The notes under the pieces were generated by a model. That model worked only from the letters and a program-made list of their open reading frames with translations, had not been told where the DNA came from and made no database searches. This document shows positions 1 through 64,000 of a stretch of DNA of 64,000 bases, piece by piece (the stretch's first letter is position 1; each line of letters begins with the position of its first letter). The position numbers were made by a program, and so were the translations under genes. The DNA comes from Marsupella aquatica (taxonomy: Eukaryota; Plantae; Marchantiophyta), in NCBI GenBank assembly GCA_973895155.1, contig OZ316899.1, positions 4,281,241 through 4,345,240 of the forward strand. The letters run 5' to 3'.

Positions 1-285
1 CCTCTAATCCGGCTTCTGCATCTTTCTTGTCTGAGTCGGTGCTGTCATTGCTTGACTCATCCATTGGAGGATCGGCTGCCTCCTTCCCCTTCAGTTGATG
101 GTGCTCAGCATGTGATGTGTTTGCTCCAGCGGCCAATAGTCCCGGCTGCCATGTCCTCATCATCTTGCTTGTAGCGTTCATCTAGGGAAGTGAACCGGTC
201 CTCTTTTTGTTCTTCTTGAACTTGAGCCCTTCCCTAGGTGGGAAGAGCCTTCCTGCCACTTTTTGATCGAGTGTTCTTAACCATG
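1..285 (-). pseudogene. gag: 5' end of gag of a minus-strand chromovirus-type Ty3/gypsy element (runs off the window)
   Basis: Reverse strand from ATG at 285 reads MVKNTRSKSGRKALPTRGRAQVQEEQKED, matching the gag start MAKNTRSKSGKQAPPAKGRAQVQDEQKED at 58563; in-frame stops follow. Confidence 0.8.
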
Positions 286-415
286 TCTCCAACAACCAAA
301 TCTTCCAGCAGCCAACCCGCCGGGCACCGTGAAGCACTAAGTCCTCACAAAAATCCGTTAAGATTTTTGGATTCTGACCTAGCCCAACTCCGGCATAGTG
401 TCTATGCAAGCAATC

Positions 416-427
416 GGTTTGATACCA
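416..427 (-). promoter_or_regulatory. Primer-binding site, tRNA-iMet type (TGGTATCAAACC)
   Basis: Reverse complement of GGTTTGATACCA; same context as TGGTATCAGAGC at 58422. Confidence 0.8.
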
Positions 428-431
428 CAAG

Positions 432-1906
432 TGGTGAACCTAGCCACCCAGCGCCCTCATCAATCCCAACACCCACGCCTAAGTGCCCTTGGTTCCCAAA
501 CGCCTCCACAAACTCCTGTAGCAAGCAACTTGGTGCCCTCAACACCACCCACAACCCTTCCCTTACAAAGCCGCACTTGCTCTCTAGTACGACCGTTGCT
601 CAACGGTCCTCACTGTCTGCACAAGCAACCAAACAGTCTAGTAAGTAACCCATAAGGAACTAGATCACCTAAGTCTAGCACCCTAACTCAAGCTCAACAT
701 ACATTGGTAAGTAGGTCAACGATAGGTCCTCCCAATGCCATAAGCCGGAACCCAAATTGACACACACTGTTCATCCAGAATAGCCCCTTCCTTGGGTGTA
801 GCCGGGGTTCCCCCTTGTACCTACCATCACCAATTGACCGCCCTGCCCCCAGGACATGCTCATGGCCCAAGAAGCGCAGCTTGTCCTAAAGCTTGTCCCA
901 ACATGTCAGGACCAGAATGACCCCAACTCTAGCAACCAACTCGTGATTCTTGCTCCACTGATGGTCTAGGGGCCAAGTACCCTTGGAACTCAACCTCCAT
1001 GCCTACTTGGCCTTGCCTCCCCAACGCAAGCTCCCTTGGTACACTGAACGCGGCTTGGCTGCTATTTTGGCAGGATTTGGCAAGCGGGCAAGATAGCCGC
1101 TGCAAACCCTGAGAACCCATGGGACCCCTAGACCCAGCTGAGCTCAAGAGAATTTAGTCATCCTTGAGATATTTCCAAGGCATCCAAGAAGTCCATTGGA
1201 GGACTTCTTGTTGGGAAGTTATCGTTGTTTTCATTTGGCATTTTCCCTTAGTGTTGCGACCGCCGTGGCCCACGACTTTGGCTCGCCCTTAGTCCCCAAG
1301 GAGACACCACTCCTCTCGTATATGATTCTGGAGACCTGCCACCCCCAAACCTACTTTGGTCCCCAAATTTTGGCTCCCCACCTGGACCCCAACCCACAAG
1401 TTTGGGCCCGCCACCAATTGGCAATGCCTATAACTTTATAGTTAGGTGTCCGTAAGCGGAGTGTCTTAGCCCATTGTGATTGGGCCGACCCAGTGCTCAT
1501 GCCTAGGCCCTCAAATCTCATTGTCAACTGGGACCTCCAATCTGCCAAACCAAGATTGGGTCGTAACTCATGCCCCAAGCGTCCATTGCCCATGGAGTAA
1601 ACTCCATTTGCCTTGGGCCCAAGAGGAGCTCTCACTCAAGCCCTCATAACTCAAGGTCCGTCCAGGGGTCCGGACGGTCAACCCTGGAGTCTGTCCCATT
1701 CCCTCTTGATCCAACTAGCCCTCAACTAGTTTAAGTCCTTAGTGTGTATCACCATCTTAGCACATTGCCTTTACCCCATTGCCCACAAGTCTCCCCATGC
1801 TAAGTCCTCCCCGGATGGCCATTCCTGGCCTAGACCATAGGGGAGCTTGGTGTTGGAGTCAATGACAAGGGGCTAAGTGGTAAGGTAGTCAATTCCACGA
1901 CTGTCA
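432..1906 (-). repeat. 5' LTR (~1.5 kb) of the minus-strand chromovirus-type element
   Basis: Inverted homolog of 61508-63008 along its length; starts TGACAGTCGTGG on the minus strand at 1906. The inner end is uncertain by a few bases. Confidence 0.85.
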
Positions 1907-2958
1907 AGCTGTGAAGATGACTACCAAAAACTAAACCTACTAGCAATAGATAAACAACATGAATGTACAGGAATAGGTCAGAAGATGATAAGAAATTCTT
2001 TGCACTTGAAGATTGTATAGGAAGATTGGCCGCGCTACACACCAGCCAATTCACAAAGACCACCGCACCTTAGCTTTGCGGATTCAGGTGGATTTGAGAG
2101 CCATAGCGGAGTGTAATAGACTCTAAACCTTGCAAGCATAGTAACAACAAACTAAGCAAACCTCAACTCCAATGTTGCGCAAGGCAAAGAGTAAGTCTAG
2201 GGCGCATTCTAGCATTGTCACTTTCTACCACAAGCAAGCATTGTGACAGTAGACATGCAAAGCTCCATTCCAATGTTGCACAAGGCAAAGAGGTAAGTAC
2301 TTACAAAGCATATGGCGGAAGATGGACCCTTGCACCACAAACTTTGCGTCTGACCCTAAAATTCATCCAACAATGCCTTTGGGGAGCACTTGCACTTGCA
2401 AATGCGCCTAGCACCCGATTGAATGTGGTCACATCGCACTTCAAGTGTGGTGTCAAACCCTTCCTCCTCCCTAAAATCATAGAGAGCGGGAAGAAAGCCC
2501 GACACACTACACACTAAGAATCCCACCACTTTTGCAGAGACCTTTGTTCCCTCCTTGATCGATCAACTATTGACTGCCCTTGCCCAGTTGCCTCATTCTT
2601 TCCTCCTCCCCTCCCCTCCCTAAACCCTCTTTGTAGACAAAGACCCTACATTTTCTCCCGTGCACAAGGGTGGAGAGTACCAAGGTACTTAGCCAGTGAC
2701 ATGTAAGGGGCTCATGTAAGGGGGTACCTCTACTATGTGAAGCTTTCTCACATAAAAAGCTTGAATGTTTGACAATTGGCGAGGAGCACTCACTCACATA
2801 AGTCTCCGGGGGGTCACTATATGGAGGGCCATACGTCGCGTGCGATTGTTTTAGGGTTTGACCCCCCTAACTTATAAGTGAAAAATATTTTTTTGCAAAG
2901 CCCTTTCTTTCTTTAAATATTGTGATTTTTTATTTAAAAACCCCTAATAACTTAAAAG

Positions 2959-3110
2959 TGTTATAACCCATACCTAAACCTACCCTACCTAGGGTTAAAC
3001 CCTACTACAGTTAGGCCAAATCCAACCGCCTAACTACCTAGCCACCATAGGAGCTATATGTAATGTTGGGATGATGAATGAAGGTATTAGTTGTTCCACA
3101 CCTTACAACA
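2959..3110 (+). repeat. Copia 5' LTR, 152 bp (identical duplicate at 4983-5134)
   Basis: TGTTATAACC...CCTTACAACA; matches 10696-10809 apart from a 38-bp segment. Confidence 0.92.
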
Positions 3111-3128
3111 CGTTATCAACACGATGCT
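3111..3128 (+). promoter_or_regulatory. PBS complementary to the anticodon arm (5' half) of tRNA-Ile; duplicate at 5135-5152
   Basis: CGTTATCAACACGATGCT directly follows the LTR; close to the complement of plant tRNA-Ile GCGUCGUGCU(I)AUAACG (tRNA sequence recalled, not searched). Confidence 0.7.
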
Positions 3129-3402
3129 GATTTGAATCAATTTTTTTAGGGATTACATCTTTTCCTTTCCTCCATAGCAAGATTTGTTTTCCACCAGTTA
3201 GGGAAGGATTAAAGGCAGACAAAGGTGCAGTGGTGGCCGAAATCATCCAGTGAGACTAGATGTCAATGCATGAAGCGAATTGGATACAAAATTGGGCAAT
3301 GAGATAAGAAACTCCCAAATTTGCTGACCACGATTTGAAATTTCATCCTCAATTCCTTCAATTTCACCAATTGAGTTTATCAATAAGAGATTATCCAGAA
3401 AA

Positions 3403-4034
3403 ATGTCAACAAATTCCATGGACAAACTTTTATTTCAACCACTCAGCATCGATGGCGCCAATTACTTGTCCTGGTCGCTTGATGCCGAAGCTCATTTAAC
3501 TTCAAAGAATCTACAGGATACGGTAATAACTAACAATGGCCTAACTCTTCAGCAAAAGGCGCATGCATTGATACTAATTAGACACCATTTGAGCGACTCC
3601 TTGAAGCGACAGTACATGAACAAATACAATCCAAGGATTCTCTAGGAAGAACTCCAATCCTGCTTTGACCACACTTGCACCATATACCTGTCAGCAGCTA
3701 GACACAATTGGATCAATCTTAGAGTCCAAGACCATAAGACAATTGCGGACTACAACTACAAATTATTCCGGATAGTATCACAACTGGCCATATGTGGCCA
3801 CCCTGTAAATGATGAAGAACAGATCGAGAAAATGCTATCCACCCTCCACTCTACCAATCTCATCCTCTCCACCCAATACCGCAATTTGCGATTCACCAAA
3901 TACTCCGAATTGATCGCACATATGCTCTTGGTTGAGAATCATCAACTATTGCTATTACAAAACTCCCAAAAACAACCTCTCGGCACCCTCCCCCCAGTCA
4001 CAAATACAGAATCTCATTATGTGACAACTCAAAG
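3403..4034 (+). pseudogene. gag: Truncated first copy of copia gag, cut by the duplication junction
   Basis: Same as 5427 onward (LSIDGANYLSWSLDAEAHL...), TAG at 3643-3645, ends at the 4034/4035 junction. Confidence 0.85.
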
Positions 4035-5426
4035 GATTGTATAGGAAGATTGGCCGCGCTACACACCAGCCAATTCACAAAGACCACCGCACCTTAGCTT
4101 TGCGGATTCAGGTGGATTTGAGAGCCATAGCGGAGTGTAATAGACTCTAAACCTTGCAAGCATAGTAACAACAAACTAAGCAAACCTCAACTCCAATGTT
4201 GCGCAAGGCAAAGAGTAAGTCTAGGGCGCATTCTAGCATTGTCACTTTCTACCACAAGCAAGCATTGTGACAGTAGACATGCAAAGCTCCATTCCAATGT
4301 TGCACAAGGCAAAGAGGTAAGTACTTACAAAGCATATGGCGGAAGATGGACCCTTGCACCACAAACTTTGCGTCTGACCCTAAAATTCATCCAACAATGC
4401 CTTTGGGGAGCACTTGCACTTGCAAATGCGCCTAGCACCCGATTGAATGTGGTCACATCGCACTTCAAGTGTGGTGTCAAACCCTTCCTCCTCCCTAAAA
4501 TCATAGAGAGCGGGAAGAAAGCCCGACACACTACACACTAAGAATCCCACCACTTTTGCAGAGACCTTTGTTCCCTCCTTGATCGATCAACTATTGACTG
4601 CCCTTGCCCAGTTGCCTCATTCTTTCCTCCTCCCCTCCCCTCCCTAAACCCTCTTTGTAGACAAAGACCCTACATTTTCTCCCGTGCACAAGGGTGGAGA
4701 GTACCAAGGTACTTAGCCAGTGACATGTAAGGGGCTCATGTAAGGGGGTACCTCTACTATGTGAAGCTTTCTCACATAAAAAGCTTGAATGTTTGACAAT
4801 TGGCGAGGAGCACTCACTCACATAAGTCTCCGGGGGGTCACTATATGGAGGGCCATACGTCGCGTGCGATTGTTTTAGGGTTTGACCCCCCTAACTTATA
4901 AGTGAAAAATATTTTTTTGCAAAGCCCTTTCTTTCTTTAAATATTGTGATTTTTTATTTAAAAACCCCTAATAACTTAAAAGTGTTATAACCCATACCTA
5001 AACCTACCCTACCTAGGGTTAAACCCTACTACAGTTAGGCCAAATCCAACCGCCTAACTACCTAGCCACCATAGGAGCTATATGTAATGTTGGGATGATG
5101 AATGAAGGTATTAGTTGTTCCACACCTTACAACACGTTATCAACACGATGCTGATTTGAATCAATTTTTTTAGGGATTACATCTTTTCCTTTCCTCCATA
5201 GCAAGATTTGTTTTCCACCAGTTAGGGAAGGATTAAAGGCAGACAAAGGTGCAGTGGTGGCCGAAATCATCCAGTGAGACTAGATGTCAATGCATGAAGC
5301 GAATTGGATACAAAATTGGGCAATGAGATAAGAAACTCCCAAATTTGCTGACCACGATTTGAAATTTCATCCTCAATTCCTTCAATTTCACCAATTGAGT
5401 TTATCAATAAGAGATTATCCAGAAAA

Positions 5427-6450
5427 ATGTCAACAAATTCCATGGACAAACTTTTATTTCAACCACTCAGCATCGATGGTGCCAATTACTTGTCCTGGTC
5501 GCTTGATGCCGAAGCTCATTTAACTTCAAAGAATCTACAGGATACGGTAATAACTAACAATGGCCTAACTCTTCAGCAAAAGGCGCATGCATTGATACTA
5601 ATTAGACACCATTTGAGCGACTCCTTGAAGCGACAGTACATGAACAAATACAATCCAAGGATTCTCTAGGAAGAACTCCAATCCTGCTTTGACCACACTT
5701 GCACCATATACCTGTCAGCAGCTAGACACAATTGGATCAATCTTAGAGTCCAAGACCATAAGACAATTGCGGACTACAACTACAAATTATTCCGGATAGT
5801 ATCACAACTGGCCATATGTGGCCACCCTGTAAATGATGAAGAACAGATCGAGAAAATGCTATCCACCCTCCACTCTACCAATCTCATCCTCTCCACCCAA
5901 TACCGCAATTTGCGATTCACCAAATACTCCGAATTGATCGCACATATGCTCTTGGTTGAGAATCATCAACTATTGCTATTACAAAACTCCCAAAAACAAC
6001 CTCTCGGCACCCTCCCCCCAGTCACAAATACAGAATCTCATTATGTGACAACTCAAAGGGGAGAGGGATCAACTCACCGCGGCCGAGGTAGTTTCAGGGG
6101 GAGAAACACAAATAGAGGTTGAGGAAGCTCATTCAGAGGACGCGGGGGCAGAAACAACTCCTTCAGAGGTAGATCTAGGGGAAGATACCAAAACAATGGA
6201 TACAACTTCAGAAACAATGGGCAACGAGACAATTCTCAACCCCGAGCAAGGACAACTCAACAGCAAAGCACTCAAAGAGATAAATACAAAAACCCCTCTA
6301 TATGCTTTTGTTGCGGCACTAAGGGCCACATTCAAAAATTCTGCCATGCCCCTGCACACCTTCTACAACTATATAAGAACAATACTGCACAAAATGAACC
6401 CGAGACATACGGGACTTTCCTAGAATCCACTGATCTAATACCATCTATAA
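5427..6450 (+). pseudogene. gag: Copia gag with RG-rich tract and CCHC zinc knuckle
   Basis: DGANYLSW copia gag start; CFCCGTKGHIQKFC (CX2CX4HX4C) near 6303; several stops and frameshifts. Confidence 0.85.
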
Positions 6451-6452
6451 AC

Positions 6453-9400
6453 ATGACCTCTACCATAAAAGAAAATCTTTCCCACTGCATAGTCGACAGT
6501 GGTACATTGCATTCCATTTTCAAGCATAAGGAATACTTTAAGCAGATTATACCATCACAAAGAAAACTTACGACTATTATGGGCCAGCATCAATTGGAAG
6601 AGGGATTTGGACCAACATTGGTCACCCTACCCCGCGGCATGTCAATTCAGGTGAAGTCTGCCATATATGCTCCAAAGGCAACCAAGAACTTACTCAGCTT
6701 TGAGGACGTCCGTGCTAACAAGCTACACATCAAGACGGGCACCCAAGATGGACGGGAGGTTTTGTACATTACCTTGGGGGAACCACCAAACACCAAGATC
6801 AGAGAGATCCTGAGTGCATCACCCCCTGGTTGTTATACCACCAAAATTCACAGCTTCCACATTGAAGCACCCCAAGGCACACTTACCAAGATCTGGCACA
6901 GGAGACTTGGCCACCCCAGAACGACAATGTTTCAGAAGCTCATCAGAGAAACACAAGGAATACCGGAAATGGTACACCCTACGTCCATGAAAGCCCCTTG
7001 TTTAGCTTGCTCACAGGGCAAACTAATAATCCGGCCCTCGCCACCCAAAACTGAACACCAAATCCCACACTTCCTGGAGCGCATACACGCTGATGTATGC
7101 GGACCGATTGATCCCCCTAGCGGCCCATTCCGATTCTTTCTGGCAGTCATAGACGCATCAACAAAATGGAGTCAGATATCCCTACTATCCACATGAAACC
7201 TGGTATTCTCCAGACTCCTTGCCCACATACTAAAATTAAGAGCTCAATTCCTTGAAAACCAAATTAAAACACTGAGAGTAGATAACACTGGCAAATTACC
7301 TCTAAGACGTTCAAAGATTTTTGCCAGGCCACAGGCATTGATGTCCAGTATCCCGTACCCCATGTCCATTTTCAAAATGGAATAGCTGAATCCTTGATCA
7401 AACGACTGCAGCTGATTGCCAGACCCCTACTAATGCAGACGAACTTACCAACAACTGCTTGGGGCCATGCCATTCTCCACTCTGCTGCCCTATTAAGTTA
7501 TAGACCATCATCTTTTAACTCGACTACCCCCTACCACTTAGCATTTGGGAGTATACCAAATGTCTCTCACCTGAGAACGTTTGGCTGCAAAGTCATGGTA
7601 CCCATCTTGGGACCCAAGAGAACCAAGATGGGGCCCCAAAGACACGCACGAATATACATCGGTTTTGACTCAACTTCCATAATCAGATATATGGAGCCTA
7701 CTACATCTGATGTATTCAAAGCACGTTTTGCAGATTGCCACTTCTACAAAGAGGTTTTTCCCAGCCTACAAACGAAACAACAACTAGACACAGAGAAGAA
7801 CACCCAACTTACTTGGCAAATCGATGTTGAATTCTGGAACTACCCACGGGACAGCCATGCGGACACCAAAGTACAACGGATCTTACACTTGGCTAGGATG
7901 GTAGAAAATCTACCCGACTCCTTTACGGATGCCACCCAAGTAACCCGCTCCCACATTCCAGCAGCAAACGCTCCATCTAGAATCCAAATGGAGACCCCAC
8001 CAGCATCTGTTACTGCCCCGAAAGCAAAGAGAGGCCGCCCACTGGGATCTTGCATACAGACAACCAAGACAGCGCAAAGCCGCCCCAACATCTACACCAA
8101 CTACATTGATCAGAGACCAAACTCCAATCCAACCACATGTACCACAAGACAATGCAGAGATATCAATCAACTATGGAAGAACCGGGCATGTATGGGACAA
8201 AGAGCATACCACAATAGACGAACAATTCGCCTTTCACATAACACAACAGATTAAAGATGAACTGCCGGATCCATGAACAATTAAAGAAGCTGAGGCTCAA
8301 CCTGATTGGCCTGAATGGGAAAAGGCCATTCATTTGGAATTGGACTCATTGATGGCCCGCCAGGTATTCGGACCAATTACAATAGCAGAACCTATAGTGC
8401 ACCTCACAGGTGATAAATGGACCCTCGTCAAGAAAAGAAATGTGAAAGGTGAAGTAACCAAACACAAGGCAAGACTGGTGGCCAGGGGATTTACACAAGT
8501 CCCCGGCAGGGACAACGACTTAACATACTCGCCGATGATGGATGTCATCACTTACCGGTACCTTATCACAATCTCACAATGCCACAACTTATCCATGCAC
8601 CAAATGGATATTGTAACAGCCTACCTATATGGACACTTAGACAAAGTCATATACATGGAAGCTCCACCAGAACTGGTGAAACGAGTTGAGTATCACAGCA
8701 AAGGGAAACAAGCACATAAAGCTGGAGTTCACAACCAGGCGGAAACATTTGAGCATACAAATTCAGCGATACTCCACAAGGCTGCAGCAAAGATAGCACT
8801 AACAAATCCTATCCAACATCAAAGGGACACCACCCAAAGAACTCAATTTGCAGTACAGGTGTTAAGATCCCTATATGGCCTTAAGCAAAGTGGACTGACA
8901 TGGTATAAACGCTTTAAGTCAGAAATGCTGGCGATGGGATTTACAAATGCCAACATTGCACCTTGCTTATTTATGAAACGGGAAAACAAAGAATTTATTA
9001 TAGTAGCCATCTACGTGGACGACCTGAACCTGTTTGGAACAAGAAAAATTATGGCTGAAACTATCATACTCCTGAAACAGGCTTTCAAGATGCGCGACCT
9101 AGGGCAGACTTATTTCTGCCTAGGCCTACAATTTGAGCACCTGCACAATGGCATTTTCCTGCATCAGTCCATGTACATCAAGAAAGTCCTGAAGCAATTC
9201 AACATGGACAAAGGCCACTGCAGTCAGATCCCCCATGGACATCCGCTCACTTGACAAAGAAAAGGATATCTTCTAGAAGAGAAACAAGATGGAGCCACTG
9301 CTTGGCCCAGAGAAACCATACCTATCTGCTATAGGTGTCCTGATATTCCTTTCAAACCAGACAAGGCCCAATATTGCCTTTGCAGTCAACCTATTGGCTC

Positions 9401-10011
9401 GCCACAGTGCCAAGCCGACTATTTGGCATTGGAATGGGATAAAGCGCATTTTCCGCTACCTTGTGGGTACCACAGATGTGGGACTGTTTTACCCATCCAA
9501 TACTAGTTACTCACTTACAGGATATGCTGATGTAGGTTACCTTTCAGACTTGGAGGATGCAAAGTCGTAGACCGGGTACGTCTTCATGATGGGCCAGACC
9601 GCAATCTCATGGCGAAGTTGCAAGCAGACACTAACAACTACATTGTCAAATCACTCGGAAATCATAGCTCTCTACGAATCAAGCAGGGAGTGCATTTGGC
9701 TACGCAACATCATCAATCACATCCATGAGAACACGGGCATACCTACACTGTCAACACAACCAGAAATTCACAAAGATAATAGAGCCTGCGTTGAACAAAT
9801 TCATGCAGGCTTCATTAAGGGAGATCGAACCAAAAACATCACCCCCAAGTTTTTCTTTACGCATGAACAGCAAGGCAATAGCATCGCAATTAAATGGATA
9901 CAAAGCTCACAGAACATCATAGATTTGTTTACAAAATCACTTCCCCCTATACTACACAGACAACATACATTCTCAATAGGATTGCGCAACTTAGCTGCAT
10001 TGCAGGACTAA
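6453..10011 (+). pseudogene. pol: Copia pol (protease, integrase, reverse transcriptase, RNase H), fragmented
   Basis: CIVDSGT (PR), WHRRLGHP, IHADVCGP (INT), SLYGLKQSG and YVDD (RT), GYAD...SNHSEIIAL (RH), spread over ORFs 6453, 7394, 8334, 9289, 9586. Confidence 0.92.
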
Positions 10012-10695
10012 TGCCCTTTGGACTACTTCCGACCTACTTGTCTCCTGCCCAGAGGGAGAATAAAAGTGAACCTCGCAGCTACAAAATGATCAAGATAACG
10101 ATGCGTGAAGGAGCAACCAGCAGATACCACATCAGGGGGAGCAAAACGCACACATTCATGCCTACAAAGCAGAAAGAGTCCAACATTACCACAACTCATT
10201 TGACGCGCAAGTACTCCGATCACTAATCACCAAACTCAACGCCAAGAAGAGAAGCGCCCGCCATCATCAAGAATGACCATCCCGAAACGCAGCAGCTCAC
10301 GACTTCATAACCGCGAACACTTCCGATCAAACAGAAGAACCTATCAAATCCCACATAGTTCTACTGCCCTAAGTGCAAACTACGACTGCTTTTGGACCTG
10401 TAACATGTAGAGTACTTACACACAAATTACTGACCAAATGATATGGGTACAAAGTCTATGTGACAACCCACTTAAACATCTTTTTTAACAGACTACAATA
10501 ACATTACATTAACATATAGCTTGGAGGAAATGGTAACACTCTTTCCCCCTACAAGAAAGGAGAGGGGGTTTTAATGAGGTTACATTTGCCTCCCTAGATA
10601 TAAACCTTTCAATGACTAGGACATATTACACATCAGAGTAGTTTTTTTTAGATGGTTGCAACATTATCCCAGGTCATGTTACTCCCAAGGGGGAG

Positions 10696-10809
10696 TGTTA
10701 TAACCCATACCTAAACCTACCCTACCTAGGGTTAAACCCTACTACAGTTAGGCTATATGTAATGTTGGGATGATGAATGAAGGTATTAGTTGTTCCACAC
10801 CTTACAACA
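10696..10809 (+). repeat. Copia 3' LTR, 114 bp
   Basis: Follows the PPT; identical to the 5' LTR by eye except for a 38-bp deletion. Confidence 0.92.
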
Positions 10810-11086
10810 TAAAGAAAGTATTTTTTGCAATTAAATAGGCCTATGTGTTCTTTAAAGTCAACCAGTCAACAAAACATGCCCCATGTGTTCTTCCACCAAA
10901 CTTTGGAAGTCTTCCGCCACACCCATTTAAATGGGCCTATACTTCGTCACACGTGATGTGCCACTTTCGTGGAAGTGACCCCCCCGAGACATAAGTACTT
11001 AGTGGACCTGCCATTTTCCTTATGATCGGATGTTGTAATAATTCAATGTCAAATTAAGTGGTATCCCCCATCCAACTTCAAAGGTG

Positions 11087-11136
11087 CATGAACAACCTTG
11101 AACCATGAACAATGAACCTTGAACCTTGAACAATGA
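11087..11136. repeat. Short degenerate heptamer tandem repeat (NNTGAAC)
   Basis: CATGAAC / CTTGAAC / AATGAAC units read directly. Confidence 0.6.
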
Positions 11137-11989
11137 GTGATTGAAAAGAGTAGGTAAAGTCAACATTGCTAAGGAGTCACAACAAATGAGTGGATAGTTT
11201 GTAGAAGTTATACTTAAGACATATTTAGTGATAAGACCCTAAACTTCCATAGCCTTGTCACATTAGTCAATAGTGGTTTGGTCAAAAATAGGGGGTATTT
11301 CTACTAGTGCCCCCTCAGGCCAAGACTCACCTCCACCACTACCAACAGAACCTCCAAACTGGCCAGTAGCAATGCCACCACCACCACTATGAGGGCAAGA
11401 AACAGAGCTAGCCATAAACTGACAAGGAGGACCACCACCACCACCACTACCCCCCTCAAGCCAAGACTCACCTCCACCACTATGGGGAGAACCTCCTGAT
11501 TGACTCCCTACACACCCACTATGAACAAGATATGGTGTGGGCACATGACCCGCAACCCTCTCCCCCGTCTGTCGCAAAACACTTGGTACACTACCAGGGC
11601 CGGCCCAGAACTGATGATACATGACACCATTGTGACGTTGCCGGTACGGTGGGTAATGAGTGATTTGGCCTAACACTTGCGTTGAGGGTATCTTAGGCCG
11701 TAATTATTAGCATAACGATAGTATTTAGGTAGCCATTATGAGTAGGAAATCATTAGTCAATAAGGGGCGTTCGTGTTTGGGCTGGCGGCGGGTCGCCATT
11801 TCGCACACCCGGGTTGCGAGCGTGTAATGGGCCCTCCACTCTTTCCCCTCGGGTTTGTATAACGAATTTTGGGAGGCGGCCACTGACACGCACTGACTCG
11901 GACTGGCGGAGTGGCTGGTACACTGCAAGCGTGAAAGTCTCGGCCTATAAGCAACAAGGAGGCGACCAGTGATCGACGAGCGATCAGGG

Positions 11990-11996
11990 TATAAAA
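11990..11996 (+). promoter_or_regulatory. TATA box upstream of the family A LTR ORF (also 20511 and 35501)
   Basis: TATAAAA lies 355-359 bp from the LTR start and 106-108 bp before the ORF ATG in three copies; mutated to TGTAAAA in the 41434 copy. Confidence 0.65.
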
Positions 11997-12095
11997 AGAG
12001 TGCTGATCCTTTGCAGTGCACCAGTTCTTCAAACCACGCACCAACTTTGACCCCAATTCTCTTGCTTATCCTTAGTTGCCTTCCATCTCCTCTGA

Positions 12096-14771
12096 ATGTC
12101 GCACATGATCCTTTCCAGTTTGGCCATACGATTTTGGACGCAGTTCTTGTCTATCGGAGGGCACTTGGCCGACTCGTTGAAACACACCAACCCGCGACGA
12201 TACGAGATTGAACGCGAGTACGAGAGAGCCATCCGCCTAGCAGGCCGCCATCACTATCTCCTTAACTTTGATTACCCATCCCAGAGCGAGCTTTACCGAC
12301 CCAAAGAAATATCAGGGTACTTCTTCAACGGAGGCAAATATATCAATTTCTAGGAGGCATTGCTTTGGCTCCCGGATGAGGTCTTCAATATCCCGGGCAC
12401 AATCAACTTACAGCGGCACCACTTTGACCACATTCCCGCTCGGGTCCGGGACATCATCAATAGCGAGCCCAGCGCTACCCGATCTACAAGGGCGCCTACA
12501 CTTGCGTCAGAAAACCTCTACCGGCACCTACAGAATTTCATGGCAACCACACCATCGACCACCGGTGCCAGCCCAGCCATGCCCGCACCAGCACCAGCTC
12601 AGGCTCAGGCTCAGGGTCAGGCTCAGGCTCAGGGTCTGCCTTAGCTTAGCCAACCCCCGCCCCTACAGGTGAGATCCGTCATCAACGCTGTGGACGTCAG
12701 CGACGACAAAGAGGCTACCTTACCCCTGCTCAGGCGGCCTAGAGGAGTAAGTACCCAGGGAGCCGGCACTACATCGCCCCTTCCCGAGGCCCGGACCAGA
12801 GTAGCGGCTCCAACGGACAACACGGTGACCGTAGCCGCCCTGGCCCCAATACTAACGGCAGTGGCACTACCTACACCCGATTGAGAGGATGGGGAGGTGT
12901 CACCTTCCCCGAGCCAGTCTTGGGGAAGGAAGAGGAAGGAACCCACAACTATATCCGGGCTACCCATGGCCACGGTAGCCGCGGCCAAGGTAACAATGCA
13001 CCGCATGGGGGAAAACGTGCATAAGAACATCCTCCACCCAAAACATGCGGTGTACTTGAAGACTCAGGGGTTCGAGCACCTCGCCTCTCTCCCCTGGAAC
13101 ACCTACAGATACTACAGGGAGGACATGACGGAGTTCGTCAAGAATTATGATGACGTCCGTCAGCATACTGGGCTGCAGGGGAGGAATATGTCCTTCACAG
13201 AGGAACGGCTCAGGATGATCTTTGGGCTACCCGAAGGCGATCACCGAGTCAAATCACGGGCTCCCGGGGGCAAGGGAGCCAAATACCAATCCTCTAGTTT
13301 TCCCTCCGAGGGGTCAGTGGACAACGGGTTCGTGATGAGGACCTACCTCATCCCCGAGATAGTTGAGCGGCTGGAGTTCCAAAGGTACGCCCTCCACATG
13401 ATGGAACCCTGGGGCAAGATCTCCGCTGCCCAGGTTATCCAGGTCAAGAACTATCGACCTAGGAAAAGGGCTTTGTACTTCGCTAAGAAGTTCCATGAAG
13501 AGATGGAGCAGCAAAGGAAGTCGCTATACATCGGCGGGAAGGCATATTTTGCAAGCCACATCGAGATCATTCTCGAGTGGTACGCCCGGTTTGATCGACG
13601 AACCCTTCCCCAGGTCAACGTAACTAAGTTGGTCCCAACTAAGTGGATCTTCCCGGCCTTGGAGAGACGGCCTCAACCCGAGGCCCAAAGTCCGGCGGCG
13701 ACGCAGGCCTCACCCATCCAACCTCCACAGGTAGCAGTAGCCGTGGCCAAAGAAGTACCGGAAGAGGCAGTGATTGCAACCTTAGACGCGATCAACCAGG
13801 CCGGGCCTAGTGCAAAAGTCAGGGCGGTGGAGGCCTTGCCCAAGCCCGAAGGTCCAGAAGACCCACCAATGGCTATTCCAAAGGACGACCTGATGGTGGA
13901 GGAGGACACTCCAGCCCCTTCCAACACTACATCCCCAGGGCTGGATGTCACTACCCCGGCTCCCACGCGAGTTAACGTCTGCCCGTGCCCAAATCCAGAC
14001 GGGCATAACCTGGACCACCCGGAACTCTTCGTACCGGGTACATTTCTAAATGGGATTTTGGGAGATTTCTCCGAACAGATAGCCCAGGATACCGGGGAGT
14101 TCATGGCTTGGAAGGTAGCCTACTTCTTCAATCAGGAGTTGGTTACCGCAATAAAAGCAGGTTGGGCTCAGTCGGAGGCCCTTCAGCGGATAGAGCGGTA
14201 CCGGGTTGAATCTGTGTACCTAAAGGATGAAGTTGTAGCTCAAGAGGCTTAGTTTGTGCAACTACGACCCAAGGTTGTAGTCGCCGATGAGTTGTTAGCA
14301 AATGCGCATGCCCTTACCGCCTTGGCCAAACAAGCCAAAGCCGGGAAGGAGGCCGAGATTGCACGGCTCCAGACCCAGGTTGACAGTTTGAAGAACCCAA
14401 CTGTCATCTGGCAAAAAGACCTAGAGGAGGCCGAAGAGCGGGCCCAGCGTGACACTGTGGAGATTGCCACCATGCAGGCCGAAGTGGCACGGCTTCAAGC
14501 CGAAGCCGAGAAACAGACCCAGGTGGTGGACAAGCTGACGAGCAACTGGAAGAGGCATGCCAAGAGGCAGCTGGGGAGGTGGACGCGGCGAAGCAAGAAA
14601 ACAAATCTTTGCTGGACTTTCCCCAAAAAAAAATTCAAAAAAAAATTTTCCAAAAAAATTCCAAAAAAAATTCCAAATTTTTTCCACCCGTTTGCTGTTA
14701 CGAGTAACTATTTGTTGTTTGCTGTTTGCTGTCACGGTGGTTATACCCAGAATAGACTTAGGAGTAGCTAA
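12096..14771 (+). pseudogene. Family A LTR-encoded protein (~880 codons, one frame, four in-frame stops, garbled 3' end)
   Basis: ORF-track pieces 12096, 12360, 12669, 12897 and 14256 are all in the same frame, separated by single TAG/TGA codons; colinear with 35607-38207. Confidence 0.85.
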
Positions 14772-16199
14772 AACAGGCTGGTAGGACAAGTGCCGGCCAG
14801 AAGATAGTGGCGCTGACACATTAGCCAGCCTATGTAGAATAGGTTAGACTAATAGGACAAGCAGGCACCAGCTTAGTAGGGATATAAGTTAGTGTAGATT
14901 CGGGCACAAGGCCAGGCCGGTCCTCAGCCCTTAGTATTTAGCGGCCCCCCTAGTAGAGGTTAGGGAGGGGGTTTTTAGACTCAAAAGTTGGCCATTCACT
15001 GTACGCATGGGGAGTCCCAAACTCAGTGAAGTACCGGAGTACCAAGGGGAGGGTATACGACTAAGCTCATTGGGCGAGTGCGGAGCTGGGCTCTATTGTA
15101 GTTTATACTCCTCGGCCTTGGGCCCGGTCGTTCACGAGGTGTCGGGTCAACCAATCGTAAAGTGTATGATCATAAATGAATGAAATCCTTTCTCCTTAAT
15201 TCCTTCGTGTAAATCAAGATTTCTGTTATGTATGTATGCATGTATGAGTCTCGTGTGCAAGTATCAATGTCGGGCCGAACATGTTATGCCAACTGTGCAC
15301 GGGGTGCAGGATATGGGTACGGGGTTGCGAGCCCGAGTTGAGCTCTTGTACTAACAGATCCGGATCGAAGGCGGTAACATGAAGGCTTAGAAGTCCATGA
15401 GCCGGGGTCGACCCCATGTTGACTAAGGTATGTTCCGGTGGCAGAACACAAACTATACCTAGGAGGTGTCTGTACATAACAGTAAGCGCACTTAGCGCTA
15501 GTTTACGTGAATTAGGAGCATTTCGTGCGTCCCTCCCTGCCCGAACCCTCATATTCACAAAGGATGTGCCTGTCTAAGCCAAAGCCTGGGTTAAGGCCTA
15601 GGCTGACGACGTGACAACCACCACCACAACCCCTTGCAGGCCAAGACTTACCTCCACCACTACGGCCGGAACCTCCAGACTGGCTAACAACTCAACCACT
15701 GTCAGCATGAGATGGTGTCGGCACATGAACATCTTGGACTGTCAAGAAGCACCTGGTACAATATCAAGGCCAACCCTAAACTGACAAGGAGCAACATCAC
15801 CCCCTTGGCCACCTCTAGCAGCAGGAACCCAAGATGCACTACCAACCCCTTGGCAACCTCTAGCAGCTGGAACCCAAGACGTACTACCAACCCCTTGTCC
15901 ACCTCCAGCAATTGGAACTTGGGACTCACTACCACCACTCCTGCCTGGTAATCTCCGACAAGGAGGCATATCACCTCCAGTGCTCTCCATCCAACAAGTG
16001 GGGCCACCTACACCCCTACCAAACTGGTGATGTCCCCTGACCAACCATGTGCACTAGTAGAAGGTCTTACTGGAGCCTCGGCCACACTCCCTTCCAAGGG
16101 ACTGTCCTCCTTGTCCTTCCCCTCAGCATCCTCTTGACTACTGTCCAAGTGCTCCTCACCCCCTCATCATCTTGCACATTACATTAATCCCAAATCCAT

Positions 16200-16600
16200 A
16201 CATGTCATTCAATTCTGCATGTATGAAATGTACATTTGCGGCTTGCTCCGTACAGTGCAATTCTCTCCAAATGGTTTGAAGACGTTGTGGTTAGTGATTG
16301 TTTTGTGCTCTTCCAAGAGTTGTTGTAGGGCAAATCAGAAAAACATAGTCTGTCTGGGATTTCACATCTGCTGGGTCAGACAGGTAATCGGCGTCTCTTT
16401 TATTTATGTGCCTTCAGTTGTTTTGGCTGTGATGTGCAATACCTCCCTTGAGTCACTAATACTTGTGTGGATGTGTAGGCCGTTCTCTCTAATGTCTTTG
16501 AAGCTGAGGAGGTTCCGTGTAGCTTTTGGGGTGTAAATTGCCAATTTTATGTGGATGACTGTGCCACTAGGTAGGATCAGCTTGGCTGGGGTTTGTGGTA
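16200..16600 (-). mobile_element. Internally deleted Bianca-type copia fragment, protease region joined to RNase H
   Basis: Minus strand reads AIYTPKATRNLLSFKDIRENGLHI (cf. AIYAPKATKNLLSFEDVRANKLHI in ORF 6453), then DPADVKSQTDYVF and SNHLERIALY (cf. RH at 9540-9680). Confidence 0.8.
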
Positions 16601-17126
16601 AACAGAGATTTGACCATGAGTTACAACACCGTTTTCCTTTTTCCTCACATTGTTAGTTGACTCATTCCAATCACAAAACACAATATACCAAGGAAAGGAA
16701 GCCATGAGGATAATGTGCCGTAGTTCTAGAATCATAGTTGTAGCCCCAACTAAAAGAATATTTGTGAGAGTAAATGTGTTATCAACAAGATTGCCGGTAT
16801 ATCAGCTCACACATTTTGCTACTCAGGGGCCAAATTAAATCAGTGGGTTCAGGCTTGTTTGTAGTTGTTTATGTGGGCCAAGGAGAGAAATTGTGCCAAA
16901 GTTAGTCCAACTACAGGAAATTGAGGATCTCTTCAAGAGAGTAGGGCTTAAATGGTTTTTGCCATTTTGCTCAAACTTAATAAGTACATATCTCTCATAT
17001 TTGACTTAATTTTCCTATTTGTTATATGAGGACTCCATTCTAGGATAAGCAATAACAAACAATGTCAAAACTACTCATGCCTAGATCCTGACAGTCCACA
17101 TGATTGAATGCTTTGGTTAAATATAT

Positions 17127-17717
17127 TAGCTTTTTACTAGCCTATCCCCCAAACTGTCAGTAATTATCAACCTGGCCCCCAAACTATCTTAACTCCTAAG
17201 TTGACCCCCTTTTCAAATATGGGTTACTCTAACTCTTGTACTTAACCTGAGGTAGTTCTGCATTACTCGCTTGGTGTGTGGCAAGGCACTATTGAACACG
17301 TCAAACCCCAGCCAATTCTACCCTAACCCGGGCTGACTCACTCCCATTATGAAAATTTAGGGAGTACCTGCAGGCCGGCAAAGGGAAGGAAGGGGTAGAT
17401 AATACTGTTGTCAGGCCTGCCATTGCAGGGTAAACAGGTCGGGGCTGCCTTAGTGCATGCAAGGGAGCCAGCCTGGTACTCCTTAAATAGTTAAAATGGA
17501 AATGGGTCAGCCCAGTTTAGGGTAGAACCAGCCAGGGTTTTGGGTGGAAAATAGCACCTTGCCATGTGGCAGGCAAACAATGCAGAACAATCTCGGGCTA
17601 AGTAGAGGAGTTAGAGTAACCAATATTCCAAAAAAAGGGTCAACTTAGGAACTAAAATGTTTGTGGGACAGGTTAATAATTACGGGTCAGTTTGGAGGAT
17701 AGGCTAGTAAAAAGCTG
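17127..17717. mobile_element. Non-autonomous foldback / Mutator-like MITE, 591 bp, TIRs about 245 bp
   Basis: AGCTTTTTACTAGCC...GGAGTACC is inverted at GGTACTCC...GGCTAGTAAAAAGCT; 9-bp flanks TAAATATAT / TATATATAT match at 8 of 9. Confidence 0.85.
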
Positions 17718-18701
17718 TATATATATGCTAATGTACAATTTTCAAAACATATAGCTTGTATAATTGCAAACTTGCCATGCCGTGTGTACTTTAATTTACT
17801 CTGACTTAGTTTGGTCAAGGACATAATTACTAAATTATATTTGACCTAGTTAAGATAGATATTGGTATCTAGATGATGAACATTGGCCATATATGGCTCT
17901 TCATAATACCCTTACCTTACGTCCACCTGGCCTTGGTGCTCAGTAGATCAACTACCAAAAACTATGTCATCCATAACGGGTATTGTTTTGACAAGAAAAC
18001 TAAAATGGGATGTTGGAAACACAAGTAAGGAGGTCAATTACATAGGTTATAGCAAAATTGCCCCATTTCAATGTACCTGCTAATGTATAGCAAAATGCCA
18101 CAATTTTGGTATTATATGCTATATGACAAAACAGGATTTGAGATGATTGACATATATATATATATACACAAAAGCAAAGGTAATACTGGAAATAAGTCAA
18201 ACCATACCATTAGTAAATTGTAATTATCATAATCTCTATGGCAAACATTACACATGCTTTGGGGGAATTGATGCCCAAATCAGTAAAAACAAATCATGGT
18301 GAGGTGATAATCTCATTGCAAATAATCAAACTGACATGTGCTTAGCTATACATCAAGTATGATTTGTCCATCAATTCTCTCAAAGCATGAATCAGGACAA
18401 TATGTTGCATAAATAATCATTTCAAAATATTCTATCATGATATATATACATTCTTACCTAACTTTTCTATAAACAAGAGGTACATGCACAACAACTTGCA
18501 AATTTTGCAGCTAGTGTGCCTAGAGGAAAACTGGTCAACTTAAGTGGCTGTCTTTTAAGCTTCTAGTGTGATCTAATTACTGTTGGAGGAAGCTTGACTC
18601 TGATAAACATGACGATTAATTGAAATCTTGTGAGCCTCAATTTCAACCTAAAATGCAACATCCTCCTGTTCATGTATGATTCTTAATGTTGATCCTACTT
18701 A

Positions 18702-18833
<132 letters not shown>

Positions 18834-19022
18834 TCAGATGGATAGACTCCAATTTTTTCAAATTTCAAGAGTTCTCACTGTTTTGAAATAGCTTTGCACC
18901 TTGCATAAATCTCAAATAATGCTTGAATGAAAATAAGACATGTTCTGTAGGAAACCCTAAGTAAGCCCACCCAAACCTCCAAGGGATGGAATTTATTGTC
19001 TCTCAAAATCTGGAGGGGATAC

Positions 19023-19142
19023 CTGGTCTTGACGATCTTTTAGTTTCACTTTGCCATCTATCCTGCAAGAGTTCATACCAATCTCATGCAAGTAATATTC
19101 CAAAATATCCAGCATCCTAGTCATCTGCGAGAATATGAGTAC
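19023..19142 (-). CDS. DDM1: Internal exon of SNF2-family (DDM1/LSH-like) remodeler, motif IV region
   Basis: 120 nt, CAG| and |GT splice sites: VLIFSQMTRMLDILEYYLHEIGMNSCRIDGKVKLKDRQDQ; joins in frame to 18711-18830 across a 192-nt GT-AG intron; CRIDGxVKL resembles DDM1. Confidence 0.85.
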
Positions 19143-19866
19143 CTGCAAGTTGAAAAATTTTCAAGGGGATCATCATCAGTCAAAGTGAATGCAAAAGTAT
19201 TCTTGAGAAAGAAAGTTGTATGGCAAGCTTGAAGAAGTTAATCCCAGATGGACTTTGCACTTGAACGTTACCTCTTGGATGGAATGTACAGCGGTGATAC
19301 CTGTCCCTAAGGCACCACTAAGTTTGCAATTTGATTATAAACTCATCAGGTATATTTGTAAGCATAGGAAGTGATAAAGTTTTGTAAATTTATCAAAAAC
19401 TAGACTAATGGTCTAGAATACCACGGAACCCCCTAAAACATGACGGAATGGCGGTACAAACTATAAAGCAAGATGGCATAAGTACGTTTAGGGCAGTGGC
19501 CAGTAATGAATGTTTAGAGGTATAGGGCAAAGTCTCTGGTGGACATACGGTCCCGCTTCACTTAAATGGCCAGGTTGGGTGTTGAGGGTATCTTGTGGTA
19601 ACAAGCCTGTTGAGGAAGTTGCTATTTTTCAATTTCAGTTATCAATAGAAGGCAAAGCTCAACTGATGGCTGACAATAGCAATCTTGCTGAGCATGGGGG
19701 AATTGCATTATTTGTCTGGCTGTAAACAAAAGTGGTATACTAGCATAAATCAGGCACAGCATTTCTGGGGATGCCTATTGAAAGAGGCTAGTAAGTTAGT
19801 TGCAACTTAAAAGTTTGAAGAGACAGAGCAAGCTACGCAATAAAGAGTAGAGCCTGATTGATCACC

Positions 19867-20152
19867 TGTGGAAGTTGCATTGTACTGTCTTGCTTTCTAG
19901 GTGGCCATTTTATTAAGGCAACACTCTTGTGGGCCCATGGACGCAATCTATATATTGTTCTTCTAAGCAACATTGGACCTTACTTGTCAGGAACAACTGC
20001 AACTTGGAAGTGGGAGCTTGTCTTAGGAGCGGGCTTAGGACGCAAAACATCTGATCAAGCCAAGAAGTGCAAGAGGATAGTAAATTCAGCCCCTTTGAGC
20101 CAGACAAGGAAGGCCAGGTAGTGACAAGCAAGCCAAAACCCAGCAGCACCAG
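19867..20152 (-). repeat. Probable distal part of a minus-strand copia 3' LTR, split by the 20153-52486 insertion (other part 52487-52939)
   Basis: TSD ACCAG joins it to 52487; the minus strand ends ...TTCCACA at 19867. This boundary is tentative. Confidence 0.4.
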
Positions 20153-22030
20153 TGTGACATCGCCAGCACGACGGTTAATGAGTGATCCGGTCTAATCCGT
20201 GCTTAGCGCGCGCGCTAAGGACATAGTAGTCCGTAATAATTAGCATAACGACACTAAAATAGGTAGTAACCATGACTAGGACATCATTAGTCAATAAGGA
20301 GCATTTACGCTTGGGCTAGCGGTGGAGCACCATTCGTACCCCGGGTCACAAGCGTGTAGGGATGCACCCTTTGGTCCGTATAATGAATCAAGGGGGCGGC
20401 TCACTGACATGCTCTGACCCGGACCTGCGGAGTGGCCGGTACACTGCAAGCGTGAAAGGATCGGCCTATCACAAGGAGGAAGGGACCGTTTGGCCAATGA
20501 GCCCTCAGGGTATAAAAGGCGGGCCATTCTCTTGTGAAGCACCACCACTTCACCCTTTGCGCCAGCTTCGATCCCAACTTACTTGTTTGCTCCTCAGTCA
20601 CCCACCCCCGTTCCCTATATGTCTGTCACGATTATGTCCAGTTCTGCCCTTTGATTTTGGCTTCAATTTCTATCCATCGGAAATCATTTAGTGAAGTCGC
20701 TGGCCGAGGTCAACCCGCGCCGATACAAAACCGAAAGGCAGTATAAATGACTCATCCGCTTAGCCGGGTGCTCTCACTATAACGGAGATTTTAGCCTCCC
20801 GTTCTAGAGCAAGCTCTATCGTCAACACTTCTTCGACGGCCCAAAGTACGGTGGTTTCCAGGAAGCCCTCCTTCGGCTTCCGGATAAGGTCTTCATACTC
20901 CCGGGCATGATCAACTTACAACGACACCACTTCAATCATATCCCCGCCAAAGTCTAGGCTTCCATAGACTATTAGTTTGGTACTGCAGCTACGGGCGAGA
21001 CATCTATCCTAACCTCACTCGGCTTCCCCTCAGACTTGCTGAATCATATGGCACCTCTTCCAGCTACAACCATCCAACTCATCGGTGCTCGCGCCAACAC
21101 CACCTTGGCCTCAGCCAAGCCGATCTCCACCACCGGTCGCACCACCCCTCCGGGTGTGATCCATGGCAAATTTGGTCAATATCAGTTCCGAAGACGAGGA
21201 AGCTCACCCTCCCCTGAACTGGTGACCTTGAGGTGCAAATCAGCATGCACCGGGCAACCCAACACCACTCACACAAGCCCGGGTGGATGACACGGTGACA
21301 ATAGCAGCCCCAACACCAGTGCTTAGGGCAGTAGCTCTGCTGCCGCCCAATAGAGAGGATGGGGAGATGTCCCCCTCTTCAAGTCACCTGAAGAACCAGT
21401 CTCGGGGTAGGAAGAGAAAGGAACCCGCAACCGTATCTAGGCTGCCTTTGGCCACGGTTGTGGTGGCCAAGCTGACCATGCATCGCATGGGGGAGAATGT
21501 CCACAAGAACATCCTCCACCCCAAGCATGCATGCTACTTGAAGACCCAAGGGTTTGATCACCTTGCCTCTCTTCCTTGGAATGGAAGCAGGTATTACGGG
21601 CAGGACATGATGGAGTTCATCCAGAACTTTGATGAAGCCCGCCAACAAACCCGAGCGCATGGGAGAGTGATGTCCCTCAATGAGGCACGTCTTAAGATGA
21701 TCTTCAGCCTACCCAAAGGAATAAATCGGGTGGAATCACGGGCTCCCTGCATTACTCTGGGGTAATGCCCTTAAGCTCGGGTGGATGACACGGTGACAAT
21801 AGAAGCCCTTAAGCCGGGGTTGATCCAACTATCGACTTAAGGTACGTTCCAAAAGTAGAACACAAACTATACCCATGACATTTCTATACAAAGGAATAGG
21901 CGCACTTAGTGCTAGATTATGGGAATAAGGTTCAGTTTGCACATCCCTCCTTGTTTGAACCCTCAAAACTAATGAAGATTATGCCCGTCTAAGCCAAAAT
22001 CCTCGCAAGGACAAAGCTTATGGCGTGACA
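20153..22030 (+). repeat. 5' LTR (family A) with ~2.1-kb internal deletion
   Basis: TGTGACA...CGTGACA; homology to other copies jumps from mid-ORF (21746) to the 3' part (about 21801). Confidence 0.88.
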
Positions 22031-22043
22031 TAGCCTTTGTTTT

Positions 22044-22061
22044 TGGCGCTAGATGGAGGGG
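22044..22061 (+). promoter_or_regulatory. PBS, tRNA-Asn type (TGGCGCTAGATGGAGGGG), 13 nt from the LTR
   Basis: Near-complement of the plant tRNA-Asn 3' end CCCUCCUUCUAGCGCCA (recalled); T-rich spacer as in Athila. Confidence 0.65.
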
Positions 22062-22867
22062 GTGTTCTACGTATAGTAGAATGGAGACATGTGCATATGT
22101 ACCTGATCACGGGACCTTGGGCCCCTGATAGTTGTTAATCATTGCATTTATAAGAGTAAATGCCCGTCACTTGTTCTCAAGTGGCGTACTTGAGGAGATT
22201 GACAAGCAAACAAGAGAGTGCAACCACAACAAGCTCCAAATATTTAGGCTCGGAGGACTCACAATTTCCTCAATAGATGAACATACCACCGGGACCTTCG
22301 GGATCCGGTCCAGCCGGTCCTGCTCTGGTACCTGCTGCACCACCACTAGCGCCACTGCCACCACCGGTACCCACGGCAGCAGCCCCTCCGGCTGTGGCTC
22401 GCATTGCCCAAGCTCCCCCACAAGTATCACAATGATCGCGGTTTCATTATCAACCTTTCAAAGGACGTCATGGGGACGATCCAAATGAATGGCTGGATGA
22501 GTTTGAAGCCACTGCTAAGGCCAACGGAGAGGATGCCATTAAGTTGACCATTCTCCCCGGAGTAATGCAAGGAGAAGCTTGTCCATGGTACAACTCGCTG
22601 CAGCCCGGGATCACATGGCCACAATTCCAAGCTGCGTTGCTACAAGAGTTTCGTGCCATTGGAGCGGAGCAGAGTTCCTTGTTGAAGATTGGTCAGCTTC
22701 GCATGGGAAAGGAGTCCTTGCAAAAAATTATTCAAAAGTTCCAGAAACTTGCTGCCAAGATCCGGCCTAGGCCAGGTGATGCGCTCTAGCTTACATGGTT
22801 TCTACATAGATTGCCCACAAATATGCAATTTTGGGTGCGCCAGAATAACCCAATTTCAATGCAAGCA

Positions 22868-25800
22868 TGTGATGCCTAGCCAGGAATCACTAGGCCAGTT
22901 AAGTGGGGAAAATGGAGGTGTACCCTATAAACACATTAGTATAGTAACAAAAACAAGGAAAATATAAACAATTAAGGGTGACTATGGAACCCGGGCTGAG
23001 GCCGGAGGTAAGGACGCCGGGGGAGAGAACACGATTAGGGTTAGGGTGCGCTAAGCATTGGCGGCTAGGGGTAACCAACGGGAGGAAAGACCAGAGGAGG
23101 AGAGGGGTAAGGACCGCTCGCGAGGAATGGTGGCTCATTTGCAAGCATGAACTGGGCAGACGACTACGAAAGGTCAACTACTGTCAGTTGCTTAGGCAAG
23201 CACTCTGGGCGGGAGCAGATACCAACGATCGAGTCAAGGAGGGTATGAGCAACGTCAATCAAGCGGCATATTTTTGGGGATGCCTGTTCAAACGGGCAAC
23301 TGAGTACATTAGGACTTACGAGGACGAAGAATCAGAGAGAGCAGCTCAAGAACGGCAGGAGCTCACTCAATTGTGGGAGCTGCAGAAGTCTGCCTTCTTA
23401 GGAGGAGAACTCATCAAGGCCGAGTTCTTGTGGACTCCTACTACCAATCAGCTCGATGACCTTCTATTTTGTGAAGACAGAATTGTCGGCATTCGGGAAG
23501 CCATCAACCGCTGCAACAACGCGCACTGGGAGTTGAAGGGTAGCACGGAGGGGTGGACAAAGGCAACTGTGCTAGGAGAAACATCCACGACAGCCGAGAT
23601 GAAGAGGAAAGGAAACAACAACAAAGAGGCCACCCCGGCAAAAAGAACGAGGTCGGCGGCACCAAGGAAGCTAGCAGAGCTGCAGCAGAACAGGAGACAG
23701 GGAGAAGCCGAAGAGGAGGAGGTCAATCCCATCAATGCCATTCCAACAAAGGATGACACCTGGAAAGGCTGGGCGGCGACCCTACTAGAGGAAGTGCAAT
23801 TACATTTTGCACGGGAGGAGGATGCATGCTTTACGGCCATGCAGACCAAGAAGTACCAGGGCTTCATGGCCGGATCTGGCTTGGAAGCCTTCGTAAGATT
23901 ACCATGGCTAAAGCCGGAGGTGCCGGACTCAGACTTATTAGAATTCGTGGGATCATGGGAACCCGAGACCAATTCCACGAGGGTGTATGGGAAGGATTTC
24001 TATCTCACTCCCCGGGTGATTGCCGAGGTGTTTGGCTTGCCCATGGGTAATAAGACCAAGGTTGATACTAGGAAGACCTTACCTGACAAGGAGTTCCGGT
24101 CGTTCCCAGGACCATCAACAAAGAATGGCTTCTTCCGGAACACCTGCACCAACCCGCACATCGGAGAGATGATCGATTTCTTGCGGGTGACCATGCATTG
24201 TAACTTTCCGAGGGCAGAGATCGGCAAGGCTCAGGTCTACCTGGCAGAAAGGCCAGACCCAAGCCAGGATTACAATGGGTACCTCCTCAACCAATTGAAG
24301 AAGATCTTGAAGGAGGAACAACAGGTGATCGACGTGGGAAGCGTGTCCCGGCTTGGCTATCACATGCCGCTGTTGTGCCGGTATGCCAGAAGTCAAATCT
24401 TTGCCCCAGTACTTCCCCTATTGGCAAGGGCACCGGAGGAGGTTCCGGAGCAGAGGCCAGCAATAGAAGAGCCCAACCAGCCTGCCAGTCCTACGATCGA
24501 GCAGGTGTTTTGGCCAAGGAAAGAAGACTTGCCGATGCAGCAATCAGGCATACAGAATCTGCTGAAAGTGCTGGAGAAGGAGAGAACGGCACCGGCAACG
24601 GCAACGGCACCGGTACAGGACACTGCCCCAGAGGCCGGCCTAAGCCGACTCAGGAGGGAAAACCCCTTTACCGGAGCCAACGAGAGAAGGAGGCCGGAAC
24701 ACAAGCCGGGAGTTCGAATGTATGTGGAAGCCTCAAGCCCCAAATTGGAGGCAGAGCAGCCTAAGGCTCCTTCCCCCAAAAAGCAAAGGGAGAGGACAGC
24801 CTGGAAACCAGAGGAGGAACTAGAGCCCGTGATCTGTGAGGCGGTTTTCACGGCATGACCAGGGGAACAGAGGGGGAAGCCGGGAGTCCAAGCAGTGGAG
24901 GAGGCGGTGGAGGACTACAGCAATGATAACTCCGGCTATGGGTCGGATCATCATGTTCCAGGAGTAAGGACCTGTGGCCGGTTTATCCCCACGTTTCCAA
25001 GAGTAGTTCGAGGGGACCCCACCCAGCAGAGTAGCCCCGAGTCTCCCCCACCAGAGGTTGCTCCACCGAGCTTTGACGGTATAAAGCAGACGACACAAGA
25101 TTTTCAGGAGCGACTTAGGGAGGAAGAGAAAGCAGCCCTAGCTAGGGAGAAAGATTTACCAGGAGGAGATTGGCCGGAGGACATCAGGCGGCTTGCCAAA
25201 AAAAGAAGCAACCCTCTTGCCACCGTAGAAGAAATCTGGAAGGCGGCTTGGGAACAGAGGCCAAGGTGGTTGATGCCGATGACTTCTACTTACTCCACCT
25301 ATGCTAAAGATAGAGCCATGGAGTACGGGGAGATGTGTGGGGACCTGGCGCTCAGCATCTTTGGGGAGGAGTTGGAGCAGGGACCTTTTTTCCAGAGGGA
25401 GATGTTGGAGAAGCACCGATTAGAAGAAGCGGTGGCTTTGGAGAGAAGCAAGAAGGACGAGGTCATCCGGAGGCTTAGGGAGATGGAAGTCAAGGTGAAA
25501 GACCTGCAGGCGGCCAAGAAAGCCCAAGATGAGCTACGGATTAAGCGACATGAGCTAAACATCATGCAAGGACAATTGGATGCCGCTCAATCTGGCAATC
25601 AGATTATCAAAGATAAACTAACTCGGACCCAAGGAGAGTTGGTCGGCGCGGTCAAGGACAGGGAAAAGTGGAAGCAGGAGCTGAGGGACGCATAGGAGGC
25701 CCACATAACCGCCAACAACCGGGCCATGGCGGAGACTCAGAGAAGGGAGAGGGCGTTGAAAGGAGAGCTCGAGGATATCTGCGGAGCCCTTGAGCAAAAG

Positions 25801-27579
25801 GAGGCCGAGTTAGGGAAATCCTATCAAGGGATTATTGCGCTGCAGCAGGAGCTTGTGTCCCTGATGGCCAACTTCAAGGCTGACCTGCGTGAGAAGGACA
25901 ACCAGCTTGACCAAACTTATGCCAAGATGAATAAGATGGAGTTTGAGTTCGTAGCGGAGCTCGACAAGGAGCTAAGAGCAACCCAGGAGGAGAGGGCTAC
26001 CTTAAAATTGGAATTGGAGGAAGCCAGAAAGGAGCTGCAGGAGGGACGGAAGGACCTGGAGGAAACCCAGGAGGAGTTGGAGGAAACCACCAGGAAGATG
26101 GAGAACTTACAGCGGCGGGCCAACAACCAAACGGAGCGGCTGAAGAAACAGGCCACAGTATTTAAGTGCTTTGCTTCATCTGGTCCAATTCCAATTGTGG
26201 GAACTCCGTTACCAGGAGAGGTACTGGCCGAAGGACAAGCCGAGACACACGCCCCGGTGCCGGAGGTAGGTAGCAAGGGGAAGGGACCAGCTACCAAAAC
26301 AGGGAAGAAGAAGAAGCGGAAACCTTCTGGGTCTGGGAGTTATACGGCTTACCAAGCCGTTGTGACCTAGGAGGTCAACCCGACACCAACCTCCGGCATG
26401 GTCACGGCAGTAGATCCACCTGTTGAAGAAGGTGGGGATGGCAAGGCCAAGGCCGGGACAGCTATTGATGAAGCCGAGGTACCAGATCCTCCACTAGAAC
26501 ATGTCGGGAAGGCCGAAGCCGTATCGAAGGCTGTGACCAATGCTGAGGCCAAAGCCGAGGGTGGACCTAGTCAAGCCGATAAAGAGTTGACTCGGTCCGG
26601 GGCAGGTAATCCATCAGAGGATGGACCGACGGTAGTGGCTGCGGGGGAAGCGTTGGGGGCGTCCATTGAGGATCCGCCACCGGTGTCGTGACGGTGCAAG
26701 GGCGCCGTTCCTTTTAGGAAGGGCGGACGTGGAAGTAGGAGGCGTGAGTGGGCAGGGCGGGTTCAGATCTCCAAGTTTAGGATTAGGATCAAGACCAGGA
26801 GACGGCCCTGACACTTAGATTAGTGGGATTGCGGATCCACTGGTAGGAGCAACACTTGTGCTCCTGCCTCGCTGTACAGTTAAGTAGATTACAGGTAGGA
26901 TAGATTAAGCTTACGCAGCAAAGTTCTGGACAGATCCGCTGCCAGGATAAATACCTGGGCAGCGGGGAGTCCAGGGCCTCTTCTTTAGCAAGTTTTTAGT
27001 TGCACCAGCAGGGCTGGGATCAAGTAGTAAGAGAAGCTCTCGGTTAGTTATACAGTGATCCTTGTGTATATTCATGTTTCCTCATGCCTAAGAACTGAAT
27101 AGAGTTGGCCTCACGGCTTAGTTCGCAGAGCTTGTGTATGAGATGTACTGTTTGTATGGCAAGTGCATGGTATAACTCAGTCAGAAGGAGTCATTTTGTT
27201 ATTTGTGTGTCGCATTAACTTGTGTGAAGAGTGCCCACATCAATGAAGGGAAGTAGCAAGGGAGTGAGAGTTGGATGTGTCGAGCTGAGAGAGGTCTTAG
27301 CGGCTTAACCAAGCCAATTGGGGATCATTCCAGCGGCGGAATCCAAACATACCTAATGGAAGACCAGGAGAGGAATACAAGGGAAGGCCTAAGTATCTCA
27401 TGACCCGATGAAGGATCTGTCCAGTATATGTGTGTAAAATGTTAATAGTAGTAGAAGGAGAGTTAGCAGCGTCCCATGCCGCTAAGCCACGGAAACGGCC
27501 TCGCCAAGGACAAAACCTGCGGGAATCGGCCTGAGCAAGGGGGTTTTCTTGGGTTTGGGGAGCCATGGGACGCACCACA
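22868..27579 (+). mobile_element. Solo-LTR-type element, family B (4,712 bp), containing a long ORF
   Basis: TGTGATGC...GCACCACA termini; perfect TSD AAGCA; no gag/pol, PBS or PPT of its own. Confidence 0.9.
22978..26691 (+). pseudogene. Family B LTR-encoded protein (1237 codons from 22978, or 1148 from ATG 23245; three in-frame stops)
   Basis: ORF pieces 22978, 24895, 25726 and 26398 share one frame, separated by single stops; C-terminal half is a long predicted coiled coil. Confidence 0.88.
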
Positions 27580-28696
27580 AAGCAGCCATAGCGTGCGCCC
27601 AAACATACAAGGAATCCACCTATAACTCCCGACAAAGCCAACGGCCACGACATAAGAGGAGCAAGTATGAGACCTTCAGTGACACTGACTCTGAATCTGA
27701 CGACAAGAAGAAGAAGAAGCGTAAGAAGAAGAAGAAACATTGTTTGACCTTGTCCAGTCTGGAGACAGGGTCTAGTTTGGATTCAACTTTGACTAGTGGC
27801 TCCTCCCCCTCAAACTCATTGGGTAGTGATTCGGAGAGCAAGACCCGGAGCAAGAAGAAGAAGCGGCGTGCTAAGAAGGAGGAGAAAATCAAACCCCGTG
27901 TTCAAAGAAGGATACCAGATCCTAAGGCCGCTGAAACAGACAAGCTCAACAAAATCACTGATCGCCTCAAAGCATTGTCGGTACATCTTGCGAAGAAGCC
28001 TATGGAGAAGAAGAAGCCATACAAAACCTGAGCTTCAAATGTTTCCAATCGGGGCATGTTATGCAGGAATGCCCGAGATGGAAGAATCGAGTCCATCAGG
28101 TGGAACTAGATGATGTTGACAGCCCAAGCCCAAAACCAGAGTCCAGGGAGTACTTCTTCAAGAACCCCCTGACTCCGTGTATCAGATATCGACGGTGGGT
28201 CCTCAGAAATTGGCTGGCAAAACTGCGTATCCATACCCAAATGGTGGCTGAGGCTTCCAAGTGATAAGTAACCCGACCATTCCTCCTAAACCAGGGATTT
28301 GGCAATCTCTGGTTTGTTACAATTGTGAGAAGCCCGGTCACTTTGCAAGGGAATGCACGGAACAAAGACAACAAGGAGATGGCCGAGGCATGCCACTATG
28401 TCAAGTTTGCAAAATGAAGGCCCATTCCACGGCTAATTGCCCATTGGTGATCGCTGCACGAGCAAGCGCGGCTAGGTTGGCCCCACGTGGACCAGCTCCG
28501 AGCAATGCAGTCATGCAAATGATCACTGTAGAATGGCAAGATGATAACACCAAGTGGGTAAACTTGGTCGATGTAACGGAACACCCAATCCGTCGGATGA
28601 GGCCGAATGTTATCGTGTGTCAACCAGATCCGAACAAAAGCAAGAGAAGCAAGAAGAGAAACGTTGCAGGGAACCAAGACACCACGCCAGTGCAGC

Positions 28697-31600
28697 TGTG
28701 GTGCGTCCCATGGCTCCCTAAACCCAAGAAACCCCCCAGCTCAAGCCGATTCCCGCAGGTTTCGCGCTTGGCGAGGCCGTTTCCGCGGCTTAGCGGCATG
28801 GGACGCTGCTAACCTTCTTCTACTACTACTATTAACATTTACACACATATACTGGACAGATCCTTCATCGGGTCATGAGATACGTAGCCGGCCTAATCTA
28901 GGCCTTCCCCTGTCTTCCCCTCCGTCTTGTTAGGTATGTTTGGATTCCGCCGCCGGAATGATCCCCAATAGGCTTGGTTAAGCCGCTAAGACCTCTCTCA
29001 GCTCGACACATCAAACTCTCACTCCCCTGCTTACTTTCCTTCCTCTATTAGTTGATGTGGGCACTCTTCACACAAGTTAATGCGACACACAAATAGCAAA
29101 ATGACTCCTTCTGACTGAGTCATACCATGCACTTGCCATACAAACAGTACATCTCATACACAAGTTCTGCGAACTAAGCCGTGAGGCCAACTCTATTCAG
29201 CTCTTAGGCATGAGGAAACATGAATATACACAAGGGTCTCTGTATGACTAACCGAGAGCTTCTCTTACTACTTGATCCCAGCCCGGCTGGTGCAAACTAA
29301 AAACTTGCTAAAGAAGAGGCCCTCAGCTCCCCGCTGCCCAGGTACTTATCCTGGTAGTGGATCCGCCTAATTCTTTGCAGCGTAAGCCTAATCTACCTAA
29401 CAGTAATCTACTTGCCCGGATCTACCTATGTACAGCAAGGCAGGAGCACAAGTGTTGCTCCTACCAGTGGAACCGCAATCCCACTAAGCTAAGTGTCAGG
29501 GCCGCTCCTGGTCCTGATCCTAATCCTAAACTTGGAGATCAGCGCCCGCCCTGCCCACTCACGCCTCCTCCCTCCACGTCCGCCCTTCCTAAAAGGAACG
29601 GCGCCCTTGCACCATCACGACACCGGTGGTGGATCCTTAATGGACGCCCCCAACGTTTCCTCCTCAGCCACTGCTATAGGTTCGTTCTCTGACAGATTAC
29701 CTGCCCTTGACTGAGTCAACTCTCCATCGGCCTGACTGGGTCCACCATCGGCGTCGGCATCGGCTCGGAAATCGGTTACGGCCTCAGCCTCGGCTACGGT
29801 CTCCCCGGCCTGCTCAAGAGGAGGATCTGGGATACCGGCCTCATTATTGAGTAGTTCGGCTTGGGCCGCACCATCCCCACCCTTGATGATAGCGGAATCT
29901 ATTGTCGTATTCATGCCGGAGGTTGGTGCTGGGTCTACCTCCTTGGTTACCACGGCCTGTGGAGTCGGATTACTCCTTGACCCTGAAGGTTTCCGCTTCT
30001 TCTTCTTTTCTGGTTCGGCAGCTGGTCCCTTCCCCTTCCCACTTACTTCCGGCACTGGTGCAGGTGGCGCGGATTTTTCTTCGGCCAGTACCACTCTTGG
30101 TAACTTGGTTGCTCCAATTGGAGTTGGGCCTGATGAAGACAAGCACTTAAATATTGCGGCTTGTTTCTTCAGCCGCTCCGTTTGGTTGTCGGCCCGCCGC
30201 TGAAGGTTCTCCATCTTCCTCGTGATTTCCTCCAACTCCTCCTGGGTCTCATCCAGGTCCTTGCACGCCTCCTCTAGTTCCTTCTGGGCTTCCTCCCGTT
30301 CTTTCTTCAAGGTAGCCCTCTCCTCCCGGGTTGCTCTTAGCTCTTTGTCGAGCTCTGCAATGATGACAGACTCCATCTGATTCATCTTGGCGTAAGTCTG
30401 ATCGAGCATCTCGTCCTTCTCCCTTAGGTCGGCCTTGAAGCTGGCCGTCAGGGACGCAAGCTCCTACTGCAGCGCCATAATCCCTTGATAGGATTTTCCT
30501 AACTCGACCTCCTTCTGCTCAAGGGCTCCGCGGATTTTCTCGAGCTCCCCCTTCAACGCCCATTCCTTTCTTTGGGTCTCCGCCATGGCCCGGCTGTTGG
30601 CTGTTATGTGGGCCTCCTATGTATTCCTCAGCTCTCGCTTCCACTTCTCCCTCTCTTTGATCGTATCGGCCAACTCTCCCTGCGTCTGAGTCAGTTTATC
30701 CTTGATATTCTGATTATCAGCCTGCGCGGTGTCCAACTGCCCCTGCATGATGTTCAGCTCATGCCGTTTAATCCGCAGTTCATCTTGGGCTTTCTTGGCC
30801 GCCCTTAGATCTTCAATCTTGGCTTCCATCCTCCTAAGCCGCCGAATGACCTCGTCCTTCTTGCTTCTCTCTAACGCCACCGCTTCTTCTAATTGGTGCT
30901 TCTCCAACTGCTCCCTATGGAAAAAGGGTCCTACCTCCAACTCCTCTCCAAAGATGCCGAGCGCAAGTTCCCCACACATCTCACCATACTCCATGGCTCT
31001 ATTCTTAGCATAGGTGGAGTAAGTAGAAGTGATCGGCATCGCCCATCGCGGCCTGTGCTCCCAAGCCGTCTTGCGGATCTCTTCAATCGTGGCTAGAGGT
31101 TTGCTTCCTTTTTCGGCTAGCCGCCTGATGTCCTCCGGCCAATCTCCTCTTGGTAAATCCTTTTCCCTAGCCAGGGCTGCCTCCTCTTCCTGCCTGATTC
31201 GCTCCTAAAATTCATGCGCCGTCTGTTTTATGCCGTCAAAGCTCGGGGGAGCAACATCTGGTGGGGGAGACTCAGGGCTACTCTGTTGGTTGGGGTCCCC
31301 TCATACTACCCTTGGAAGTGTGGGGACAAACCGGCCACAGGTCCTTACTCCTGGAACGTGATGGTCCGACCCATAGCCGGACTTATCATGGCTGAAGTCC
31401 TCCACTGCCTCCTCTTCCTCTTGGACGTCCGGCTTTTCCCTCTCCTCTTCGTCGGTAGGAGCTTCAGGCAATTCTGCCTCAGATTCAGAGCTTGAGACTC
31501 CCACATACATTCGAACACCTGGCTTGGATTCCGGCCTGATTCTCTCCTCGTCTCCAGCAAAGGGGTTTTCTCTTGTGAGCCGGTGTAGGCCTACCTCTGG

Positions 31601-33365
31601 AGTAGTGTCCTGCATTGTTGCCGTTGCCGTTGTCGTTGCCGATGCCGATCTCTTTTCTTTCTCCAGTAGTTTCAGCAGACTCTGCATGCCTGGTTGCTGC
31701 ATCGACAAGTCCTCCTTCCTGGGCCTAAACACCTGCTCGATCGTAGGGCTAATAGGTGGTTGAGGCTTCTCTGCTACCGGTCTCGGTTCTGGAGCTCTCT
31801 CGGGTGCCCTTACCTGCAGGGGAAGTACTGGGGCAAAAGTCTGACCTCTGGCATACCGGCACAACAGCGGCATGTGATAGCCAAGCCGCGATACGCTCCC
31901 CATGCCGATTACCTGCTGCTCCTCCTTTAAGATCTTCTTCAATTGGTTGAGAAGGTACCCGTTGTAGTCCCGGCTTGGGTCTGGCCTCTCTACCAGATAG
32001 ACCTGTGCCTTGCCGATCTCTGCCCTCGGCAAGTTACAATGCATGGTCACCCGCAAGAAGTCGATCATCTCTCCTATGTGCGGGTTGGTGCAGGTGTTCC
32101 GGAAGAAGCCATTCTTCGTTGATGGCCCGGGGAACGACCGGAACTCCTTATCAGGCAAGGTCTTCCTGGTATCAACTTTGGTCTTATTGCCTATCGGCAA
32201 GCCAAACACTTCGGCAATCACCCTGGGAGTAAGATAGAAATCCTTCCCATATATCCTCGTGCAATTGGTCTCGGGTTCCCATGACCCCACAAATTCTAAT
32301 AGGTCTGACTCCGGTACCTCCGGCTTCAGCCATGGTAATCTTACAAAGGCCTATAAGCCGGATCCGGCCATGAAGCCTTGGTACTTCTTGGTCTGCATGG
32401 CCGTAAAGCATGCATCCTCCTCCCGTGCAAAATGTAGTTGCACCTCCACTGGTAGGGTTGCCGCCCAGCCCTTCCAGGTGTCATCCCTGGTTGGAATGGC
32501 CTTGATGGGATCGACCTCCTCCTCTTCAGCTTCTCCCTGCCTCCTGCTCTGCTGCTCGGCTGGCTTCTTTGGTGCCGCCGACCTTGTTCTTTTCGCCGGG
32601 GTGGCTTCATCGTTGATGGCTCCCTTCCTCTTCATCTCTGCTGCCGTGGAGGTTTCTCCTAGCACCGTTGCCTGGGTCCACCTTTCCGTGCTACCCTTTA
32701 ATTCCCAGTGTATGTCGTTGCAGTTCTTGATGGCCTCTCGGATGCCGACGACGCTGTCTTTGCAAAACAGAAGATCGTCGAGTTGATTGGAAGTAGGAGT
32801 CCACAAGAACTCGTCCTTGATGAGTTTGCCTCCTAAGAAAGCCGTCTTCTGCAGCTCCCACAATCGAGCGAGCTCCTGCCGTTCTCGAGCTGCCCTTTCT
32901 GATTCCTTGTCCTCGTAAGTCTTGATGTACTCAGTTGCCCGTTTGAACAGGCATCCCCAGAAATGTGCCGCTTGATTGACGTTGCTCATACCCTCCTTAG
33001 GTCGATCGTCGGTATCTACTCTCTCCCCGAGTGCTTGCCTAAGCAGCTGACAGTAGTTGGCCTCCCGTAGTCGTCTGCCTAGTTCGTGCTCGCAAATGAG
33101 CCACCATCTCCTGCAAGCGCTCCTTACCCCTCTCCTCTTCAGGTCCTTCCTCCCGTTGATCCTTCCTAGCCGCCGACGCTTAACACGCCCTAACCCTAAT
33201 CGAGTTTTCACCCCCAGCGTCCTTACCTCCAGCCTCGGCCCGGGTTCCATGGTCGCCCCTAATTGTTTATATTTTCCTTGTTTTGTCCCTATACTAAGGT
33301 GTTTCTAGGGTGCCTTCCTGCTTTACCCACTTAACTGGCCGAGTGATTCCTGTCTAGGCATCACA
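28697..33365 (-). mobile_element. Solo-LTR-type element, family B, second copy (4,669 bp), inverted
   Basis: Reverse complement of 22868-27579 end to end; perfect TSD GCAGC. Confidence 0.9.
29615..33250 (-). pseudogene. Family B LTR-encoded protein, second copy (one frame, in-frame stops only)
   Basis: ORF pieces starting at 33250, 32290, 31039 and 30409 are all in the same frame. Confidence 0.88.
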
Positions 33366-35145
33366 GCAGCCAACGGTAGAAATACCCCCTGAGGAGGACG
33401 ACAACTACTACTATCGGGATGACCCGAAGCTATTCTACCCCCGCATCAAAGAGTTGGTAAAACAACAGTTGGAAGCATATGAGGCACCGGAATACCAAAA
33501 AGCAATCGATAAAGACCTAAAAGTAGTTGAGGCCGCGCAATGGGAAGAGCAAGAGAAGAGAGAAGCGAAAGCAAAGCTACAGCCAAAGGAAGAAAAGAAG
33601 GAAAAGTACAACATTAGACAAGATGTGAAGAGTTGCCCAATCACAGCGACAGTAGGACAACTACTCCAAAATAATCCCCAGTACCAGCAAGAACTGAGGG
33701 AGTTGCTCATGGGCCGACAAAGAAGATGGCTACCACGGGTAGGAGTCACGGACTGTAATATGATCTGCAAGGACCTGGGAGCGCCAGACATCTTGATCGA
33801 GATCAAGGGTTGTACCATCAAAATGGTTCTCGTGGATGGCGGAGCGGGAGTCAATATTATGACTGAGGAAACATTGGTAAAATTGGAGTATCTCACGTAT
33901 CAACCCACAACCTGAGCTATTCGATTAGCAAATGGTGCAAGGGTACTTCCTCTGGGCACGCTCACCAAAGTTCTCACCCTCATAGGAGGTGTGGAGTTTT
34001 ATCTAAACTTTTTGGTCATGAGGCCGGTCCGACCATCTTCTTACCCGGTCCTCTTGGGAAGGCCGTGGCTGTACGGTGGCCGTGTAGTCACGGACTGGGG
34101 CAAGAAGGAGCTACAATTCGGGACACCCACGGTATGAGTATCATGGGCGGTGGACGATTATCAGGGCAAGACTCCACAAGGACCAGAGGAGTATGATTTG
34201 GAGACCTTGGAGGAAGAAGAGCTCAACATGATTGAGCTTATTTTGTCCCTGTCCAAGGAAGATGTGCACCTCCTGAATTACCCAAAAGTTGCTATAGACG
34301 GAGCCACCCCGAGCCTCTTTGGCGCCCCGGCAGAGGAACAACAAGAACAGGCTACCAGTTTGGAGGATATGGAGGATACGGCTCCAGCTAAGCAGGGAGC
34401 CGATGCTGCCGCCACCGATGCGGACTCTATTGACCGGGAACCGGCCAAATCATTGCCCAAAGCTGAAATCCCAAGGCCAATGCATAAGAAACGAGTCTCC
34501 TGGGATCCATCCATCCCACAACAAGTGGAAGCAACCTCACTTCCAAAACCAATCCCGGTCCCATCCATGTATGGAGGAGTTTGGTTAGCCCAGCTGGATG
34601 CAAGCCTGGACCCTAGCTTGCGGAACCAGGTGGAGGTCATAAGGAAGGAACACTACCGGAAGTACACCATCGGAATGGACAAGTCTTTCAACTTAGGCCA
34701 TGCTCTAAAGGGAGAGGCAGAAAAATCCATCCAAGCACTGCTCAAGGAGTATGAAGATGTGTTTGCGTGGAGCCATCACAATTTGACTGGAGTCACCCTG
34801 AGCTAGAAGAAGACACGATTGATTTGAACCTAGGGGCTCACACCGTACGGCAACGGCAACGTTGCATGAACCCGAGGTACTCCATTTTGGTGAAGGAGGA
34901 GATTGATAATCTCCTAGCCGCATACATCATCTACCCGATAATGGCCAGTGACTGGGTGTCTCCCATCATCATCGTGCCGAAGAAGGGTGGTACAAACGGG
35001 AAGCCCAAAATTTGCATCTGCCGGGACTATCGTAGAATCAATGACGCCACCCGAAAGGATCACTACCCGTTACCATTCACGGATATGGTTCTAGATATGG
35101 TAGCCCGTAATGAAATATATACATTCCTTGACGAGTATTCAGGCT

Positions 35146-38100
35146 TGTGACACCGCCAGCACGGCAGTTAATGATTGATTCGGCCTAGCCGTGCTTAGCA
35201 CGCCCATTAGGGGCACCGTAGGCCGTAGTTATTAGCATAACGACACTAAGTAGGTAGTACTTATGACTAGGAAATCATTAGTTAATAAGGGGCATTTATG
35301 TTTGGGATGGCGGTGGAGCACCATTCATACTCCCGGGTTACAAGCGTGTAAGGGGACACTTCAGGTCCGTATAACAAATTCTTGGAGGCGGCTGCTGACA
35401 CGCTCTGAACCGGACCCGCGAGTGGCCAGTACACTTTGAGCATGAAAAGCTCGGCCTATAGGAAGGGAGGAGGGGCCAGTCAAACAATGAGCCCTCAGAG
35501 TATAAAAGGAGGGCCATTCTCTTGTATTACACCCACACTCCATTCCGCGCGACAGCTTTGATCTCAACCACTCCGTCCCTCCTTAGTCGCCCGCCACCAC
35601 TCCTGGATGTCTGTCACGATATTGTCCAGTTTGGCCCTTCAATTTTGGCTGCAATTCCTATACATAGGGAGTCACTTAGCCAAGTCCTTAGCCGAAATCA
35701 ACCCGCGCCAATGCGAGACCGAGCAAGCTTACGAGAGAGCCATTCCCTTAGCCGGCCGTAATCACTATAACGGCAGCTTTGACCTCCCATTTCAGAGTGA
35801 GCTTTGCCGAGATGACAAAATCAGCGAGTACTTCTTCGTCAACGAGAAGTACGTTGGGTTCTGGGAAGCGCTTCTTCGGCTTCCAGACAAGGTTTACCAT
35901 CTCCCGGGCACGATAAACTTGCAGCCGCACCACTATGACCATATCCCCGCCCAGGTTCAAGCCTCCATAGATAGTTAGTTTGGCCTTGTTCGAACAAGCT
36001 AGACTCCTATCTTAACGTCACTCAACTTCCCCAGGGACTTCCTGAATCTAATGGCGCCTCCCCCAGTTGCAACTGGCGCCCACCCATCCATGTCCGCGCC
36101 AACACCGCCTTGGCCTCAGCCAAGCCGATCTCTACCACCGGTCGCACCACCTCTCCAAGTATGATCTATGGTGAATGCGGTGAACATTAGTTCCAAAGAC
36201 GAGGAGGCCCATCCTCCCCTGAACCGGTGGCCTCGGGGTACAAATCAGCATGCGCCAGTCAACCCGACACCACTCCCACAAGTCCAAGGGGACAACACGG
36301 TGACTGTAGCTGCCCCCGCACCGTTACTCACAGCGGTAGCGCTACGGCCGCCCAATAGGGAGGATGGGGAATTGTCCCCCTCTTCAAGTCACCCCGAGAA
36401 TCAGTCTCGGGGAAGGAAGAGGAAGGAACCCACAACCATATCTAGGTTGCCGTTGGCCACGGTTGTGGTGGCCAAGCTGACCATGCATCACATGGGGGAG
36501 AATGTTCACAAGAATATCCTCCACCCCAAGCATGCATGCTACCTGAAGACCCAAGGGTTTGAGCACCTTGCCTCTCTCCCTTGGAATGGAAGCAAGTACT
36601 ACGGGAAGGATATGACGGAGTTCATTCAAAACTTTGACGAGGCCCGTCAACAAACCCGAGCGCACGGGAGAGTGATGTGTCTCAACGAGGCACGTTTGAA
36701 GATGATTTTTGGCCTACCCGAGGGGATAAACCGGCCAGAGTCGTGGGCTCCTAGGGGCAAGAGAGCTAAATACCAGTCCTCTAGCTTCCCAACCGAGGGA
36801 GCAGTGGACAATGGATTCTTGGTGAGGATGTGCCTCATCCCGGAGGTAGTAGAATGCCTGGAGTTCCAGCGGTATGCCCTCCACATGATGGAACCACGGG
36901 GCGAAATATCCGTCGTCCAGGTCATACAAGTAGAGAACTTTTGGCTTAGGAGGTGGGTGTCCTTCTTTGTCAAGAAGTTCCACAAGGAGATGGAGCAGAG
37001 AAGGAAGACCTTATACCTTGGCGGAAAGGCGTCCTTCGCGAGCCACATTGAGATCATCATCAAGTGGTACGCTTGTTTTGACCGCCAAAGCCTTCCCCAT
37101 AGCAACAAAACAGAATTGACTCCATCAAAGTGGGTATTCCTGGCTCAAGAGAGGCAACCACAGCCCGAAGCCCAAAGCCTGGCAGCCGCAGGACCTGCTT
37201 CCCCGGCCCCACAACCAGCCGCTACCACCCCGCCAAGCGTACCTGTGGATGCAGTTATCACAACCTTGGACGCGATCAACCGGGTCTGTGCAATCAAAGC
37301 CGGGCCGACTGAGGCCAGACCCAAATCCAATACTACGGTAGCCAAGGAGATCCCGCCACCCCCCACAGCTGTGCAGGAGAACCGCCCAGTGGAACCAGCC
37401 CCTTTGACCGACTTACCTCAAGGGCTGGATGTTTCCACTCCTACTCCCTCGCGGGCTGGGGTCTGCCCGTACCCGAATCCAGATGGACATAGTCTGGACC
37501 ATCCAAAACTCTTTGCGCCAGGCACATTTCTGAACGGGTTGTTGGGAGATTTCTCTCAACAAATCGCACGGGATACCGAGGAATACATGGCACGGAAGGT
37601 GGTCTACTTCTTCAACCAGGAGTTGGTTGCGGCTGTAAAGGCAGGACATGCGCAAGCTAAGATGGCGCAAAGAATAGAGCGGTACCGGGTTGAGTCTGTC
37701 TACCTGAAGGACAAAGTGGTGGCCCTAGAGACTGAACTCCAACAACTGCGGCCTCAGGTAACGGCCACAGAGGATCAGGTTGCCGAGGCCAGGGCCCGGG
37801 CAGCCTTAGCAGAGTAGGCCGGGCTTGGAAAGGACGCCAAGATCGCACGGCTCTGGACCAAGATTGACGGTTTGAAGGGACAAGCCGTCATTTGGCAGAA
37901 GGATTTGGAGGAAGCTGACTCTCGGTCTCAGCGAGATGCAGCCAAGATTGACACCCTGAAGACAAAGGTGGCGCGGCTTCAAGGAGAAGCCACGAAGCAG
38001 GCCCAATTGGTGGATAAGCTGACGAGCAACGTCCAGCAACTGGAGGAGGCATGCCAAGAGACCGCAGAGGAGACGGACGCGGCAAAGCAAGAGAACAAAT

Positions 38101-39095
38101 CTCTGTTGGATCAGGTCCAGCTACTCAAGCAGGATGCCAACAGGCTCAGGAGGCAACGAGATAGCCGCTCCCACTCGGGCGGCTCTGGCAAGCGTGCTAG
38201 GCATTAGTGGCGGAGTAGGATTCAAATAGAGTTAGGAGTAGCTAAATCGGGCTATAGGGACAAGCGCCTGCCCTAGTTAAAGCGCTGTTGCCATACTGTC
38301 CAGCCTGCGTAGATTAGAATCTTCTAATAAGACAAGCCATTTTCCGGCCTGACAACCAACTTAGTTAGGATCTTAGTTAGTGAATATTCTGGCTCAAGGC
38401 CACTCCGGTCCTCGGCCCTTAGTATTTAGTGCACCCCTTGGTAGAGGCAAGGGGGGTTTTTAGTCTCAGAGTTGGACATCCGCGGTATGTGCGGGGAGTC
38501 CCGACCTCTGTGAGTGAAAGAGTACCAAGGGGAGGGGGTAGGACTAAGCTCGCTGGGCAAGTACGGAGCCAGGCTCCATTGTAGTGTACACCCTCGACCT
38601 TGGACCTGTTCATTCAAGAGCTTTCGGGTCAACTAAGTGTTCGTGTATGTCCCCTATGTAGTAAAATCCTTTCCCATTATTTCCTTCGTGTAAATCAAGA
38701 TTGTATGCTTGTGTGTGTGTATATGTGTGAATCTCGTGTATGGGTGCCAACGCTTGGCCGAACGCACTACCCAAGCCGTGCACGGGGTGCAGCTTGCGGG
38801 TAAGTGGTTGCGAGCACGGGTTGAGTGACGGTATCATTGAATCCGGATCAAAGGCGGACAACACAAAGGCTTAGAAGCCCGTAAGCCAGGGTCGATCCCG
38901 CTATCGACTAAGGTACGTTCCGGCGGCGGAACACAAACCATACTTAGGGCGTAAGTAATAGTAGATGCACTTAGCGCTAGTTTACGTGAGTTATGTGCAT
39001 TTTGTGCTTCCCTCCCTGCCCAAACCCTCATATTTACAAAGGATGTGCCTGTCTTAGCCAAAGCCCGAGTTAAGGCCTAGGCTGACGACGTGACA
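35146..39095 (+). mobile_element. Solo LTR, family A (3,950 bp), inserted in the RT of its own family
   Basis: TGTGACA...CGTGACA termini; perfect TSD AGGCT. Confidence 0.93.
35607..38207 (+). pseudogene. Family A LTR-encoded protein (866 codons, one frame, in-frame stops; longest open part 36168-37817, 549 aa)
   Basis: ORF pieces 35607, 36168 and 37872 share a frame; colinear with 12096-14771. Confidence 0.88.
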
Positions 39096-42000
39096 AGGCT
39101 ACAATCAAATGTGGATCCGACTCTCAAATTAGCTTAAAACAACCTTTACCACGGAGTGGGGGACGTTCACATTTTGCAGAATGCCATTTGGTCTGTGTAA
39201 CGCCCGACCATGTTCCAGAGACTCATGATGAATATCTTCCATGATTTCCTACGGGAATTCCTAGAAATATTTATAGATGACTTTGCCATCTTTGGAACCA
39301 TCGCCATGCACCCCGAACATTTACGCTGTACGCTCCAACGATGCAAAGAGGTAAATTTAAAACTGCATCCGACAAAATGTTTTTTTGGAGTAGAGGAAGG
39401 GGTGTTACTCGGGCATCGTGTGTCTAAACGGGGTATCAAGGTAGACCAAGAGGAGGTTGCAACGTGGATGGCTGTTGTGTTCCCTATGGATCAAAAAGCC
39501 GTATGGTCGTTCCTAGGCTATGTAGGGTACTATCGCCGATTCATCAAAGATTTTGCTAAAATTGCATTACCCCTAACGGAGATGATGAAAAAGGATGCAG
39601 TGATCATAGACACCCCAAAGACGTGTAGCTGTTGAGGAATTCCAACGCCGACTCATCACGACACCCATCACGGTAACCCCAGATTGGAATAAGGAATTCC
39701 ATGTGTATGTTGATGTTTCGGGGTTTTGCATCGGGTCCGTACTAAGCTAGATGGACAAGGACGGTCGCAACCATCCCATCTATTTTGCTAGTCGTCAGCT
39801 ATTTACGGCCAAGAAAAATTATTCCCCCATCGATCGAGAAGCTCTAGGCATTATCTACTCGTGTAAGAAGTTCCAGCACTACTTGCTCGGATATAAAGTC
39901 ATTGTCCATACGGATCATGATAGCTTGAAATATATGGTGAACAAAGTAGACATCACGGGGCGGATAGCCAGGTGGGTACTACTCTTACAAGAGTTTAACT
40001 ACAAGGTACAAGTTTGGCCGTGGAAGGCACACTTCAACGCCAATTTCTTTTCAAGACTGGATGGCGTACCCGTAGATCAGCCTATTAGCGATACTTTTCC
40101 AGATGAGGAATTATTCCATGTAACGTGGTACGGACCGCTTATTACCTTCCTCCTAACAGGCCGCATACCCGATGGAATCAATCTGGAGGCCGCCGCCGTA
40201 TTCTTACAAAAGGCCGGGCCATATGTGATGATACAGGGCCACTTACACAAAGAGGGAGTTAATGGGAAGCTACGGTGCTGCCTTGAATACAAGGAAACGC
40301 TCATCGTTATGCGGGCCCTACACAAAGAAGAAACTGGGGGCCATTTTGTGGCCATCACTACTGCTCGTAAGATCTTGGATTTGGGGTATTGGTGGCCGAC
40401 ATTACATCAGGATGTGCAACGCTTTATTAAAGGGTGCGATTTATGTCAACGGGCTGGTGCCCCAAGGAAAGCCCACAATTACCCACTCACCTCCGTACTT
40501 CCACTTGCACCATTCGAGAAGTGGGGCATTGATTACATTGGGCCTTTCACTCCGGTTACCCAAAGACGCAGGTGCAGGTACATCCTACTAGCCATAGACT
40601 ACTCCACCAAATGGGTGGAAGTGTGAGCAACAGTGAAGGATGATGCCGCTACCAACGCCAGGTTCTTGTATGAGCAGATCTTCACTCGCTTCAGACCTCC
40701 CTTGGAGTTAGTCAGCGATCGGGGAACGCATTTCATCAATGAAACAGTAGAGCGCCTCACAAAATGATACCTGGTCAAGCACCGCAAGACCACCCCGTAC
40801 CATCCAAAGGCCAATGGACTGACGGAGAGGGCGAATGGCATCATTGGGAAGATCCTCAACAAAACAGTAGCCGCGCACAAAACAGATGGGGATGACAAAT
40901 TGTACGCCGCTGTGTATTTGTACAACTTGGCCTACAAGACTACTACCAGTCACAGTCCGTACTTTCTCATGTTTGGACAACACTCATTGGTGCCGGTCAA
41001 GTTTGAAATTCACACACCACGGGTAAGTATCTGGGACTGCTTACCCAAGCCCGAAAGTTCTTCGGACAGAGCTTACCAAATCAAAGCAATAGAGGAAACC
41101 CAAGTACTAGCTGCCCGACATGCAGTGAAGCAACAGGCAGTTTCCAAGAAGCAGCACGACAAAGGACTACAAAACATCAACATCGTAACAGGCAACCTTT
41201 TTCTTTTGTACGATAGTAGGTACATGCAATTTCCTAGGAAGCTGCATACTCGCTGGTTGGGACCTTTTCTCGTCAGTCAAATTTACCCGAATGGCTCCAT
41301 TGAGCTCGCAACGTACGTCGGCAATTTACTTCCCACGCGAGTTAGTTACGATCGTGTGAAGAAGTACCATCATCAAGATGATACCACCAATAGCGATGTT
41401 TGCGAGGACCCTTCACAGTTTAGTAGGGAGCTATGTGACGCCGCCAGCACGGCGGTAATGAGTGATCCGGTCTAATCCGTGCTTAGTGCCTGCGCGCTAA
41501 GGACATAGTAGTCCGTAATAATTAGCATGACGACACTAAAATAGGTAGTAACCACGACTAGGACATCATTAGTCAATAAGGAGCATTTACGCTCGGGCTG
41601 GCAGCGGAGCACCATTCATACCCCGGGTCACAAGCATGTAGGGATGCACCCTTTGGTCCGTATAATAAATCAAGGGGGTGGCTTGCTGACACGCTCTTAC
41701 CCGGACCTGCGGAGTGGCCGGTACACTGCAAGCGTGAAAGGATCAGCCTATCAAAAGGAGGAAGGGACCGTTTGGCCAACGAGCCCTCGGGGTGTAAAAG
41801 GCGGGCCATTCTCTTGTGAAGCACCACCACTTCACCCTTCGCGCCAACTTTGATCCCAACTTACTCGTTTGCTCCTTAGTCACCCACCGTCGTTCCTTGT
41901 ATGTCTGTCATGATTATGTCCAGTTCTGCCCTTTGATTTGGCTTCAATTTCTATCCATTGGAAATCATTTAGCGAAGTCGCTGGCCGAGGTCAACCCGCG

Positions 42001-43599
42001 CCGGTACAAAACCAAAAGGTAGTACAAATGACTCATCCACCTAGTCGGGCGCTCTCACTGTAACGGAGATTTCAGCCTCCCGTTCCAGAGCAAGCTTTGT
42101 CGTGTCGACGAGATCTCCAAATACTTCTTTGATGGCCCAAAGTACGTTGGTTTCCAAGAAGCACTCCTTTGGCTTCCGGATAAGGTCTTCACACCTCCGG
42201 GCATGATTGACTTACAATGACACCACTTCAATCATATCCCCGTCAAAGTCCAGGCTTCCATAGACTATCAGTTTGGTACCGTAGCTACGTGCAAGACATC
42301 TATCCTAACCTCACTCGGCTTCCCCTCAGACTTGCTGAATTATATGGCGCCTCTTCCAGCTACAACCGTTGCCAACTCATCGGTGCCTGCGCCAACACCA
42401 CCTTGCCTCAGCCAAGCCAATCTCCACCACCGGTTGCACCACCCCTCCGGGTGTGATCCATGGTAAATGTGGTGAATATCAGTTCCAAAGACGAGGAAGC
42501 TCACCCTCCCCTGAACCGGCAACCTCGAGGTGCAAATCAGCATGCGCCGAGCAACCCAGCACCACTCACACAAGCTCGGGTGGACGACACGGTGACAATA
42601 GCAGCCCCAGCACCAGTGCTTAGGTCGGTAGCGCTGCCACCGCCCGATAGAGAGGATGGGGAGATGTCCCCCTCTTCAAGTCACCCCGAGAACCAGTCTT
42701 GGGGTAGGAAGAGAAAGGAACCCGAAGCCGTATCCGGGCTGCCTTTGGCCATGGTTGCGATGTCCAAGCTGACCATGCATCGCATAGGGGAGAATGTCCA
42801 CGAGAACATCCTCCACCCAAAGCATGCATGCTACCTGCAGACCCAAGGGTTTGAGCACCTCGCCTCTCTCCCTTGGAATGGAAGCAGGTACTACGGGCAG
42901 GACATGACGAAGTTCATCCAGAACTTCGACGAAGCCGCCAACAAACCCAAGCGCATGGGAGAGTGATGTCCCTCAATGAGGCACGTCTTAAGATGATCTT
43001 CGGCCTACCCTAAGGAATAAATCGGGTGGAATCATGGGCTCCCAGGGGCAAGGGAGCCAAGTATCAGTCCTCTAGCTTCTCGGCCGAGGGAGCAGTGGAC
43101 AACGGATTCTTGATGAGGACATGCCTCATCCTGGAGGTAGCAGAATGGCTGGAGTTCCAGCGTTATGCCCTCCACATGATGGAACTAAGGGGAAAAATAT
43201 CCGCCACCCAGGTCATCCAGGTCGAGAACTACCGGTGTCGTGCCAAAAGATTTTGGCTCAGGAATGGCTTTTATAGGGGATGATGGGCGAGGCCTCCCGG
43301 TTAGGTTGTGTGCATGCTGACTCGGAGGGGCTGCTTGGTTGGATGGATTGAGGTTTGGTGATTGGGTGACTCGTCGTCACCAGGTTTGGTGTTTGGGTGA
43401 GTCACCAGGCTTGGAGTTTGGATGAGCCTCACTGCTGGAAGCTGGCTTAGGCTCGATGGTTGGGTTTCCGATGCTACTTAAGACTTGAGCCTCGGCTCAT
43501 TGAGGTTGGCGGTTATCTATTGAGATTTGTTGAGTTGCGCTCTGTGAGTTCCGCTCCATTCTGCGGAACTCAACTGTTGTGCGACGGTTTTGAAGTTCT

Positions 43600-43755
43600 G
43601 AGTGAGTTTTTGATCCAGGTGGGGAGTTTTTGATCCAGGCAGGGAATTTCTTGAGTTTGGAGTATCGTTGATCCAGACGGGGATTTCTCAAGTTTGGAGT
43701 CTTGTCAATCCAGGCGAGGATTTCTCGAGTTTGGAGCCTTGTTGGTCCAGGCCCG
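43600..43755 (+). repeat. ~36-bp tandem repeat array inside the LTR (also about 50365-50515)
   Basis: Units of the form GATCCAGGC..GGA.TTCTCGAGTTTGGAG.. repeated about four times, with shorter units upstream. Confidence 0.7.
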
Positions 43756-44086
43756 AGTTCCGTGCGAGCTGTTTTAGACTAGTGGAGTAGCTAGTCAAGT
43801 TTTTGGTTTTGTGAGCTAAGGAGGATAGTTTTCCCGTCAGATTTTGAGTAGTTAGTCACTCGAGGAGTTCTACTCGACAAGTTAGAGGTAGCGGCCCGCC
43901 GTAGGGCCAGCTACCAGACTCTTGTAGGCAAGCTTACTCGAGGGCACCTATTGTAACCTTTATGAGAAAAGTAAAAAATATAAAGGAGTGAGAGTTTGCT
44001 CTGAAAAGTGCTTGTCACCTGTCCCAATTGCAGCCAGAAACGCGTAGTTTGCCCAAGGAGCCCCTAACTTTAAGTCCTTGTGACAT

Positions 44087-44108
44087 TGGCGACCATACTG
44101 GGGAGTCC
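44087..44108 (+). promoter_or_regulatory. PBS, probably tRNA-Arg type (TGGCGACCATACTGGGGAGTCC)
   Basis: One base after the LTR end; resembles the complement of a tRNA-Arg(UCG) 3' end (recalled, imperfect). Confidence 0.5.
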
Positions 44109-44126
44109 TTGGGGCGATTGGATGAG

Positions 44127-46554
44127 ATGGGTGACTATGACAAAGTCGATCGGATATTGAGCATCGTCATGTCAATAATGAGAACCATAAGGAAGGAAGA
44201 GCTTGAGTCGGAAAGGGCAAACAGGGAAGCGAATAGAACTACTCGGTGTCTCTAAGAGGTTTTGAAGGACAATGGGCAGTTCGATGGGAGAAATGTGACA
44301 AGCTACCTTAAGTCTTACTTGATAGAAGCAGCTGTCTACAAGTTGGACAAAGGGACAGCCGTGAAAGAGTTCATGGTGCTGGTTGAGAAGGAGTTGAGTT
44401 CGACGGTGCAGACCATCGTTGAGTCAACTGAGGGCTGGGATGACTTCGACCAGAAGATGAAAGAGGAGTTCCAAGCGGAGGATGCTGATCGGGTCACGTA
44501 GGCTACCTTCTTGGATTGGGTGAATGACAGGAACAAGAAGCTGAACGGGCCGCAAGAGCTCCTAAGGGAGTTCAAGAGAAGGGTGTCTCAGTTACCAAAG
44601 TGGGATGTGGGAATCATCGAGTTGCAACGCTCAACGCTCTTCTTGAGGGCAGCTGATGAGGACCTTCGAGATGAGCTTGAGAACGCGATGGAGCTGCTGG
44701 AACCTTCGAGAGTTACCTTGTCTAACGACTGGAACCAAGTTGAGAAGGTGGTGTTGAAAGTGAGCAATCAACACCGGCGGCGATAGCTAGACAAGGAGGC
44801 TACCACTCTCAACCTAAGGCCGCCGGAACCGATATTGAGGAAAGGGAAGCAAGAACCAGCAAAGGATGAGATCAAACCATCGGTGGATGATCTCGCAAAA
44901 ATGATGCAAAACCTGAAGATCTTGGCGGCACATGCGGTCGAGAATCCAAAACCGAGGGTTGCGAGTGCTCCCGAGAGGAAGCGAGAAGATGCAGAGTTGA
45001 CCATGCATGTGGTGCGATAGCAAAGAGCATGAAAAATGGGAGTGCCTGGACCTGAGGGAAGCTGCGGATAAAGGGCTGATCAAGTTCATCGGTGAAGTTG
45101 GTTAGAAAAAGATATCGTTTGCCGATACTGAGGAGCCGATTCCATTCAACTCCAACAAGGGAGGCATGAAGGCTTTGGCTGAGAAGCAAGTTGGGAAGCA
45201 AGTCAAAGAGGCGTCCTCTTCGCACCTGGAAGCAAATTTTTACAATGTGGAGTTGGATGGCCCCATGACGGAAACAGACAAGTTTTACAAGCGCTTGGCG
45301 GATCTGGTGCGAGAGAGATCCGGATGGAGTGACCCGATGTTGATCAATGCAATAACGGTTGAGGTTGGGGCTAGTTGGGATGCCTTGGTCAAGTCAAAAA
45401 GGAAGAAAACCGACGAGGATGACACTCCGTCTCAATCAGGGGAACGAGAGAGGCGGGATACGTGAGACAAGGAAAGGAGGGTTAGGTTCGAAGAAGAGGA
45501 AATGAGCGAGAAAGAGCCAGAGAAAGGGAAACCGATCAGGAAGGACCCAGGCTGGGTGCTTGGCAGGGACGTGGACCAGACCATGTACCCGGAGGTTGTA
45601 GCTGAGAAGTTCTAGAGCCAACAAGCTCAAGGGTTTACCAATGCCGAGTTCTTTGGCAGTATGAGGCGGGAGATCCAGGAAGCGATCTTGGAGAGATCCA
45701 AGAGGAAACGGATTTACAAAGAGGGCCCTCACACCTTGATGGGGGAGGCTGGCGAGACAGAAATTGGGAGTTTCCGAACTTACACTGCTGGGGTGTCCAT
45801 GGGTTCAGGTAGTAAGCTTGCTGGCCCCGAAGAGTCAGACTTGGGGGAACCAAAGAGGGTCAAGTCCCTTGAAGAGGAGCTCATGAACTTGGACGATGAG
45901 TTCTTCGATGCGGAAGAGGAGCTCATGGGAACCGGAAGCGAAGCTGAGTCTGTGGCAAACAGGGACCCGACCAAAGGGGGAGAACGGGAAAGCATTACCG
46001 CGCAGTCGAGGACCATTCATGTCATGGGCTCAATGAAAGGAAACGGTTATGCTTACCGAGATGGATATTGGGCTCGAGCAAGTCCAGAGAGCGAGTGCCA
46101 ATTGGAAGGAATGGAAGGCAAGGTGCGGGCGCTCATTGATACTGGCTCGGAGATCAACTTGATGGATCCAAAGGTGTTTCAAAAGGGGAATTGGCCGGTG
46201 GACAATGAGTTGCTTTGAAGTGTGAACTCGGTGAGTTCAATGAAGGACTATCTTTGGGGCGGATGTCCGAATGTGATGGTGAAGTTCGGGAATGTCAAGC
46301 AGGCTTGTAACATTTTTGTTCATGAGCACTTGTCATTTCCGGTGATACTAGGCATGTCGTTCATCACTGAATGGAGGATGGAGACGAAGGTTCTGGATGA
46401 TACTACCTTCATGGTGAAGGTTTGGAGCAAAGATGGGAAAGAGGTGGTTCAATTTCCGGCTGTTTTACCTGGAAATGAGAGGAATAGGAAAGGGTTGAGG
46501 ATTGAGAGTGCCGACTCTGGTCCAGGTCCGGAAAATGACTTGGCACTTTGCTGA
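44127..46554 (+). pseudogene. gag: gag (CCHC knuckle) and protease of the fungal-type gypsy, decayed
   Basis: FDGRNVTSYL; CMWCDSKEHEKWEC near 45003 after a frameshift; ALIDTGSEINLM; multiple stops. Confidence 0.8.
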
Positions 46555-49500
46555 AAAGAGTGGATCGGCGGAGTGCTCGTTCCTTACCTCCTTGTGAAGG
46601 GGAAAACACGATGGATAATGGAGAGGAAGAGCCACTCGAATGTGCGGAGTCTAACCTGGGAAGGGACAAGCTAGAGAAGGAGTTGGAAAGGCAGTACTCG
46701 TCTATGGCCGTGCTTGTATACTTGAGTACCAAATACAAGACGGTCGACAAGAAAGTTAGGCCGGCGGCGATACCTTTTCCAGACGATGCGATGGAGGTTA
46801 TGGATCGAGCAAGATTGGAACCAAGGCTGAGGCCAACTGATCGGATAGGGCATAAGTTTACTCAAGAGAGTTTGGCAAAGATGAAGATTGGTTTGGATGG
46901 GTTACTTACAGAGGTGGAGCAAGTGGCATTTCAAAAACTGATAATGGAGCATGGCAAGGCATTCTTGTTTTCGATTGAGGAGATTGGTTGTGCAAATCCA
47001 AGTAAGGTGACACCGATGGTCATCTTTACTGTCCCTCATGTTCCGTGGGATCTGAAACCAATTTTGGTTCCGCGGGCTTTAGCTCCAAAGCTTGCAGAAC
47101 TGCTTAAGGAGAAGCTGAGTGCTAGGATTCTCGAGAGGTCTGATGCTCCCTACTCGAACAGATGGTTTACGATGAGAAAGAAGAATGGAAGCTTGAGGTT
47201 CATTCAGGATATGCAACCTCCGAACAAGGTGACCATCAGGAATGTGGGAGTTGGGCCACTCGTGGATGAGTTTGCGGAGGAGTTCGCTGGGAGGGCGATC
47301 TACTCCATGGGTGATTTGTTTTTGGGTTACGACCAGTTCCAGTTGGCGCAAGAGAGCCGAGACATTACGACTATGAGGACCCCGTTGGGCCTCTTGAGGA
47401 TGTGCACTCTTCCTCAAGGGACGACGAACTCAGTTGCGCACATGCAAAATGCGATGAGTAAAATCTTGGAGCCATTCATTCCGGAAAAAGCGAGACCGTT
47501 CATTGATGATGTCCCAATAAAGGGGTGCTTGGCGAAAGGGAAGGATGAGACCTTGAGGAGTGATGGGATCTGGCAGTTTGTGTGGGATCACATTGCGGAT
47601 GTTAAGGCGGTTCTCGAGAAGCTGATTGGTGTGGGAGTCACTCTTTCGGGGGAGAAGTCTGAATTCGGGATGAAAGAGGTGAAAGTCGTTGGGCAAATGT
47701 GCGGATCCTATGGAAGGAAGCTGGACATGGATAAGGTGAGAGCTATTAGCAAGATGAAGGATTGCGAATCGGTGCCAGAAGTTTGGAGGTTTCTGGGTGC
47801 CTGTGTCTTTTACAAGATCTGGATCCCTCACTTCTCACACCTGGCGGACCCGCTCTATGAGCTGTTGAGGAAAAAGGTTAAGTGGAGATGGCTACCCAAG
47901 CATAGTGAAGCAATGGCTAAGCTTAAGAGCGCTCTCATGAGCCTGCCAGTTCTCCGAGCTGCGGACTATGAGAGCGGGCAACCACTGATCATGACTGTTG
48001 ATGCGAGTTCGTTCGCAGCCGGGTGGGCTATTGGGCAAGATGACGAGAATGGGGAAAGGTATGCAATCAGATTTGGGGAAAAAAAATTTATGGAAAGGCA
48101 AAGGAGATATGCCCAAGTTAAGAGGGAGCTTTGGGGTGCCAAGGTGGCACTCCATCAGGAGAGGAACTATTTGATTGGGGCGCCAGTGGTGGTTGAGACT
48201 GATTGCCAATCGCTGCTGGGGATGATTACGAATTGTGACACTTATAACATAGCCATACTCAGGTGTATCGCTTTCATTCGGATGTTCAACCCTGAGCTAA
48301 GTCACATTGCGGGAAAGGATAATCCGGTTGCCGACATGCTGTCAAGGGCGAGATTCAGAAATGAGGTAGCAACTAGAGTTGGCGAGGTGACCGGAACCAA
48401 AAGTGTTGGAAGTCTAGAGTTCAAGGAAGAACTCTACTCGGGAGAGTTGTTGGATATCGGGCGTTACATTAGCACTTTGGAGAAGCAACCAGAGTGGAGT
48501 TACCAGGAGTTTGTCAAGATCCGGAAGAGATCTTACAAGTTCCTATTGAGGGAGGGCTACTTGTGGCGAAGGCATAAGGACCCAAGTCAGTTGTTGCAGA
48601 GGGTTGTGGATACTAAGGATGAGAAAGACCAAATTCTCAAAGAGAGCCATGATGCTGACATGGCTGGGCAAAACAGGGTGCATTCGACTTACGAGAGGGT
48701 TCAGAAGCTGTACTGGTGGCCAGGTTTATACTTGGCCGTTCGAGACTATGTCGAGACTTGCGAGATTTTCCAGTTTTACTCGAGGATCCGACATAGGGAT
48801 GGATTGGTTCCGACTTATCCCGTGCCTCTACACTTTCAATGGGCTGTTGATGTGGTGTACATGCCGAGAGAGAGGAATGGGGCGAGATACTTGGTTTTGG
48901 CGAGAGAAGACTTGTCTTCTTATGTGGAAGGGAGAGCGTTGGTTTCGAACACTACTGCTGCCATTTGCCAGTTCATACTTGAGGATATCATTGCAAGGCA
49001 TGGGTGCTTTACAAGGATCAGGGCTGATAGGGGGGAGCTCAGCTCCAAGGAAGTGCAAGAGTTTTTCGACCAATATTGCATCAAACTGAAGCTGACTTCG
49101 AGTTACAATCCGGAAGGCAATGGGAAATCTGAAAGGGGGCACATCCAGATTGTGGGCGCTTTGGCTAAGGCTTGTGATGGGGACTTGTGCAGGTGGTTGA
49201 GTCTCTTTCCACTTGCTCTGTTAGCGGATCAAATGACTTGTAGCTCAGTGACCGGATACGTTCCGGCTGAGCTACTTACTAGGCACTTGCCGATGATGCC
49301 ACTCGAGGAAGATGTTTGCAGCTGGCGACTGATCGGATGGAAAGATGAAGTTTTGAGAGAGGAGTTGCTGGCTCGAAGGATCAAACACTTCAACTTGTTA
49401 CCCGCAAAGATTGAGGTGGCTCGGAAGCAATTGAAGATGGCGAGGTTAAGGAACAAGGGCAAGTTTGACAGGACTCATCGATTGAGGCCTATCTTGGTTA

Positions 49501-49949
49501 AGGAACGGGATTGGGTTCTGGTTTACGAAAATAAGTTGGACAAGCAACACTTGAGCCGAAACAAGTTTGCTCGGAGGTGGCAAGGTCCGTATGTGGTGGT
49601 TGCTATTCATGCAAATGCAACCTACACTATTCGGGAGTTGGATGGAACAGTTCACCAAGTACCTTACGCAGGGAAAAGGGTGAAGATCTTCAAGAGGAGG
49701 ACCGAGAAGGGAATGGACTCAAGTTCCGACTTGAGTGAATTTGAAGACGAGGCACTGGTCAAGGCGCATCCGTTGGGCTTGAGTTTCAAAAGTGGCTTGA
49801 CTGGTTCTGATTCGGATGAGTTGGACTTTGAGTTTCTGGAAAGTGGAGTACTTAAGGCCGAGTCTGAAGGCTTTGGGTTTGAGTTTCTTGAGGAGGAAGT
49901 GGTCCAAGCGCATGGCTCGAGTTTGGACTCAGACTTAGAGGAAATCTGA
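46548..49949 (+). CDS. pol: Uninterrupted pol ORF (1133 aa): RT, RNase H, integrase, acidic tail
   Basis: FIDD (RT), TVDASSFAAGW (RH), H..H..C..C zinc finger, WAVDVV...DRGE...NPEGNGKSE (INT), WQGPY; no start of its own (frameshift from the protease frame). Confidence 0.9.
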   Translation: MLKRVDRRSARSLPPCEGENTMDNGEEEPLECAESNLGRDKLEKELERQYSSMAVLVYLSTKYKTVDKKVRPAAIPFPDDAMEVMDRARLEPRLRPTDRIGHKFTQESLAKMKIGLDGLLTEVEQVAFQKLIMEHGKAFLFSIEEIGCANPSKVTPMVIFTVPHVPWDLKPILVPRALAPKLAELLKEKLSARILERSDAPYSNRWFTMRKKNGSLRFIQDMQPPNKVTIRNVGVGPLVDEFAEEFAGRAIYSMGDLFLGYDQFQLAQESRDITTMRTPLGLLRMCTLPQGTTNSVAHMQNAMSKILEPFIPEKARPFIDDVPIKGCLAKGKDETLRSDGIWQFVWDHIADVKAVLEKLIGVGVTLSGEKSEFGMKEVKVVGQMCGSYGRKLDMDKVRAISKMKDCESVPEVWRFLGACVFYKIWIPHFSHLADPLYELLRKKVKWRWLPKHSEAMAKLKSALMSLPVLRAADYESGQPLIMTVDASSFAAGWAIGQDDENGERYAIRFGEKKFMERQRRYAQVKRELWGAKVALHQERNYLIGAPVVVETDCQSLLGMITNCDTYNIAILRCIAFIRMFNPELSHIAGKDNPVADMLSRARFRNEVATRVGEVTGTKSVGSLEFKEELYSGELLDIGRYISTLEKQPEWSYQEFVKIRKRSYKFLLREGYLWRRHKDPSQLLQRVVDTKDEKDQILKESHDADMAGQNRVHSTYERVQKLYWWPGLYLAVRDYVETCEIFQFYSRIRHRDGLVPTYPVPLHFQWAVDVVYMPRERNGARYLVLAREDLSSYVEGRALVSNTTAAICQFILEDIIARHGCFTRIRADRGELSSKEVQEFFDQYCIKLKLTSSYNPEGNGKSERGHIQIVGALAKACDGDLCRWLSLFPLALLADQMTCSSVTGYVPAELLTRHLPMMPLEEDVCSWRLIGWKDEVLREELLARRIKHFNLLPAKIEVARKQLKMARLRNKGKFDRTHRLRPILVKERDWVLVYENKLDKQHLSRNKFARRWQGPYVVVAIHANATYTIRELDGTVHQVPYAGKRVKIFKRRTEKGMDSSSDLSEFEDEALVKAHPLGLSFKSGLTGSDSDELDFEFLESGVLKAESEGFGFEFLEEEVVQAHGSSLDSDLEEI

Positions 49950-52486
49950 TCCATTGGAGCAGACCGGAGGCTGCTCAGGTTTACTGGGGGAGGATGTTTT
50001 GCCGAAAGATTTCGGCTCAAGAATGGCTTTTATAGGGGATGATGGGCAAGGCCTCCCGGTTGGGTTGCGTGCATGCTAACTTGGAGGGGCTGCTTGGTTG
50101 GATGGATTGAGGTTTGGTGATTGGGTGACTCGTCGTCACCAGGTTTGGTGTTTGGGTGAGTCACCAGGCTTGGAGTTTGGATGAGCCTCGCTGCTGGCAG
50201 TTGGCTCAGGCTGGATGGTTGGGTTTCCGATGCTACTTAAGACTTGAGCCTCGGCTCATTGAGGTTGGCGGTTATCTATTGAGATCTGTTGAGTTGCGCT
50301 CTGTGAGTTCCGCTCCATTCTGCGGAACTCAACTGTTGTGCGACGGTTTTGGAGTTTTGAGTGAGTTTTCGATCCAGGTGGGGAGTTTTTGATCCAGGCG
50401 GGGAACTTCTCGAGTCTGGAGTCTCGTTGATCCAGGCGGGGATTTCTCAACTTTGGAGTCTTGTCAATCCAGGCGAGGATTTCTTGAGTTTGGAGCCTTG
50501 TTGGTCCAGGCCCGAGTTCCGTGCAAGCTGTTCTAGACTAGTAGAGTAGCTAGTCGAGTTTTTGGTTTTGTGAGCTAAGGAGGATAGTTTTTCCGTCAGA
50601 TTTTGAGTAGTTAGTCACTCGAGGAGTTCTACTTGACAAGTTAGAGGTAGCGGCCCGCCGTAGGGCTAGCTACCAGACTCTTGCGGGCAAGCTTACTCGA
50701 GGGCATCTATTGTAACCTTTGTGAGAAAAGTAAAAAATATAAAGGAGTGAGAGTTCGCTCTGAAAAGTGCTTGTCACCTGTCTCAATCGTAGCCAGAAAT
50801 GCGTAGTTTTCCCGAGGAGCCCCTAACTTCAAGTCCTTGCGACACCGGCCTAGGAAGTGGGCGTCCTTCTTTGCCAAGAAGTTTTACGAGGAGATGGAGC
50901 GGAGAAGGAAGACTTTGTACCTCAGCGGGAAGGCGTACTTTGCTAGCCACATCAAAATAATCATCGAGTGGTATGCCCGTTTTGACCGCCAAAGCCTCCC
51001 TTGTATCAAGGAGCCTGAGCTGACCCCATTGCAATGGGTATTCTTGGCCCAGGAGAGGCGACCTCAGCCTGAGGCCCAAAGTCTGGCGGCCGTGAGACCT
51101 ACTACCCCGGCCCCGCAATCAGCCCGGGAGACCAAACTCCAACTGCTGTGGCCTCAGGTAGCGGCCACTGAAGATCAGGTGGCCAAAGCTAGGATCCGAG
51201 CAGCCTTGGCAAAGCAAGCCGGAGCCAGGAAGGACGCCGAGATCGCACGGCTCCGAACCCAGATTGAAGGTTTGAAGGGACAAGCCGTCATCTGGCAAAA
51301 GGACGTGGAGGAGGCCGACGCTCAGGCCCAGTGGGACACAGCCAAGATAGACTTCCTAAAGGCAGAAGTGGCACGGCTTCAAGGAGAAGCCACAAAGTAG
51401 GCCCAATTGGTGGACAAGCTGACAAGCGACGTCTAGCAACTGAAAGAGGCATGCCAGGAAGCCGCGGAGGAGACAGACTCGACAAAGCGAGAGAACAAAT
51501 CTCTGCTGGACCAGGTCTAGCTCCTCAAGTAGGATGCCGACCGGCTCAAAAGGCAGCGGGATGGCCGCTCCAAGCCCAACTCTGGCGGATCTAGTAAGCG
51601 TGCCAGACATTAGCAACGGGATAGGTTTAGGATAGAGTTAGGAATAGGATAGTCAGACGATAAGGACAAGCGCCGAAACTAGTTAGCGACACTGTCCTAT
51701 CCAACCAACCTTTGTAGTTAGAATCTTAGAATAAGACACGCCATTTTACAGCTTGACAGTTAGAAGAGTTTAGAATCTGGGATAGCTTAGATTTGAGCAC
51801 GTGGTCGGTCCGGACCCTGGCTCTTAGTATTTAGTGCACCCCCGGTAGAGGCGGGGGGGATTTTAGTTTTAGAACCGGGTATCCGCAGGATGTGCGGGGA
51901 GTCCCGACCTTTGTGAGTAAAAGATACCAAGGAGGGAGGGTACAACTAAGCTCGTTGGGTGAATGCGGAGCCGGGCTCCATTGTAGTGTACGTCGCTCTG
52001 CCATTGGGCCTGTTTACTCAAGAGATGTCGGGTCAACCGTGTACATGTGTACGACGGATTCTGAAGTAAAGTCTGTTCCCACCATTTTCTTTGTGTAAAC
52101 CGAGGTTGTATGTGTGTGAGTTCCGTTGCATGTATGAATCTTGTATATGGGTCGAGAATGCTTGGCCAAACGCATTATCCGAGCCGTGCAAGGGGTGTAG
52201 GCTATGGATAGTGGTTGCAAGTCCGAGTTGGATACCCGTATTATCGGATCCGGATCGGAGGCGGACAGTACAAAGGCTTAGAAGCCCTTAAGCCGGGGTC
52301 GATCCAACTATCGACTTAAGGTACATTCCGGCGGCATTTCTATACGAAGGAATAGGCGCACTTAGCGCTAGATTACGGGAATAAGGTTCAGTTTGCACAT
52401 CCCTCCTTGCCCGAACCCTCAAAACTAAGGAAGATTATGCCCGTCTAAGCCAAAATCCGCACAAGGACAAAGCTTATGGCATGACA

Positions 52487-53330
52487 ACCAGCTGATGGGA
52501 GTTCAAGTTTGGGAAGAAGGGCTCACCCCAACAAAAGATCACAATTGTAATATAAAGCAACAAGGGAGGCTTCACTTCCACGTGGAGACAAGTAGCTTGG
52601 ATGGGCTAATTATGATTAAAGATGCACCTTGCAACAACATAGGAATATGACATCCAACAAAATGAACAAGTAGTCAACAAACCAAGATATGTGGTTCATC
52701 TTTTATGAGGCAACGTTCATGGGAACACACAAGAGTGCACTAAAGTTCTTGTCTCCACAACACAAGCTCTCCCTATCTCTCAAGTGGGTCCGTAACAATG
52801 AGCCTGAGTTTCTCCTCCACAAGCAAATATTGATTGTGTATATAGCTAGGATGCAACATGGCCTTACCAAATTTGTGACTATTGATAGCCTAATTGAGGC
52901 TACAATTGTAACTCTAGACCTTAGAGTAAATGCCTCACAATCTCCCCCTTGGCTCTGCTTTAGGGGACACTAATGACTACCACCCATATGATTACTCAAC
53001 AAAAATATCTAGACAAAAACCAAGCACAATCTTGTTTCTCAATAGAGCAAATTAGAACTAAACAATAGAGTAGACATAGGAATGAGTAAGAGCATATATT
53101 GGTACTTATAATAAATATTAAGAAACCCTACTTATGGTGCAATTGCAAAAATTGCAATATGTCACCAACGGTGTCTACAAAACTCTCCAAATCAATCACT
53201 TTGGTAGAAATGTCAATTGGAATGAGTTTATCATCAATGTTGACTATCAAGTTTAAAAAACATTGACCCTAAACACAACATGCCTAATAAAATGGTATAT
53301 AGCTTCAATGTGTTTCACTCTGTCGTTGGG
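52487..53330 (-). mobile_element. Degenerate Ty1/copia 3' end: RNase H tail, PPT and start of 3' LTR
   Basis: Minus strand RVKHIEAIYHFIRHVV (copia RH end), PPT AAGGGGGAGA at 52941-52950, then TGTGAGG at 52939. Confidence 0.6.
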
Positions 53331-55803
53331 ATGGAGCACAAGAAGCAACAAACCCAAGCCAAGATTATGTATCCGGACCAGTCTTCTCCCTTGATGATGT
53401 CGTGCTTGACTTAAGATGAGCAAACTAACTTGGAACACTAGCTAACAATCTTCTTTCGAGTGAACCCCTCTATAGCCCTGGGTTACTAGGCTTTACACCA
53501 ACATAGACTGATTACCAATAATATTTCCTACGACCCTTGCACTACTACTGCATGGAAAGCCCCTTGGAGATTCAAAGGACTTACCCACCATTGATCAAAA
53601 AGTGGTACCAAGGCACAGATTAATTTGCGGAAGGCATGGCTATACATAGTTCTTGTGGTCCTAACCTTTGGTTTTGGAATCCTTTTTATAGGCTTTCGCA
53701 CTCAACGTCCTATCATGATGGTATCAGGACCAGGTGTAGGGCGGTGAGTTTGGTCTGGGTTTATCCTGGACGTCCACTCAAAGCTCTCTACCTCGTCCGA
53801 ACCTCCACCGGGCACCTCTCTGTTCTGACCATGGGGTCACGTGACGACACTCAATAGCAGAGGTGAGCTTTCCGGCAATATCCAAACCACTCGGGGGATA
53901 GGGAAAAAGAGGAGACTACCTCTTTTCCCCTCAGCCATCCCCAGACAACGCGTACTCTACCCGGTGCAATGTATGAAAGGCCTTCATCTGATGGGTAAAA
54001 TGGAGACAAGAGACGAAGCGTGGGGGTTAATTTCCAGCTAGACCCCTAAGCTATCTCAACACTACAACTCTTCATCCTTACTCCTGTCGTAGGCAAGACA
54101 CATAGTCATGAAACGGTCTAGCACATCCGACCTTGACACTAATTTGGACAGTCTGCAATATAGGGGGAAATGGCCCCCTGTTGTCACTATTGTTTAGTAT
54201 CCAAACCTCACTTCCTCAATGATAATCTCCACTGGGAAATCAACGAGGACTGACTTATCAGAATGGGAAAAGAACACTGCACATCAACGCGGTTCTACTT
54301 GCAAGAATGCTTGCCATGTAACTGAATAATATTCTCCCCCCTTTTCCACTTCAGTCCGGGGGTTTTAATACTTTACAATCGTCCTAAGAATGGGGCAATG
54401 GCCACCTTGATCCTAACGAGCTATTTCCTCTTCCTAACCTAGATCTATTCGCTGATCCTTCAATCTTCTTCTCAAATAGGTGGCCACCCTAATTCTCTTT
54501 CATGTGCAGCCTCCCACTTGGCTACCTTTGCATTCCTTGCCGCCACTGCATCAACTCAACCGCGAGCCCAGCGTTGGCAACACAACTCATTCCGCTGCCT
54601 TAGGCGTCGTTCTTCCCTTTCCCCCGACATCTTGTCCGCAATCACCCACCAATTGTGGCATTCTTCATAAACATTAGTCTCCCACTCCTCCTCCAGCTTG
54701 ATTTCTTCATCCATGGTGTCAGGGTTGGGTTGGTATACCATGATGTATGCCGAAGTGGCCGCTGGTGGTCCTCCGCATCTAATTATGGGGTCCTCCCCCT
54801 TCAAGAACTTGACGTCTATTAACAAATTGTACATCCGCCCGGCTAAACAGCTTCCACAAAATCATACCTTTATACTTCATCTCCCCATTAAGTCCCACAT
54901 CGACCTCGCTTGATTGCCCGGATCAATCCACTACCTCAATTGAGGAACGCGCAAAACAGTACCACCAGAAGTAGCGGGGATCCACAAGTGAATGCCCGAA
55001 AGGATATCAACGTGTAAGGGCATTTATCCATCGCCTGAGTTGAGCCAGAAGGCTCAATGGTGGGTCATCCTCATGCTAGGGAAGCTGCATCCGAACCCAG
55101 GGATCATGCTGCCATATTGAGTGATAGACAGCTATAGGGTTGGTCTCCAAGTATAGACCAAACCCGTCCTCATCCATAAGTTCCCGGAAGAACTGGTGTG
55201 GTGTCTAGAAGGCCGCCGGTCCAAAGTAATTTCCTAACCTATAATTATTTACACTTGCTTCTAACCATCTAATTACATTCTCCGTAGGGATTACCCTTTC
55301 CCAAAATGATGTCTTCTCCCAAATACCCACACATAAATCAGCTGGATTGAAGGGGAGCTTGTCAATTTGGAGAGTATCCCCTGCACAGGCCACTGCGGCT
55401 GGATCCCTACCTAGCGAATAAAAGTGGGTCATGGCAATGTGACTGAATTGAGGTAAGATGGGAAGATCTACAAAGCTCATCCACTCATTGGATACTATAA
55501 GGTGGGAGGTGAAGTAGGGATTGAAGATCACACACATCCCGTTCCTCTCCATATTGTGCCATCCTGCCATCTAGAGAAAGGTAACCAGACAAGGGAGTGT
55601 ATATTTTCCACAGTTAGTTTGGATCTCCCTTGCCGCCCAGGACTTCATAACTACTTCTACTAAATCAAAGACATTCCTATGTAATACTAAACTATAGAAC
55701 TAGTGAAGTTTCCGTGTTGGACAGTTGGGATGCATGGTGTTTGCATCTGCCATTAGTGCTATGTAATGAGGGTGGCCAGAGTGCTCTCTCTCTAGTTTGG
55801 ATA

Positions 55804-58331
55804 TGTGATGCCTAGCCAGGAATCACTAGACCATTTAAATGGTAAAACCAGGAGGGCCCTAAAAACACATTAGTATATATAGTAACAAAAACAAGGAAAA
55901 TATAAACAATTAAGGGTGACTATGGAACCCAAGCCGAGGCCGAAAGTAAGGACGCCACGGCAGGGAACATGATTAGGGTTAGGGCAAACTAAGTGTCGGC
56001 GGCTATGGGTAACCAACGGGCAGATTGACCAAGCAGGGGGGTAAGGCAAGCCAAACCAAGAAGGACGGCTCACATTCGCACCTCGAGCAAGCAAAGTGCA
56101 AGCAGAAGCCAACAACTGTCAGCTACGGAGGAGAACACGGGAGGGACATAAGCAGCTACCGAGCACCGCCAGAGAAGGGAATGAGAAACATCAATCAAGC
56201 AGCATATTTTTGGGGATGCCTGTTTGAACGGGCAAGTGAGTACGTCAAGACTTACAAAGAAGAAGAATCAGAAAGAGCAGCCCGCGAGCAACAAGAACTT
56301 GCTCGGCTGTGGGAACTGCAGAAGACGACCTTCTAAGGAGGAGAACTCATCAAGACTGAATTCTTGTGGACACCTACTGGCGACGAGCTTGACAACCTTC
56401 TAATTCAAGACAACCAAATTATCGGCATCCGGCAAGCCATCAACAACTGCAACGACGAACATTGGGACCTAAAGGGTTGCACAACGACGTGGACGAAAGC
56501 AACAGTATTGGGAGAATCTTCAGGTGCCGCTGAAATAAAGAGGAAAATGACCAACAATGAAGAAAACACATCGGCCAAGAGGACGAGGTTGGCAGTATCA
56601 AGGAAGCCAGCCAAACAGGGGAAGCAGAGGGAGGAGGAACCCAAGGAACAAGAAGTCGACCCAGTCAATGCTGTCCCTACCCAAGACGACACCTGGAAGG
56701 GATGGGCGGCAACGATACCACTGGCGGTACAACTACATTTTGCATGAGAGGAGGATGCATGCTTTACGACCATGCAGACCAAGAAGTACCAGGGCTTCAT
56801 GGCCGGATCAGGCTTGAAGAGCTTTGTAAGACTGTCGTGGCTAAAGAAGGAGGTGCCAGAATCGGACTTATTGGAATTCGTGGGATCATGGGACCACGAG
56901 ACCAGCTCCACAAAGATCTACGGGAGGGACTTCTATCTCATCTCCAACGTGATTGCCGAAGTGTTTGGCTTGCCCAAGGGCAACAAAGCTAAGGTAGAAA
57001 CCCGGAAGAACTTGCCGGACAAGGAGTTTAGATTGTTCCCTGGACCGTCAACAAAAAATGGCTTCCTCAGGAGCACCTGCACCAACCTGTATATAGGAGA
57101 AATGATTGATTTCTTCCGGGTAACAATGCATTGCAACTGGCCAAGGCCGGAGATCAGAAAATCACAGGTTTACCTGGCAAAGAGGCATGACCCAAGCCGT
57201 GATAACAATGGGTACCTCCTCAACCAACTCAGAAAGATATTAAAGGAGGAACAACTTGTGATTAGCCAAGGAAGCGTATCCCGACTTGGTTATCACATGC
57301 CGTTGTTATGCCGGTATGCCCAAAGTCAAATCTTTGCCCCGATTCTTCCCCTGCAGGCTAGAGCACCAGAAGAGGAATCAGACCCGAGAGCGGCAACAAA
57401 GCAGCCCGACCCGCCAGGCAGCCCCACGATAGCTCAAGTCTTCTGACAGGTGCCGAAGGCTAGGCCAATGCAACAACTAGCCATGTAGAGCCTCCTGCAT
57501 ATACTGACCAAGGAGAAGGCGGCTCTAGCACCCTCTGCAGCAACAATGGGCACCAAAAAATGACAAGGGAAAACCTCTTTACCAAAGCCAAAGAAAGAAG
57601 GAGGTCGGAACACGAGTCGGGGGTGCGGATGTATGTAGGAGACTCTAGTGACTCAGAGGAACTAGGACCCAGGGTTCCCAGTCCTGAAAAGGAGTGCGGA
57701 AGTCAGGTACGTAAGCCGGAAGAGCAAGCCGCACGCCTGTATAATCCCCGGCAAGAGGCCGGGTTTACGGCTAGTCCTAGAGAGGACTGATAGGCACCAG
57801 GACGCCCGAATGGGGAATACCACGAGGAATACCACAAGGACTTGGGTTACGAGTTGGATCGCTCGGTACCAGGAGTGCGGACTTGCGGCCATTTTATTCC
57901 CAGACTACCAAGGGTGGTGTGGGGGGATCCACAACAGCACGGAAGTCCGGAGTCTCCCCCACCGGACGTACCTCCACCAATGTTTGACGGAAGACAACAG
58001 GCTGATCATGAGTCACAGCAGTGATTCATGGACCTGGAGGAAGCAACCCTCGTCAAGGAGAAGGACTTGCCAGGTGGTGGATGGCCGGAGAACATTCAGC
58101 AACTGGCAAGGGTTCAAGCCTTGCCCTTGCCCACGGTTGAGGAGATAAGAAGGGCGGCTTGGACGGTAAGGCCACGTTGGGAAAGCCGACATCTCCTAAC
58201 CACTCCAACTATGCATGTTCCAGAGCCCTGGAGTATGGGAGGATGTGCGGGCTACTTGCCCTCGATATCTTTGGGGCAGAATTGGACATAGGGCCTTTTG
58301 TCCATAAGGAGATGTTGGAGAAAAGCCGGTT
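55804..58331 (+). mobile_element. Family B element, third and more diverged copy, 3' truncated
   Basis: Starts TGTGATGCCTAGCCAGGAATCAC; encodes NINQAAYFWGCLF, MQTKKYQGFMAGSG and GYHMPLLCRY; homology stops near 58331. Confidence 0.88.
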
Positions 58332-58421
58332 GGTATTCCGTGGAGGCGTTCGGGCACCAGGGGCACTTAGGCATGAGTACTGGGATTGGTGAGGGCGCTA
58401 GGTGGCACGGTCCACCACTTG

Positions 58422-58433
58422 TGGTATCAGAGC
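58422..58433 (+). promoter_or_regulatory. PBS, tRNA-iMet
   Basis: Canonical TGGTATCAGAGC. Confidence 0.9.
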
Positions 58434-58562
58434 GATTGTTGGCATAGACACCGGGCCGGGGTTGTGCTAAGTCGGAATCCAAAAATCTTAATGGATTTTT
58501 GTGGAGACTTAGTGCTTCAACGTGCCCGGTGGATCGACTGAGCAGATTGGGTCGTTGGGAAC

Positions 58563-61303
58563 ATGGCTAAAAACACTCGATCAAAGAGTGGCAAACAGGC
58601 TCCCCCCGCCAAGGGGAGAGCCCAAGTTCAAGATGAACAGAAGGAGGATGGGTCGTCTTCCCTGGACAAATGTTACAAGCAGGACAAAAAAGACGTGGCG
58701 GCCAAACCGTCGATCGCTGCGGCAAACACGTCAAGTGCAGAGCGCCGTCGACTTAAACGGAAGGAGGTGGCTGATCCTTCAGAGGATGGGTCGGATGATG
58801 ACAGCTACGACACGGATGGAAGCGACGGCGATGCTGAAGCTAAATTGGAGGAAGAGGGTCAAGACCCAGAGGAGGAACTGATCCCAGCCTTGAGAGGGTT
58901 GGATGCGGAACCAGAGGATGATGTCAAGCCGGACGTCATCGTGGATAATTTAACCAAGCAGAACCAGGGCGATGCGGGTGATGCCTTAGTCCCGGGAGGT
59001 CATGGTGCTTGCAAGATGCGGAGGTTGTCACCAAAATCCACAAGAGAACCTAAGGACAGGCAGCCCGCAAAAGAAAGATGGTTGGAGGACCGTCCTCATA
59101 CAACCCGCAAGGGCCCAGCCCCTGACGACGGTTTGGGTCCGTTGACTCAAGACCAAGAACTCATTTATGAGCAGTTGGAACACAACAAGGGGGCCCAAAT
59201 TAAATACTTACTTAGTCTGGGTAGTCAGAGTGCGACGCATCCCGAGGGGGGAATGGTAGTTGGACGGAGTATGTTCCAAGTGAACTAGCTACCAACTCCT
59301 CCAACTTACGATGGGGCCTACGAACAAAGTGGACAAAAGTTCCTGAGTTGGCTCTCCACAATGGAGATTCATCTCCAAGCGTGCGTTGAGCGTTCCACTT
59401 GGGCTACCGCAGTCGCTCCTTACCTGAAGGACTATGGCTTGACTTGGTACAAGTCATGGAAGAAGTCGCGAGAGGACTCCTCCTTGCCATTAACTTGGGA
59501 AAACCTGGTTGAGGGACTCCGTGCTCATGTCACCACTAAGTACCCGGAGCGGCACACTCAGAAATGTGTAACGGAGATGAGCTTCAGGGGTGATATCCAA
59601 AAGTTCATCACTTATTACCAGAGCCAGTTGGCGTGTATCCCGGCGGGGCAAGAGACCCTACATACACAGCTTCACAACTTTATAGTGAAGCTCCCGCCGT
59701 TGCTCAGGGAAAAGTTACAAGAAAAGCGTCACAAGTTCAAAACGCTTTCTGACACCTTTGACAAGGCCACTACGTTGGTGAATAACCGACCGGACTTGGC
59801 GAAGGTGGGTGGCAAGGGATCCGAGGGGCAAGCTGGGAAAGCAAAGGTCCCGGGAATAAGCGTAAGCAACCTGAGGGGGCAGGGGCCGGTGGTTCAGACC
59901 CCCAGCCCCATAATGGAAAAGCTAAGCAAAACCGGAAGGCCGACAACTTCAAGAAAGGAACCTCATCGGCGCAAAAAGCAAAGAAGTAGGCACTCATGGA
60001 GCAAAGGTGGGCGGAAGGTTCGTGCTTCATGTGCGGTGCCATGGGCCATCAAAGTAAGGATTTTTCCACAAAAGGTGGCAAGCCAAGCGGAGATGGAGGG
60101 CAAAAGAGCATTAAGGTAAGTATTGCTCTAACCGAACCCTTAGTAGTTGACAAGGTCCCTGTAGGGGATGTTCCTGCCAAAGAGAAGGTGTTGATGTGAG
60201 AGAAGATACCTAAAGTTAAGACAATGGATCCTGAAAAACTGATTTTTGTGAATGTCACTTCTAACGGTAATCTGGGTGTTGCTTTGGTGGATACAGGCGT
60301 GACCGCCTGCTTCATAAGTGGGCAGGCGGTGGCACGTCTTGGGGCGAAAGTGCAAGAGTTGCTACAACCGTTAGTGTGCAAGTTTGCCAACGACACGAAA
60401 GGGATAGTGTTGAGAGTGGTACATAGACTTTGAGTAGAGGTCATAGGCGAACAATAAAATTTTGTTAGTCAGGAGATGTTCTACGTTCTAGACGGTCTAG
60501 CCGTAGATTTCATTTTGTCGGTAGGTTATCTCAGAAAGCACAATGTTACCTTGAAACCGGGGGATGAGGTGATCCATTTTTCCGACAAGGGCAGTGAGCC
60601 CATTGTTGTACACGAGATTACCAAAAATAAAGAAAGATTTCTCAAAGTAAGTAAAGTGTCGTGGTTGTCTCCGTGTGTATCGGCAAAGCAATGGTGGAAA
60701 GACTTCAAGGGTGGACATGAATGTTTCTTCTTTCATCTCCACCCAATTAAGGAGGCTGCATCGCAGCCGAAGGTTAAATCAGCTAAGGTTGGGCCCGACT
60801 GCGGTCAAATTCCTAAAATTTTAGAGGAATTCAATGACGTGCTCTCGCAGAAGCTACCTAAAGGTTTACCCCTGTGGAGAGAAGTGGATCACCAAGTTGA
60901 GTTGGAGCCAGGTTTGACTCCTCAGGCTAAAGCCCCTTACCGTCTGAACCTGAACAAACGAATGATGTTGAAGAACGCCATGGAAGAGTTGATCGACCAA
61001 GGGTTCATTCGTCCTAGTAAGAGTCCTTATGGGGCACCTGCGCTATTTGTGTCCGAAAAGGATGGTACTTTGAGATTGTGCGCATATTATCGGGCCCTCA
61101 ATAAGCAAATGGTAAGGAACAAGTACCCTTACCTCATATGGATGACCTCTTTGATTGCCTCTCCGGGGCTAAAAAATTTTTCTAAGGTAGACTTGCGGTC
61201 TGGGTATTACCAGATTTGCATGGCTAAGGGAGACGAATATAAGACCGCAATGCGCACAAGGTTTGGATCCTACAAATTTTTGGTCCGACAAGTTTGGAGT
61301 TAA
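58563..61303 (+). pseudogene. gag-PR-RT (truncated) of the chromovirus-type element
   Basis: Acidic N-terminal extension, PPTYDG gag motif, CFMCGAMGH knuckle, ALVDTG, RT ending after GSYKFLV. Confidence 0.85.
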
Positions 61304-61507
61304 CTTACCCGCTTGGACTGGCATCCTAATTGGATAAGTGGGATAGGTTGGAATTTCCTAAGTTTGGAATGCACACACCAACCTGGTTTGCATCAGCCTT
61401 ATGGGCAAACCATTTGTTACCTCATAAAAAGTTTGAGACCTAAACTGGTCTAGGCGTGCTGGAACGTTTACTGAGGTCACGCGGACGTGACCATTTTTAA
61501 GGGGGGA

Positions 61508-63008
61508 TGCAAGTCATGGAACGCAACTACCTTAACACTTAGCTCCGGCGTTGCTGACTCCGACGCCGAGCTCCCTTATGGTCCAGGCCCCGATAGGCCA
61601 TCCCGAGAGGACTTAGCATGAGGAGACTTGTGGGCAATGAGATGTGGCACTATCGAAGGCAAGGAGCCAAGCTGGTGATACACACTAAGGATTTAGGCGA
61701 GCTGAGAGCTGGTCGGGTCAAGGGGAAAAGGGCCAGACTCAAGGTCAACCTTCCGGTCCCCCGGAACAACTTTGAGTTCTAAGGGCTTGAGTGTGAGCTC
61801 CTCTTGGGCCCAAGACCAATGGAGTTGACGCCATGGGCAACGGACGCTTGGGGCGTGAGTTATGGCCCGATCCGGGTTTAGCCAATTGGGGACCCCAAGT
61901 AGAGATGCAACTTGAGGGCCTAGGCATGAGCACTGGGTCGGCCCAATCACAACGGGCTAAGGCACTCCGCTTGCGGACGCCTAACCAGAAAGTTATGGGC
62001 GTTGCCAGTTGGTGGTGCGCCCACTATGCGCGATAGGATCCGGGTTGGAGGCCAAATGTTTAGGGACCAAAGTTGGTCCGGGGGTGGCAGGTCTCCATAA
62101 GCATATATGAGGGGAGTGGTGTCTCCCTAGGGGGCAAGGGCGAGCCGAAGTCGTGAGTCGCGGTGGTCGCGACACTAAAGGAAAACGCCAAACGGAAACG
62201 GCGATATCTTCCCAACGGGAAGTCCGTTGGAGGACTTCTTGGGTGCGTTGGAAATCTCTCAAGGAGGGCTACGACCTGATGATCTCATCTGGGTCAGGGG
62301 AATCATGGGTTCTTGAGGTTTGCGGGTGTTAGCTCATTCGCTTGCCAAATCCTGTCGAACAGCAGCCAAGCCGCGTTCAATCTCCCAAGGGAGCTTGTGT
62401 TGGGGAGGCAAGGCCAAGTAGGCGTGGAGGTTGAGTTCCAAGGGTACTTGGCCCCTAGACCATTAGTGGGGCAAACCGGGAGTTGGTTGCTAGAGTCGGG
62501 GCCATTCTGGTCCCGGCGTCTTGGGACAAGCTTGGGACCAGCTTTAGGACAAGCTATGCTATTTGGGCCATGAGCATGTCCTGGGGTCAGTGCGGTCAGT
62601 TGGTGATGGATAGGTACAAGGAGGAACCCGGGCCGCGCCCAAGGAAGGAGTTGTTTTGGATGAATAGTAAGCGTGGGTTCTGGTTCCTGCTTATGGCATA
62701 GGGAGGACCTATCGCTCACCTATTTACCAATGTCTATTGAGCTTGAGTTAGGATGCTAGACTTGGCGAGTTCTAGATCCTAAAGGGTTACTTACCGAGGT
62801 GCTTGGTTGCTTGTGCAGACAATGAGGACCGTTGAGTAGCGGTCGTGTAGGAGAGCAAGTGCGGCTTCGTATGGGAGGGGCCGCCGGTGGTGCAAGGGGC
62901 ACTAGGGTGCTTGCTCGAGGTATTCCGTGGAGGCGTTTGGGCACCAGGGGCACTTAGGCATGAGTGCTGGGATTGGTGAGGGCGCTGGGTGGCACGGTCC
63001 ACCACTTG
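61508..63008 (+). repeat. LTR (~1.5 kb) preceded by a PPT and followed by a second PBS (63009-63020)
   Basis: ...TTTTAAGGGGGGA|TGCAAG... at the start; TGGTATCAAAGC at the end. Confidence 0.85.
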
Positions 63009-63165
63009 TGGTATCAAAGCCATTGTTGGCATAGACACTGGGCCGGGGTTGTGCTAAGTTGGAATCCAAAAATTGTGTTCCCCATTTGGATTGTAACTTG
63101 TTGAGGCTTGGCAGGGGAGGGAATTGGTAGCAGAAAGGAGAGAACATAAAAAAACTCCTCATTAC

Positions 63166-64000
63166 AGCAGTCGCGGAACTCGACTACCTTAACACTTAGC
63201 TCCAGCGTTGCTAACTCCGACGCCAAGCTCCCTTATGGTCCAGGCCCGGATAGGCCATCCGGGGAGGACTTAGCATGGGGAGACTTGTGGGCAATGAGAC
63301 GTGGCACTGGTGAGGCAAGGGGCCAAGTTGGGGGCACACACTAAGGACTTGGACTAGCCTATGGCTGGTCAAGTCAAGGGGAAATGGGCCGGGCTCAAGG
63401 ATGGCCGTCCGGACCTTCGGATGGACTTTGAGTTTTGAGGGCTTGGGAGTGAGCTCATCTTGGGCCCAAGGCCAATGGAGTTGATGCCATTGGCAACGGA
63501 CGCTTGGGGCGTGAGTTATGGCCCGATCCAGGTTTAGCCAATCGGGGACCCCAAGTAGAGATGAGACCTGAGGGCCTAGGCATGAGCATTGGGTTGGTCC
63601 AATCACAACGAGCTAAGGCACTCCGCTTGCGGACGCCTAACCATAAAGTTATGGGCGTTGTCAGTTGGTGGTGCACCCACTATGCGCGATAGGATCCGGG
63701 TTGGAGGCCAAATGTTTAGGGACCAAAGTTAGTCCGGGGGTGGCAGGTCTCCATAAGCATATATGAGGGGAGTGTTGTCTCCCTGGGGGGCAAGGGCGAG
63801 CCGAAGTCGTGAGTCGCGGCGGTCGGGACACTAAAGGAAAACGCCAAACGGAAACGGCGATATCTTCCCAATGGGAAGTTCGTTGGAGGACTTCTTGGAT
63901 GCGTTGGAAATCTCTCAAGGAGGGCTATGTCCTGATGATCTCATTTGGGTCAGGGGGTGCCATGGGTTCTTGAGGTTTGCGGGTGTTACCTCGCTCGCTT
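63166..64000 (+). repeat. Further LTR copy of the same chromovirus-type family (runs off the window)
   Basis: Direct repeat of 61508 onward (ACTACCTTAACACTTAGCTCC...); start uncertain by a few bases. Confidence 0.85.

Follow-up and report, generated by a model that had tools for sequence, protein, structure and literature searches.

The window analysed here, a stretch of 64,000 nucleotides (64 kb) from the liverwort Marsupella aquatica, carries seven copies of two families of long terminal repeats (LTRs), named A and B. The LTR of family A is 3.95 kb long with the termini TGTGAC...GTGACA, while that of family B is 4.7 kb long with the termini TGTGATGCC...CACCACA. The copies, the host element of family A and a related fragment are located as follows.

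11631..15617, + strand: A1, solo LTR of family A; target duplication ACCAT/ACCAC, matching at 4/5 positions
19739..20112, + strand: degenerate fragment similar to the N-terminal domain of B type, disrupted when the A2/A4 element inserted
20153..21747, + strand: A2, truncated 5' LTR of the host A element, its first 1.6 kb
21748..41433, + strand: internal region of the host A element, broken into four pieces by three nested solo LTRs
21748-22866, + strand: internal piece 1, Retrotrans_gag (27.9 bits against a cut-off of 24.1)
22867..27583, + strand: B1, solo LTR of family B, 4,717 bp, TGTGATGCC...CACCACA; perfect 5-bp target duplication AAGCA
27584-28696, + strand: internal piece 2, zf-CCHC
28697..33365, - strand: B2, solo LTR of family B; perfect target duplication GCTGC
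33366-35145, + strand: internal piece 3, start of protease/RT, assigned from motif only
35146..39096, + strand: A3, solo LTR of family A, 3,951 bp, TGTGAC...GTGACA; perfect 5-bp target duplication AGGCT
39097-41433, + strand: internal piece 4, RVT_1, RNase H (RT_RNaseH) and integrase (Integrase_H2C2)
41434-43234 and 50847-52454, + strand: A4, 3' LTR of the host A element
55803..58322, + strand: B3, truncated B LTR with the head, the N-terminus of the open reading frame (ORF) and the central domain, ending where the coiled coil begins

The first-pass annotation had taken these repeats for LTRs, and both families are indeed genuine LTRs, having TG..CA ends with 5-bp target duplications, which are perfect at A3, B1 and B2, match at four of five positions at A1, and take the form of a shared ACCAG at the start of A2 and the end of A4. 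A2 and A4 are 91% identical, and between them lie, in the right order, gag, the zinc knuckle (zf-CCHC), RT, RNase H and integrase; with its copies thus paired around gag-pol, family A constitutes the LTRs of a gag-PR-RT-RH-INT retrotransposon. In this copy of the host element the 3' part of A2 and the sequence beyond it are deleted. A3 was inserted into the RT region of the older A element, and the ORF of A4 is interrupted by a nested Ty3/gypsy element (43241-50844), whose 845-bp LTRs are 94.7% alike. A4 begins 3 bp past the end of the integrase frame, so the A element has no spacer between pol and LTR, and the bases preceding A4, AGTAGGGAGCTA, form a purine-rich tract. As for family B, an internal region or gag-pol of its own was not found within the 64-kb window. 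B3 is joined at about 58322-58335 to a different (D-type) element, of which the last 85 bp, the primer binding site (PBS) and gag are present: the PBS is a perfect one of the tRNA-iMet type, and the 85 bp before it match the D-type LTR end, not B1 or B2.

Each LTR contains one sense-strand ORF that lies entirely inside it, as had been proposed for both families, with about 866 codons in A and 1,120-1,150 codons in B.

about 12114-14771, + strand: ORF of A1, with in-frame stops
23245..26691, + strand: ORF of B1, 1,148 codons, 3 in-frame stops, 0 frameshifts; LTR positions 379-3825
about 23245-23590, + strand: N-terminal domain within the B1 ORF
23785-24447, + strand: central domain within the B1 ORF
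32986-29615, - strand: ORF of B2, 1,123 codons, 5 in-frame stops, 0 frameshifts
35607..38207, + strand: ORF of A3, 866 codons, 4 in-frame stops, 0 frameshifts; LTR positions 462-3062
36462..37124, + strand: central domain of A3, 221 aa, with a predicted VANC21-like fold (see below)

The ORF occupies 66-73% of the LTR, starting 379-462 bp into it at an aligned Met with stops upstream, and ending 889-918 bp short of the LTR end. With this placement, every LTR has a full copy, even where it stands as a solo LTR. Of the seven copies in the window none is intact, and A2 keeps only the N-terminus of the ORF and part of the central domain. The protein is composed of a helical N-terminal domain of about 110 aa, a disordered basic linker, a globular central domain of about 210 aa, a proline-rich linker and a long coiled-coil-like tail. 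Nine peptide strings quoted in the first-pass annotation (five full blocks and four short fragments) were searched for, and all nine were found where it had placed them. The basic patches resembling nuclear localisation signals (NLS) and the coiled coil that it described are present in both families, the coiled coil being recognised from sub-threshold Pfam matches only. Judging from the basic patches, the protein may be nuclear.

At the nucleotide level no similarity was found between A and B LTRs, and a sensitive blastn search returned two chance-level matches of 22-28 nt only. Despite the unalignable LTR DNA, the two proteins are homologous in their N-terminal and central domains, as judged from sequence and profile alignments. 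For the central domain (about 200 aa), where homology had been claimed before, BLASTP of A3 against B1 gave 62 bits and E 3e-14 with 23% identity over 181 aa, profile alignment of A against B by hhalign was significant (Prob 95.9, E 6e-9), and 31 columns are invariant in the five window copies. The claimed N-terminal block did not reach significance from the window copies alone (hhalign E 0.1-0.3); it did so when the A profile was enriched with nine outside homologues (about 110 aa; Prob 95.1, E 3e-8 over 108 columns against B), and the alignment begins at the aligned Met in the register proposed earlier. A third block, also proposed to be shared, is not supported: it is missing from the hhalign matches between A and B, and its own profile gave E 1.5 at another position of B.

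A profile search with the domain retrieved 77 database cluster representatives at E≤1e-3, including 24 at E≤1e-10, and the homologues bearing an organism name are all from liverworts, which points to a liverwort and not a seed plant as the source of the window. One of them is a naturally intact protein of 906 aa with the same architecture as in A and B, and two annotated homologues in Riccia are fused to DDE_Tnp_4 fragments. When 94 retrieved proteins were searched back against the window by tblastn, matches occurred only at the A and B LTR copies. At gathering level, Pfam gave no match for any of the 12 ORFs of the window or of the 40 family members aligned. In particular, neither PF20167 (Transposase_32), which the first-pass annotation had named as a profile to be checked, nor PF03078 (ATHILA ORF-1) reached the gathering score in any of the five window domains; PF20167 is the commonest Pfam family among the 40 aligned homologues, though sub-threshold, occurring in three of them with a best E of 0.0058 and about 17 bits against a cut-off of 45. 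PF09331 (DUF1985) had no match in the window ORFs at E≤0.1 and, at E≤1 in the 40 aligned members, is not listed among the 25 families that occur most often. PF10536 (PMD) gave no HMM match in the window copies and is absent among the families listed for the homologues.

Regarding selection, omega was estimated from nucleotide-guided alignments, and a protein-guided version was also computed. The value is 0.26 (95% CI 0.22-0.31) between B1 and B2, with 0.09 in the central domain, and 0.22 (95% CI 0.17-0.27) between A3 and A1, with 0.12 in the central domain, while shifted frames gave 0.9-1.6, i.e. about 1. The earlier proposal that the ORF has been selected, as opposed to evolving at a dN/dS of about 1, is thus borne out, with omega of 0.22-0.26 between elements and confidence intervals excluding 1. 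For A2 and A4, the two LTRs of one element, omega is 0.68 (0.42-1.12), an interval including 1, without frame-specific signal. These results show purifying selection on the reading frame during the divergence of lineages, and neutral decay once a copy has been inserted.

VANC21 is the anti-silencing factor of the Arabidopsis transposon VANDAL21 (Hiun), a Mutator-like DNA transposon; it consists of DUF1985 and DUF287, and its structures are deposited as PDB 9LNK/9LNJ. Sequence searches of the PDB with the domain did not retrieve VANC21. Structural models pointed to it. The AlphaFold model of the A3 domain has a pLDDT of 90.7 and a pTM of 0.86, the alignments feeding the domain models being shallow (40 and 43 rows). 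With this model, the sole non-trivial Foldseek match is 9lnj_A, the VANC21-DNA complex (prob 0.87, TMq 0.51; the rest at TM ≤0.17); with the B model the probability for VANC21 is 0.21. VIA-align of the A3 model against 48,161 chains gave 9lnk_A at Z 7.5 (rmsd 4.3, 199 of 221 residues aligned; same Z in a repeat run) with the runner-up at Z 2.3 and four chains in all reaching Z≥2, and independently the B1 model gave 9lnk_A at Z 8.4 (rmsd 4.4, 201 residues aligned) with a runner-up at Z 5.9, namely a generic helical bundle matched to the N-terminal domain; since Z 7.5-8.4 is, in the aligner's own notes, a range where the top match may reflect a common arrangement only, the fold match rests on the large gap to the next match and the 90% coverage. 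In language-model features, the named Atlas clusters nearest to both domains include DUF1985 and PMD clusters (0.86-0.88), the PMD lead coming from a cluster with 14% PMD members (0.85-0.87). The central domain is therefore predicted to have the fold of the crystallised VANC21 fragment bound to its target DNA. The analogy to VANC, which had been offered as a guess, gains structural support at the level of the fold, because the VANC21-DNA complex is the single outstanding PDB match of both domain models.

The non-coding parts of the LTRs carry candidate signals of their own.

22960..22974, + strand: TATA-like box AAATATAAACAATTA of B1, about 270 bp 5' of the ATG; putative promoter
35500..35509, + strand: TATA-like box GTATAAAAGG of A3, about 100 bp 5' of the ORF ATG; putative promoter
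38208..39096, + strand: non-coding tail of A3, 889 bp; contains conserved blocks, UG-rich sequence and enriched CTTAGT motifs

The A box is kept in three of four A heads (also at 11989 in A1 and 20510 in A2; altered at 41792 in A4), and the B box is invariant in all three B copies (also at 55898-55912, + strand, and 33274-33260, - strand). The tails are the best-conserved part of the LTR, identity in B being 0.88-0.94 vs 0.73-0.93 in the ORF; their alignments show by eye no canonical conserved TATA box, though TATA-like strings do occur in the B tail. CTTAGT was observed 8 times in the non-coding parts of A3 against 0.8 expected, a modest enrichment spotted post hoc, and its density is 3.6-6.7 per kb in A tails vs 0.6 per kb outside LTRs. 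Tandem motif arrays were not found in the heads or tails of A or B LTRs.

Like VANC21, the A and B proteins are accessory proteins encoded by transposons, with a central domain of the same predicted fold and with conserved domains parted by variable linkers; as in the VANC system, each transposon family has its own diverged protein together with unrelated non-coding DNA. DUF1985 is present in VANC proteins according to the Fig. 5 legend of PMC5735166, and the accessible text of PMC13547354 reports that VANC is structurally homologous to the PMD protein MAIN and that a coiled coil is predicted to mediate VANC oligomerisation. However, the same text describes VANC, a DNA-transposon protein, as dicot-specific, whereas the A and B proteins belong to LTR retrotransposons of a liverwort. 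Moreover, the latter have no DUF1985 or DUF287 profile match, their LTRs lack the tandem arrays of target motifs seen in VANDAL21, and the gene sits within the terminal repeat itself.

PMD-A ORFs are placed in the internal region of the element and are not known from the LTR. The PMD domain (PF10536), known as PMD-A in angiosperm Ty3/gypsy elements and as MAIN/MAIL1 in the host, is likewise a Gypsy-encoded accessory domain (passages of PMC5418596), and for both the A and B domains one of the nearest named clusters in the Atlas contains PMD; however, PF10536 was not detected by HMM in the window copies or homologues, the comparison being made by profile and Atlas clusters. The Athila 3' ORF (PF03078/PF20167), Ogre ORF1 and the Tekay 5' extra ORFs are also accessory ORFs on the sense strand and carry NLS-like patches as well as disordered, proline-rich segments, as described in the available part of PMC11728184. 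The Athila domain is further predicted to oligomerise via coiled coils (PMC13547354, accessible text), and a weak PF20167 signal occurs in 3 of 40 homologues of the A/B domain. The known plant Ty3/gypsy extra ORFs are sited either after the LTR/PBS and ahead of gag or after pol and ahead of the 3' LTR, whereas the A/B ORF is fully inside the LTR. In the accessible part of a 2020 review (PMC7264820), the searched phrases for ORFs in or within LTRs do not occur. Because it lies fully inside the LTR, the A/B ORF is present twice in each element and is retained in solo LTRs. Among retroviruses, MMTV sag lies in U3 and HIV/SIV nef overlaps U3. They resemble the A/B gene in having a coding frame within the LTR of a reverse-transcribing element; they differ in that the proteins are unrelated, the hosts are vertebrates, and the ORFs are short compared with 866-1,148 codons in A and B.

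We propose, with about an even chance of being right, that two unrelated Ty3/gypsy-type families have, in each of their LTRs, a complete and selected accessory gene on the sense strand, whose large protein is predicted to bind DNA or chromatin through the VANC21-like domain and likely acts in trans on the LTRs of its own family, counteracting host silencing or tuning transcription. On the strength of the predicted fold, these LTR repeats would likely make their own chromatin-directed helper protein. With the conserved TATA box of its head and the UG-rich signals of its tail, the LTR would form a transcription unit in its own right. The coiled coil would let the protein oligomerise, the basic patch may provide nuclear entry, and each family's protein might recognise short motifs in the non-coding parts of its own LTR, as VANC does with VANDAL. 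It is somewhat doubtful that the ORF is instead a 3' accessory gene of U3, equivalent to the Athila/Tat extra ORFs between pol and the 3' LTR, that was swallowed by the LTR as the polypurine tract moved upstream, and that it is not autonomous, its expression being confined to the element's 3' end, through splicing or a subgenomic RNA, as in MMTV sag or HIV nef. The missing pol-LTR spacer of A, with the integrase frame stopping 3 bp before the 3' LTR, would fit such a history, as would the weak PF20167 signal among homologues and the highly conserved non-coding tail of about 0.9 kb after the ORF in both families, which is about as long as a usual LTR and might contain the true promoter along with R and U5. 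Against it, both families keep a TATA-like box in the LTR head 5' of the ATG, the ORF opens inside the LTR, at an aligned Met preceded by stops, and the tails show no evident conserved canonical TATA box by eye, TATA-like strings in the B tail aside.

The fold may also be common with VANC and the job a different one, which we regard as unlikely: the protein would then be a structural or targeting factor of the replication cycle, like PMD/MAIN or the Athila domain, serving for example in nuclear import of the pre-integration complex, chromatin tethering for the choice of integration site or particle assembly, and silencing marks would not be removed. Angiosperm Gypsy elements do encode PMD-A domains (passages of PMC5418596), VANC is reported to be structurally similar to MAIN and, like the Athila domain, is predicted to form coiled-coil oligomers (PMC13547354, accessible text), and the Athila 3' extra ORF, which has a nuclear localisation signal, partly matches PF20167 (PMC11728184, available part), the most frequent Pfam family among our homologues, albeit sub-threshold and in 3 of 40; the lack of tandem target arrays points the same way. 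Nevertheless, no Pfam family reaches threshold, the sole matching solved structure is DNA-bound VANC21, and a replication-cycle protein has no evident reason to be placed in the LTR and to persist in solo LTRs. It is very improbable that the repeats are not LTRs with a gene of their own and that they are independent mobile units, or that the ORF is a piece of a captured host gene or a nested insertion, useless to the element. Although B has no demonstrated internal region in the window, B3 adjoins the LTR end and PBS of another element, and the two Riccia homologues are fused to DDE_Tnp_4 fragments, the A copies that share a target duplication form a pair around gag-pol, TG..CA ends of the LTR type and two perfect 5-bp duplications are present in B, omega is far below 1 in both families, and the same protein architecture starts from the same Met in two families with unalignable DNA.

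Self-comparison of the window separates its giant repeats into two families, A and B, each with an internal ORF.

Copies of the two giant repeat families
11631-15617: A1, family A, ~3.95 kb
20153-21747: A2, family A, first 1.6 kb only
35146-39096: A3, family A
41434-43234 and 50847-52454: A4, family A, interrupted by a nested Ty3/gypsy insertion whose LTRs measure 845 bp
22867-27583, plus strand: B1, family B, ~4.7 kb
33365-28697, minus strand: B2, family B
55803-58322: B3, family B, truncated

The family A repeats are LTRs. All copies share the same termini, beginning with TGTGAC and ending with GTGACA or ATGACA, and the flanks tell the copies apart: A3 has AGGCT on both sides (a 5-bp duplication), A1 lies between ACCAT and ACCAC, and ACCAG is found both as the 5 bp preceding A2 and as the 5 bp following A4. 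The shared ACCAG, together with a pairwise nucleotide identity of 91%, makes A2 and A4 the LTR pair of one old element, here called the host A element, while their own flanking duplications mark A1 and A3 (pairwise identity 68-76%) as solo LTRs. In family B, B1 and B2 (85-86% identical) have the termini TGTGATGCC...CACCACA and perfect 5-bp duplications, AAGCA for B1 and GCTGC for B2, and both are placed in the gag region of the host A element like solo LTRs; B1 and B3 are 74% identical. The B repeats are likewise taken as LTRs because of their termini, their duplications and the parallel with A, on narrower evidence than for A. Between the A and B LTRs nothing is alignable at the DNA level, even with 7-nt words. 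A 45-bp tandem repeat (15801-15918, 2.6 copies, 87% matches) lies between A1 and A2.

When the nested pieces are removed, the interior from A2 to A4 shows gag-pol domains in the correct order.

Internal region of the host A element
22436-22786: Retrotrans_gag, 27.9 bits against a cut-off of 24.1
28252-28812: zf-CCHC
33366-35145: protease-like LLGRPWL motif and start of RT, recognised by eye, with no match in Pfam
39201-40626: RVT_1, RT_RNaseH and Integrase_H2C2
to 41430: extension of the integrase, by tblastn

Since the integrase reaches 41430 and A4 begins at 41434, pol and the 3' LTR adjoin without a spacer. Just upstream of the insertion site of the A2/A4 element, a degenerate fragment at 19739-20112 resembles the B-type N-terminal domain in two pieces (47% and 31% identity), and no continuation of it was found after 52460.

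Several neighbouring elements complete the picture of the window. We considered B3 as a true 5' LTR, as it is followed by gag and by a perfect PBS at 58422-58433, which we take to be of tRNA-iMet type, and rejected this, for the last 85 bp of the LTR, the PBS and gag are all D-type by alignment, with the fusion point at about 58322-58335; B3 being followed by the sequence of another family, no internal region of B was identified in this window. D is a third LTR type of ~1.5 kb without the ORF, found near either end of the window in opposite orientations (363-1903, minus strand; 61512-64000, plus strand); the alignment placed D sequence within these, at 62925-63020 and, in inverted form, near the start of the window. 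The plus-strand stretch (61512-64000) reads LTR, PBS, ~150 bp and a further LTR, and the D LTRs each adjoin what is presumably a tRNA-iMet-type PBS (416-427 on the minus strand; 63009-63020). The idea that B is D plus an ORF was also rejected, the D LTR having no nucleotide similarity to the A or B LTRs. The Ty3/gypsy element nested in the A4 ORF (43241-50844) is bounded by 845-bp LTRs, 94.7% alike, and contains a pol frame of 1,136 aa without interruption (46539-49949), for which the sole organism-named relatives are Riccia sorocarpa proteins, the best-ranked with 55-58% identity. Finally, two head-to-tail copies of a 2,025-bp unit, 99.95% identical, occupy 2011-4035 and 4035-6059. The end of the unit overlaps the beginning of the gag of a Ty1/copia element (Retrotran_gag_2, 5670-6122), and copia pol domains follow up to ~9254; the repeat at 2011-6059 resembles the product of a very recent tandem duplication that took in some of gag, rather than a pair of LTRs.

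In A3, B1 and B2 the ORF has a few in-frame stops and is free of frameshifts.

ORFs within the LTRs
35607-38207: A3 ORF, 866 codons, 4 in-frame stops, 0 frameshifts
23245-26691: B1 ORF, 1,148 codons, 3 in-frame stops, 0 frameshifts
32986-29615: B2 ORF, 1,123 codons, 5 in-frame stops, 0 frameshifts

In these copies the initiator Met stands 379-462 bp into the LTR and the ORF ends 889-918 bp short of the LTR end, so that the ORF lies wholly within the LTR and occupies 66-73% of its length. The A3, B1 and B2 ORFs are thereby enclosed by LTR ends, as the first-pass annotation had described, and the peptides it quoted were all found in the window (nine of nine strings, namely five full blocks and four short fragments). 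It had further proposed that the A and B proteins are homologous in three blocks, and here the outcome is divided. The central domain is clearly homologous (BLASTP E 3e-14, 23% identity over 181 aa; hhalign Prob 95.9, E 6e-9), with 31 invariant columns among five window copies. The N-terminal block is not significant when the window copies are compared alone (E 0.1-0.3), and emerges once nine homologues from outside the window, having the same N-terminus, are added to the A-type profile (hhalign Prob 95.1, E 3e-8); the B match then covers 108 columns from the initiator Met, with 20-25 bits in hmmsearch, in the very register first suggested, FW motif included. The third block was recovered neither by hhalign nor by a dedicated profile. 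As for the coiled coil, it is a compositional feature common to A and B, with sub-threshold Pfam coiled-coil matches and an hhalign E of 0.06 there.

The LTRs contain a gene under selection, as had been supposed. From nucleotide-guided pairwise alignments with Nei-Gojobori counts, and the two shifted frames as controls, omega over the whole ORF is 0.26 for B1-B2 (1,111 codons, 95% CI 0.22-0.31) and 0.22 for A3-A1 (95% CI 0.17-0.27), both intervals being below 1, against 0.9-1.6 in the shifted frames. The central domain gives 0.09 for B1-B2 and 0.12 for A3-A1, and the N-terminal domain, linker and coiled coil give 0.22, 0.33 and 0.30 for B1-B2. Protein-guided alignments give the same picture. 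Between A2 and A4, the two LTRs of one element whose divergence is post-insertion only, omega is 0.68 (95% CI 0.42-1.12) and the shifted frames give 0.46-0.49, that is, the ORF is no lower. Omega being low between elements but not within this pair, the frame was constrained while the lineages diverged and decayed afterwards. With the gene inside the LTR, each element holds two copies of it, and solo LTRs retain it.

Relatives of the protein are found in other liverworts. The central-domain profile, searched against 1.84 billion representatives, retrieved 77 proteins at E<=1e-3, of which 24 pass E<=1e-10 and one passes E<=1e-30; in the 20 clusters looked up, the organism-named ones all belong to Calypogeia fissa or Riccia sorocarpa, and the rest are assembly or metagenome proteins. 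Together with the Riccia relatives of the nested gypsy pol, this makes a liverwort or other bryophyte the probable source of the window. In several homologues the N-terminal domain is followed, as in the window copies, by the basic patch, then the central domain, the linker and finally the coiled coil; among these homologues is a 906-aa protein that is naturally intact. When 94 retrieved proteins were compared with the window by tblastn, the matches were restricted to the A and B LTR copies. A word-indexed protein search with the A3 ORF gave no match, and Pfam reported no family at gathering score for the LTR ORFs or for sets of 30 and 40 homologues, the commonest weak match being PF20167 Transposase_32 (3 of 40 members, E ~0.006, 17 bits against a 45-bit cut-off). 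Two proteins of the Riccia sorocarpa annotation, P0060 and P0061, are central-domain homologues fused to fragments of DDE_Tnp_4, a PIF/Harbinger-type transposase; they may be gene-model mergers in repeat-rich DNA or, equally, a second kind of mobile element with the domain.

Structure prediction gives a candidate fold for the central domain. The A3 model (AlphaFold2, 40-row alignment, pLDDT 90.7, pTM 0.86) has a single non-trivial Foldseek match in the PDB, 9lnj_A, a complex with DNA of VANC21, the anti-silencing protein of the Arabidopsis transposon VANDAL21 (E 0.11, prob 0.87, TMq 0.51; all others TM <=0.17). A search of 48,161 chains independent of Foldseek returned another VANC21-DNA structure, 9lnk_A, at Z 7.5 and rmsd 4.3, aligning 199 of 221 A3 residues with chain residues 294-585, where by the aligner's notes a Z of 7-8 can reflect a merely common arrangement; no more than four chains scored Z>=2, with the second-best at 2.3, and a repeat run gave the same Z. 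In the 537-aa B1 model the N-terminal and central domains are confident and the linkers disordered. Its top match is again 9lnk_A (Z 8.4, 201 residues aligned), followed by generic helical bundles on the N-terminal domain, and Foldseek ranks 9lnj_A second (prob 0.21). The weight of the VANC21 match lies in the gap to the next chain, in its coverage of 90% and in the fact that two independent models agree. By language-model features of both domains, DUF1985 and PMD-containing clusters are among the nearest named (0.85-0.88). At the sequence level neither Pfam on the homologues nor PDB sequence searches gave a link to VANC21, profiles A5 and A6 finding in the PDB only eL22 (E 0.097) and coiled-coil proteins. 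No fold was assigned to the N-terminal domain, as its model matches only generic four-helix bundles (Z <=5.9). According to the consulted text of published work, VANC proteins carry DUF1985 and DUF287 (PMC5735166), structural homology is reported between VANC and the PMD protein MAIN in a 2026 atlas paper that also predicts coiled-coil oligomers for VANC and the Athila domain (PMC13547354), and angiosperm Gypsy elements encode PMD-A clades (PMC5418596). The protein is predicted to combine a putative VANC-type DNA-binding fold with a coiled coil and with disordered linkers that are rich in basic residues or in proline.

How such a gene would be expressed can be read in two ways. The LTR heads, i.e. 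the non-coding parts before the ORF, contain TATA-like boxes, GTATAAAAGG in A (~100 bp before the ATG, intact in 3/4 copies) and AAATATAAACAATTA in B (~270 bp before the ATG, invariant in 3/3), and there are UG-rich stretches in the tails after the ORF; the box and the UG-rich tail suggest an LTR that forms its own transcription unit. It is just as possible that the ORF lies in U3 and is expressed from the 3' end like nef or sag, with the conserved tail of ~0.9 kb as the working LTR core. The tails are the best-conserved part of the LTR at the DNA level: those of B1 and B2 (26692-27583 and 28697-29614) are 88-94% identical beside an ORF with a synonymous divergence of 0.45, and in A the last 200 bp are 0.88 identical. 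Such conservation suggests either strong constraint in cis or recombination; for B1-B2 the constraint would have to be very strong, or the B lineages would have undergone recent recombination or conversion.

VANC21 is described as binding a 9-nt motif in the non-coding parts of its own transposon and removing DNA methylation there (PMC5735166, consulted text). By analogy, the protein of each family would recognise its own LTR. The motif CTTAGT, found post hoc, occurs 8 times in the non-coding parts of A3 against 0.8 expected, and its density is 3.6-6.7 per kb in the A tails against 0.6 per kb elsewhere; Tandem Repeats Finder detected no tandem motif arrays in the LTR heads and tails. Separately, TTAGTATTTAG occurs once each, at the same place, in three A tails (14931, 38419 and 51824), and by count it is alike at 7/9 positions to the published VANC21 target motif YAGTATTAY, which may be coincidence.

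In plant LTR retrotransposons, the extra ORFs described so far precede gag or follow pol, and the searched phrases for ORFs in or within LTRs are absent from the review PMC7264820. Among the papers listed by phrase searches for LTR-internal ORFs, which covered the main texts of openly available journals, none is on plants, and no listed title from a broader search on plant retrotransposons describes a gene inside an LTR; an earlier description is possible. We regard A and B as probably belonging to an accessory-ORF-bearing Ty3/gypsy lineage, whose accessory gene would have a VANC/PMD-type fold; new with respect to what is known are the unnamed protein family, its presence in a bryophyte and the location of the accessory gene inside the LTR. 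A bolder and rather unlikely proposal is that every giant LTR works as an autonomous gene, containing a promoter, polyadenylation signals and, in R/U5, the ORF for a family-specific VANC-type anti-silencing factor, every copy including solo LTRs acting in trans as a helper that keeps the LTRs of the family unmethylated. If true, VANC would gain its first counterpart in a retrotransposon, and the VANC/PMD fold would have been present in bryophyte mobile elements well before the capture event in dicots that has been proposed for VANC.

For annotators, the unnamed family accounts for 77 cluster representatives, now labelled hypothetical in liverwort genomes. Little is known about the ways in which LTR retrotransposons evade epigenetic silencing or undo it. 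A selected VANC-fold protein in LTRs would carry an anti-silencing strategy to retroelements and to bryophytes and would supply a reason for the giant LTRs, and it bears on whether the PMD/VANC fold arose first in the host or in mobile elements; solo LTRs would become potential protein-coding helpers, beyond promoters or relics.

Follow-up and report, generated by a model that had tools for sequence, protein, structure and literature searches.

A gene under purifying selection inside the long terminal repeats of a degenerate Ty3/gypsy element of Marsupella aquatica, with a putative VANC21-like fold

Introduction

An open reading frame (ORF) that lies inside a long terminal repeat (LTR) raises the questions of whether it is a gene, how it came to be there and from which promoter it is read. 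These questions are posed by a window of 64,000 nt of Marsupella aquatica (GCA_973895155.1 OZ316899.1:4281241-4345240, one strand), in which positions 20153-52486 hold a degenerate copy of a Ty3/gypsy element of ~14 kb (Table 1). From sequence signals and structure models we consider it fairly probable that family A, the repeat bounding this element, is a true LTR of 3.95 kb with a selected gene of ~866 codons, for which the LTR's own TATA box would serve as promoter (with the gene in R/U5) and whose product would have a VANC21-like DUF1985/plant mobile domain (PMD) fold.

Table 1. Features of the focal element and of the LTR copies in and around it
Feature	Position	Strand	Details
A1, solo family A LTR	11631..15616	+	3986 bp; duplication ACCAT/ACCAC, 4/5 matching
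A1 LTR gene	12096-14771	+	891 codons, 4 in-frame stops
Target site duplication, left copy	20148..20152		ACCAG
A2, 5' LTR of focal element	20153..22030	+
PBS-like site	22044..22062	+	TGGCGCTAGATGGAGGGGG; 13 nt 3' of A2
gag N-terminal part (capsid)	22424..22864	+	matches P0088 residues 62-211
B1, solo family B LTR in gag	22868..27579	+	4712 bp, TG..CA; duplication AAGCA/AAGCA
B1 LTR gene	ATG 23245, ORF to 26691	+	1148 codons, 3 in-frame stops
gag middle and C-terminal part	27636..28631	+	CCHC zinc knuckle
B2, solo family B LTR	28697..33365	-	4669 bp, inverted; duplication GCTGC/GCTGC
Protease and RT N-terminal half	33376..35145	+	protease VDGGAG; ends LDEYSG
A3, solo family A LTR in RT	35146..39095	+	3950 bp; duplication AGGCT/AGGCT
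TATA[AT]A[AT]	35501..35507	+	LTR position 356; sole one in A3 LTR
A3 LTR gene	35607..38207	+	conserved ATG, 866 codons, 4 in-frame stops, no frameshift
RT C-terminal half, RNase H, integrase	39097..41472	+	RVSYDRVKKY at 41338-41367
Short polypurine tract (PPT)	41422..41430	+	AGTAGGGAG; 3 nt 5' of 3' LTR
A4, 3' LTR of focal element	41434..52486	+	pieces 41434-43235, 50845-52486
Nested Ty3/gypsy element inside A4	43236..50844	+	LTRs ~850 bp (K 0.057), 1136-codon pol ORF
Target site duplication, right copy	52487..52491		ACCAG
B3, truncated family B LTR	55804..58322	+	ended at 58322 by other repeats

The family A repeats as LTRs

All four copies of family A in the window lie in one orientation, and the initial annotation was right to regard them as true LTRs, given their TG..CA ends, shared target site duplication, PBS, PPT and solo copies. 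Both A2 and A4 start with TGTGAC and end with TGACA, the ACCAG already annotated is found on both flanks of the element, and the two are mutually the closest copies of the family (K 0.083). A2 has an internal deletion of ~2.1 kb at 21747/21800 with most of the LTR gene gone, and A4 has one of ~0.5 kb in addition to its nested element. The PBS-like site from 22044, which may also be written TGGCGCTAGATGGAGG and TGGCGCTAGATGG, agrees at 17/18 positions with what we take to be the 3' end of tRNA-Asn; no tRNA genes were found within the window. This site and the PPT at 41422 are where they had been annotated and both are weak in form, the first having a long spacer and the second being a short tract.

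The second family, B, has an LTR of 4.7 kb with the same layout as family A and a paralogous gene (blastp E 1e-14). The duplications around B1 and B2 are perfect and B3 has 74% identity to B1. It might be supposed that both families are independent gene-carrying mobile units that flank gag-pol by chance, as most of the window copies (A1, A3, B1, B2) stand alone and the window shows no interior belonging to family B. This is scarcely credible given the mutual closeness of A2 and A4, the one duplication across the whole element, and the placing of the PBS-like site after A2 and the PPT before A4, whilst TG..CA ends with 5-bp duplications are the hallmarks of solo LTRs.

The interior of the element

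With the three solo LTRs (B1, B2, A3) set aside the interior is 6.06 kb and holds gag-PR-RT-RH-INT only. It had been described as a complete gag-pol, but it is cut by these LTRs and carries several stops and frameshifts; gag is interrupted by B1 and also by B2, which is on the minus strand between gag and protease, and A3 breaks the RT inside its SGYNQ motif. The long "pre-gag ORF" belongs in fact to the two solo family B LTRs. The polyprotein P0088 (1954 residues, 65% identity in RH-INT) is collinear with the interior, its residues 62-211, 366-578, 611-1187 and 1187-1954 matching the four pieces into which the solo LTRs divide it.

The alignment to P0088 stops at 41379 and the 3' LTR begins at 41434, therefore there is no internal extra ORF. 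Pol does end at the PPT as had been described, with the codons of RVSYDRVKKY 66 nt 5' of the LTR and the stop of the pol frame at 41473-41475, within the LTR itself. Such an ending favours the origin first proposed for the LTR gene, in which the space between pol and the PPT formerly held an Athila-type sense ORF and became U3 once plus-strand priming had moved upstream. Genomic RNA would then have the ORF at its 3' end alone, and expression of the ORF would be from a spliced RNA or one with an internal start.

The gene within the LTR

The most complete family A copy is A3, in which the gene runs from LTR position 462 to 3062 and leaves 888 nt of LTR 3' of it, with a central domain at 36462-37154 and a C-terminal coiled coil. 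The long ORF that had been annotated is borne out as one frame of 866 to 891 codons in A3 and A1, the other two frames of which each hold a dozen or more stops. The motif annotated in the central block is likewise real, as the block EF..G..FGLP is invariant in 5/5 aligned window copies. An intact protein of 906 residues, P0087, aligns over 35643-38201 (E 2e-78), and at E<=0.001 a profile search gave 76 proteins, of which 25 reach E<=1e-10. These homologues elsewhere have open frames and are 400 to ~900 residues long (up to 906), and those that are named come from liverworts.

The ratio of dN to dS is low in the frame of the gene, and in that frame only. Between A3 and A1 it is 0.22 in frame and 0.91 and 1.36 out of frame; for B1 and B3 the values are 0.20 against 1.06 and 1.51, for B1 and B2 0.26 against 0.96 and 1.50, and for A2 and A3 the ratio is 0.14. 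Taken over the genes of both families this is 0.14 to 0.27 in frame versus 0.9 to 1.5 out of frame, and these frame-specific ratios show that the LTR genes of A and B have both evolved under purifying selection. Two observations have to be counted against our reading: every family A copy in the window is defective (4/4), and the two LTRs of the one element, A2 and A4, give a ratio of 0.52 over 145 codons where neutral decay would be expected to give 1.

The defects could suggest that the ORF is a functionless passenger, a decaying fragment of a captured host or transposon gene, with every window copy bearing in-frame stops (3 to 4) or deletions, no Pfam family matched and no RNA run listed as holding the stretch. 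It is very unlikely that this is so, as the low ratios are specific to the frame and are found in two families, the dead copies have no frameshift across 866 to 1148 codons whilst differing by 14 to 32%, and homologues elsewhere are open. Furthermore, the first in-frame stop of A3 is not found in the covering family contigs from DNA runs (9 X1, 5 X2), all of which have another letter at this site.

Promoter signals

The TATA box of A3 is common to A1 and A2 and is mutated in A4, and the ATG that lies 106 nt 3' of it is kept in 4/4 family A copies, with no further ATG in the 80 nt 5' of it. No conserved TATA box was found downstream of the family A ORF. As the sole TATA box is upstream of the conserved ATG and ORF, the family A gene is predicted to lie in R/U5 and not in U3, where it had been placed initially. 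From these signals it is likely that the LTR gene would be read from the repeat's own promoter, although no canonical AATAAA is found anywhere in the A3 LTR and, in family B, where a TATAAA at ~LTR position 97 is conserved in three copies, there are upstream ATGs within the leader from TATAAA to ATG; both are counted against this reading. The R region of ~3 kb that is implied would be unusually long, and this too is counted against it.

Accessory proteins that are wholly or partly encoded in an LTR are known from retroviruses, with sag of MMTV lying in U3 and nef of HIV overlapping it. Those ORFs are upstream of the promoter whereas the one described here is downstream of the only TATA box. 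A sag-like U3 layout was considered and rejected, as far as sequence signals go, since the TATA box (LTR position 356) precedes the ATG (462).

The position of the TATA box also makes an upstream shift of priming unlikely as the origin of the gene. A possible relic of the former PPT is the purine tract AAGGGGAGGGGG, kept in A1, A3 and A4 ~320 nt 3' of the stop codon, but each full-length family A LTR (A1, A3) has 5 to 6 runs of at least 10 purines, so that this relic is not significant. As the divergent family B has the same layout, the arrangement is old, and no recent shift in family A has to be assumed to explain it.

Lineage within Ty3/gypsy

The Pfam domains found in pol are RVT_1, RT_RNaseH, Integrase_H2C2 and rve only, which agrees with the Athila-like class first suggested, that of non-chromovirus Ty3/gypsy elements without an extra RNase H. 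Among the relatives listed the chromodomain PF00385 was found in 0/120 and PF13456/PF00075 in 6/120, each of these at 31 to 35% identity. In lacking both domains the element is like Athila, a point in favour of the priming shift. The aRH of Tat elements (Ogre, Retand, TatI-III) was not found, there being ~100 residues between RT_RNaseH and the integrase zinc finger and nothing after the integrase; membership of Tat was rejected for a polyprotein without aRH.

The closest named relatives of the focal element are liverwort proteins, and in RH-INT trees it groups, with strong support (100/100), with sequences from liverworts and with unnamed ones. In these trees, which were without REXdb references, the deep nodes toward aRH-less angiosperm and Tat-like sequences are unsupported.

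Fold of the central domain

The AF2 model of the central domain is a confident one, with a pLDDT of 89.7 and a pTM of 0.85. Its best Foldseek match is 9lnj_A (VANC21), at an E of 0.029 with the next match at E > 1, and it is also the best match for the P0087 model, at 0.037, values of ~0.03 being weak. With VIA-align, 9lnj_A was the sole chain of 128 with Z>=2, and the Z of 8.3 (rmsd 4.1, 206 of 220 modelled residues) is not far from what models without any kinship may attain. A language-model search gave the DUF1985 cluster (0.86) and the PMD cluster (0.85) as leads. It is with moderate confidence that the central domain is predicted to share the fold of the DNA-binding DUF1985/PMD of VANC21.

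At E<=1, neither the three ORFs of the window nor the 22 homologues searched gave a match to PMD (PF10536), DUF1985 (PF09331), ATHILA (PF03078) or Transposase_28, and at E<=10 five copies of the domain gave none to PF09331 or PF10536. The missing PF03078 match argues against the supposed kinship with the Athila extra ORF, the fold match being to VANC21/DUF1985-PMD, and this is a further point against the priming shift. In the non-coding parts of the LTR no over-represented short motif, as a possible binding array, was found.

Likeness to known systems

Likeness to Athila, a non-chromovirus OTA lineage with an env-like sense extra ORF at the 3' side, is seen in the absence of a chromodomain and an extra RNase H, the 5-bp duplications, an F-x-DDF box in the RT, a size of ~14 kb where Athila elements span 7.3 to 22.8 kb, and an accessory sense-strand gene that ends in a coiled coil. 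In REXdb the PBS of Athila is for tRNA-Asp in 72% and for tRNA-Asn in 12%, and in 47% of Athila elements the 3' part has an extra ORF, which again favours the shift; PF03078 marks these 3' extra ORFs. The accessory gene of Athila, however, is between pol and the PPT and not inside the LTR, the gene described here has no PF03078 match, and the RH-INT clade is apart from the aRH-less angiosperm sequences.

VANC, the anti-silencing protein of the VANDAL Mutator-like DNA transposons (PDB 9LNJ), is the sole structural match of the central domain and is likewise an accessory protein that a transposon encodes and that has variable regions. According to PMC13547354, VANC21 carries a coiled coil too and VANC is specific to dicots, and PMC5735166 describes VANC as binding to short motifs where its own element is non-coding. 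The two differ in that identity is 11%, with neither a Pfam DUF1985 match nor a motif array found here, and in that the host is an LTR retrotransposon whose nearest named relatives are from liverworts, VANC being described as dicot-specific.

PMD-C is structurally similar to the DUF1985 of VANC, as reported in bioRxiv 10.1101/2024.09.27.615353 and PMC13547354, and PMD is present in Gypsy elements (PMC5418596 and the REXdb supplement). PMD-A is that of angiosperm Gypsy/Ogre elements, and in Ogre the PMD ORF runs antisense within the internal region on the 3' side (431/434 matches), whereas the gene described here is sense and inside the LTR; PMD proteins, both Ogre PMD-A and the host MAIN/MAIL1, differ also in that PF10536 is unmatched here. 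Rice Retrosat2 is similar in having LTRs of > 3.2 kb and an extra ORF of unknown family, and its LTR is annotated in silico with a short U3 of 244 bp, a TATA box close to where the LTR begins and ~2 kb of R. It differs in that its ORF0 is internal, upstream of gag-pol, with no LTR ORF reported in the available text, where Retrosat2 is grouped with RIRE3/RIRE8 (all PMC3485330).

What the LTR gene may do

If the gene is in R/U5, a shift of the PPT would not be required, since a sequence inserted into that part of a 5' LTR passes to both LTRs in the following cycle. With its predicted VANC-like fold and likely own promoter, the gene is not clearly of the origin that was first proposed for it. The protein would consist of an N-terminal helical module and, after a disordered linker, the VANC-like domain, which another linker joins to ~190 residues of coiled coil. 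By analogy with VANC and MAIN/MAIL1 it may, as an oligomer, bind the DNA of its own family and modulate silencing, and each LTR, solo LTRs included, would then be a unit of promoter and ORF.

Family A LTRs and the ends of the element

Self-comparison of the window shows four copies of the family A repeat, all in a single orientation, each of which starts with TGTGAC and ends with GTGACA or ATGACA. A2 and A4, which bound the focal Ty3/gypsy element (20153-52486), are mutually the nearest copies (K 0.083) and have the duplication ACCAG in common on their outer flanks (20148-20152 and 52487-52491). A3 has AGGCT on either flank and A1 has ACCAT and ACCAC, thus these two copies, each with a duplication of its own, are solo LTRs. 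As the initial annotation had proposed, family A is a genuine LTR, ~3.95 kb long, with A2 having lost ~2.1 kb of it and A4 ~0.5 kb.

The PBS-like sequence TGGCGCTAGATGGAGG lies 13 nt downstream of A2; a tRNA scan found no tRNA genes in the window and the PBS 10-mer was met in the literature in unrelated primers only. Directly before A4 is the purine tract AGTAGGGAG followed by CTA. That pol abuts this tract was also claimed at the outset and is borne out, with RVSYDRVKKY encoded at 41338-41367, 66 nt upstream of the 3' LTR, and the stop of the pol frame (41473-41475) within the LTR itself.

Features of the focal element and the families A and B in the window
Feature	Position	Strand	Description	Source
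A1	11631-15616		family A LTR copy	self-comparison
A2	20153-22030		family A LTR copy	self-comparison
A3	35146-39095		family A LTR copy	self-comparison
A4	41434-52486		family A LTR copy, interrupted by nested element 43236-50844	self-comparison
B1	22868-27579	plus	4712 bp, duplication AAGCA	
B2	28697-33365	minus	4669 bp, duplication GCTGC	
B3	55804-58322		third family B LTR copy, truncated	
P0088 residues 62-211	22424-22864		piece of interior	alignment
P0088 residues 366-578	28037-28631		piece of interior	alignment
P0088 residues 611-1187	33376-35144		piece of interior	alignment
P0088 residues 1187-1954	39097-41379		piece of interior	alignment

The interior of the element and its insertions

Gag-pol had been described as complete, a description that has to be withdrawn. 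A polyprotein relative of 1954 residues, P0088, is 65% identical to the focal RH-INT and collinear with the interior across four pieces, and the three gaps in its alignment are the insertions B1, B2 and A3; the interior also carries stops and frameshifts. The reverse transcriptase (RT) is continuous over A3, with LDEYSG upstream and YNQMWI downstream. Minus its insertions the interior is 6057 bp, and its only coding content is gag with CCHC, protease, RT, RNase H and integrase.

B1 and B2 start with TGTGATGCC and end with CGCACCACA, are 86% identical (p 0.141) and have no internal terminal repeats in the self-comparison of the window; we take both for solo LTRs belonging to a second family, B. 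A single frame in this region (22948-26688, 1247 codons, 3 stops) was considered as a pre-gag ORF like that of Retrosat2/Ogre and rejected, because gag is split according to P0088 and L001, a metagenome relative of the closest polyprotein, and because B1 and B2 have TG..CA ends and duplications. The stretch 55804-64000 was likewise rejected as a sister element, being the truncated B3 and then unrelated repeats. No LTR was found upstream of gag in L001, which thus gave no sister-LTR comparison; immediately upstream of its gag-pol relative, with no LTR between, is an ORF (1965-2237) that we take to resemble the small zinc-ribbon elongation factor ELOF1.

A gene under selection within the LTR

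The extra gene that had been noted inside the LTR is present. In A3 it begins with an ATG at 35607 and is closed by a stop at 38205-38207; the frame has 866 codons, is interrupted by 4 in-frame stops and contains no frameshift. The equivalent frame of A1 begins at 12096 and has 891 codons with 4 stops, the other frames of both copies having at least a dozen stops each. B1 has a gene of its own (ATG at 23245, 1148 codons, 3 in-frame stops). The products of the two families have in common a central domain of ~200 residues that is 23 to 25% identical (blastp E 1e-14 and 5e-13), in which 31 columns are invariant across five window copies, the block picked out in the initial annotation among them, and both end in a coiled coil.

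Selection was assessed by Nei-Gojobori dN/dS in frame versus two shifted frames. For A3 vs A1 the ratio is 0.22 in frame over 837 codons versus 0.91 and 1.36 when shifted, for B1 vs B3 it is 0.20 over 697 codons (shifted 1.06 and 1.51) and for B1 vs B2 0.26 over 1110 codons (shifted 0.96 and 1.50). Shorter pairs gave 0.14 (A2 vs A3), 0.27 (A4 vs A3) and 0.16 (A1 vs A2), with 0.52 for A2 vs A4, the two LTRs of one element (145 codons).

Searching 1.84 billion representatives with a profile of the domain gave 76 proteins at E<=0.001, of which 25 reach E<=1e-10 and 2 reach E<=1e-30; a repetitive protein of 3328 residues, one of these two, was set aside. Organism names are attached to 4 of the 10 homologue clusters that were queried, three being Calypogeia fissa and one Riccia sorocarpa. 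The homologue P0087 is open over 906 residues and aligns to A3 at 35643-38201 in a single frame (E 2e-78). A word-based protein search with the LTR ORF gave no match at E<=0.001, and no fused long form was found among proteins of 1587 to 4530 residues by word-based search and alignment, which is weak evidence. The Athila extra-ORF family, from which the ORF had been thought to come, has no similarity to it.

Within contigs of two DNA-type runs containing the window there are 4322 and 4944 pieces with >=85% likeness to A3, thus family A is abundant in both. The first in-frame stop of A3 is another letter in all of the covering contigs of these runs (9/9 and 5/5). Among the runs listed as containing 35146-43235 there is no RNA run, only two from a single study whose type is not recorded.

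Two weak homologues of the domain, P0056 and P0057 (E ~3e-5), one of them named Riccia, have sub-threshold matches to DDE_Tnp_4, a Harbinger-type transposase; judged from these, DNA transposons may carry the domain as well.

Position of the gene and promoter signals

In an alignment of the four A copies the motif TATA[AT]A[AT] occurs once in the whole A3 LTR, at position 356 (35501), and is common to A1 and A2, with one substitution in A4. The ATG at LTR position 462 is kept in all four copies and no other ATG is found in the preceding 80 nt, nor is there a conserved TATA box downstream of the ORF in the four copies. AATAAA is absent from the A3 LTR, and AATAA is found 120 nt past the A3 stop and also in A4. 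In family B a TATAAA near position 97 is kept in all three copies and the ATG is at 378, the leader between them containing upstream ATGs. The tail after the stop is 888 nt in both families and in A it is the best conserved part of the LTR, with A3 and A1 differing by 23% there versus 32% in the ORF. Transcription would then probably start upstream of the gene. The gene would accordingly be outside U3, in R or, given a poly(A) site ahead of it that has gone unseen, in U5.

The proposal that the 3' ORF of an Athila element was captured into U3 by a shift of the PPT is not supported. A conserved purine tract 320 nt past the stop could be a relic PPT, a reading that is weakened by the 5 to 6 purine runs in each full-length A LTR. 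The promoter signal upstream of the gene and the same layout in family B speak against such a capture, and the arrangement appears to be old, because the layout recurs in B with a gene that is only 23 to 25% identical. During reverse transcription an insert in R/U5 of the 5' LTR or in U3 of the 3' LTR is found in both LTRs after the next cycle, therefore no shift of the priming site is needed for a gene that arrived as an insert.

Enrichment of 5-mers in the non-coding parts of the LTRs was not significant, the best being CTAAG (10 occurrences, with shuffles reaching up to 10). The non-coding tails of A1, A3 and A4 have an identical 14-nt block, CCCTTAGTATTTAG (38416-38427 in A3), which is loosely like the published VANC21 motif YAGTATTAY; no motif array had statistical support.

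A predicted VANC-like fold

No Pfam family was above noise in the window ORFs and their homologues, the sub-threshold matches being Transposase_32 (E 0.006) and DUF6935 (E 0.0079), each in 1 of 25 proteins, and coiled-coil families. Transposase_28, suggested by a language-model search with the whole ORF (0.84), is a lead only and without Pfam support. The domain profile gave coiled-coil noise only against PDB sequences, VANC21 not being found by sequence.

The AlphaFold2 model of the A3 domain, built from 44 aligned sequences, has a pLDDT of 89.7 and a pTM of 0.85. Foldseek against the PDB matched it to 9lnj_A, which is VANC21 bound to its target DNA, at E 0.029 (prob 0.97, TM 0.52), the next match being at E 1.3. 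VIA-align gave Z 8.3 and rmsd 4.1 over 206 residues (model 1-220 vs chain 294-560), and among 128 chains 9lnj_A is the only one with Z>=2. The full model of P0087 has a pLDDT of 61.6 overall and >90 in the domain, and goes from a helical N-terminal module (7-120) through a disordered linker to the domain (325-525), followed by another linker and helices (694-884); its top match is again 9lnj_A (E 0.037), although the two models are not fully independent because most of the alignment is common to both. Language-model search of the domain gave clusters with DUF1985 (0.86) and PMD (0.85, in 14% of members), which are leads only.

PMC5735166 describes VANC with DUF1985 and DUF287, binding short motifs outside the coding parts of the VANDAL element to which it belongs, with loss of methylation as the result. 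A fold common to VANC and the PMD-C of the host proteins MAIN/MAIL1 is described in PMC13547354 and bioRxiv 10.1101/2024.09.27.615353, and according to PMC5418596 angiosperm Gypsy elements encode PMD-A and it is still open where the domain originated. We rate the LTR gene as a Ty3/gypsy accessory gene inside the LTR with a predicted VANC/PMD-like fold, its nearest named relatives being liverwort.

Lineage of the focal element

Pfam shows neither a chromodomain nor an extra RNase H in the focal element. There are 167 RH-INT relatives at E<=1e-10; among the 120 listed PF00385 is absent and PF13456 or PF00075 is found in 6, all at 31 to 35% identity, and the closest named matches among those listed come from liverworts (46 to 62% identity). 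Tat is excluded by its defining domain.

The RT box of the focal element is LEIFIDDFAIFG. At this box F(I/L/M)DDF is found in close relatives, unnamed and liverwort, VFMDDFSVYG in the angiosperm matches that lack the extra RNase H and VYVDDMIVKS in the matches that have it; FMDDF is typical of Athila. Athila is listed with 5-bp duplications, no extra domain, a size of 7.3 to 22.8 kb, a PBS for tRNA-Asp (72%) or tRNA-Asn (12%) and PF03078 in sense-strand ORFs of its 3' portion, and Phygy and Selgy with 4-bp duplications (REXdb supplement).

Of two RH-INT trees, the first took 51 of 107 rows, namely all the named and every third unnamed, and dropped rows with <230 aligned residues, thus all those with the extra RNase H; the second took 33 hand-chosen rows, among them six that have the extra RNase H as well as three outgroups. 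In both, the focal sequence falls with strong support into a clade that otherwise consists of liverwort and unnamed sequences, and as deep nodes are without support in either, no placement within Athila proper comes from them.

Other repeats in the window

A perfect tandem duplication of 2025 bp (2011-6059, 99.95% identity) lies inside a Ty1/copia element and doubles its gag region, with Retrotran_gag_2 at 3646-4041 and 5670-6119; it is either very recent or an assembly artefact. The Ty3/gypsy element nested in A4 has LTRs of ~850 bp, a flanking (A)CCGG duplication and an uninterrupted RT-RH-INT ORF of 1136 codons, is very distant from the focal element on the RH-INT tree, and is younger than its host (K 0.057 between its LTRs vs 0.083). 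After B3, 58332-64000 holds other repeats, with a Ty3 capsid ORF (59289-60116), the start of an RT (60458-61300) and direct repeats 61512-62343 and 63169-64000 (90% identity). An inverted match links 61526-63073 to 363-1889 at the opposite end of the window, within the repeats at 58332-64000 and 35-1889. The observed/expected CpG ratio is 0.69 in A3 and 0.60 in B1 and 0.23 in the AT-rich 16000-20000 between A1 and A2 (GC 38 to 42%), therefore the repeats are less CpG-depleted than the adjoining non-repeat DNA.

Implications

The extra ORFs of plant LTR retrotransposons are defined as part of the internal region in the REXdb survey, and likewise in a 2020 review, and among the papers listed by a phrase search no plant paper speaks of an ORF in or within an LTR. 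A selected gene inside the LTR in two divergent families changes LTR annotation, as such LTRs are not non-coding, and solo LTRs would retain a promoter-gene unit. For the VANC anti-silencing system the LTR gene provides a candidate counterpart in retrotransposons. Ikeda et al. 2017, who surveyed angiosperms, leave open whether the plant mobile domain originated in transposons or host genes, a question on which the liverwort-named homologues bear.

It is conceivable, if rather improbable, that in this group of retrotransposons every LTR by itself makes up a gene for a VANC-like anti-silencing factor with sequence specificity, and that the gene family is an early PMD branch that later gave rise to host MAIN/MAIL and transposon VANC. 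If this were true, thousands of LTRs, solo LTRs included, would potentially supply a protein that holds its own family free of methylation.
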